DNA of 64,000 nucleotides from positions 13,702,001 through 13,766,000 of the forward strand of contig NC_135761.1 of the NCBI RefSeq assembly GCF_052425735.1, in the 5' to 3' direction. The notes beneath the pieces are model-generated. The model was not told where the DNA came from and ran no database searches. It saw nothing but the letters and a program-made list of their open reading frames with translations. Position numbers and translations under genes: made by a program. The stretch comes from Oculina patagonica (Eukaryota). This document shows, piece by piece, positions 1 to 64,000 of this stretch. The stretch's first letter is position 1. Each line of letters starts with the position of its first letter.

Positions 1-1900
1 AAGTATCGCATATATCTTGTATTATAAATATCTTGTATTTTTTGAGATGTGTCACAAACATTGTGCATCCGTAGTTCCAATAAGTAATATGTAGTTGTCA
101 GCTGATGCCCACAAGCAAAAACATGCAGTTCATGAGAACTCTACTTTTCAAAAATGTTTTCCCTGCTGATAAAGGTGGAAAACTGATTTGGAACCACAGT
201 TCAGTAAAAAAAAACGTCACTTGTCAGTTGTATGTAATGATGTTTGGTATCGTGGCACTTGTATCAAGATATGTATTGTATCGTGATTGATTGATCGTGA
301 GCAAATGTATCATTGCAGTCCTAATCAGGACAGGACGTTTACCTAATTTTTGTACCTTGACATCTCTGAAATGCCCAAGCAGCAAGCCTAGAACTTGGTT
401 AAATCTGCATTTATCAGGGCTCAAAAATACCATTTGGTAGACCTTCTTGGACAAGTACATTCTCCTGCCAGGGAACTAACCTTTCATTCTAACTTGCACG
501 GTGGGCAAGGGCTCTGTTAAATCATCCACTGCCTAAAAGTAAACTTAGACATGCAACTGCCCGGGGCAAGCAAAATTTGAGGGCCTCTTGTCCGAAGGGC
601 AAGCTGGAATTCAAGTTTTTTTCTAGCCCTGTTTATGGATTAAATAACAAAAGTAAGATTCAAGCACCGTAAAGGGCAATTTTTCGAACAAGAGGAGCTT
701 ATATTCTTAAATGGAATGATTGTAGTATAAATAGACTGGCTCATATGAACGTCGGACCTGGAGACCTTTAGACTCCAGACCTCAAATAAATGCTGGTATC
801 TCAAAAAAGCACTAGAGGTGTCTGTTTTGAAAATGTCAACCTTGCGGACCAGCATTTTTTCTTAACCTGGCATTTATTTAGGAATTGAGTTGAGACAAAC
901 TGGTAAGTAGAGCTTTATATTATGTCAGCTAATATCCACATTTAGCTAAATTATAACCATCATGACTTGTATAACATTTTGTTTTGATATTGACTGGTGT
1001 CGTGGGCATCAGACGTTAAAATACACTGGACTGTATTAAGCCCACTCCATATCTCAGACAGAAAAATCCTTCCAAAAATAGGTGTTCCGACCCATATAAC
1101 AAAAAGAGCAATAAAATTTCTTCTGAAGTTACCATTATTGTTTGAGTCATTTTGTAATTTAGTTTTGATGTTTACTGGATTGTTGTAGATCATGTTTTAG
1201 TTTCGCATTATTATGTTTGAAGAGTTTTACATTGCAGTATTTTTATGTGTGTTTTAAAATTCTGAGACACTTTATTCCCTTCCAAATATAAACCAGAATA
1301 TTTTTGAAACGTAAATTCCTTCCAATAACTGTAGGCGCCCCGAAAATAAAGTCCGCCACAAAAAGACTTTAAATTAAATAAATAAATAACCAAGGGCTAT
1401 TATTATCTGAATTTTATATGGTATCGCGGGAAAAAGTATTACAGAACTATTTATTCTATGATTTATTCATGTAAGGGTAATTCTTACAAAAGAACATACA
1501 GACCTGTTATGATGGTAATTCCCAAGGAAAATAGTAAGATGAGAAACTATGGCCTTGCAATAATTTATATGAAGGGAAAGTTCATTCAGAGACAAATGAG
1601 ATTGACTGATATAGTCAAGATTAAATATTTCTCACTAAATTAGGCTGCTCAAAGCATTTGATTTGTTGGAAAACAGCTTAAAGAACAGTGAGGAAAAAAG
1701 TGCGAGGTCTTTGGGGAGAGGAGAAGAGAGAATTCCTAATCTTTGACCTCGAACACTGTCCTGCCAAAATAGCAAAATTTCATTCAACTTATTTCCACTT
1801 TATTTTGCCAAATGCCACCAAATATAGTTGGATAAAAAGTTTGTAAAGAGCAAAGCAGAACCAGTAGTTTTGAGATAAAGTGCAGGATTGCAATGATTTA

Positions 1901-2761
1901 CCGTAAAGTTCCGTGTATAAGCCGCACCCGTAGATAAGCCGCACACCCCATTTGGAAGCTCAAATTTTGAAAAAAAAATATACAGACCATAAATTTTGAA
2001 GTTCAAGTGAAGTTCTATTGGTAAACAATCAAGGGCACACAAGCACAGTTTCGAGACACTGACGCGGTGGTTGTTGCAATGTTTAATATAAATTAAGTCT
2101 TACGAAAGCTAAATTTCACTTGTCATACCTCCTTTTTAGTTTGAGTTCACAATATCTTAAACTTGGATGCCCTCTTGATATCATTTTTTCGAGATTATCA
2201 CTTCTAAACACTCCTGAAACACTTGTAATTCGTTCGAATCGTTCGCGAATGATGAATGCTTAGTAGCCAAGCTCTGTATTGTAGTCTGGGCATTAAAAAC
2301 AAACAAGGCGGCATTTTCTGCAGAAAAAACCACGTTTTTATTTCAAGATTCTTGGAAACTGCTACCCGCAACAGGATAAAAACTTCATGCAGAATAAGAG
2401 TTTGTTAATCCAGCAGATGTATTTGCTGTGAAGGTCAATAAAAAACGGAAGCGGTCGGCCATTTGCCTTGTGAGTATTTGCGTTTATCTTGGTGCCTTTT
2501 CGCACGCGGCGGAAATACATGCTTCGAAGTGACTGGCAGGCTTACTGCAAACAGCTTTGCAGAGGAACTAAAAGGTAGTGAACAACAACAAAGTTTTCAG
2601 TTTGTTATATGTTTATTCAACGATGTCTTGAGAAGTTTCTTTATGAATATTGATTAGGCCTTGAGAACTCCACCAGAGATGTTTCCGTAGATAAGCCGCA
2701 CCCCCGATTTTTGACTTGAATTTAGAGGAAAAAGGTGCGGCTTATACACGGAACTTTACGG
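1901..2761. mobile_element. Non-autonomous Tc1/mariner-pogo-like DNA transposon (TA TSD)
   Basis: 28-bp TIR ccgtaaagttccgtgtataagccgcacc at 1901 with its reverse complement ending at 2761; TA on both flanks; internal repeats of the ataagccgcac motif; no transposase ORF. Confidence 0.85.
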
Positions 2762-4322
2762 TAGATAGATTTCCATTTTGACTCGATTAAACGCCTTGGC
2801 GTGTAATAAATTTTTAGCGTTTCTGATGCGGCATTTATTCAAGATGACTTTTATATCAAAATCATATTTCTTAAATCACTGACAACAATTTTGGTAAATT
2901 ATTTGTAAATATTATGTCAAACAGGAACAAGTTTAATGTCTCGTTATTTTGCTGAGACTTTGCAAGGATGGTGTAGATTACGGAGTTGTGTCATACTACA
3001 GATTTTAGTTTCGCAGATTTAAGAAATTGGGCTGATTTTCGTCCTCTCAATTCAGATCAGGCAAAGAAAATCAGGCCAAAGAGTTGCGGCATGTAAATTT
3101 GTTTGAAACAATTCAGGCCCACAAATCGTAGCGTGTAAACCAGCCTTAAGTGGAAGCCTATGATGCACTTCCTTGGTTTCTAATATGTGTAAGCTAGATT
3201 CTTGCCAGTTTACGAGAGAGCTGCAAAAAGTATAAATTTTATCAAAACAAGTTGCGAAAAAAATGAAGGCTATTAGCGACTCCTAACAGCTAACAGACAG
3301 GGTTTCCAATCAACACAATATCATGACCTCAAAATCACATTGAAAATGACATGGTTTCAAAGTGTTTACATTCAACTTATCTATTAACTGTTTTCCAAGT
3401 GTTTTCAATTGTGATTGTATAAGCAAGCGCTGTACTCTGTGCGACGTTCACTTTGTTTACTCTTTGCAAGCCAGTCAATTTCACACCAAAATACATATAA
3501 TCATTTTTAAATGGATGCAGTTTTGCTGCTTTTGACCATTTACATGGCCAATGAAACTATCGTTTTCAGAATGACCCGGTTTCAGTGGTTGTCTTGATTG
3601 GCGCAGTGCAAGCAGTTATGCCTTTTGTTTACAACGCTATAAATTTGAGCCCGATGTATCAAATACCTTTTCTGTGACGCAGGTTTGAAAACTTGATATT
3701 TAACAAAGAATGGATGGGCTCATTGGCGCTGAAAATTTTTCAGTTTTTGAATGCATATGTCTCCTTAAATATTGCACACAAAGAGCTGAAAATATTGCCA
3801 ATAATTAAGTTTCACAAGCTCTTTAAACATCTGGAGGCACTTTGTATATAGCATGATGCCTTCTCAATGCGGAGTCATATGTAAACAATGACATCAGTAA
3901 AAGTCGCCCTATAACAAATTCTTGAGGCAGACATTATGATTTGTCAGCCAGCAGTTGGCTTACTTGTTAAGGTCAATTTACCTGTTGCAATTTGTCAGCC
4001 TTGCTTTATTGGCATTGCCCAGTTTATGAAATTGTTGCACTTAAACAGAGTTTAAAAATTAAACCAAAGTTATCTGCACACTCAAATTTGGGCCAAATCA
4101 AAGTGAATAAAATAGTTAGTATTGGTCTTAAAATGTTGAGGTATGGTCATTGTACTTAAAAAGGGAGTTTGGTAGCATGCTCCCCCCCCCTCCCTTTCTT
4201 ATTTTGAGACTCACCAGCCTACATTGTGTGTAGATTTCTGTTTAAACTGGGTTTGTTCTTCTTCCAAAACACCATGGTGCATGATGAGGTGGCATTGTTT
4301 AATTTTTGTTTTCCTTTTCCAG

Positions 4323-4377
4323 CTTTTTGGACAGGGTGGACACAGTCAAGCAGGCTGACTACTTGCCAGTGGAACAG
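4323..4377 (+). CDS. GNAS: G protein alpha-s subunit, internal exon (equivalent to human exon 7)
   Basis: ag|...|gt, 55 bp, FLDRVDTVKQADYLPVEQ; upstream exons are not recognisable in this window. Confidence 0.93.
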
Positions 4378-6159
4378 GTAAAGCGTTGTGAACCTCAAGA
4401 TTTTACAGTCGTGCCAAGCGAAGTGTACCTTACTAGAGTACATTAATGAATTGATTATATGAAATTTGAATCCATTAGTCAATGTCAAGAAAGCAAACCT
4501 GCCAATCAATGTTTGAATCAAAATTTAGTTTTCGATCTCATATGCCTGATTTGAAACAAAGAGAAGGTGAAAATTTGAATTTGTCTTTCTATTTGTTTCA
4601 TCTAATAATAAGTGTAAAAACGTATGGTCTGTGATCAGAAAGTAAATTTTATTCGAACATTGATCGGCACTATGTATTCTTGAAATTGACAAACAGATTC
4701 AAATTTCAAATAATCAATTTGTTAAATAAATGTCCTCTTATCTGGGGGCATGCTTCACTTGGCACACCTGTAATAGTGACCCTGCAAGAATATCAACTGT
4801 CTGAAAGGATCGAAAAACCTCAATAAGGGAAGCAATGGTTAATAACCCACTGTTGATGTATGATTAAAGCAGTCAAGAGGGCCAGCAACTAAAATCAACC
4901 AATCAAAATGCTTAATTATTGCCAGTTCAATATTTCCTAAATTAATATTGGCTCGGTCAAAGTTTCTACAACTTTTTAATGTAATAAAACTGTTTTTAAC
5001 CAAGCATGCTCGGGATTGGCACTATAATTATCTTCTCTAGATGAACTTCACTTCACTCAGTCTGAACTTTTAAGACGTGTCTAGGGGCAATAATTCTCCC
5101 AGTATGACCCTCGTTCTTGGTTAATAAGATACAGTATGATAACAATTTTTCAACAAAAAGAACTTTTCTAGAGCATTTCATGGTAGCCATGTTGTGTTCC
5201 ATAACAGTAGGAAATGCTTGTGAATAGAACTCAGTTCATAAAAAATTAATAGAAAAATTTGGGAACACCAACTTGACTGCTGTAAATGAGAGTACAAAGG
5301 AATTGGCAATCTGGGACATAAAACATCCAATTAAATACATTTGTACCATTCTAGTTACAAATGTGTGTATGTTTTGATGTTCACTTGCTTGCCCTCTACA
5401 TGCTCATTAAAGTTCTGAAAATAACAAGCCTAGACCGGTGGAAACCCAAAAGTTATGATCTTGTAATTTTGCTGCCACAGTGGCTCAGACCCCAGAGCTC
5501 ATTACCTTGACTCCTTCCTTAAATGACCCTGGGCAGGGTACCTGAGATTCAACCCGAACATTTTCACCCTGAGGACATTGTTCTATAGATATTGTACAGT
5601 TAATCAAATTGGTTGTTAGGGGGCTTTCATTTATTAGTGTATGGGAGGGGGGTGGCAAGATTGTGAGGGGGGGGTTACATTATTTTGGGAAGCTTAGTAG
5701 GGGGGGGGGGGTTACAGCAAATTATGGAAAAAAAAATAAAAAAAAATAAAAAAAGCTTTGGGTGAATAACTGAAGGGATGTGACATTTTTCCTACCTAGG
5801 GGCAGCTGGGTAGCATTTGGAAGAAACTTCTAGTGATTTTGCCTACCTCCCCCCAATGCACTTATTTGCACACAAAAATTGAAAACCAAGGAACAAGTCA
5901 GAGACACTACATGAATCTCTGCAAAATAATGTCGTCAGTATAGTCTTTTTTGGAGGGAGGGGGGGGGGGTGGAGTTGAAAGTCAGAAATTTGGTCTTCTG
6001 AGGAAAAATCAGACTAGAAACTAGAAGAGAATTGGATGTTAAAAAGAACAATAAAGATATTGAAACCCTAAATGCTTCCCCAGGCCTGTACACGGGTGTT
6101 GCAAACCACTGACAATGCATTTTTGTTTAACCCTTATAGTTGCATTTTATGTATCTTAT

Positions 6160-6163
6160 TATC

Positions 6164-6237
<74 letters not shown>
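6160..6237. repeat. (TAT)n microsatellite
   Basis: direct reading of the tattattat run just upstream of a GNAS acceptor. Confidence 0.95.
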
Positions 6238-6239
<2 letters not shown>

Positions 6240-6269
6240 ATTTTGCTTTACACAAATTGTTTCCTCCAG

Positions 6270-6343
6270 GATCTGCTCAGATGTCGTGTACTGACATCAG
6301 GAATCATTGAAACAAGATTTCAGGTTGACAAAGTGAAGTTCCA
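6270..6343 (+). CDS. GNAS: G alpha-s exon (switch I)
   Basis: 74 bp, [25 protein letters not shown] with the catalytic Arg; cag|...|gtaagt. Confidence 0.96.
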
Positions 6344-6693
6344 GTAAGTGCTATTTTGTTCTGTTCTGGTTTAATTATTTTTTACTTTGTCAGTGTAATG
6401 TGACTTGTACCTTCCTTCAGTGTGGTGGTTTTATTTTACACCTTGGGCCATATATTGCAAGGCAAGAAAGACACTTATGTCTAACAAAAACCTCCCATAT
6501 AAAATAATAAAAAACATTTGTATTTTATAGTATTTACCTATATGTAGTTGAGAGTGATACTCACACAACAGGAGCTTCAAAATTCCCTGCTGTGACAAAA
6601 GAATTGCACTGTTTGCACACAGTCAAAAATGAAAATATGTTGGCGAAGACCCGTCATTTATTATGAAATATAAAAATTTTGCTCAAAAAATAA

Positions 6694-6870
<177 letters not shown>

Positions 6871-7020
6871 TAAAAATACATACATGTACTGCTAGAGATT
6901 AAAATTAATACAGTTTTGAAGAGGCTTCATGTGTGACCATCTCATGTAAGGGACTGCCTCCCGTAAGCGACCACTTTTCCACGATACAAAAATGTTCCCA
7001 GTGAGAACATTATTATAAAA

Positions 7021-7356
7021 CAGTTGAACCCTGCTAATTCCAATACACGGATCCAGAGTTTCAGACTTCCGGTCAAAATTCAAAAGAAAAGTGAGACTCA
7101 TTAAGTCAGGCTATTGTGTTTTGCGATGTTTAACAATGGTCTGACTTAATGAGTGCTCACTTTTCCTTTGAATTTGGACCGGAAGTCTGAAACTCTGGAT
7201 CCATGTATTCAGTTACTTTGAATTCTCTGTTATTTCTAAAACCCATTTCCCTTGGATTTGCCCTTCAGTCATTTACTATCGGCTATTTTGAACTTCCGGT
7301 ATTTCAAACTATTTTTTTTGTTTTCCTCTAACTGCTTGAAATAACGGGTTCAACTG
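7021..7356. mobile_element. Tc1-like MITE with a nested hairpin MITE (7042-7209)
   Basis: outer ends cagttgaaccc / gggttcaactg; inner near-perfect inverted repeat aatacacggatccagagtttcagacttccggtc ... gaccggaagtctgaaactctggatccatgtatt. Confidence 0.7.
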
Positions 7357-7804
7357 TAGTTGAAAATTTCTTGAAGTGCCCGCCTCTCATAAGTGACAAA
7401 AACCACTTTTAGGGCTAATGCAATGAGAATAATACATAATACAAATAATAAGAATACTTCACAAGTGACCTTCCAAAGCTGTTTATATTATACAATACAT
7501 ATTTACATAGATAATTATATAATTTTTTTTTCTTTTATACAATTTTGCGTTCACACACACATTTTAAGGAGCGCTTGCGCTCCTAGGTGTCGCATGGTTA
7601 AATAAAGTATTGTTGTTGTTGCTGTTGTTGTTGTTGTTGTTTTAGGTTTAAGGTTCCCATAAGTACAGAAATTTCAGTAACACAATTATTTAATTAAGGA
7701 ACTCAGAGACAGTGATCTGCTTTGTGAATTGTGTTTGAAAATTGTAAAAAGTTTGGTGACACTAGAGGTCAGTGCTTTCAATGAGCACCTTAGCTGCTTT
7801 GCGG

Positions 7805-8068
7805 GAAGCAGGGATGGCACAGTGGTGAGAGCGCTCACCTCCTACCAATGTGACCCGGGCTTGATTCAGGCCTGGTGCCATACATGGGTTGAGTTTGTTG
7901 TTAGTTCCCGCCTTGCCCCGAGGGTTTTTCTCCGGGCTCCCCAGTTTTCCTCCCTCCACAAAACCCAACATTTCCAAATTCCAGTTTGACCTGGATAGAA
8001 GACCTGCATGAAAACCAGCTAGAGCTGATGTGATTTCCTCTCTAAATATAGTAATTTATTTATTATTT
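7805..8068 (+). mobile_element. tRNA-derived SINE (V-domain-like)
   Basis: A-box tggcacagtgg, degenerate B-box, gggtttttctccgggctccccagttttcctccc core, (ttta)n tail; related copy at 24148-24445. Confidence 0.8.
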
Positions 8069-8342
8069 CGCTCTACTTTGCTCAAAGAAGTGGCTACTTT
8101 TTTCCTAAACTGAAGTTATTGTAGAAAGAAAGTTTGAAACAGTCGGTTACTCTACTCATAACCAGCTACTTCACATATTACCTGACCAAATTATTGTGAT
8201 AACAAGATGGCGCCCACTGTGCCAACGTGTACTGAGCTCACCCAACATGTGCGAAGAAGGCAAGTGTGTTGTTGTTACACTGAGGGCTAGTCACTGTCTG
8301 ATGACAGACAGAGATCGTCGCAACTCTCTTTTTTTTTTTCCG

Positions 8343-8404
8343 ATGTTACAGCTAAATTTGTGTTTCTGCAGTAGTTACAATTTGATACTAAGAGATGATA
8401 GCAG
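8343..8404 (+). pseudogene. Degenerate tandem copy of the GNAS exon at 8896-8966
   Basis: atgttacagc...gcagtagttacaatttgatactaagagatgatagcag|gtgaga aligns to the real exon; acceptor reads cg instead of ag; upstream intron sequence is also duplicated (8130-8175 vs 8750-8800). Confidence 0.85.
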
Positions 8405-8419
8405 GTGAGAATGAGCCCA

Positions 8420-8743
8420 ATTTGTTGTTATCGACCGCATCACTGTCGTACAAATCTAAAGCAGTTTACAATACTTTTCCAGGGTCCTAAAATTTGGAAT
8501 TCTCTACCAGAATCGATCACTGGTTCGAGTAGCTTCTCTTCTTTTAAGAAAAATGAGTCTGAAATTGGCGAAGCTGCACATTCACAGCGAAATTACTAAC
8601 TTATTGCTAACCCAAGGTGGCCTCCCCCATAAGCCTTGTGGTTTCTTGGAGGTCTCCTTGCCCTATCTTTTTAAGTTATTTTAATTTGTATGTTTAATTC
8701 TGAAGTGGCAAATAAATGATGATGATGATGATGATGATGATGA
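8420..8743 (+). mobile_element. 5'-truncated CR1/L2-type LINE 3' end
   Basis: peptide CRTNLKQFTILFQGPKIWNSLPESITGSSSFSSFKK resembles the C-terminus of CR1/L2 ORF2; followed by aataaa and a (tga)n tail. Confidence 0.75.
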
Positions 8744-8895
8744 AAGATAGTTTCAAACAGTCGGTTACTCTACTCAAACCAGCTGCCTACTTCACACTTG
8801 AGGGGAACTAAGTTTTCACTTGTCTGATGTACAAAGACTTCAGTATAGATCTTTGGCTGTGTAACTAAGCAACTCTCTGTTTTCTTTGTTTTCAG

Positions 8896-8966
8896 ATGTT
8901 ACAGCAATAATATTTGTGGTTGCATGCAGTAGTTACAATTTGGTACTAAGAGAAGATCCCAGCCAG
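8896..8966 (+). CDS. GNAS: G alpha-s exon
   Basis: 71 bp, [24 protein letters not shown]; ttcag|...|gtgagt. Confidence 0.96.
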
Positions 8967-9517
8967 GTGAGTATGGTCAGCCCCCACACTTTGTTGCTGG
9001 TCAACAAAATGATTCCTAGCTAGCAGTATGCATGGAATATATCACGTTCTAACCTACTGTAGTTATTTAACAATTATTCCACAAGCGCGAGTTGGCTATA
9101 ACAATCTCATATCCAACAAATGTGAGTGGAATAATTGTTTTATTAAAAAGCCCAAAGAATTGCAATATTTGAGCTCCCCAGCTGTTTTTTGACGCGTATT
9201 GGCTACTTTATTTGTGGTGAATGGTATATGAGCTCATATACCATTGCCTGTTAACCAATCAAAACTCAGGAATTGCAATATACCTTTGCTAGTTGTTAAT
9301 AAACAGCCTATAGCTAACTCCCGTGAGTCTGTAGCACAGTGGAAGAGCATCCGACCAGAGTGCAAAAGGTCATAGGTTTGATTCCTGTTGAGAGAACTCA
9401 GGATTTATTTTGGAATGTACTATTTTGGAAATTCCTGAAAATTGGCTTGCCAAAGCTCCTGAACAATGTATCATTACTTACGAAAAACCTAATTAGAGTG
9501 ACATCTTTTCTTTTCAG

Positions 9518-9567
9518 AACCGGTTGAAGGAATCTCTTGAATTGTTCAAAAGTATTTGGAATAACAG
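9518..9567 (+). CDS. GNAS: G alpha-s exon
   Basis: 50 bp, NRLKESLELFKSIWNNR; ttcag|...|gtttgt. Confidence 0.95.
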
Positions 9568-10235
9568 GTTTGTGATTCCACTATCCTTCATTTGACTGAA
9601 GCAAGACTAGCTGTTTCCACCCTTATAGTGTAATAGTCATGGTTAAAGTCTGGTCAGGATCAACGTGTTTTGTTATTATGCTTGTGGTTTGTCTTTCCAA
9701 ACAAAAGTAAAGTACCGGGTATTTGGGTCCTGGCAAATTTTAAGTACACGTCATGGAAAACCTGGAAAGTCATGGAACTTTAGAATTTCATTTTCCAGGC
9801 CTGAAAAGTCATGAAAGTTAAGCGTGGGTCATGGAAAGTCATGGAAATGGTATTGATTGGACAAAATAAATTCTAAGGCAGGTTATTTTTTGTGAAGAAA
9901 AGGGTAAAAAAACGTCCCCGATATCATGATAATTTTTAAAAATTTCCAAGAAAAATGGTAAAATTTAGGTCATGAAAAAGTTTGGAAAAGTCATGGAAAT
10001 TCAAAAACTCGAGAGTACAAACCCTGAAGTACAATCCGACCATGTTGCCAGGAGTAATGGTTGATGGCTATAAGTAGTATTCCATCGAGGGGGAGTAGCA
10101 ATACATTTTAGCTGCTTTATGCTATAAAACCAGAGTTGAATCCCTCCATATTGTGCCTGGCCATACCTTTTGTTATTGTTGATGTTTTACTGGAGAACAC
10201 AGAAAATAAACTTGTAACTTTTTTCCCCTCACCAG

Positions 10236-10366
10236 ATGGCTGAGAACAATCTCAGTAATATTGTTTCTCAACAAGCAAGACTTGTTAAAAGAAAAGGTGC
10301 GGGCTGGCAAGTCCAAGATTGAGGACTATTTCCCGGACTTTGCTCGTTACAGAACTCCTCCAGATG
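10236..10366 (+). CDS. GNAS: G alpha-s exon (G4 NKQD)
   Basis: 131 bp, [43 protein letters not shown]. Confidence 0.97.
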
Positions 10367-10783
10367 GTGAGCACAGTAGTATTGTTTGTTTTGTAGCAAC
10401 CAATTTCCTAAAGAATAACTTGTTATAAATGAAACTCCATGTTATGTTTTTTTTTTTTTTTAATTTTATGGTGGCAGTGCCACAGTTATCAGTGACATTT
10501 TACTGTTAGTAGTCTTTCCATAACTACACCATTCTACATGTAACTTACCATAAGTCATTGCAATATAGAGAAAAAAGAAATGGAAAAGGGTGTCAGCAGG
10601 AAGGAATGTAATCCTCATGTAAAGCTGATCCCCTAGAGAACAAAATAATAATATAGTGGGGTGTAAATCCAGGATAACCAGAAATTTCTGCAAGTTTTTA
10701 GTTAAATGGTAAGCACCCCTGACTGCTAAGTTTGTCATCCTGGGCTCTCACTGATGACTTTATCTTTCTTTTGTTTCCTATAG

Positions 10784-10851
10784 CCACGGCAGAGCCTGGG
10801 GATGAGGAATCAGTGACAAGAGCTAAATATTTTATTCGTGATGAATTCCTT
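10784..10851 (+). CDS. GNAS: G alpha-s exon
   Basis: 68 bp, ATAEPGDEESVTRAKYFIRDEFL; tag|...|gtaagt. Confidence 0.96.
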
Positions 10852-11494
10852 GTAAGTAAAGCATTGCTGTATTGTTTTGTTAGATATCTTGATTATGAAG
10901 CTGTCCTGGAAAACCCTAAATCTGGTTTTAACCGAGTCAAAATAAAAGTTGTGAATGTTGTTTTACTTGTGAGTTAAAGTGTATGAAACTCTCAGTGAGT
11001 TCAAGAAGAACTGTGAAAAAACTGTGAAACTTAAATGGAACATACATGTAGCTGCTTGTTGTATTATTCACAATTCCAGAGTTAAAGAGCGGAGATTTTT
11101 TATTTGAGCCATTGTACATTAGCATCCCCACCCTCCCCACCCTTGTACAATGTACTAGTAGTTGGATAAATTTTAAGCAGAAGAAATAATTATGTTTCAC
11201 TTTGGAGTGGTCAAAAGTCCAGCATGATGTGTTGTGTGACTTTATGTTTGAATCTTTACGTTTATATCAAAGTTATTCCCTTCCCTGGTTTGCATTTGCT
11301 TGGCTCACTTGTTTATTTGTGTGATGGTATTCTGCTAATGTGAAGATTAAAAAAGCTTGAAAGTAATCTAAAAATAGACGAGAGCGAGAGCACAAGCCTA
11401 TATCTTCATGTTGGTTTATGATCTTGTAATCATCTCTTCACTTCCTAATGGATTCCTGTCGTCTATTAATGTTTTCAAGACAGCATTAATTTTT

Positions 11495-11710
11495 TAAGTT
11501 CATTGTCAATGTCAAGTGCGATGGCTATTTATGAATATGTTTATGGGGCGTGAAGAATGAAGTGAAGTATTTAAACATTAATAGAGGTATAATGCGTTCC
11601 TAAAAAAGAAAACAAATTATTTTCAAAATACTTCACTACATTCTTCATGCTCTATTATAAAATCACATTCATAAATAGCCATCACACTTGACATTGATAC
11701 TGAACTTGAA
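11495..11710. repeat. Degenerate inverted repeat (MITE remnant)
   Basis: aagttcattgtcaatgtcaagtgcgatggctatttatgaat pairs with attcataaatagccatcacacttgacattgatactgaactt. Confidence 0.7.
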
Positions 11711-12170
11711 AATGCTGGCATGAAGACAGGGAAATGTTGTTCTCTACTAAGATCGTCACGGAGTTTTTTTATGATATTAAATTTTGTCAAATATTTGATA
11801 TGAAACTAAATGTTTGCAAAGAAACTAATTCTATAATTTTTAATGACAAAACCATAGCTTGATTGCAGCCAAATGTGTCTCCCGGACGTTATAATTTAAA
11901 GTTACAAGCAAGCAAGACTATCTTTGAAAACTGTTCAGCCCAACAGTATTTCAAAAACCTATATTGCAACTCGTTTCAATCTTCGTTACCTTTGGCCATC
12001 CGTACCTTCTTTTGTATTTGCTGTGTTATTGAAATGTTCCTTCAATGTTTTAAGCGGTTATTTTTATATTTCACCGAATTTGATGGTTCCCATGCCTAAA
12101 TTTGGCTAAAATCTGTGGCACAGTCCCTTTTAAGTATAACTTGGATTTGATGGTAATTTGTAATTGTTAA

Positions 12171-12332
<162 letters not shown>

Positions 12333-14021
12333 TGGGTTCCCTCTTCTCCCTCCCCAACTTTTCATCCAGCCTTCTGAACAGCCCTTACCCAAGGCTGCCT
12401 GCCATGTGCTGTTATATGACACTAACATTCAGCTGTTTTATTCCGTTATGGGATGGGGGATAGATACAAAGGGGCGTCGGTCGGACCAGCGATGAAATTA
12501 TGTCAGATACCAGCCTTGTAAAGTAGTGTACAAAAATGCCGTGGAATAATGTAGTCTTTAGTTTTCTGTGGCCTTTCACAGGACTTTGTCAGTCAGTCAG
12601 TTAGCTGTAATGTTCTGGGCCGAGAAAAGGAGAATTTTGTTGGGGGTGGGGGACGGGGGATTTTGCGCGTGGTCTGTCTCCGCATTGCGTTCTTTGATTC
12701 TTTTTCTCTGTGAAACTACAAACTTTATCCTAGAAGTTGAATTTCTTATCACGAGTTCCCCTGTCTTTCGGAGCTGGGAACTTGAGCACTAAAATTTGCT
12801 AGTTCTTGAAAATATCAGAAGTGTGCAGGCAAAGAAAAAGTGTTTTTAAGGTTGTTGACGGATTTCAGTGTACAAAAAAATTCTTTTATTGTCTCTTAGA
12901 ACACAACGGCATGAGCTGAGGAAATTTCAGTCTTTCTTTTTAAGAAGTGTGAAACTCTTAAGAAATTTTCTTTCTTCTCTATGGTATCCGGTGGCCAAGT
13001 AAATTAAAAATATCCCCAAATTAGAAGTTATTTGTTATTTCTGAAATGAATGCATCAAAGGCTTTTTTTCAAGTTCTTGTTTGAAAGAAGCCAGCGGCAT
13101 TTCATTTGAGTAAACCGGGTAACCACGCCTTTTCTTTGTTTGCAGACATCCCATAATATCACTATCAAATCTGAATATTGTCCTTTTGAAGTGTGAATAA
13201 GTACATATAATAATTTAGATTTATATTATGAACATGGAAAGGCTTTTTAACTCACCCTTATTGGAAGGAAAACAATAGTCTAGGTGGCCAGAATTATAAC
13301 GTGACTGTAATTGTAATATTTGCCTCCTCCACAGTTCTAAACTCCCCGATTTCCATGTTTCGTTGATTGAAAACTATTCTGTTGCTTCTAGTTGCAAAAG
13401 CAGAAGCGAAGAAAGATAAAAAAAACAGAGAGACAAGTTATTAAGGCCTGGGGAGTTTTTTTTAAAAAGGAACCTGTCTCTTTGCTCTTAATTATCACAT
13501 GATGCTGTACAGTAAATATGTTCCTTGTTGGTGTTTGTGCCCCGTGAAAAAAATTGTATGTAGATTAGTTAATGTAGATTTAGTAGGCGATAGAGCAGCT
13601 CTGTCCCATTTCCCTTCTAATCATCGTTTTCTCTCCCCCCTTCCCCCCAAGAACTTGTTTTGTTCAGAAAAATTAGCTTGCAGAAATATGCTGCAATCTT
13701 CAACATATTGTATATTGAACCGGTCCGAGAAAAAAAAGAGAACACAGATCTTAATTTTTTGTGACATGCAAGATTGTATGTGTCAAGTCATGTCATGTGA
13801 GTCCGTGTGTTTGTTTGTCGTTTGTTCATTTGTATGTATGATTTAGTCTGCCTTGGTAGATCTAGTGGCTATCCCAGAATGCGAACAAAAAAGAAACCTC
13901 TTGGATCTGCTTTCAGAAGTATGACCCAAAACTTCCCAAATCAGTGATTAAGACAGTTGATATCAGAGTAACTATGTAGACGAGCTTTAAGCCGGAGCTG
14001 TCATATTAAGTTTTATGTCAA

Positions 14022-14027
14022 AATAAA
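14022..14027 (+). terminator. Candidate polyadenylation signal of GNAS (3'UTR ~1.7 kb)
   Basis: AATAAA followed by GT-rich sequence (gtgtcgtctttgtgtcgttt); inference without transcript data. Confidence 0.5.
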
Positions 14028-15318
14028 CTATTACTCAATAGTTCGTGTACAGTCAGAAAACGTGTCGTCTTTGTGTCGTTTATAGTTAAGCGAATGCGTG
14101 TTTGGGAATAACGCGTGCATCCTGAGCGCGTTTCTATTTCCCCCGGATCAGGTCGCTATGCTCGAACTCGCGTACACTAAGTTGATAAGGGGAAAGTCCT
14201 TGTTCTAAAAGCGCGTTGGGTAGATGGGTAAAAGGTGAAAAGCGAGATACGGTGGATCTGGAGAGATACGATGGATGTGTATTATTGTAAATTCTGCGTT
14301 CTTAAAGCGATTGTAGAAGTTCGTGGACTTCAGTGCATGCGAGTGTTGAACTTGTAGGTGAAGCGACCAGCATTCCTTCGCTCGAGATGCTTTTGGGCAA
14401 TTTTTCTGGGCACAATTTTTTCCAACTTCAAGTTGGGCGAAAAGATTTGCTTGGCTTATTCCTCTCTTTTAGCCGGTGTCCTGCTTAGCGGAGTTTTCTC
14501 TGTTTTTACTGTCCAAGTACTTTTTAACATTTCAAGTGGTATTGAACCATAGAAATGTGTCCGCTATTGCAATGACTGATTAACTTCCAGAGGAACTTGA
14601 ATTTTTTATGACACCAAATTGCCTGAAAAAGTGTGTTGCGTTACCTTTGGAACTTTGGGTGGCGTTTTCCTCCACGCAGAATGTCCGGCTACAACAGGAA
14701 TAGCGGCGTGCACATCAACCTACGCGCGCGTGTAAATGATCCTAATTAAGTCGTGTCGCAGGCCTGTCGTAAGTTTGTTGCATGCGAGAAAGTCGTACCG
14801 TGTAAATCGGCCCTTCAATACGTTTTACTTTTTTCTGATGAGCTGAAATTCATTTTAAAATTCAGCCTTGCTAGATTTTCCTTCTAGTAAATAGTGACAG
14901 CGACGTCGTCAGCAAAAGATAGAGCGACCATTGCTGGCGTCTTGTTCAAACAAATAAAGCATTCTAATGTTTCAAAATTTGAAAGCATAGTATGCTTTTG
15001 TATTATTATTTTTTTTCAATAAAGGACCATCTTTTGCAGTATAAACGCACTCCGAATCGTTGTAACTTGATAAAGTCTAGTGTAACATCTTTTTGGTATT
15101 TTGACAACATTGTGAAGCGTTCCATCTTTATAACGTGAACAATTAAAATTTCAGGATGTCGCATGCAGGATGGTTAGAGTTTCTGCCTGTGTAGTTTGTT
15201 CTATCAATTCTGCCTTCTGCAATACGTAGATTTTGATCGGACAAATCGAACGTCGCATCAGAAACTTGTCAACAAGGCTATGTATAAAAATTGAATCGTG
15301 AGACGCTCTCCCGTGAAA

Positions 15319-16984
15319 GAGTATAGCTAACTGTCGTGGGTCGTGGGTCGTGGGTGTGGGTAAAGTCGTGGGTGTGGGTAAAAGTCGTGGGTAAACAAAA
15401 AATAAAAAAAAATAAAAATAAAAAAAATTGAAATTGAAAAATCGCTTTGTGTACTTTGGAAATAGAATTGGTACGGTTGTTGTTAGACTAGGGATTAAAG
15501 AAAAGAAGAAACGTAACGTCCATACCTTTGCTCCGTAAAGTCAAGTTTAAGCGGTTCAAAGGCTTGTATTTTGCCCCTGCACATGTAGTGCCCACTCCTT
15601 CGCTCTCGTCAATGTAACTATAGAGAGCCTGGATCAGGCTAGGCTAGCGCTAGGCTAGGCGCGCTATATTTTTGTGTCTGGTCGACATGTTTACAGCCAA
15701 GAGTAGCGCCGCTTGATATTTTTAAGCAACTTGATTTTGTCTTGAATAACAGCTGTTTTATTCCAAAAATAATACCTTAATGACCACGATGGTTTATTCA
15801 GAAAAATCTATTTTCCCGACCGAGGCTAATGAGGGACGGAGTGATTTTTTCTTGGAAAGGGGATATGAAAATTTTTTCTCTGCAATTTTTTTAAGTGTTT
15901 GCACCTCTACAAACATTTTTTTTTTATAAATATTGTGTTTGCAAACAGTTTATTAAGGATTTCAAGGCCCGACAAACATTTTTTTAAATATTTTCACCCC
16001 CCCCCCCCTCCAAAATAATGGTCCGTCCCTTAGAGAGGGAGTGAGGGAGGTGGCGTAAAAAAGAGGCAGACTTTAAAGAGCTTTATAGTATTTTATTTCT
16101 TTTGAGGTGAAAATTAAAACAGACACAAGAAAAACATTATTTCACTCTGAAAACATTTCTCTTTGTAAAACAAAGCTACTTTTTAAACGGTAGGGCTAGG
16201 CTTTTATTACAGAGCACCGGCTTCTCTGATTCCTAGGTTCCAATTCCTCTGTCTGTCCTTTTTTGAGGTTGACATTCTTTCCCACGGCCACTGCACGCTC
16301 ATATCGGTATTTTTAAGGCGTCATGGAAACTGAACAAAGGATAGTAAAACTTAAATCATTCGCCTTTTCGACCGACGATCCGGAAGAAAACAACGTGCTG
16401 CGAGGTTATCCTGAGAATTACCCTTTATTACCCCTGAGAATTATTCAGTCGATCGATAATGGATTCCGATAGCGACTCTTCTATTTCGTAAGCGGATGTA
16501 GTGAAACGAGATTCTCCGAGAACTTCACCACCGCGCCTAAGCAACAGCTGCTGGCTCAAATTCCAAGTTTACTTCAATAAAGCAACTTATCAAGCGGCGC
16601 TACTCTTGGCTGTGAACATGTCGACCAGACACAAAAATATAGCGCGCCTAGCCTAGCCTAGCCTAGCCTGATCCAGGCGAGCGAAGGTGGGCACTACATG
16701 TGCAGGGGCAAAATACAAGCCTTTGAACCGCTTAAACTTGACTTTACGGAGCAAAGGTATGGACGTTACGTTTCTTCTTTTCTTTAATCCCTAGTCTAAC
16801 AACAACCGTACCAATTCTATTTCCAAAGTACACAAAGCGATTTTTCAATTTCAATTTTTTTTATTTTTATTTATTTATTTTTTTTTGTTTACCCACGACT
16901 TTTACCCACACCCACGACTTTACCCACACCCACGACCCACGACTTCCACCCACGACCCACGACCCACGACAGTTAGCTATACTC
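15319..16984. mobile_element. Foldback / Mutator-like non-autonomous element with ~400 bp TIRs
   Basis: 15319-15718 is the reverse complement of ~16588-16984; tandem gtcgtgg subrepeats; 9-bp flanks cccgtgaaa / accgtgtaa (7/9 match). Confidence 0.85.
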
Positions 16985-17530
16985 ACCGTGTAACAGTTGG
17001 CGTACGTTACTTAAAAATCCAGTTCATTCCCGTCCGGCCCCCAGAGCCACTTGTCTCTCTAAGCACATGTTTTGATTGGCTAGATTTAAGCCAATCAGAT
17101 CAACCGTTATACTAAAATTCCCCTACAACAAAGGGTTTTTTAAAACGGTTGTTTTGATTTGCTAGATTTAAATTTTCCATTTTGTGAACATGTTGTGAAC
17201 ATGTTATCAATTAGTAGGAAATGCACCGTGCTGCAGTTTGTAAATCCGTGAATGTCATTGGTTCCGCCTGTCATTGAATTATCGCTGATATTTATGCTAC
17301 AAGTACGCGTGTTTTTCTGTACTGTGTAATGACAAAGTAACTGGACCCCTGTTTCTTTTAATTCTATAAAGTATGAAAGCCTTTTTGTTTACTGTTGTTG
17401 GATAAAACCACGGCAAAATAAACGAATAGACTTCGTGCTTCCTTAATACAGTCAATTCGCCAAGCCTCGTATCGTTGTCTAGAGTAAAATTAAGCTCGTA
17501 GACACTTAAAGACACCACTAGCTCAAGGAT

Positions 17531-17630
17531 TAGTCTGAAATTCAGCCGTCCTCTCGTCCCTAACCCCCCAACGGAGGCGCGCCCCTCCGTTGGGGGGTTA
17601 GGGACGAGAGGACGGCTGAATTTCAGACTA
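17531..17630. mobile_element. 100-bp palindromic MITE with 10-bp TSD
   Basis: perfect 47-bp arms and a 6-nt loop; gctcaaggat at 17521-17530 and 17631-17640. Confidence 0.92.
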
Positions 17631-18334
17631 GCTCAAGGATTTGATTCTCGACCGAACCGAATTGTTTAATTCTCCTTTCGCCAGGTCTTTCTCACTATCA
17701 TCTTCCAAGTCCACTTTTTAAACTCACTCCAGGCTTTCTTGATCATACCAATCCAATATGGTAGCTAAGAAATTCGATTGAAATATATTCAACACTACCC
17801 GACAAAAAATACGCCTGCTATGCAGGCCGTTCATCATTTTGCCCTCTAAAAATTACAAGGTATAAACCAGCTAAACCCCCAACGGGGTAGGCACCCCCTA
17901 GTTTAGAGGCTATTGCAGGTCTGATAATAGATCATGAGTAGCCTTTCGTCTTTGCCATCCCTGCCTTCTTTGGCCCTTCGTTACAGAGCCTCTTAGCTGA
18001 TAATGGGTCTGGAAAAGGACGTATTTTGGTCTAAAAAGGGTCCCGATTGGGAGAGCCGAGCGGCATACACCGACCATACACCGACCAAGGAGTACCCCCG
18101 AGGAAAGGAACCTTTTTCAAAACAAATAATTGTGTGCCAGACTCAACAGCTATTAGCGAAAGATTTCATTAAGCAAGTAATTTCTTTTCAATTATTTTAT
18201 ACTGCGGTGGAGGGACTTCCCGCGTATTTCCCCTGCAGGTCACGTTATAAATATGCAAATCTTATCAGTTATTTTTCAAAACAAACATTTGACTTGCCTT
18301 TGTCTTGTTAACTCTACGTTTCCTAAAGGCAACG

Positions 18335-18567
18335 ATGAAAATTATTATCTATTTGGCAGTTTTTATCGTTAAAGTGATACTTGGGACTCCTGTTTCCTTC
18401 AATGGCGAAGGATTCATTTCCTTTGATTTGAAAACAATACCAACCAACACTCGACAGTCTATTCTACAGTTAAGATTCCGTACAATCCACCCGAATGGTC
18501 TTCTAGCGTACAGTAAAGGAACGAAGGGACACTTTTTGCGACTGGAGATTATCAAGGGAAGATTACA
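18335..18567 (+). CDS. Caspr/Neurexin-IV-like paralog 1, exon 1 (signal peptide + start of LamG1)
   Basis: MKIIIYLAVFIVKVILG signal peptide; SFNGEGFISF...LRFRTIHPNGLL LamG motif; phase-2 donor gtaagt. Confidence 0.88.
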
Positions 18568-18894
18568 GTAAGTAAAAGTTGGTCTTAAATTGTCACGTGG
18601 AGTGGAAGGCAGTAGTTACTTTTGAATTCGGATTCCATTGTTTGGTCTGAGATCAAGAATAGCGTTCGTATCGAAGTTTTTCCTGAATTGATCATTTTAT
18701 CACTCAAGTTGCCCTCTCTAGCTTTTAAGTCTTGCTACTCAGAGTCAAATGATGCACTTTAGAGCCTGTGCTCTCCTAGAGCATTTCCTCAAATCAAAAC
18801 ATGTGCAAAGCATCTCATTCGACTGATTTAATCTTTACGTTAATATCTATCATTTCGTAGGAATCTAATCCGACTACAGAATGAGTTTCTTTAA

Positions 18895-19663
18895 AGTGCC
18901 TATGAAGTAAAAATTAATTAATGCTCATTTGAAAGACTTTTACAAATAAAGAAGAATGGCGTTTACCGTTTTGAAATATCTTCTTTCGTTTAGGAGATAT
19001 TCACGTTTTTGTGTTATGCAAATGAGGAAAGTGATGACGTCATAAATTGTTCCACTAAAAGATAGATCACAAAATCAAGGATATCTCTAAAAATATAAAG
19101 GTGATATTTCTGAAACTTGGCATCAGTAGTGACCTTCCTTAAAGGTGCAAGATGGCTCATACTATGACGTAACCATGGCAACACTATTGGTTCCAGGCTC
19201 TTTCTGACATAAACCAAACATCTCAATTTGCAACCCTTTAAAGTGGGACAGAGGGTCCAGCTTGGAACACACATAATGCCCTATTACCCTAACTCTCCTC
19301 ATGAGCTTGTTGGGTGTGGATCATCTTTGATTAAGCAAAAACTGGGGATATCAGTATTAATTAAAATAGGTATTTGCAGCAAAACTGTTGCCATGGCAAC
19401 GGCACGACAGGTGTCATTTTATGTCTTTTATGGTGTACATTTATCGTGCCAAGTTTGAAGAACTCAGCTCGAATATTCCAAGAGATATTCTTGATTCAAT
19501 GCTTCATCTTTTTGTGGAACAATTAACTTCGCTCATTTGCATAATATAAAAACGTAAATATCTCTAAAACAAAAAAAGATATTGCAAAAAGGAAAACGCC
19601 ATTCTTCTTTACTTTGAAAGGCCTTTAAAATAAACAGCAATTATTTTTTACTTCATAGGCACT
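18895..19663. mobile_element. Non-autonomous TTAA-TSD transposon (Kolobok-like)
   Basis: ttaa|agtgcctatgaagtaaaaa ... tttttacttcataggcact|ttaa with imperfect ~130 bp TIRs. Confidence 0.8.
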
Positions 19664-21324
19664 TTAAGTTTCCAAATAATTCACCAATGTCAGTTCAAGT
19701 CAGTCACGTGGTTAGATCTCTGATTTCTTGCATCAAAATGTGCTGTTTTGAAGACTGAGAAAAAGTGATTGCGAAGAAGTTAAGTTTTTGATTTAATCGT
19801 TTTCGTCGAAAGCTGAAATGACTGATCAACATTTTTCCTTTATTACCCACACAATAAGTGGTTAGTAGCTAGGTTTTCGATATTCGCCGGAAAGTCCGTT
19901 GCGACAGAACTACAAGTAGGTCGATTTTCATTCCGCATTTTAATGTCGTTTCTACTAATTTCTGGAAGACATTTAAAAATTTTATAAGAGAAATACTAAT
20001 AGTGACCACCAACCACAAAATATCCGTTCACATAGTAGTGCTTAAGAACAAGCGAAAACAGTTTTGTTTTTGAAACGAACAGTTGTATTTTAGAGGGCTT
20101 TTTGATTAAATGAAATCCGATTTGAAATGGCTTTCTTATTCTCAAACTTGAATCAGATAACGTATTTACTTTTGCACTGAACTGTATGATTTGTGTAAAA
20201 AAGAATTGTTTTTCAATTATTGAATATTGTATGAGAAAATCATTGAATGCAATAGGCTGTATAAATGAGCTGATTCAAACAATTCTTAAACCTCTTCACT
20301 CCATTAGGTTTAACCATTTTATTTCATTATTTTTGTGGTACTGTCAAGTTTATTATTTTTAGCAGGACGAATTCAGCAAGTCCAGCCATATAAATTAGAA
20401 CAATAATTTTTTTGTTAAGAATTTTTTTTTAGGGGAAAAATTGGTTCTTTTTTTTTTTACAATAATTTTCTAGTAAATTAGAACATATTGGTTCACACAG
20501 TCTTTATATAGATCGAGTTCCTAAATAGACCAATTTTTTTTTCGATCGTAAATTACACCTTTTTAAAATAAGTAACAAGAAATACAGTGTTTTCGTTTCG
20601 AGAGTTAGTGTAAACAATCGTTGTCAAATAATTTAACTAAATTTTAAAATTTTGACATGTTCGCAGTCTGCATAGTTCCTAAGAACCTGGCGAAGGACTT
20701 GACTGTGCCAATCGAATTTGAGACTGCTCCAAAACATGCTCCTTATTTGGAGCATATCACGTGACCTTGTTAATCAAAGAAATCTGTCGTGCAAATCGTG
20801 TTTAAAACACTTTTACATTCAAAATCTATGCATAAGGTCCGTACCGCAATGTTTCAATTGAGCGTCCTGGGCGTAAATTTACTTATGAAAAAATTCAAGA
20901 AGAAATACATTCAAGACAACGACTTCGCATCAGTTCGCATTCAATCAAGAATTTAGTGTTCGAGGATGTTCAATTCATGTATATCACGTGACAAGTTTGG
21001 TCCCAGTTTTCAACATACCCGCTTAATCTTTCTACTCTATGTCAATCGCTTTGGCAATATGAGCGCTTAAGTATTGGAGGGGGGCACTTATTGGGATAAG
21101 GGCGCTAATTCACTCAAGGGGGAGTGCTTATTAGAAAAGGGACGCTTATTGGAATCGAATCGAATCATTACAGTAAGTCTCTCTAAAATTGCGTCCATCT
21201 GTCTCACTTTAGACAACCTTAGGAAGCCTCTTTCACAAAACCTCCGATTTAGACAGGATCGAAATTCAGATTTTGAATTCCGTAATGCTAAAAATAATTC
21301 CTTTTCTTCTTCTTTCTTATTCAG

Positions 21325-23206
21325 TTATTCTTCATATCTTGGTGGAAGTCACCAGGGCGGCATTTCCACCATCACCTCACCAAGTAAAGACCTGAATGAT
21401 GACAAATGGCACAATGTTACGCTCACCAGAGAGGGACGGAAATCTGTTTTGTCTGTTGACGAGATCGCTACATCCAACATTTTTCAAGGAGATTACAAAG
21501 ACCTCGACTTGGTGAATGTCCTTTTCATCGGCGGAATGAAAGCAGAAAGTGACCAGCTCTTTCGCGTCAAAGCAACAAAACATTTCCGTGGTTGCCTTGA
21601 AGATGTGAAGTATGACAGCACAGATATCCTACTTGGCGCCATGATGGGTCTAAATGGGATTGCAACTCGTGGAGAAATTTCATTTAAGTGTAGATCCAGA
21701 CCAAATCGCATCATTTCTAGCACAAAACCGAATTTAAGCGTTAGGATACCTCACCGAAGATTGAGCACTGCCAATTTCTTCACTACAAGTTTTCAATTCC
21801 GCACGCACATCAAAGATGGTCTTCTTATTTCGTTCATCGCTCCTAAACTTAAGTGTTATCTTCTTCTCTCGAACAGCGCACTTGTCTTTGAAGTCACCGC
21901 TGTCAGCGGGTCTAAGACAGAGCTGAGACTGGGCTCTAACCTTGATGATAGTGAATGGCATCGACTGATACTAAGTCTCGCAGGCTCGGAAATTCGCTTT
22001 GGTCTTGATGGACAAGTTACAACAAAGCACGTTAATTACACTCGGTTGATTATGGGTTCCACGAGCAAGCTTCGACCAAAGATTTTTCTTGGCAAAGAAA
22101 GCAGAAGGGAAACGGTGGCATTGGGGTTTGTTGGGTGCATCTTAGATTTGAAAGTTCAAGACCGTGAAATACTTTTTAGGGATCTAAAAAGCAGAAATAG
22201 CCAGAATACCATCTTGAGATCATGTCATTTGCAGAATCGATGTGATCCCAATCCGTGCAAGAACAGAGGACAATGCTCGCAGGACTGGAAGCAGTTTTAT
22301 TGTAATTGTGATTACACAGAATTTGAAGGCAAACTCTGCGAAATTTCTGTTTACAAACCAACTTGCGAGGACTACAGATCTATGGGACTACGGGCCAGCA
22401 CTTTTTGCCTGTTGGACTCAGAGGGAATAGGAAACCCTTACACTGCACTCTGTAACGTGACAAACCCGTCACGAACATACACGGTTGTAACACATAACAA
22501 AATGACGGAAACTCCAGTGGGAAGGGCAAATCTTGATTTTTCGGGCTTGTTTTACAAACATGAAGTATCCTATACCGGTCCCACTGGAATGAATCAGATC
22601 AAGGCATTGACTCAAAAGAGCAAGCACTGCCGACAGTACATAAGGTTTCACTGCTTTGGCTCAAAACTTCTTAACACGCCTCGCGGACCCTCGCACGCTT
22701 TCTGGTTATCACGTGACGGCAATAGGCAAGAGTACTGGGGCGGAGCTGAACCCGGAAGTAAAAAGTGTGCATGTGGAATGGCAGATCCACCGTCCTGTGC
22801 AGGGAGAGCAAAATTCTGCAATTGTGATGTCAGGGATGAAAATTGGCGAGTGGATGAGGGGTACTTACGAGACAAAAGCACTCTACCGGTCACTGCTCTT
22901 CTTTTTTCTAAGAAAAGTAAGAGATCCGACTTTACACTTGGACCCTTGGAATGCTGGGGAAATGAAGGCGAAGAGTCAACAGAATCCATGGAAGAAAAGT
23001 TAAAAGCAAACCCGGTGGACTATCGATTAATGAAGGCGTGCCCCACAGGACCAAAGTTGCAGACGACAGTTAACGGAATCTACCGCGTGTCACAGCAACC
23101 CCAGAGCCGATCCCAAAGGCACCAGAAAAAACGTCTTGTAACTCTGGAAGTGCAACAATTCAAAAATGCCAAAACTTCTCCTCAAGCACTCGAAAGAAAA
23201 CAATAG
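21325..23206 (+). CDS. Caspr/Neurexin-IV-like paralog 1, exon 2 (LamG-LamG-EGF-fibrinogen-like); stops before the TM
   Basis: polypyrimidine acceptor at 21323-24 in frame with exon 1; LNDDKWHNV, FRGCL, CDPNPCKNRGQC, YWGGAEPGSKKCACG...CNCD motifs; spliced product 704 aa. Confidence 0.88.
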
Positions 23207-23302
23207 GTCCAGTATCAGGATCTGAAGATCACGGAAATTTGAGCCAGAACAGTTCCCAGCAAGCAAATGAGACTGCAATAGCAACAAGGATGGAGAAAGC
23301 AC

Positions 23303-23461
23303 GAAGGAGATGGTTTGTCAACAGTTGCTATTATCTTGATAGCTGGCGCACTGTTAATGTTTATTGCTTTGTTTATTGCACTTGACAGGATCAATCGTAA
23401 ATACAAATCTCCTTTCCCTTGTAAATTTGTACAAGCGCCGAAGATCCATGTTGCTGATTGA
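23303..23461 (+). pseudogene. Stranded TM + cytoplasmic tail of paralog 1
   Basis: EGDGLSTVAIILIAGALLMFIALFIALDRINRKYK...* resembles paralog 2 EIEMSTLAIVMISAAL; separated from the main ORF by three in-frame stops. Confidence 0.75.
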
Positions 23462-24147
23462 CTGAGAAACTTCTGTGATAGTTGGATGTTAGACTTAAGC
23501 GAGGTGCCCTGACAGAGGGCTGGATACTCAGTGTCTTTACACAGTCAATATGTAGATATGAGAGATGTGTAGATTTTCCTTTTTAAAAAGGCGTGTCTCA
23601 GTACTTCCAATAGCTTTCAACTGTGTCTGGGTCTTATTATCTTTGGCGAGCGATTCGTTATAACCCTTAGAGTGTACACTACACGGAGAGGCTCCGCCCG
23701 AAAGGGGTACCTTTTTTTCAGGCTCGAGGTATACAATGGGGTAGAGAGTTGAGATAGAAAAAGAAAAAGAAGGGAAAACTGTATTAAGATTTTTTTAAGT
23801 CCTTATAAATTATCTCGAACAGACGCATTGAATGAGAACGGGGTTGGTTATTCGAGTGAAACGTTTTGAAAATAGATACACTATCCCTATTGTAGACAGA
23901 TGTCTAAACGTAGGTACGACCATTCGGTCATACATCATGTAAATACAATGTTAATATCTGTATTAGTCTCAGAACACGACTTCCTAAGAGCACTTTCCTA
24001 AGTTCGTCATCGTTTTCAAAAAGATTCTTGCTAAGCAGCATTTATAATATTGCTGATATGCTCTGGTCTTTCGTTCTGGTTTGTCCTTACCACTAGCTGT
24101 AGTAATTTGTGATATTTTTTTTGTCCCGATTACAGTTTAGTTTGTGA

Positions 24148-24445
24148 GGAGGCCCGATGGCGCAGTGGTGAGAGCGCTCGCCTCCCACTCGAATGTGGCC
24201 CGGGTTCGATTCCCAGCCCGGGCGCTCGTATGTGGTTTGAGCTTGTTACTTGGTTCTCACAGTGCCTCTGCTCCCGAGGTGTTAAATTTGTACCGGCGAA
24301 TTTACTGCCGGGGTTTTCCTCCCATCCAGGGCAAAAATCAACACCTCTAAATTCGCAATTCGATCGGGAATCCGAGGGCCACAGGTTTGTCAGTCGAAAG
24401 ACTGTATGGGCCACTCGGCTCGTAAAACAGAGTTTATTTTTTTGT
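24148..24445 (+). mobile_element. tRNA-derived SINE
   Basis: A-box tggcgcagtgg, B-box ggttcgattcc; same family as 7805-8068. Confidence 0.8.
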
Positions 24446-25224
24446 TTTGTTTTAGTTTTTGTTTCCTTTTTTTCCCTTTTCCATTCTTTTCTTTTAATCT
24501 TGCCGATTGGTTCCCAGCATGAGACCTTGTATCCCTTTCCTACTAAGTCGTTTGGACATTTTTTCCTTTCATTGTATTTGAAATGTATGGGTAGTTATAG
24601 TCACCCGATAAAACTGTAAAAAATCTATTTAAAACTCTATCATTATATTATACTAGCCAGGCCTGTGACGTCAAAAGTTAGAAGCGATATCGGCATTACA
24701 GGAAGGGGACTCACCTGTTATTGGTTTCAGGTTGAAAGGATTTTAAGATTTTATGGCTGCAACATATATCTTATATAATTAATTACTACCATTGAGGATG
24801 TATAGATAAAATAACTAAACGGCGAGGTTGGAAAAATCTTTCCAGTGTTTCTGATTCTTTGGTCCAGACTAAATTATCTTACTTTCTATAAAACGCCAGT
24901 GCTCCTATACTTATGTGAACTAATATCCTTGCCAGAAAAAATGGACTTAACGTTTTAAACATAAGAGGGTCATGGGAATAGTTGATGAAAAATTATAATT
25001 AAAAAATTGTAGTTATTAGGTTTGTTTAGTGCCATTCAGTGGTATGTGTTCAAAAAAATAAATCCGCTTAGCTTGTTGTAAAACACTGAACAATGTCGAT
25101 TCACGAGGGTGAAAACACGTCATCTGAGTGGGAAAGCGTGACCGCAAGCTCTATCTACCTCTCCCACTGAATTAGTTTTAAGCCCATGCCTTTATCTCTT
25201 GGAATACTCATTCAAGCAACACCC

Positions 25225-25280
25225 TAGTCTCCTTCGCAGCTGTTATTTGGGATGTCACGCAACGGCTGCGAAGGACACTA
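25225..25280. mobile_element. Tiny palindromic MITE
   Basis: tagtctccttcgcagc...gctgcgaaggacacta with caacaccc direct flanks; related copy at ~33323-33365. Confidence 0.75.
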
Positions 25281-25844
25281 TCAACACCCTGGCTTATAGT
25301 CACTTGCTGATTATAATGACACCCATTTTCCTTTGGTGGGACCAAAATTTATCATTTCTAACCGATCCGACTGTTTATTGTTCTAGTCTTCTGCCACGTT
25401 ACCGTTCATGTCTGATGCAGCGTAACTAAAACGAATATTTTTGTGGTTATACCTGTCCAGCCTGTTCTGTGTAAAAAGCTAACCTTTAACTGAAGAACTC
25501 TTGAGATAGAGCAAGAAAGAGCCAAACTTCACTTCGCCCCACCTCCCCCCGCCCTCCTCTTACCAGGTATGTAAGAAAAGTTCATTGCGCAGTTAATAGC
25601 GCTGCGCACTTATGATGTCACAGAATTTTATCCCGCGGCGTGACTGAGACAACGAAACCGCTCTCCGTAAGAGCAATGTATGACAAAACGGAGTTAGTGT
25701 TCACTTCGGAGGCAGATTTAGCGATTGTTTCACCATACGATTGCAAAGGATTACACGTGCACCTTGACATTTGCAACTTATTCAGGTTTCTTCTTGCAAA
25801 TCATCTTTTTAAAACTAACGTGCTTTGATGGCGCAAGGGCTGCA

Positions 25845-25928
25845 CATTCTCGTCCCCATAGCCCTTTCGTTTCTCTTAGCCGGCTAGCCCTTGGCACGTT
25901 TTCTCGTGCCAAGCCGGCTAAGAGAATG
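25845..25928. mobile_element. Deleted palindromic MITE (family of 49176-49462)
   Basis: cattctcgtcccc...gagaatg flanked by gggctgca direct repeats. Confidence 0.75.
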
Positions 25929-25937
25929 GGGCTGCAC

Positions 25938-39279: not shown

Positions 39280-39437
39280 TTACACTCCCTCACGCTGACG
39301 ACGAACATCAGCGATCCTTTAACTTTGAAGTCCTCCCCACCAGGGAAAATGTCTCTAAGATAATTTGTGAGGAAAAGAATCTTTCTGACAAAAATAAGTG
39401 CATCTCGATCAATTGACCTTTTATTTTCGTTTTTCAG

Positions 39438-41661
39438 TTATCAAGCGTACCTTGGCGGACATCATCAAAGAGGAACACTGGAGATGAAAAATCCAAAAAA
39501 GGACTTGAATGACGGCCGATGGCATAACGTGACCTTGACACAGGAAGGCCGAACAGCGCGACTGAAGGTAGACTCTGTTGCTGCTTCAAACATCATTCAG
39601 GAAGACTATCACCATCTTGATTTAGACACAATCTACATTGGTGGAATGAAGCCCGCTACATACAAGTATTACGGTGTGGAAGGAACACGAAATTTTCGCG
39701 GGTGTCTGGCAGATTTGATATTCCGTGGCAAAAATCTAATCCGTGAAGCGAAAGGCGAACTTCTTGGATATGATATCAACGGCAAGGTGTCATTTAAATG
39801 CGAGGAATTGGACTATAGGGTTGTCACCATGACAAACCCAAACGTTGGATTTAGAGTGACTGTTAAAAAATTACCCGCAGATAACGACACATTTTACGCC
39901 AGTTTTCGATTCCGTTCGCACGTCGAAGAAGGGCTTCTCATGTCGCGGAGCGCAGTAAAAGTCAAGTTGCATTTACGTCTCTCGGCTGGCACGTTACTTT
40001 ATGACGTCACTGCTCCTAATGGATCGAAGACCGAGCTACACCTGGGTTCTAATCTTGATGATGGCGAATGGCATAGTGTGAACGCCAGTGTAAGAGGACG
40101 CGAAGTTCGTCTTCAGCTGGACGGACGAACGAAAACAAAACCTCTGAATCAATCGTTGTTGATGCAGGAGTTCGCAAACAGGTCTCGTTTGAAGATCTTT
40201 CTCGGCGGCTTCGACGACAACAGGGACTTTCCTGGCTTTGTTGGCTGCATATTAAACTTGCAAATCGACAGTCAGAAGATTTTCTTGAGGAATCTTAAGA
40301 AGAGTAAACATACCAATGAGGATTTAAAGTACACATGCCGCTTGGAAAACCGCTGTGAGCCCAATCCATGTAAAAATAGCGGGAAATGTTCACAGGATTG
40401 GCAAAGGTTTTATTGCAACTGCGAATACACTCGGTTCGAAGGAGAAAGATGCGAAATTTCCAAATACAAGCCAGCGTGTGAATATTACAGGGCTATGGGA
40501 TTGAAGAAGAGTATGCCTTGTTTACTTGATTCTGAAGGAGAGGGGAACCCTTACACTGCGCTCTGTAACGTAACGGACGATCCTAAACGAACGTACACGA
40601 TTATAACCCACAATAAAATGACAAAGATTCGAGTTAGCGACGCGAGAATTGTTGGATCGCATTACAAACACGAGATTACTTACTCGAACTCGATCAGTAT
40701 GCAACAAATGACACAGTTAATAGAGAAGAGCAAAGAATGCCGTCAGCACATTAGATTTCATTGTTTTAGTTCTAAACTTCTTAACACACCTCGCGGACCT
40801 CCACACGCGTTCTGGTTGTCACGTGACCACGAGAGACAGGATTACTGGGGCGGAGCCGAACCCGGGAGTAAAAAGTGCGCATGCGGAATGATCGACCCAC
40901 CTTCTTGTGAAGGCACGGCGAAGTTTTGTAACTGTGATAACAAGGATAGCCAATGGAGAGTAGACGAGGGATTTTTGACGGACAAAAGCACCTTGCCTGT
41001 CACCGGACTAGAATTCAACAAGAAAAGTGCCAAGTCTGATTTTACGCTCGGACCATTGGAATGCTGGGGAAGCGCAACAAGACAAAAGATTCCCAAGCCG
41101 CGCGACCCCACGGTCGATATGAACCGATTAAAGAATGCTTGTCCGAAGGCGGGGGATCCCACACCTACTTCCCCTCCCACTGTCTCCCCCACTACCACTC
41201 CTACTCCGACATCTGCGAGAAGCCTGTGTCCGAGTGAGGATGGAGAAGAATGCGCGAACTCGTCTGTTGCATTCTCCGGGGTGACCACCATACCAGCCTC
41301 TGGAAGCGTCGAAGAGAGTAGGCAAACTACTCCGCAAGATCAGGAAAGTACCTCGGATGACGAAGAAATTGAAATGTCTACCCTCGCAATAGTCATGATA
41401 TCCGCAGCGTTGGTGGTCATTGTTCTGCTCTCAATGAAGTTTGCGCTTCCTCGTGTTATCATGTGCATTCGGACTCACAGTAAGCGTGGTGAGTACATTG
41501 TCCCCCCGGCTGGATCGTCTGGATATCCAGCCAGGTTACTGCCGCTTGTAACCAAGCGGTCGTCGATCCGGGGGAGGCAGTTGACACAGTGCAGTGCAAA
41601 TGCAAATGGAAGATATGTCGATGCCAATGCATCGGGTGGGCTGAAGTCATATTGGGTATAA
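39438..41661 (+). CDS. Caspr/Neurexin-IV-like paralog 2, exon 2 (LamG-LamG-EGF-FBG-stalk-TM-tail)
   Basis: acceptor ttttcag in frame with exon 1; intact 822-aa product; TM LAIVMISAALVVIVLLSM; ends KSYWV. Confidence 0.92.
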
Positions 41662-42609
41662 AGATGGCTTTTATTGACCGAAAATAAAATAACGCAAGTC
41701 CACGGTTGGCAGGATTAAGAGACAGAGCGGTCCACTTTGAAAGACATGGAATGGTCTGTAGAAAACACCAACTGGAAAGTAAATTGAAACTGCACGTGCG
41801 GTGGATGGAGGTGTGATAATCGTCAGTGCGCATGGCAGAGATAACAAAGCTGTTGCAAGTTCTAAAAATAGCTTCCAGGGACGCAGTGTGCCTTTTGAGA
41901 AGAATAATAAAAAGATGCCACTTTGTTCAATGCAAAATGTTTAAAATGATGTAACATACGAAAATAATTATCGATGTACGTATAGTTAATTGAATATTCA
42001 TGAACAACTCTCGTTTAAAATATGGCAATTCGCTTTAAATTGTAAAAAAAAGAAGCTTCAACATCTGATTTAATCTCTATAGGATGTTTTGAAAGAGTTG
42101 ATGAAAAAAGATTGAAGGAGTGCTGGGAAAGAATTTTACATGTAATTTTAGGCTGGCTTATATTAAACTACATAGAAGGCATATCATTTGTACTGTGATG
42201 CACATTGTTTTCAGGAGCGGGGCATGCAGAAAAGGTTTGTAACATCTTTCATTATCAGGAGTTAGAAACCGACTATTTAATTTGGGGTGTTGCAAACGGA
42301 AAAAGGAGGAAAAAATCGTGCACAAAAATAAGAATGAGAAAAAATCAAGCAAGCCCCACCTGCTCTTGGGATTTTTATAGAAAAAAATCTTGCAGAGGGT
42401 TATGTTGGTATACAAGAAATCTTGCAACTACCATTGAACGGTGAAAAAAATTCTTATTCAGAAGAATTTGCCCCACCCACCCCACTTTCATAAATTTAAT
42501 GGTCCGTCCCTTACTGTGATCCAGTTAATGCTCGAGCTGACTTTCATTTGAATCCGAACTTTTGCGTCATAACAAATTATGCTAATAAAAACTCACAGGA
42601 GCTATGCAA

Positions 42610-42996
42610 GGCCCGGTTCAGACGCCGATCTTTTCATGAGCCGAACCTAATTCTTTGAATTAAGTACATGAAAAGATCGGCGTCTGAATCAAATAAGAAC
42701 GGCTATTTCAATTTGGAACGGCTCACCCGTTCTTCCCGCCTGGCTTGGCCTAAAATTTCGCCTGTGGAACGCCTTTGGAACGGCTTTGATTCAGACGCCG
42801 TACTTTTCAGGTGCCGATCCTAATTCATAAATTATTCTAATGTATTTCGACTGGTTTTATTGCAACTGTATTAGGAACGGCTTCGGAGCAGCCAAAAAGT
42901 ATGGCGTCTGAATCAAGAGGCGTACTTTTGTCAATTGGGTCGGTCCAAATTCGAATTAAGTTCGGCTCGTGAAAAGAACGGCGTCTGAACCGGGCC
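42610..42996. mobile_element. Harbinger-like palindromic MITE
   Basis: ggcccggttcagacgccg ... cggcgtctgaaccgggcc; 3-bp flanks caa/taa; internal repeats of the ttcagacgccg motif in both orientations. Confidence 0.8.
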
Positions 42997-43486
42997 TAAG
43001 TTATTTTTTTGATGTACAGAATAGACCTTGTCACGGTATCGAATTCGGCGCCATGTTTGACGGGTAGCCAAAGTGGTTAGAAATTACAGATGTTTGTATA
43101 AAAACCTTTGCTTAGTATCTTGAATATGGTAGGGCCATTTTTTCAACAGGCGTCGTGGCGTAGCTCCTTTGAGAGGTCCATAATTGTAGGGATTCGAACA
43201 CGCCCACCAAATCTATTCTGCAGCGCAATCTCGGAATAGGTGATATCACAGACATAATATGGGCAAGGCCTGAGTTGTTTAAAGGATAGATGACGCTATT
43301 TAACCGATAGAATCACTATCCAGTGGATAGCGTAGTTTGTTTTGCCAACATTTATCCGTCGGATAGTGATTTAACTGGTGGATAGCGTTATCCACCTTTG
43401 AACAACTGGGCCCAGTAGTAAAGCAGTTCTCGTAAGCTTGTAATTCAAGTCACTACTGGTCTTCTAGTGTAGCAGTTGTTATTGTG

Positions 43487-43913
43487 CCCGGGGAGAGGAA
43501 GGGGGGGGGGGGGCACTCGAAAAAGTTTTATACAGGGAGGCTCCGCCCCGAGGTCCAACCCCTTACCCTTTTATATACCATTTTGACAGAAAAAGTACCC
43601 CTTTCGTATACCTTTTATTGAAAAAATACCCCTTACATATACCTACACGACATGACATATACTTAAAACAGGACGTTTTCTTGACATTTTTATGTAGCGC
43701 TTTATAATAAATAAAGGACGATACAGCCATAAGTTGCGTCTGTTCGAAATATTTACTTTAAAGGTAATTAAATATCTTAATGCCCGAATTTCCTACCCTT
43801 TCATATACCTCAACTTGTGAAATCCCTACCCTTTTATATACCTGAAGCCTGAAAAAGGTACCCCTTTCGGGCGGAGCCTCCCCGTATAGGCCATTATAGG
43901 GAGTACCCCCGGG
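43487..43913. mobile_element. CCCGGG-ended MITE
   Basis: cccgggg...cccggg ends and the gaggctccgcccgaaaggggtacc motif; fragment at ~23665-23760. Confidence 0.6.
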
Positions 43914-45972
43914 CCTGGTTATTGTGTTGGAGGCAGGGGGATTGCCCCTGTTGTTTGTGTTTATATTGTTCTCTTGAAAGGTAGCGAGCCACTCATTGAT
44001 CTGGGACCTGGGTACATGTATCAACCAATAAAAACTTTCAAGCGTTTTATTACACGATTAACGATAATATTGATATAACAAGACTAACGGGTTATACCTT
44101 TTCTAAACTAGGAATATGAAAGGATAAATACCAGTTAGTTAATATACGGTTAGGAGCAATGCGAAGAACAAGCGGCGTGCCCAGGAAAGTGTGCGTAGCC
44201 ACATTTCTTGTTACAGTTACTTCACATTAGCTATAGTCTTATTTACATGGTGCTTATAAGAATCTGGGAAGCATTGTTTCTACATTCCCTTTAATCAAAA
44301 CTATAGCAAAATTATTTTGAAAATACTCAAATCTAACTGGTTATCAACAGGCCGTATTTGTGAAGAGGATCTGTTTGGGGCTTTAACTAGTAGATGAGAA
44401 TGGGTCAAAATGTTATCTTTTAGCCAAGAAATGACGCGTTTTTTTAATAACTGAGGTCTGCAAAATTTACTGAAAGCTGAGAAATGAGATAACGGAGATT
44501 TCAGCAGCCCCATCCAGACCCTCTGAGCAGTAATAGGACAGGTTTTGTGTCATACCTTTGTAGATCGCGCTACGTCATTGGCGCGTGCACTTATTGCACG
44601 GTTACGCTGCAATGGGTTTCTTTTTACGTGGATGTCGAAACAAAGCCACGTGTTGTCCTTTTATTCACCAAAGTAATTTCTAAAATTTCGTTGTGGCTAT
44701 GGTTAATTGCAGTGGTAGCGGGATTAACATATTCCTGTCGTTCAATTCTATAAACAAAATATCGACGAAATTAAGAATTAGATGTTTTCTAAACGATTTA
44801 AACTTAGGGAAAAACTAAATTTTTCCAGATTTTCTTTAACCATGCACTACATCCCTGGCTAATTTAAGATTATATACAGACTTTTTCTCAACAGTTTACG
44901 GAATCATCAGTGAGCGCCGAAACCTTGTTAGCAAAACAAGCGCTCGGCACACAAAAGCTCTTCGCTTACTTTTGATTCACACAACAGTTAAAAAACACAA
45001 TTAAATCTGAAAGCCTGAGTTCTCCACAATTTTCATCAGTCCCATTTCCAAGAAAAAAAAATTAATTGTAACAGACCTGCCCGGTAAGTGTAAGCACTAT
45101 AATCGATTAGAACAATTTAATTCGACCTTACAAAAGTCTCCAAAACTATTGAGGGGTGTAACTAAAAGTTTTCATAACCTATGACGTTTTAACAAGAGAT
45201 CGTCTCAAAGAAAAGACATTCGAAGGCTTAATAGGAGTCTGGTTATTAAGATGTCTTTGGATACGCACGCAATGCGTGCAAATTGTTATGCCCGTTTCCA
45301 GACTGTAAGCGCGTCACAGACTCGTTCCATTTGATCTATTTTCATTCTCCAACAGTTCTACAACACCCAATCTTTACAAACATTAGATCACGATCCTTGA
45401 ATATCAAGAGCATTGGCTTAACTTAAACAAGAAGGTTCTTCTGTCACAGCAACAATCCAGTTTGAGTGTCAAACGCAGCAAAGTCCTGGAAAAGAAACCA
45501 GAACAAAAGAAGATGAGAACAAAAAAAGCTGAAAATAATAAAATAACATAATTATATCCTTCCTTGTTACAAGTCAAAGATCGTACTTAGCGATTGGGTT
45601 AACGTTTAGTCAACAATTAATAGAAATCATCAAGGGGGTCATTAAGGTGCACAACTTATCTAAAAGATTATATGGCTAAATTAAGTTTATGCCCAGAAGT
45701 AAGGAGCTACTAGCCGGGTATCACGCGTATATGATTGATTAAGATATCTTCATCTAGAAAAGGTTTTGAAATAGAAAGAATTGTAGGAAAAGGGAGCCGC
45801 TACTCTTTTATAATAAAATGTTTAAAAATATTGCTTTCGTTTATTGTTATGTTAAAAGGAGACGTCATATCCGAACATTGCAATGTCTCAAGGGAACTAT
45901 CTCTTTTGTATGATAAAATATGTTATAAAAATGCTGCTTTCTTTTAGTATTACCTTTCTTTCCAATTGATAT

Positions 45973-46907
45973 TCACAGTTTGGAGGTAGAAGCTGAAAAG
46001 GAGACATATTTTCTGACGTGCGAGTCCCGATGGACCGAATGGTACACTGTCTGCCCGTTACTCATGTTGTAGGACCCAACCTCCACCGCGTCATGATTAA
46101 TATCATCCAGCTGTACCACATCCGGGGAATCCGTGCGCACTGAATGACGGTACACCTCAATATCCGGGATACTCTTTTTCCTTCTGCAGCTCTTACAGGA
46201 AACACAACACACGTATCTGCGGCCAGAGCGCTTCAGAAAAACGAAAATTATCACACATACGAGGAGTATGAAGGCCAGCACAGACGATGTTATCAAGATT
46301 ATAAACCGTGCGTCATACACCACACCTCCTTTGACGCGCGTGATATAAGAAACGCTTCCGTTAGTTATGACCAACACTTTGGGGGCAGTCTTCGGATTAA
46401 CTGGCGTGACGGTAGGCAGCGTGACTGTCTTGCCTTTGGTAGTGATGCTTGAGTGCACTGTCACGCCATCTTTACCTGTGGTAATGGAAGAATGTACGGT
46501 CACACCATCGCTCTTGGTTTCGTGACTAAACACTGACGTCACCAGGGTTGAGTTTTTATTCGTTGCGATAGTTGTCGTCATGGTAACGTGATGTTTAGGG
46601 GAAGATAGAGTATTTCTATTATTACCTGGGCTTGGCGTGGTAGTAAACTTTTTGCTTACTGTAGAAGTCTCCGGTGGCCATTGAGTGCCAGTCAGGGGAG
46701 TGCTCGATGCTGTTGCTACGTCAGCTGTAGGGGGTGGATTGACAAGTCTGCAAGCGGACGAGATAAAATTTGCATTGCTTACTTCTCCTGAAGGCTGTCC
46801 TGAGGAACCGAAACATTCTAACGGGCCGAGAGTAAAGAACGAGTCCTTGGCATCAGAGGCGAACTGTAGCATGTTCACCGGCAATGAAGACTTGTCTTGT
46901 AAATAAC
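45973..46907 (-). CDS. Caspr/Neurexin-IV-like paralog 3, exon 3 (end of FBG, mucin-like stalk, TM, tail)
   Basis: phase-1 acceptor; GYLQDKSSLPV...FTLGPLECFG; TM FIILITSSVLAFILLVCVIIFVFL; ends TSKL. Confidence 0.9.
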
Positions 46908-47457
46908 CTGTTAGGAACAAATTATCGTGTCATATGAGTCAAATGTGACGGTTTTTATATTGTACATACTTTTATTGTCCCAGGGCCGCAATGGATACAA
47001 ACCTCGTTGCTGAATGGGTTACCCTGGTGTAATAAATTTCCTTACCTTACCTTAACAACTTAACATCAAACCGCTTCGCACTATTGGCTTCATGATGGAC
47101 AGTAAGGCACCGCTCGCGGAACTGAGGGAGGGTGGAGGGCGGAACTTAAGGGTAAGAAATTTGGAGGAGAGGGAAGGGGCGGGACATTTTCTGGAATTTC
47201 AAATAGGTCATTACTGCTAGTTGCACAAACAACCTAACGTGACAAAGCAATAAAAACAACTTATCTTGTTATATAAAGAAAAAAAACTAATTTCCCTAGC
47301 CTGTTTCATCATACGCTGCCAAGAATTCAGTTAAAGTTTACACATGGCAGGTAGGCAATTCTAAAAGCAAATTCTAACTGAAACTTTCTTTGTTATAAAC
47401 ACGGTGTTATAGATATGTGACACTGAGTAACGCGTTGCGTGACGGTCTATGACTCAC

Positions 47458-48950
47458 CAGAATCCTCTCTCCACTTGTCATCACTATCAGCATCACAATT
47501 ACAGTACTTAGAGGGGTCCGCACAGGTCTTTGTCACTCCACATGCGCACTTATTGCTCCCAACAGGCGCGCCTCCCCAGTAGTTTTGTGGGACAGCGGTA
47601 CTCGACAACCACTGCACATGCTCAGGACCAATAGGTGAATTCAACAGCTTAGAATTGTAACAGTCGTACCGGATGAATTGGCGACAGTTTGCGCTGCGCT
47701 TTATCAATGCTCGGATACTCGCCAAGTCACTTACGTACGAAATACGTTGGAAGTAATGACTGGCGAGGTCTGTGGCGCCCAGTGTGACTTGATGTTTGCC
47801 CTCCTTGTCGTGATTAATAACAGTCTTGGCAGCATCAGAGGCTGTCATATTACACAGCACATCAAAGGTCCCCAGGGGACCCGTTCCATCAGGGTCCACT
47901 TTACAATACGCGTCCTGGACCATTCCCAGCGCTTTATACTCTTGGCACGTGGCACGATAAAGAGGAATCTTACAACGGTCCCCATGGTAAAACGTCCCTT
48001 CGCAGTCACACCGAAAAGCCTGCCATGTCTGCAGGCAGCGACCGCCATTTCGACATGGATTTGGGAAACATTTGCTAGCAATTTCGCATCGGTTTATAAC
48101 CGCGCCGCTAATACGAGAACCGCTTAAACTGGTTAACTTAACTAGATTCCCGTTAAGCTTAATTCGATGCATACAACCAACAAAACCAGTTTTTTGTGTT
48201 CCGTAGCCAATGTAAACGCGACTTCGAAAATCACCAATTCCCGCCAACCACGGGTTTTCATGACGTAATTCTGGCTTCGTATCCAACTGCAACCACAATT
48301 CTTTGCGAGTTACTCCGGCAGTGACGTCATGCCACATGCCGTCATTCAAGGCTTCACCAACGCTGATTTTAATTGGTTTATCGGGTTCCACTCGAACTTC
48401 CAGCTCAAGCTTTCCGGACACTAGCGAAAGATACAGGCGAGAGTGCGCGCTCTGTTTGTAAAGCAATATACCATTGCCATCGTAGGTACGAAAACTGAGC
48501 TCCACAGAGAAGTTCTTGGGGGAATGCCTACTAAGCTTCAAATGAGTATCAGGCTCTGGGAAATTGACCGGAACGTAGCCTGTATCAGGGCAGTAAAAAC
48601 GAACGAAGCCATGTGTATCATAATCAGAAAGGTCCATCTTAGCGCCATAGAAAATATCAATGAAATCAAAGTACAGATTTTTCAAGCAGCCGTTGAAATT
48701 TGGTGCGGCCAGAGCTCTTCCAGAGTCACTCGTATCCAGCCCTCCAACAAAGACGAATGTATCAAGGTCAAGACGGACGAAAGAGCCTGGTGTTGTTGTC
48801 TCGCTCCTCTCTTTATCGACGGTAACTACCACCGTATGCTCGTTTCGATCCACTTTTACTTCGTGCCATTTATTGTCTGACAAGTTGCTCCCCAGGAGAA
48901 CTGTGTGCTTCCCAGAAATAGTCTTGGAGCTGCCAAGGTTGATGGTAAAC
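47458..48950 (-). CDS. Caspr/Neurexin-IV-like paralog 3, exon 2
   Basis: RFTINLGSS...LSDNKWHEV, CFPNPCRNGGRC, YCKVDPDGTGPL, YWGGAPVGSNKCACG; acceptor at 48951-52, donor gtgagt at 47457. Confidence 0.92.
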
Positions 48951-49175
48951 CTAAAAAGGAAGATAAAACAACTAGTTAGGCTAAAATATTTTATATGCCC
49001 ACTCCTCGTTAAAACCTATCCTAGTAGTACGCAGAGAGTTTGTGACAGAAAAAGAAAAATGGGTGCTGGTGCAGCGATAAGAGAGCTATAGCCAGCTAGC
49101 CTTCCAGGTAAAGCCTTTGGGAAAGGGTTAGACTGTGAGGACTCCATCTTCTTCTTAGTCTTTTTCGTCTTCACG

Positions 49176-49462
49176 CATTCTCGTCCCCATAGCCTTTCAT
49201 TTCTCTTAGCCGGCTGGGCCTTGGCACGAGAAAACGAAGGGCTCTGGGGACACAGGATTTCCAGTCCTAGATTCTCGGAATTCCGATCTTCATGTATGCA
49301 GTGTCATGATGTTTCAAAAGAATGTATGCGAGATTCGTTACGTTTTCGATTTCCGCCAATCAAAAAATTCGAATTAATTCAAACCCTGTGTCCCCAGAGC
49401 CCTTCGTTTTCTCGTGCCAAGTCGGCTAAGAGAATTACGATAGGACTATGGGGATGAAAATG
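49176..49462. mobile_element. Palindromic MITE with 9-bp TSD nested in an older tagactg...tagtcta element (49129-49517)
   Basis: ~85 bp inverted arms; gtcttcacg at 49167-49175 and 49463-49471. Confidence 0.85.
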
Positions 49463-49630
49463 GTCTTCACGCTCAACGGACTGAGGAAAAAAAACTTAAA
49501 GGACTGTTCGTAGTCTAGAGAAGGAATGGCGCAGCTGTCAGATAGCTCGCCTATCACCAATGTGACTACGCTCGATCTCCGCCGCCTTCTCGAATCCGGT
49601 CTTTGTTTGAGCCAACAATGTGACCTAAGC

Positions 49631-49811
49631 TAGCCTGCGAGCAGGCTCACTTTGGGGCACGCGCGGGAACGACACGCGGAAGCAGCGAAGGCGCGACACG
49701 AGCTCACTGTATTGGCGCGTCTCCAGCAGTCTCCTTCCCGCCTTATCGCGAGTCGCGCGTGCCCCATTGTCGCTTTCGCGCGTGCCCCAAGGTGAGCCTG
49801 CTCGCATGCTA
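49631..49811. mobile_element. GC-rich palindromic MITE with 9-bp TSD
   Basis: gacctaagc|tagcctgcgagcaggctcac ... gtgagcctgctcgcatgcta|gacctaagc; repeated at ~56202-56381. Confidence 0.88.
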
Positions 49812-52800
49812 GACCTAAGCGCGATCCCTGATCTGTAGGTTTTTCTCCAGGCTCCCTAATTTTACTCCTTATGCAAAAACCATCACTTTTAAACCTTGTT
49901 CGATCTGGAAACAGTGGATGAAGAAGCAGTCTGTGATTTTGCTGCCGCACAACTTATTTTGATTACTATTATCAATTTTTTTGCACACAATATTAAGCGG
50001 TTTTCATTTCTTTGGCGGTTTTTTTTCCGCGACCCCAATTATCGAGGGGCGAAATTTGCCCCTGGTGAAACAGTTTTCTACACGAGCTATAAAGAAGTTA
50101 AGGAAGCTCTTGAATTCAAATGGTCAGCAAACAAAGTTTTCCAATAAAGGGATATTTAAAGCATTTTTGAAGTAACAACCGTGAAACAGCGGCAGGGAAA
50201 GATCGCTATCATGACATATTACTCGCAGACTTTGGTAATATTTGCCGGCAGCGAACTTGAATTAATTAATCTTCAGCACTTATTCTGAAACAGCTGTTGG
50301 ACAAAAGAAAGGACGCTTTGGTCACGATATTCGGTTTTGTTGAACAGGAGTAAATATATAGAGAGAACAGATCGTTTTAAACGAGAGAAGATTATTTTAC
50401 TCCGTGTTTGTGAACTTTTGAAAAATTTGATTATTTTGTAAGCGTGCGCGTCGACTCGATGTAGTTAACAGTTATTGAAGTAGATGATATAAGTGTTCTC
50501 AATCTAAATATGTGATTAAAACTGAATAAGATAAGCTTTATAAGTGGTTGTTTACAAACTATGTGATAATCACTTTAAGTTTGTAAATCGCTGATAATTG
50601 TCTTTTCATGGCAGCTAAATTACCGCGAAACCGCAAAAACACAAACCAGGGGTCCATAGATTTCTGTTAAAACCCCATGTTTGGCCATCGCAAAACAATG
50701 TTTCGATTGTCGTCACCCTATGTAGACTCAACTTTTTTGAAAAAGAATGAAAAATAGATTCAATTAAAAGCCCGGACACGCTGCAATAAGCCGTGCATTA
50801 CACGCAACATTTTCACTCGAGTGCGACTGTGTCACCTCACGTCACGCAATATGGCCCGAAATGTTTCACCGTGTGTTCGGGATAAGTTTGCTCTGTGATC
50901 TTTTAATTTCTTTTACATGAAAGTTCAGCGACATGTTATAAATTGCCTCGTTGAAAGGAATTGCCCGACACCCTTTCCGTGTCGAAAATCGCGTCAGTCT
51001 TTCTCCGGACGGCCCACCAATTGAGATTTTATGGCGATAGAAAAAGAAGGCGCGGCAGTTGTGAATGTAAAACTGTGCATCAAGGACCCCAAACTCGATT
51101 TTCTATTGTTAGACGAAAGAAAGGTTCAGTGTGGACAACAAATAACTTGTGGAAATTTTGTTTTCGTCAGATGAGTTCGTCGGAAATTTACAATACTTTA
51201 TCAATTTTATATCCTCGCTTTCAACGCTCTTGCCAAATTTAATTAACGGTTCGTAGATTTTCAGCACCTACTACATAAACGAGAAAGATTCTTTCTAGTT
51301 TGTGTGTTATTTGCTAACATTACGAACCGTTTTACCTTGGCAGCACATAGGAAGTGTATCTTATTTTTGGCTTAAGAAAAAACTGTTTCTTTTTGTATCC
51401 AGATAATTAAGTTAACAGTTTTCTTAAATACATTACAGTGACCATATGGATTCTTCCTACATCTGACCCCTACATTTTGGCACACAAAATGGCAAAAGAA
51501 GTTGCAATGAAGTCGCCCTATTAACTAGAAAATGGAACCCAGTGCAATGCTAAAGATACACGCGAACGTGCTGCTTGTAGCAAATTAAAACAACGACAAA
51601 AAAATCGCAAAAAGTAATTGCTCAATACAAAGTTAAGCAACGAGGATCAGACAAAAATTTAAAAATGTGTAGAAGAACTGGAAAGTAAGTTTGATAAGAA
51701 AGCGAGTCACAATTAACTGCAGATGTCTACTCGGGGTAAATTGCAATGAAATTTTTATTTTAAAGGGTTTTTTCTTTTTGAAAAAAAAAAAACACCTTTA
51801 GAGGATCACGTACTCCTGGCGAATTAATTAACTTTATTATGCACAAGGAGTTGATAAGTTGATACAAAAAATAAATAGGTATATGCCGCCTGTTTTCTAA
51901 CGCCTGATACTGATCGAGTTAATAAGTTCTGTATTGACTATCAACACGAATTATGGATAAAAACGCGCCACTATTTACCCTTGTCGTATCTATATTGCCG
52001 ACCAATGTTATCGACTGGACCACTTACAAAGTTCGCACGAAAATTATTTCCTTGTTAATTACACACGCACGCTTATTTCAAGGTCAGATATACCATTGTC
52101 ATACACTTCTTTCAATGTTACTTTGAGAATGTGTCGATGAATAAAGACAATATCAGCTGATGATTTGCCTAACTCTTATCACCTGTCAGCTTTCCAAAGT
52201 AATGTTATTGTATGTAGATTTTAGTTATTGATCAGTCACGGTTATACTTTTGTCTATTATTTTGGTTTAGACATGTAAACTACTGGAAGAGCTGCTTAAA
52301 ATAAGCAAACGCACTAAGCTTAAGGGTTTTCTGTGTTATTTTCAGCAGTGTTAAATTCGTTCCTTTCTAAGTTGAATATCAAATGCTGCAAAACTGGCGA
52401 AGCGACAAGGTCTTTTAAAAGCGTTAAATTAAAGGACCTCACTTTGTTCTAAGCATTCTAGCGCCTAGATGACTACATCGTTGACTAGAACAAATACGTT
52501 GAAACAATATTACAATAATTGGACACTTTGAAAGCAAGATAACAATCTACAAAGTTAGAAAAAACTATTTATTTGAAGTCTATGACATTGAATTATCGCA
52601 CATCCTTGAAATAAATACCATCCAAATCTCACGCAGTAGTGAGAAAATAATATATGATGTCATCCTTGATGAGAATTTCACGATAAAGTTTTATATACTT
52701 GATATAAATTTTTTTCCATACAATTGGATCACGGGTTCGAAGTTTTATTACAAATAATTGGCCACGTGCAAGAACCTCTGTAACAATAATTATTCTGATA

Positions 52801-54046
52801 TTTTATTATCACCCAGACATAATTTAAGGAGCTGAACTAGTTCTAAAGAAAATATTTATATTTAAAAACCTTTCAAAGTTTTCTCTCTGTTTGTCCTGTG
52901 ACAGGTGTAAAGATAAAAGGTAACAAAAGAATTCCGTTTTGTATTCTTTGTGCAATAAAGAAAACTTTATATTTTGTAAACTATCTTCTTGTGAAAGAAT
53001 TTTACAATAAATAGACGCTATTTACATCGATAGTGAGCTCCACCTTAAAATTTGCCCATTGGTTAAAAAACAAAGGTTAAAAACAAGGCTGTTTTTCTCG
53101 AGCTAAAATTTCCAAATTGTAACAGAGATGTACTTTAAAACGTAATTAATTTATCACCCTGAGTCGTCAAAAATCTTTCCCCTAGTCAACGCTTTGTGTT
53201 ACACAGATATTCCAGCCGTTATACATCGTTTATATCAAATGAAAATAAAAAGTTTCTAATGGAAGGAAATTACTAGAAATCTAGAAAAAATAAACAACTA
53301 CGGGACATTTTTCGAGTTTGTTTTGCATTTTCTCCATGTTTAATTCAATAATAGCTCATTCTACCCAACATCGCTATGTAACAAAGCCCGCAAGGCAGCT
53401 GAATAAAGCTTTTAGTGAAAGAGTGCGCGGTGATTTTCGATTATATTTTAAGTTGAATTCTTGGTTAGAACTTTGTAAGTGCGAAAGTGCAAGCTCGCAT
53501 TTGACTATTTGTCAGACTGCTATAAGAATCAATACGCGTGTCTCGGTCATTAAGTGAGTGAAAATGCATTATATTTGTGGAGATAACAATGTGCAATCAA
53601 GGAGGCTGTAAAACGTATAACTGACGCTGAGCTATAGATGAACTGCCTTTGTTCAATTTCAAAACATCTCACTTCTTTAGTCGTCTAATTTTCACCTCCT
53701 TTCAATGCAATTAAACCGTGATCGACAATATACGCATTCTTTGTTTACTAACCCAAACGCCACAAACTTTTGACAAACTTTGCTTTGAAAGTTGACAACA
53801 GGCCGGCTTAGCTTAAAACTAAAAGCTAGATTAAAAATCAGCCTTCAGTTACTTAAAACGAGAAGTGGCAAAGAAAAACAGCTTGTTTCGACATCTTTTT
53901 GTAAAAGATGCGAAACTATACAAAACCCATGTCTCTTAGGTGAAAACGCTCAAAATGCAGTTTCTAGCATTTGTGTTTCGCTACGATGGCGAATAGAAGG
54001 TATTTCCTGAGTTTTTTAAGAGGAATTTAAAATGATCTTTTCCTAC

Positions 54047-54306
54047 CTGAGTTGTCCGTGGATTAGCTCGATCGTAATGAAATCTCCCTGAGAGCCGCTA
54101 CTGTGCACCATCAAGCCAGAAGGGCGGAATGTTTTAAACGAAAATGTGATGTGATTCGTCTTCGTTGCAATACTGTTGGAACGAAGATCGTAGGTAATGT
54201 AGCCTGTTCCTTCCATGTTTACTTCAACTGCCGAAGAAATACATGTTTGATCGACGATTATGATGAAGTATAAAACACATATCAAGAACCCCCGACATGA
54301 AGTCAT
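54047..54306 (-). CDS. Caspr/Neurexin-IV-like paralog 3, exon 1
   Basis: signal peptide + FSFKTFRPSGLMVH; phase-2 donor gtagga; three exons splice to 895 aa. Confidence 0.9.
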
Positions 54307-55542
54307 GTTGATTACGGCGTCAATTTCACGAGCCGTGTAGCACTCGAAGAGTTTGTCACACTTTCTCGGCTCTCCACAGCATTCGCTTATCTCGACTGTA
54401 TCTTTACGGAAAGAAAAACACTATTTGTTTCCACGAACCTTCTTTGGTTAATTAGCGGGAGAAACGCGCTAATAAGCGATAAATAGCACTCTGGAACACA
54501 AAGACACAATTGCAATAGCGTGCGATTGGATGATATTAATATATAGAGTTAATATGGTGCGCATTGAGACCAATCACATTTACGTTTGTGGGTTTTGTAA
54601 AACAAACCGCTCCGAGGTATCAATTCTCTGTATAAAGCTGCGGTTGTAGGCTCTGTAATGAACTGTATCGTGTTAGATTCTTTACGGCGTGCCATCTTGC
54701 TTGCTTTTTGAGCGATCAAACACCTTTCTTTTTATTTAAAAGTTCCAAAAGTCAATTCGCAATTTTTAAGTAAAAAAGTAGTTTATTTATCAAGCGTATA
54801 AAAATTCCATTTATTTATACTTTGAAACTTAGGGCTCCCACCTGCCGAGCTAGTTATGAAATTTGCTTAATTTTCGTCATATAAAAGAAAAAACACTATT
54901 TTTATAGCTAATTTCATGACCCGAGAACAAGTGAATTAATCTTTAAAATGCGTCGCTAAAAAATACTCCACTCAAATATAGTTTTCGTTCTCTGATCCAA
55001 TACGAGTAAGATAATTTCTTTGTTTTAGACAGGAAAAAAAACGTAATTCATTTAGACTTAACCCTCTGGTCAACAAATAAATAAAATTGGACATTGAAAC
55101 GGTTTTCATATGATTTCCGCAGGCTTAATTAAGACAACGGGCAGCTAATTCTACCTCGATGTATGCAGTTTGATATTTGTCTTAAGACATCACAAAACGG
55201 GTGATCTTTACCGGAAAAACGACAAACTGTAAGTCATAAAAGTGGATATTTCTAGTCCATATATAAAACCTTTTTTGGAGGAATCTAAATTATCTTCTTA
55301 AAGTACAAACAATTATCAAGGTTTCTTAGAAATATTAAATTAACGGTTAAAAATCTGTCTTAATTTCAGCAGGAAAAACGAATGCTTTCAGTATAACTCA
55401 AGTCACGGCTATTTCTTATTGCCAAAGGAAAAGAAATTTGAAAAAATGTCACTCAAAAAACTGAGCGTAATGTTTGAGTAGGGGCGGAAGAGGATAACAA
55501 ACAGTAGGAGACTCGGACGAGTATGTGATTATACCGAAATTA

Positions 55543-56042
55543 NNNNNNNNNNNNNNNNNNNNNNNNNNNNNNNNNNNNNNNNNNNNNNNNNNNNNNNNNN
55601 NNNNNNNNNNNNNNNNNNNNNNNNNNNNNNNNNNNNNNNNNNNNNNNNNNNNNNNNNNNNNNNNNNNNNNNNNNNNNNNNNNNNNNNNNNNNNNNNNNNN
55701 NNNNNNNNNNNNNNNNNNNNNNNNNNNNNNNNNNNNNNNNNNNNNNNNNNNNNNNNNNNNNNNNNNNNNNNNNNNNNNNNNNNNNNNNNNNNNNNNNNNN
55801 NNNNNNNNNNNNNNNNNNNNNNNNNNNNNNNNNNNNNNNNNNNNNNNNNNNNNNNNNNNNNNNNNNNNNNNNNNNNNNNNNNNNNNNNNNNNNNNNNNNN
55901 NNNNNNNNNNNNNNNNNNNNNNNNNNNNNNNNNNNNNNNNNNNNNNNNNNNNNNNNNNNNNNNNNNNNNNNNNNNNNNNNNNNNNNNNNNNNNNNNNNNN
56001 NNNNNNNNNNNNNNNNNNNNNNNNNNNNNNNNNNNNNNNNNN
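55543..56042. other. Assembly gap (exactly 500 N, probably a placeholder)
   Basis: run of n. Confidence 1.
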
Positions 56043-59000
56043 CGCTCAACGGACTGAGGAGAAAAAACTTAAAGGACTGTTCACAGTCTAGAGAAGGAAT
56101 GGCGCAGCTGTCAGAGAGCTCGCCTATCACCAATGTTACTAGGCTCGATTTCCGCCACCTTCTCGAATCCGGTCTTTGTTGAGCCCACAATGTGACCTAA
56201 CCTAGCCTGCGAGCAGGCTCACTTTGGGGCACGCGCGGGAGCGACACGGGAGCAGCGAAGCCGCGACAGGAGCTCACTTTATTGGCGCGTCTCCACCAGT
56301 CTCCTCCCCGTCTTATCGCGAGTCGCGCGTGCCCCGTTGTTGCTTTCGCGCGTGCCCCAAGGTGAGCCTGTTCGCAGGCTAGACCTAAGCACGATCCCTG
56401 ATCTGTAGGTTTTTCTCCAGGCTCCCCAGTTTTACTCCTTATGCAAAAACCATCACTTCTAAACTTTGTTCGATCTGGAAACAGTGGACGAAGAGGCAGT
56501 CTGTGATTTTGCTGCCGCACAATTTATTTTGATTGCTATCAACCATTTTTTTGCACACAATATTTAGCGGTTTTCTTTTCTTTGGAGGTTTTTTTCCCGC
56601 GACCCGCCTAATTAACGAGGGGCGAAATTTGCCCCTGGTGAAACATAGCTTTCTATGCGAGCTATAAAGAAGTTAAGAAAGCTCTTGAATTCAAATGGTC
56701 AGCAAACAAAGTTTTATAATAAAGGGATCTTTAAAGCATTTTTGAAGTAACAACCGTGAAACAGCGGCAGGAAAAGATCGCTATCATGACATATTACTTG
56801 CAGACTTTGATAATATTTGCCGGCAGCGAACTTGAATTAATTAATCTTCAGCACTATTCTGAAACAGCTGTTGGACAAAAGAAAGGACGCTTCGGTCACG
56901 ATATTCGGTTTTGTTGAACAGGAGTAAATATATAGAGAGAATAGATCGTTTTAAACGAGAGAAGATTATTTTACCCCGTGTTTGTGAACTTTTGGAAAAT
57001 TTGTTCATTTTGTAAGCGTGCGCGTCGACTCGATGTAGTTAACAGTTATTGAAGTAAATGATATAAGTGTTTTCAATCTAAATATGTGATTAAAACTGAA
57101 TAAGATAAGCTTTATAAGTGGTTGTTTACAAACAATGTGATAATCACTTTAAGTTTGTCTATCGCTGATAATTGTCTTTTCATGGCGGCTAAATTACCGC
57201 GAAACCGCAAAAACACACACCAGGGGTCCATAGATTTCTGTTAAAACCCCATGTTTGGCCACAGCAAAACAACGTTTCGTTTGTCTTCGCCCTATGTAGA
57301 CTCAACTATTTTGAAAAAGAGTGAAAATGGATCCAATTGAAAGCCCGGACACGTTGCAATTAACAGTACATTACACGCAACATTTTCACTCCAGTGCGAC
57401 CGTGTCATCTCACGCAATAAAACGCAATGTCGACGTTTCGCGCAATATGGCCTGAAATGTTTCACCGTGTGTTCGGGATAAGTTTTCTCTGTGATCTTTT
57501 AATTTCTTTTACATGAAAGTTCAGCGACATGTTATTAATTGCCTCGTTGAAAGGAATTGCCCGACATTATTACCGTGTCGAAAATCGCGTCAGTGTTTCT
57601 CCGGACGGCCCACCAATTGCGATTTTATGGCGATAGAAAAAGAAGGCGCGGCAGTTGTGAATGTAAAACTGTGCATCAAGGACCCCAAACTCGATTTTCT
57701 ATTGTTAGACGAAAGATAGGTTCAGTGTGGACAACAAATAACTTGTGGAAATTTTGTTTTCGTCAGATGAGTTCGTCGAAAATTTGCAAAACTTTATCAA
57801 TTTTATAACCTCGCTTTCAACGCTCTTGCCAAATTTAATTAACGGTTCGTAGATTTTCAGCACCTACTACATAAACGAGAAAGATTCTTTCTAGTTTGTG
57901 TGTTATTTGCTAACATTACGAACCGTTTTACCTTGGCAGCACATAGGACGTGTATCTTATTTTTGGCTTAAGAAAAAACTGTTTCTTTTTTTATCCAGAT
58001 AATTAAGTTGACAGTTTTCTTAAATACATTACAGTGACCATATGGATTCTTCCTACATCTGACCCCTACATTTTGGCACACAAAATGGCAAAAGAAGTTG
58101 CAATGAAGTCGCCCTATTAACTAGAAAATGGAACCCAGTGCAATGCTAAAGATACACGCGAACGTGCTGCTTGTAGCAAATTAAAACAACGACAAAAAAA
58201 TCGCAAAAAGTAATTGCTCAATACAAAGTTAGGCAACGAGGATCAGACAAAAATTTAAAAATGTGTAGAAGAACTGGAAAGTAAGTTTGTTAAGAAAGCG
58301 AGTCACAATTAACTGCAGATGTCTACTCGGGGTAAATTGCAATAAAAAATTTATTTCAAAGGGTTTTTTTTTTTGAAAAAAAAAAAACACCTTTAGAGGA
58401 TCACGTACTCCTGGCGAATTAATTAACTTAATTATGCACAAGGAGTTGATAAGTAGACATAAAATAATAAATAGGTATATGCCGCTTGCTTTCTAACGCC
58501 TGATACTGATCGAGTTAATATGTTCTGTATTGACTATCAACACAAATTATGGATAAAAACGCGGCACTATTTACGCTTGTCGTATCTTATATTGCCGACC
58601 AATGTTATCGACTGGACCACTTACAAAGTTCGCACGAAAATTATTTCCTTGTTAATTACACACGCACGCTTATTTCAAGGTCAGATATACCATTGTCATA
58701 CACTTCTTTCAATGTTACTTTGAGAATGTGTCGATGAATAAAGACTATATCAGCTGACGATTTGCCTAATTCTTATCACCTGTCAGCTTTCCAAAGTATT
58801 GTTATTGTATGGAGATTTCAGTTATTGATCAGTCACGGTTATACTTTTGTCTGTTATTTTGGTTTAGACATGTAAACTACTGAAAGAGCTGCTTAAAATA
58901 AGCAAACGCACTAAGCTTAAGGGTTTTCTGTGTTATTTTCAGCAGTGTTAAATTCGTTCCTTTCTAAGTTGAATATCAAATGCTGCAAAACTGGCGAAGC

Positions 59001-62000
59001 GACAAGGTCTTTTAAAAGCGTTAAATTAAAGGACCTCACTTTGTTCTAAGCATTCTAGCGCCTAGATGACTACATCGTTGACTAGAACAAATACGATGAA
59101 ACAATATTACAATAATCGGACACTTTGAAAGCAAGATAACAATCTACAAAGTTAGAAAAACTATTTATTTGAAGTCTATGACATTGAATTATCGCACATC
59201 CTTGAAATAAATACCATCCAAATCTCACGCAGTAGTGAGAAAATAATATATGGTGTCATCCTTGATGATATTGAAAAAAGTTCATATTTCACGATAAAGT
59301 TTTATATACTTGATATAAAATTTTTTCCATACAATTGGATCACGGGTTCGAAGTTTTATTACAAATAATTGGCCACGTGCAAGAACCTCTGTAACAATAA
59401 TTATTTTGATATTTTATTATCACCCAGACATAATTTAAGGAGCTGAACTAGTTCTAAAGAAAATATTTATATTTAAAAACCTTTCAAAGTTTTCTCTCTG
59501 TTTGTCCTGTGACAGGTGTAAATATAAAAGGTAACAAAAGATTTCCGTTTTGTATTCTTTGTGCAATAAAGAAAACTTTATATTTTGTAAACTATTTTCT
59601 TGTGAAAGAATTTTACAATAAATAGACGCTATTTACATCGAGAGTGAGCTCCACCTTAAAATTTGCCCATTGGTTAAAAAAACAAAGGATAAAAACAAGT
59701 CTGTTTTTCTCGAGCTTAAATTTCCAAATTGTAACAGAGATGTACTTTAAAACGTAATTAATTTATCACCCTGAGTCGTCACAAATCTTTACCCGAGTTA
59801 AAGCTTTGTGTAACAGAGATATTCCAGCGTTATACATTGTTAATATCAAATGAAAATAAAAAGTTTCTAATGGAAGGAAATTGCCAGAAAACTATAAAAA
59901 AACAACTACGGGACATTTTTCGAGTTTGTTTTGCATTTTATCCATGTTTAATTCAATAATAGCTCATTCTACCCAACATCGCTATGTAACAAAGCCCGCA
60001 AGGCAGCTGAATAAAGCTTTTAGTGAAAGAGTGCGCGGTGATTTTCGATTATATTTTAAGTTGAATTCTTGGTTAGAACTTTGTAAGTGCGAAAGTGCAA
60101 GCTCGCATTTGACTATTTGTCAGACTGCTATAAGAATCAATACGCGTGTCTCGGTCATTAAGTGAGTGAAAATGCATTATATTCGAGGAGATAACAATGT
60201 GCTATCAAGTATGCTGTAAAACGTATAACTGACGCTGAGCTATAGATGAACTGCCTTTGTTCAATTTCAAAACATCTCACTTCTTTAGTCGTCTAATTTT
60301 CACCTCCTTTCAATGCAATTAAACCGTGATCGACAATATACGCATTCTTTGTTTACTAACCCAAACGCCACGAACTTTTGACAAACTTTGCTTTGAAAGT
60401 TGACAACAGGCCGGCTTAGCTTGAAACTAAAAAATTAGATTAAAAATCAGCCTTAAGTTACTAAAAACGAGAAGTGAAAAACAGCTTGTTTCGACATCTT
60501 TTTGTAATAGATGCGAAACTATACAAAACCCATGTCTCTTAGGTGAAAACGCTCAAAATGATTCTAGCATTTTTGTTTCGCTACGATGGCGAATAGAAGG
60601 TATTTCCTGAGTTTTTTAAGAGGAATTTAAAATGATCTTTTCCTACCTGAGTTGTCCGTGGATTAGCTCGATCGTAATGAAATCTCCCTGAGAGCCGCTA
60701 CTGTGCACCATCAAGCCAGAAGGGCGGAATGTTTTAAACGAAAATGTGATGTGATTCGTCTTCGTTGCAATACTGTTGGAACGAAGATCGTAGGTAATGT
60801 AGCCTGTTCCTTCCATGTTTACTTCAACTGCCGAAGAAATACATGTTTGATCGACGATTATGATGAAGTATAAAACACATATCAAGAACCCCCGACATGA
60901 AGTCATGTTGATTACGGCGTCAATTTCACGAGCCGTGTAGCACGCGAAGAGTTTGTCACACTTTCTCGGCTCTCCACAGCATTCGCTTATCTCGACTGTA
61001 TCTTTACGGAAATAAAAACACTATTTGTTTCCACGAACCTTCTTTGGTTAATTAGCGGGAGAAACGCGCTAATAAGCGATAAATAGCACTCTGGAACACA
61101 AAGACACAATTGCAATAGCGTGCGATTGGATGATATTGATATATAGAGTTAATATGGTGCGCATTGAGACCAATCACATTTACGTTTGTGGGTTTTGTAA
61201 AACAAACCGCTCCGAGGTATCAATTCTCTGTATAAAGCTGCGGTTGTAGGCTCTGTAATGAACTATATCGTGTTAGATTCTTTACGGCGTGCCATCTTGC
61301 TTGCTTTTTGAGCGATCAAACAGCTTTCTTTTTATTTAAAAGTTCCAAAAGTCAATTCGCAATTTTTAAGTAAAAAAGTAGTTTATTTATCAAGCATATA
61401 AAAATTCCATTTATTTATACTTTGAAACTTAGGGCTCCCACCTGCCGAGCTAGTTATGAAATTTGCTTAATTTTCGTCATATAAAAGAAAAAACACTATT
61501 TTTATAGCTAATTTCATGACCCGAAAACAAGTGAATTAATCTTTAAAATGCGTCGCTAAAAAATACTCCACTCAAATATAGTTTTCGTTCTCTGATCCAA
61601 TACGAGTAAGATAATTTCTTTGTTTTAGACAGGAAAAAAAAACGTAATTCACTTAGACTTGTCCCTCTGGTCAACAAATAAATAAAATTGGACATTGAAA
61701 CGGTTTTCATATGATTTCCGCAGGCTTAATTAAGACAACGGGCAGCTAATTCTACCTCGGTGTATGCAGTTTGATATTACAAAACGGGTGATCTTTACCG
61801 GAAAAACGACAAACTGTAAGTCATAAAAGTGGATATTTCTAGTCCATATATAAAACCTTTTTTGGAGGAATCTGAATTTTCTTCTTAAAGTACAAACAAT
61901 TATCAAGGCTTCTTAGAAATATTAAATTAACGGTTAAAAATTTGTCTTAATTTCTCGTGAGTTAGAAAGGTGTTTTGTAAGTAGGAAAAACGAATGCTTT

Positions 62001-62123
62001 CAGTTCTCTATTTCTTATTGCCAAAGGAAAAGAAATTTGGACTGAGTGTAATGTTTGAGTTGGGGCGGAAAGAGATACAAACGGTAGGAGACTCGGCACG
62101 AGTATGTGATTATATCGAAATTA
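56043..62123 (+). repeat. Copy B of the ~6.1 kb direct duplication
   Basis: starts cgctcaacggactgagg, as at 49470; ends gaaatta, as at 55542. Confidence 0.95.
60647..60906 (-). CDS. Duplicate of paralog 3 exon 1 (probably allelic)
   Basis: translation identical to 54047-54306. Confidence 0.6.
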
Positions 62124-62124
62124 A

Positions 62125-62496
62125 AGGGACCCTGTCACGGCGATTTTAATGCTTTTCGGTAACAAGTATCAAAATTGGCGAATAGGTCTTCTCGTACATA
62201 AAATGCACCTAGTACTTCAAAGAGATATAAAGTAAATTGTTTTTAAAGGAAGAAGGGACCCATTATAATTTTTAGGTGTTTTTTTTCCAGTCCACAAGGA
62301 CAAAACTTGAAAAAATCAGCCTGATTTCTTCAAGTTGAGATCTAAAGTTCATGATGGCATCACAATAATATCACTTGTTTATCGCTTCAGTACACTTGCA
62401 TGATGATTTTAAACAAAATTGGACCACTATTCGTAGCTTCCATATGTCTTTAGGCTTTTGCGGTTTTGAAGTGAAACTGGTGACAGTGTCGACCCT
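62125..62496. mobile_element. TTAA-type MITE, inverted copy of 38906-39279
   Basis: ttaa on both flanks; agggaccctgtcac / gtgacagtgtcgaccct. Confidence 0.8.
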
Positions 62497-64000
62497 TTAA
62501 GCGCAAATTATTGGTCAGCAGCACTCTCGCCTAGCTAACGCTCGCTCATCGAGCTCTTATTATTTTTTTAAACTGACTCATTTTTTTATTAATGAGCTTG
62601 ATTGTCGCAGCTTCTCCTATCATTCCGTTTCTTACATTGTTTTATAAATCACACTTGGTATATTGCTGTGCCAATGTACATTTTTGCTGTTTTATATTGT
62701 GTCGAAACCCGAAGTAACATATAACTCTCCTTGGTCGCATACTCCTGTCTTCGCACTCCGCGTGTTACTGGGAACAAACCGTCGCTGCCTGATGTCGGAC
62801 TTTCCTATTATCTCTCTTACCCAAACTATTATTTCTCTAAGGAGTCCCCCGGAGTCCATGAGTTAGAATAAAACGATGTATCGCCACCCTCTCTCTCCTC
62901 TGCAGAGGCCTTTTTTTCGTACAGGCTGGGAAATGCGGAGAGGTGAAAAATAAGCGAGCTGAGCATGGGAAAAATGGTAACGAAAGCGCGCTCTCCCTAT
63001 TTCTCATTTTTCTTGTTTTTTGGCCTTCCTGTACGTGAAGCGCGATTCTGATTGGTTGGCAACATCTTATTTTGAATTTGATTGTTTGCACGTGACTAAA
63101 CACGTCTATTTGTCAAGTCGTAAAAGAAAAGCTGTCGCGAAATTAAGTTTGAGGGTTTGAAAAGCCTTTGGAGTCCCCCTGTATTTTTTGATGGCCAAAA
63201 ATCGTCCCCAGAATATCTTAGGTAGCTTACTCCGCTATACTACAACGCAATGTCGTAACATCGGTCACTGAAGATCGATAAAAAAAGACTACACAATAAT
63301 AACAATCAGCACTTGAAGTTTTATTGAAAATACCATTTATCATTTGTTCTTTCCCTACACTAAAGTTCACCTCACAAAGACTACGAACCAACTATTCTGC
63401 AAAATATTTTTAATTCACCGGGTACAAAAATAGCTGAAAACGGATTTTATGTGACTACCAGCAACAATAATCGGAAAGTTGTCGAGCGCCACTAGCTAAT
63501 CTTTTTCGACTTTTGCAGCTTAAATTGAACATTTTACGGTATTCTCAAAATAGCTTTGAAAAATATGGCAAAATACTTATATAAAAACTGTTCTAGTTTT
63601 GAATCTGCTTGTAAAGCAATATAAGTTTACCAAGCACGAATTTTAAGAAGTCGAAGCGACAAAACATGCAATATGATTCGCAGCGACAAAAACTATAATT
63701 AAATGTCCAACCTCGTACAAAATGTCTGTTAATTGCGGTATTTTAGTGAAAAGGGGTCGAAACTCAAGTATTATAAACCTCTGAATTACAATAAATAACT
63801 CTGGTAAATTCCTTCAACAATTTACATCTCACAAGTATGATAAATCACGTCATTGGCTACAAACTTACATTTCGGGTAAGAGCAAACGATTTGCAACACA
63901 AATGCTCTTCGTAAGTAGCAGTAGCCATTATTTTGGTTATATTATAACTATGTTTTAAAATTTCTCCCTTGTGAAAAATAATCTATTTAATTTATTCTTC

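Follow-up and report, generated by a model that had tools for sequence, protein, structure and literature searches.

The Oculina patagonica locus described here is probably a conserved scleractinian cluster of paralog 1 (P1), a Mab-21 gene, paralog 2 (P2) and a convergent paralog 3 (P3), the three paralogs encoding short cnidarian type I membrane proteins of the Caspr/neurexin superfamily. They belong to an old, cnidarian-wide family that is listed in databases, and the locus is therefore a well-characterised one and not a new system. An earlier note on this DNA had put the set forward as a candidate undescribed system, a view that is not supported, given existing RefSeq models of relatives ("contactin-associated protein-like", 820-835 aa) and by published reports of cnidarian Caspr-like proteins without discoidin (PMC10084454) and of short neurexins (PMC11294457).

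Organisation of the locus

The window, a stretch of 64,000 nucleotides, contains three paralogs with the GenBank genes ACROYT_G012396 (P1), ACROYT_G012398 (P2) and ACROYT_G012399 (P3), whose models agree with the positions proposed in the earlier note (Table 1). Its description of P1 and P2 as a tandem pair and of P3 as convergent and more divergent is also borne out, P3 being 33% identical to P2 and P1 49-56%. The genes have a common architecture, namely a signal peptide, a pair of LamG domains, one EGF domain, a Caspr-type "fibrinogen-like" (FBG-like) domain, an S/T/P-rich stalk, a transmembrane (TM) helix and a cytoplasmic tail. In each protein Pfam recognises LamG twice and EGF once, but annotates neither the stalk nor the FBG-like part. 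The complete order from signal peptide to tail, as claimed earlier, stands for P2 and P3 but not for P1 as assembled, in which a stop precedes the TM helix.

In LamG1 the three exon 1 donors each follow base 2 of one shared Arg/His codon, and the acceptors match; therefore the LamG1 intron is phase 2 at a single homologous position, as had been noted. It is not a mark of the three genes, however, since a long-form neurexin IV-like gene on another contig of the same genome (C7) has the same intron. P3 has a second, phase-1 intron within the FBG-like domain.

Table 1. Features of the cluster, in window coordinates
Feature	Position	Strand	Description
P1 exon 1	18335..18567	+	Met, signal peptide, LamG1 start; donor CA/GTAAGT, phase 2; model identical to P0059
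P1 exon 2 as assembled	21325..23206	+	Rest of LamG1, LamG2, EGF (from 22241), FBG-like (22352-22960), partial stalk; ends at first in-frame stop
P1 frameshift zone	23066..23300	+	Seven small insertions relative to contigs of other runs
P1 TM helix and tail	23315..23461	+	TM helix (23315-23383) and short tail DRINRKYKSPFPCKF..KIHVAD with stop; in the ectodomain frame, but cut off in this assembly
Mab-21/cGAS-like gene	29547..30848	+	Single exon between P1 and P2; outside the family; same position in another coral
Assembly gap	32322..32466		Unconserved intergenic DNA; both flanks colinear with the orthologous locus (L015) of another coral
P2 exon 1	36011..36255	+	Signal peptide, LamG1 start; donor CG/GTGAGT, phase 2; model identical to P0138
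P2 exon 2	39438..41661	+	Single open frame to stop: rest of LamG1, LamG2, EGF (from 40354), FBG-like (40465-41070), S/T/P stalk, TM helix (41377-41448), tail with RTHSKRGEYIVP (41470-41505) and C-terminal KSYWV (41644-41658)
P3 exon 3	45973..46907	-	End of FBG-like (to 46807), stalk, TM helix (46234-46305), Cys-rich tail ending STSKL
P3 exon 2	47458..48950	-	Rest of LamG1, LamG2, EGF, most of FBG-like; donor G/GTGAGT, phase 1
P3 exon 1	54047..54306	-	Signal peptide, LamG1 start; donor AG/GTAGGA, phase 2
P3 exon 1, second copy	60647..60906	-	260/260 identical to 54047-54306; inside 6.1-kb block

The assembly gap between the Mab-21 gene and P2 lies 1474 bases past the Mab-21 ORF and 3545 bases upstream of the P2 ATG, and touches no exon of the three paralogs. 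Exon 1 of P3 is duplicated in the assembly: a 500-N gap (55543-56042) has a 6.1-kb block on either side, the one at 56043-62123 repeating 49470-55542 at 94.9% identity. These blocks are probably overlapping haplotype contig ends.

Integrity of paralog 1

The assembled P1 frame stops at 23206, 36 codons upstream of the TM helix and with three in-frame stops in between; P1 is therefore not a signal peptide-to-TM protein in this assembly. Relative to contigs of other runs (X1 and X2, joined at the last insertion by X3), the assembly carries insertions of 1, 1, 3, 1, 1, 1 and 1 bases; without these seven insertions the frame opens, and the read-supported frame agrees with the stalks of orthologs. 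Here either the product would be a secreted ectodomain only or the sequence would carry consensus errors. It is quite possible, if not the explanation we favour, that P1 is a pseudogene or that part of the locus is artefactual assembly, in which case the functional set would comprise two genes and not three. Consistent with this, seven indels in 235 bases place three stops between the ectodomain and the TM helix, the GenBank model of P1 ends at 704 aa, and the duplicated blocks around the 500-N gap are another artefact-like feature of the same window. However, the P1 ectodomain is intact, with an omega of 0.20 relative to its ortholog, the TM helix and tail are in frame, readable and conserved, the frame is open in contigs of three other runs, and the indel lengths add up, twice over, to a multiple of three, an odd outcome for slow decay.

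Domain architecture

The LamG-LamG-EGF-FBG-like block of the short proteins is colinear with that of Caspr/CNTNAP1-5, Drosophila neurexin IV and C. elegans NLR-1 (29-36% identity), which are likewise type I membrane proteins; CNTNAP1, CNTNAP5 and neurexin-4 show 29-32% identity to the block over 71% of the query. Unlike these proteins, the short forms have neither a discoidin domain nor the LamG3-EGF-LamG4 half, and instead carry an S/T/P stalk of 100-170 aa. The earlier note had reported this absence and the mucin-like stalk in its place, and Pfam and homology searches of the window confirmed it. No discoidin (F5/8 type C) domain was found by Pfam in any exon, the N-termini of CNTNAP5 and neurexin IV gave no tblastn match in the window at E<=1, and exon 1 of all three paralogs opens with Met and a signal peptide. 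Additional LamG domains were found nowhere in the window, Caspr C-terminal halves having no match in the three paralogs besides LamG1 and LamG2, and in P2 a single open frame runs from LamG1 to the stop with the FBG-like domain followed by the stalk. In transcript-length orthologs from related corals (827-863 aa) the exons join where predicted, and no further domain is present. The S/T/P content of the P2 and P3 stalks is 41-42% versus 20% over the whole protein, and the P3 stalk (166 aa) contains an internal GVTVHSSITT repeat. The assignment to a distinct subfamily of the neurexin superfamily is supported. An alpha-neurexin, with three LNS-EGF-LNS units and no FBG-like module, was considered and rejected, as two adjacent LamG domains are followed here by EGF and FBG-like domains; matches to neurexin structures are confined to LamG and EGF.

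The region after the EGF domain aligns colinearly to the FBG-like region of CNTNAP1, CNTNAP5 and insect neurexin-4, with invariant cysteines and the motif CNCD...W..D.G...LPV. Its structural model (pLDDT 92) superimposes on the same region of Caspr models with TM scores of 0.77-0.80, and fold matches to Caspr, neurexin IV, axotactin and NLR-1 models range from 0.72 to 0.80. Among solved structures, the best match is the fibrillar procollagen C-propeptide (COLFI; PDB 4ae2, 5k31, 6fzv; E 3e-8, probability 1.0, TM about 0.5), which covers the whole domain, whereas the match to fibrinogen gamma C is far weaker (E 2e-3) and partial, at about 113 columns. Pfam found no match to PF00147 (FReD) in the exons of the three paralogs, and a true FReD was rejected on these grounds. 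As modelled, the fold of the "fibrinogen-like" domain is closer to the procollagen C-propeptide, with which it shares only 13-16% sequence identity.

Distribution, phylogeny and synteny

Short forms of 700-835 aa were found in Orbicella, Montipora, Stylophora, Actinia, Nematostella, Exaiptasia and Hydractinia, and in the searches run they were confined to cnidarians (corals, anemones and a hydrozoan). In the tree a single clade holds the short forms and excludes the long neurexin IV-like form, which sits on a very long branch, the split receiving an SH-aLRT of 83%. P1 and P2 together are sister to single-copy actiniarian genes (SH-aLRT 99), while orthologs from Nematostella and Exaiptasia cluster with P3. 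The order P1, Mab-21, P2 and convergent P3 is conserved and holds in two other corals.

The notion of a locally expanded set is not supported, since at least three more short-form genes lie elsewhere in the genome (on contigs C4 at 6.885 Mb, C2 at 38.92 Mb and C1512; at least six copies in total), the P1/P2 duplication is older than crown Scleractinia, orthologs of P3 and of the P1/P2 ancestor both occur in sea anemones, a hydrozoan has the same architecture, and the gene order is kept in other corals. P2 is the ancestral anthozoan type and P1 is scleractinian-specific. All three genes are under purifying selection, with dN/dS values of 0.12-0.20, although dS is close to saturation.

Cytoplasmic tails

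The three tails differ from one another, and each is conserved among its orthologs. The P2 tail is almost invariant from coral to Nematostella, across Hexacorallia. When aligned with bilaterian tails, P2 (RTHSKRGEYIVP...KSYWV) resembles neurexin IV (SRHKGEYLTQ...KKEWFI), and its K/R-G-E-Y sequence and hydrophobic C-terminus, a putative PDZ-type ligand, look like those of Caspr, neurexin IV and NLR-1; the P1 and P3 tails lack the resemblance and are unrelated to those of the Caspr group, from which the short family also differs in its restriction, in the searches run, to cnidarians. The juxtamembrane K-R-G-E-Y of P2 is similar to the 4.1-binding site in glycophorin C, neurexin IV and paranodin, and its hydrophobic S-Y-W-V end to the type II PDZ ligands EYYV and EWFI, both being signatures of neurexin and Caspr tails. 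By sequence resemblance, K-R-G-E-Y of P2 is a putative 4.1-binding motif and S-Y-W-V a putative type II PDZ ligand.

Relation to the long form and to the skeletal protein

The long-form gene on C7 encodes a tail of the form RHKGEYHTHED...KKKEWYI. Cnidarian long-form neurexin IV/alpha-neurexin shares with the short forms the superfamily, the absence of discoidin, the LamG1 phase-2 intron, the FBG-like module and the kind of tail motif, but is distinguished by LamG3-EGF-LamG4, the KKKEWYI end, its very long separate branch, its presence in skeleton proteomes and the assignment of epithelial adhesion to it. An epithelial junction and adhesion role has been assigned to this form in anemones and Stylophora, and the alpha-neurexin immunogen peptide used there, SFRTYKSSGTVL, resembles SFKFRTYKKAGNLL of the long form (PMC11294457).

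It seems rather improbable that the three paralogs encode the "neurexin" of coral septate junctions or of skeleton attachment. In favour of this reading, the paralogs share homology with neurexin IV and Caspr, P2 carries a 4.1-binding-like motif as in septate-junction neurexin IV, the core proteins of the skeletal matrix include "Neurexin (contactin-associated protein)" (PMC8382919, PMC4890752), and a calcification role would fit a scleractinian-specific duplicate such as P1. However, the protein "neurexin/EGF and laminin G" of coral skeletons matches the long form and not the short form. In a published alignment, A. digitifera aug_v2a.24512, 06122 and 06123 and A. millepora ELP_ACRMI B8UU78 (1124 aa) have a third LamG after the FBG-like domain, end in KKKEWYI and have an N-terminal sequence unrelated to the short forms, from which they differ along their whole length; in the FBG domain B8UU78 and P2 share 31% identity, so that human Caspr is as close to P2 as B8UU78 is. 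Orthology of the three paralogs to the skeletal protein was accordingly rejected, its ortholog here being the C7 gene. In addition, the junction and adhesion role has been assigned to the long form, and the P2 and P3 types also occur in anemones and hydrozoans, animals without a skeleton.

Relation to CniFL and to short neurexins

The cnidarian ficolin-like (CniFL) proteins share the Caspr-type FBG-like head (35-43% identity, all cysteines conserved), but in them the head is preceded by a collagen stalk and by Ig domains, LamG and EGF domains are absent, and the genes form arrays that run to hundreds of copies. That the three paralogs form a non-self or microbe recognition set, with a head as in the expanded CniFL candidate immune receptors and a cGAS-like gene inside the cluster, is very improbable. 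The same genome has more than 600 candidate matches to the FBG-like part only, the sampled loci encoding collagen-Ig-Ig-FBG proteins, and the Mab-21 gene stays between P1 and P2 in another coral; gene neighbourhood by itself, however, is weak evidence in eukaryotes. Copy-number turnover is typical of recognition families, but these paralogs have single-copy orthologs at an omega of 0.12-0.20 with no sign of it, and the nearly invariant P2 tail looks like a ligand of a junction or synapse scaffold.

Cnidarian-specific short delta- and epsilon-neurexins, named and knocked down in Nematostella, are products of separate genes, neuron-enriched, sister to the cnidarian long form, and have a PDZ motif and C-terminal regions without domain-database annotation (Guzman et al. 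2024, PMC11294457). Compared by these described features, the P1-P3 family probably falls among them: both are short, cnidarian-only and encoded by separate genes with an unannotated C-terminal region and a PDZ motif (SYWV in P2), although neither a Caspr-type nor a procollagen-like domain is described for delta- and epsilon-neurexins (PMC11294457). The Nematostella orthologs are XP_001631324 and a P3-type protein listed as "CNTNAP2 isoform X2", and the literature text searched mentions neither accession. An unlikely alternative is that the short Caspr-like proteins lie outside the published delta- and epsilon-neurexins as an unstudied family of cnidarian receptors, sharing its procollagen C-propeptide-like head with the massively expanded CniFL proteins, with P1 a scleractinian offshoot that gained a new tail and was recruited at the start of calcification. 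If so, the head common to short Caspr-like and CniFL proteins would point to a shared ligand class or an oligomerising head.

Proposed function

For the short Caspr-like membrane proteins of the conserved cluster, each would display the N-terminal Caspr block, LamG1-LamG2-EGF with the procollagen C-propeptide-like head, on an O-glycosylation-type stalk. P2 may act as an organiser of cell-cell or cell-matrix adhesion bound to FERM and PDZ scaffolds, and most likely neuronal because it is probably equivalent to the short delta/epsilon-neurexins of Nematostella. P1 would be a faster-evolving, scleractinian-specific tandem duplicate that exchanged its tail for a short new one, and P3 an older paralog with a Cys-rich tail. 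With related ectodomains and different tails, the three proteins would therefore share related extracellular ligands and signal differently inside the cell.

Gene structure of the three paralogs

Three short genes of the Caspr/neurexin type, P1, P2 and P3 (GenBank ACROYT_G012396, ACROYT_G012398 and ACROYT_G012399), are encoded in the window, which spans C4:13702001-13766000 of a 529-Mb genome. The observation made in the earlier note was largely right, and its coordinates for the three paralogs were good. The models of P1 and P2 are identical at every residue to the deposited proteins of 704 and 822 aa, respectively. The GenBank counterpart of P3 (window 45973-54306, minus strand) is a 746-aa model in which part of the stalk is spliced out and the conserved tail is replaced; it starts at an internal Met and therefore has no signal peptide. 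The continuous exon 3 of our P3 model is backed by an ortholog locus and one transcript-length ortholog. Three proteins of this same genome (P0059, P0138 and P0176) were left out as independent evidence, and synteny was judged on other corals.

In all three genes the first intron interrupts the same Arg/His codon between its second and third bases, and the acceptors match, which bears out the proposal of a phase-2 intron at one position of the first LamG domain. P3 carries an extra phase 1 intron within the fibrinogen-like (FBG-like) domain, which is common to P3 paralogs elsewhere in the genome, being found in both L005 and L006. Contigs assembled from sequencing runs are short at the O. patagonica locus, leave exon 1 uncovered and contain no splice joints; the evidence of splicing in this species therefore comes from the sequence and from transcript-length orthologs. 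The latter encode 827-863 aa on 3.1-3.3-kb contigs and are spliced at the predicted junctions; the P2 type begins with a signal peptide, and the P3-type product begins at an internal Met.

Coordinates of the short-form paralogs and related loci in the O. patagonica genome (P1, P2 and P3 in window positions, all others by contig)
Feature	Location	Strand	Remarks
P1	exon 1 18335-18567, exon 2 from 21325	+	704 aa
P2	exons 36011-36255 and 39438-41661	+	822 aa; exon 2 open from LamG1 to the stop
P3	exons 54306-54047, 48950-47458 and 46907-45973	-	895 aa
TM helix of P2	41377-41448	+	after stalk
TM helix of P3	46234-46305	-	after stalk
Short-form paralog L004	C4:6885032-6887989 (C4:6.885 Mb)		same genome
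Short-form paralog L005	C1512:99248-100726		same genome
Short-form paralog L006	C2:38921206-38923665 (C2:38.92 Mb)		same genome
Long-form gene	C7:32547500-32558200 (32.5475-32.558 Mb)	-	L028, L029, L032; multi-exon
CniFL-type loci (L007-L012)	C4:10.8-11.9 Mb, C4:20.33-20.43 Mb, C8:34.15 Mb, others

Domain composition and fold of the FBG-like head

A Pfam search recognised two LamG domains and one EGF domain in each protein, and nothing further. The absence of the discoidin domain and of the second LamG half from the three proteins, as originally claimed, was confirmed: neither a discoidin sequence nor a further LamG exon is present anywhere in the 64-kb window, and the transcript-length contigs of relatives (P2 and P3 types) encode no extra domains. 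Over the 230 residues following the EGF domain, the proteins can be aligned to the fibrinogen-like region of CNTNAP1, CNTNAP5 and an insect neurexin-4 with no large gaps; the invariant columns number about 26 and include every cysteine and the CNCD...W..D.G...LPV motif. In P2 and P3 the stalk is 41-42% Ser/Thr/Pro.

The AlphaFold model of the FBG-like domain (pLDDT 92) can be superposed on the corresponding part of the models for Caspr, neurexin IV, axotactin and NLR-1 (TM 0.72-0.80, 24-37% identity), and the ESM Atlas search matched Caspr and neurexin clusters only. Among solved structures, the C-propeptides of fibrillar procollagens gave a clear match over the whole domain (E 3e-8), while the match of fibrinogen gamma was weak and partial (E 2e-3). 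As a statement of homology to Caspr the name 'fibrinogen-like' is therefore correct; in its fold, however, the domain is nearer to COLFI.

Distribution, phylogeny and synteny

The same protein length and domain order recur in many corals, in Actinia, Nematostella and Exaiptasia and in the hydrozoan Hydractinia, under the RefSeq names 'contactin-associated protein-like 2', '...protein 1' or '...like 5-3-like'. Further short forms are encoded elsewhere in the O. patagonica genome (L004, L005 and L006). The set is thus not the local expansion that had been suggested, and the locus is kept among corals. The L005 match contains two TAA stops. The cytoplasmic tail of L004 is long, acidic and rich in Ser, and it is read in a second, overlapping frame, perhaps because of an intron or a frameshift.

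Trees built from the shared block resolve P1 and P2 as sister scleractinian clades to which single-copy actiniarian genes are sister (SH-aLRT 99); P3 groups with orthologs from Nematostella and Exaiptasia, and the hydrozoan sequence is nested among the short forms. The tandem duplication that produced P1 and P2 therefore predates the split of robust and complex corals and postdates the split from anemones; P1 has a longer stem (0.43) than P2. The order P1, Mab-21, P2 and convergent P3 was found again in another coral assembly, and the convergent P2/P3 pair in a third; in Nematostella, the P3 ortholog is absent from the 10 kb around the P2-type gene. The single-exon Mab-21/cGAS-like gene (29547-30848, plus strand; Pfam Mab-21 and Mab-21_C) between P1 and P2 keeps its position in the other coral (L015, L017), with 80% amino-acid identity.

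One protein considered as a long form, XP_068712778 of Montipora foliosa (P0105, 'axotactin-like', 1555 aa), was rejected, because the model joins two nearly identical P2-type genes head to tail. Its name is thus misleading, and Montipora has a recent tandem P2-type duplicate.

Cytoplasmic tails

The tails set the three genes sharply apart. P2-clade proteins and their anemone co-orthologs have an almost invariant tail, RTHSKRGEYIVP...GYPARL.PLV...SGG[IL]KSYWV, which aligns with the bilaterian tails of NrxIV (SRHKGEYLTQED...KKEWFI) and neurexin (NRDEGSYHVDE...KEYYV). Judging from the sequence and established knowledge of such motifs, it looks like a 4.1/FERM-binding-like juxtamembrane motif followed by a type II PDZ ligand. 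The P1 orthologs have a common short tail, DRINRKYKSPFPCKYI.APKIHVGD, without juxtamembrane or PDZ-type motifs, and the P3 orthologs have a Cys-rich tail kept from coral to Nematostella.

The reading frame of P1 and the assembly of the locus

Each paralog had been described as running from a signal peptide to a transmembrane helix. P2 is indeed open through to its stop, but the P1 frame as assembled ends at 23206, ahead of its transmembrane helix (23315-23383) and tail, which lie in the same frame as the ectodomain beyond three stops. Contigs of three public runs (two organism labels) have nine bases fewer, at seven places within 23066-23300; with these differences applied, P1 becomes one open frame through stalk, helix and tail, and the opened stalk matches those of P1 orthologs. 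Purifying selection acts on the ectodomain (omega 0.20). The break is confined to this assembly or individual, and would be either an assembly error or a truncated allele of this species. In three runs, contig depth reaches hundreds to thousands at 18891-19678, 23619-23815 and 24013-24200; the loose ends of these stretches resemble a tRNA T-arm (GGTTCGATTCC), so they are probably SINE-type repeats, lying within the intron of P1 and beyond its 3' end.

A gap of 145 N (32322-32466) lies 1.5 kb past the Mab-21 ORF and 3.5 kb ahead of the P2 start codon; both of its flanks align colinearly to the orthologous locus in another coral, with no exon near. The second gap (55543-56042, 500 N) is abutted exactly by two 6.1-kb blocks, 49470-55542 and 56043-62123, which are 94.9% identical and cover P3 exon 1 and most of the first P3 intron. 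Exon 1 is consequently present twice, in copies identical at 260/260 positions. Such exact abutment is most simply explained if the scaffolder joined haplotype contigs with overlapping ends.

The long form and the skeleton-proteome 'neurexin'

A long form is encoded on contig C7, with the domain order LamG-LamG-EGF-FBG-LamG-EGF-LamG-TM, colinear with Caspr, and the tail RHKGEYHTHED...KKKEWYI. No discoidin match was found in about 12 kb upstream of its first matched exon; the lack of discoidin in cnidarian CNTNAP orthologs has already been stated (review PMC10084454). The gene has the same phase-2 intron in LamG1, which is thus ancestral to the whole family, and forms a very long branch in the tree. 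The subfamily of short forms proposed earlier is real and is set apart both from canonical Caspr and from this cnidarian long form.

The coral skeleton protein 'neurexin', ELP_ACRMI, is likely orthologous to the C7 gene. In the published alignment, the skeleton proteins aug_v2a.24512, 06122, 06123 and ELP_ACRMI (B8UU78, 1124 aa) have a third LamG domain directly after the FBG domain and end in KKKEWYI, and in the fold search B8UU78 was no closer to P2 than human Caspr. These features rule out the short forms as the skeleton-proteome 'neurexin/EGF and laminin G' proteins. LamG-EGF-LamG loci at C1:47.32, 47.39 and 47.62 Mb and at C13:37.48 Mb are nearer to neurexin than to Caspr, which makes them candidates for this coral's classical or short neurexin genes.

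Relation to published short neurexins

Guzman et al. 2024 described cnidarian-specific short neurexins, delta and epsilon, as separate, neuron-enriched, PDZ-bearing genes whose C-terminal parts are annotated by no domain database; knockdown of the delta-neurexin genes impaired peristalsis (PMC11294457). The same authors assigned alpha-neurexin to epithelial adhesion and equated it with the septate-junction NrxIV of Ganot et al. 2015 (PMC11294457); the peptide used as its immunogen is similar to the C7 long form. Compared by description, the short Caspr-like genes fit the published account, being closest to epsilon, and they are probably these short neurexins; the accession numbers of the Nematostella orthologs are mentioned in no paper text searched. 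The locus had been put forward as an undescribed system; the short forms are instead an annotated cnidarian-wide family that has probably already been named, and no new class of system is opened.

CniFL heads and implications

More than 600 candidate matches in the genome consist of the Caspr-type FBG-like domain alone. The sampled loci of this kind encode a collagen triple helix, two Ig domains and an FBG-like head, as in cnidarian ficolin-like (CniFL) proteins, and form large tandem arrays. The procollagen-like fold of the head is common to the short forms and to the CniFL arrays of this genome. The proteins called 'neurexin' or 'contactin-associated protein' in the coral literature and in automatic annotation are now sorted into the long form, the short forms and the CniFL heads.

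The present analysis contributes the separation of the short forms from the skeleton 'neurexin', the three tail types, the procollagen-like head and the specificity of the P1 break. The fold comparison suggests that the 'fibrinogen-like' domain is nearer to the procollagen C-propeptide throughout the Caspr proteins, which bears on possible oligomerisation or matrix binding of Caspr-type receptors. With one tail of the neurexin/Caspr type (P2) and two that are unrelated but conserved (P1 and P3), the locus is a clean case of one ancient adhesion ectodomain being retained while its cytoplasmic coupling diversified.
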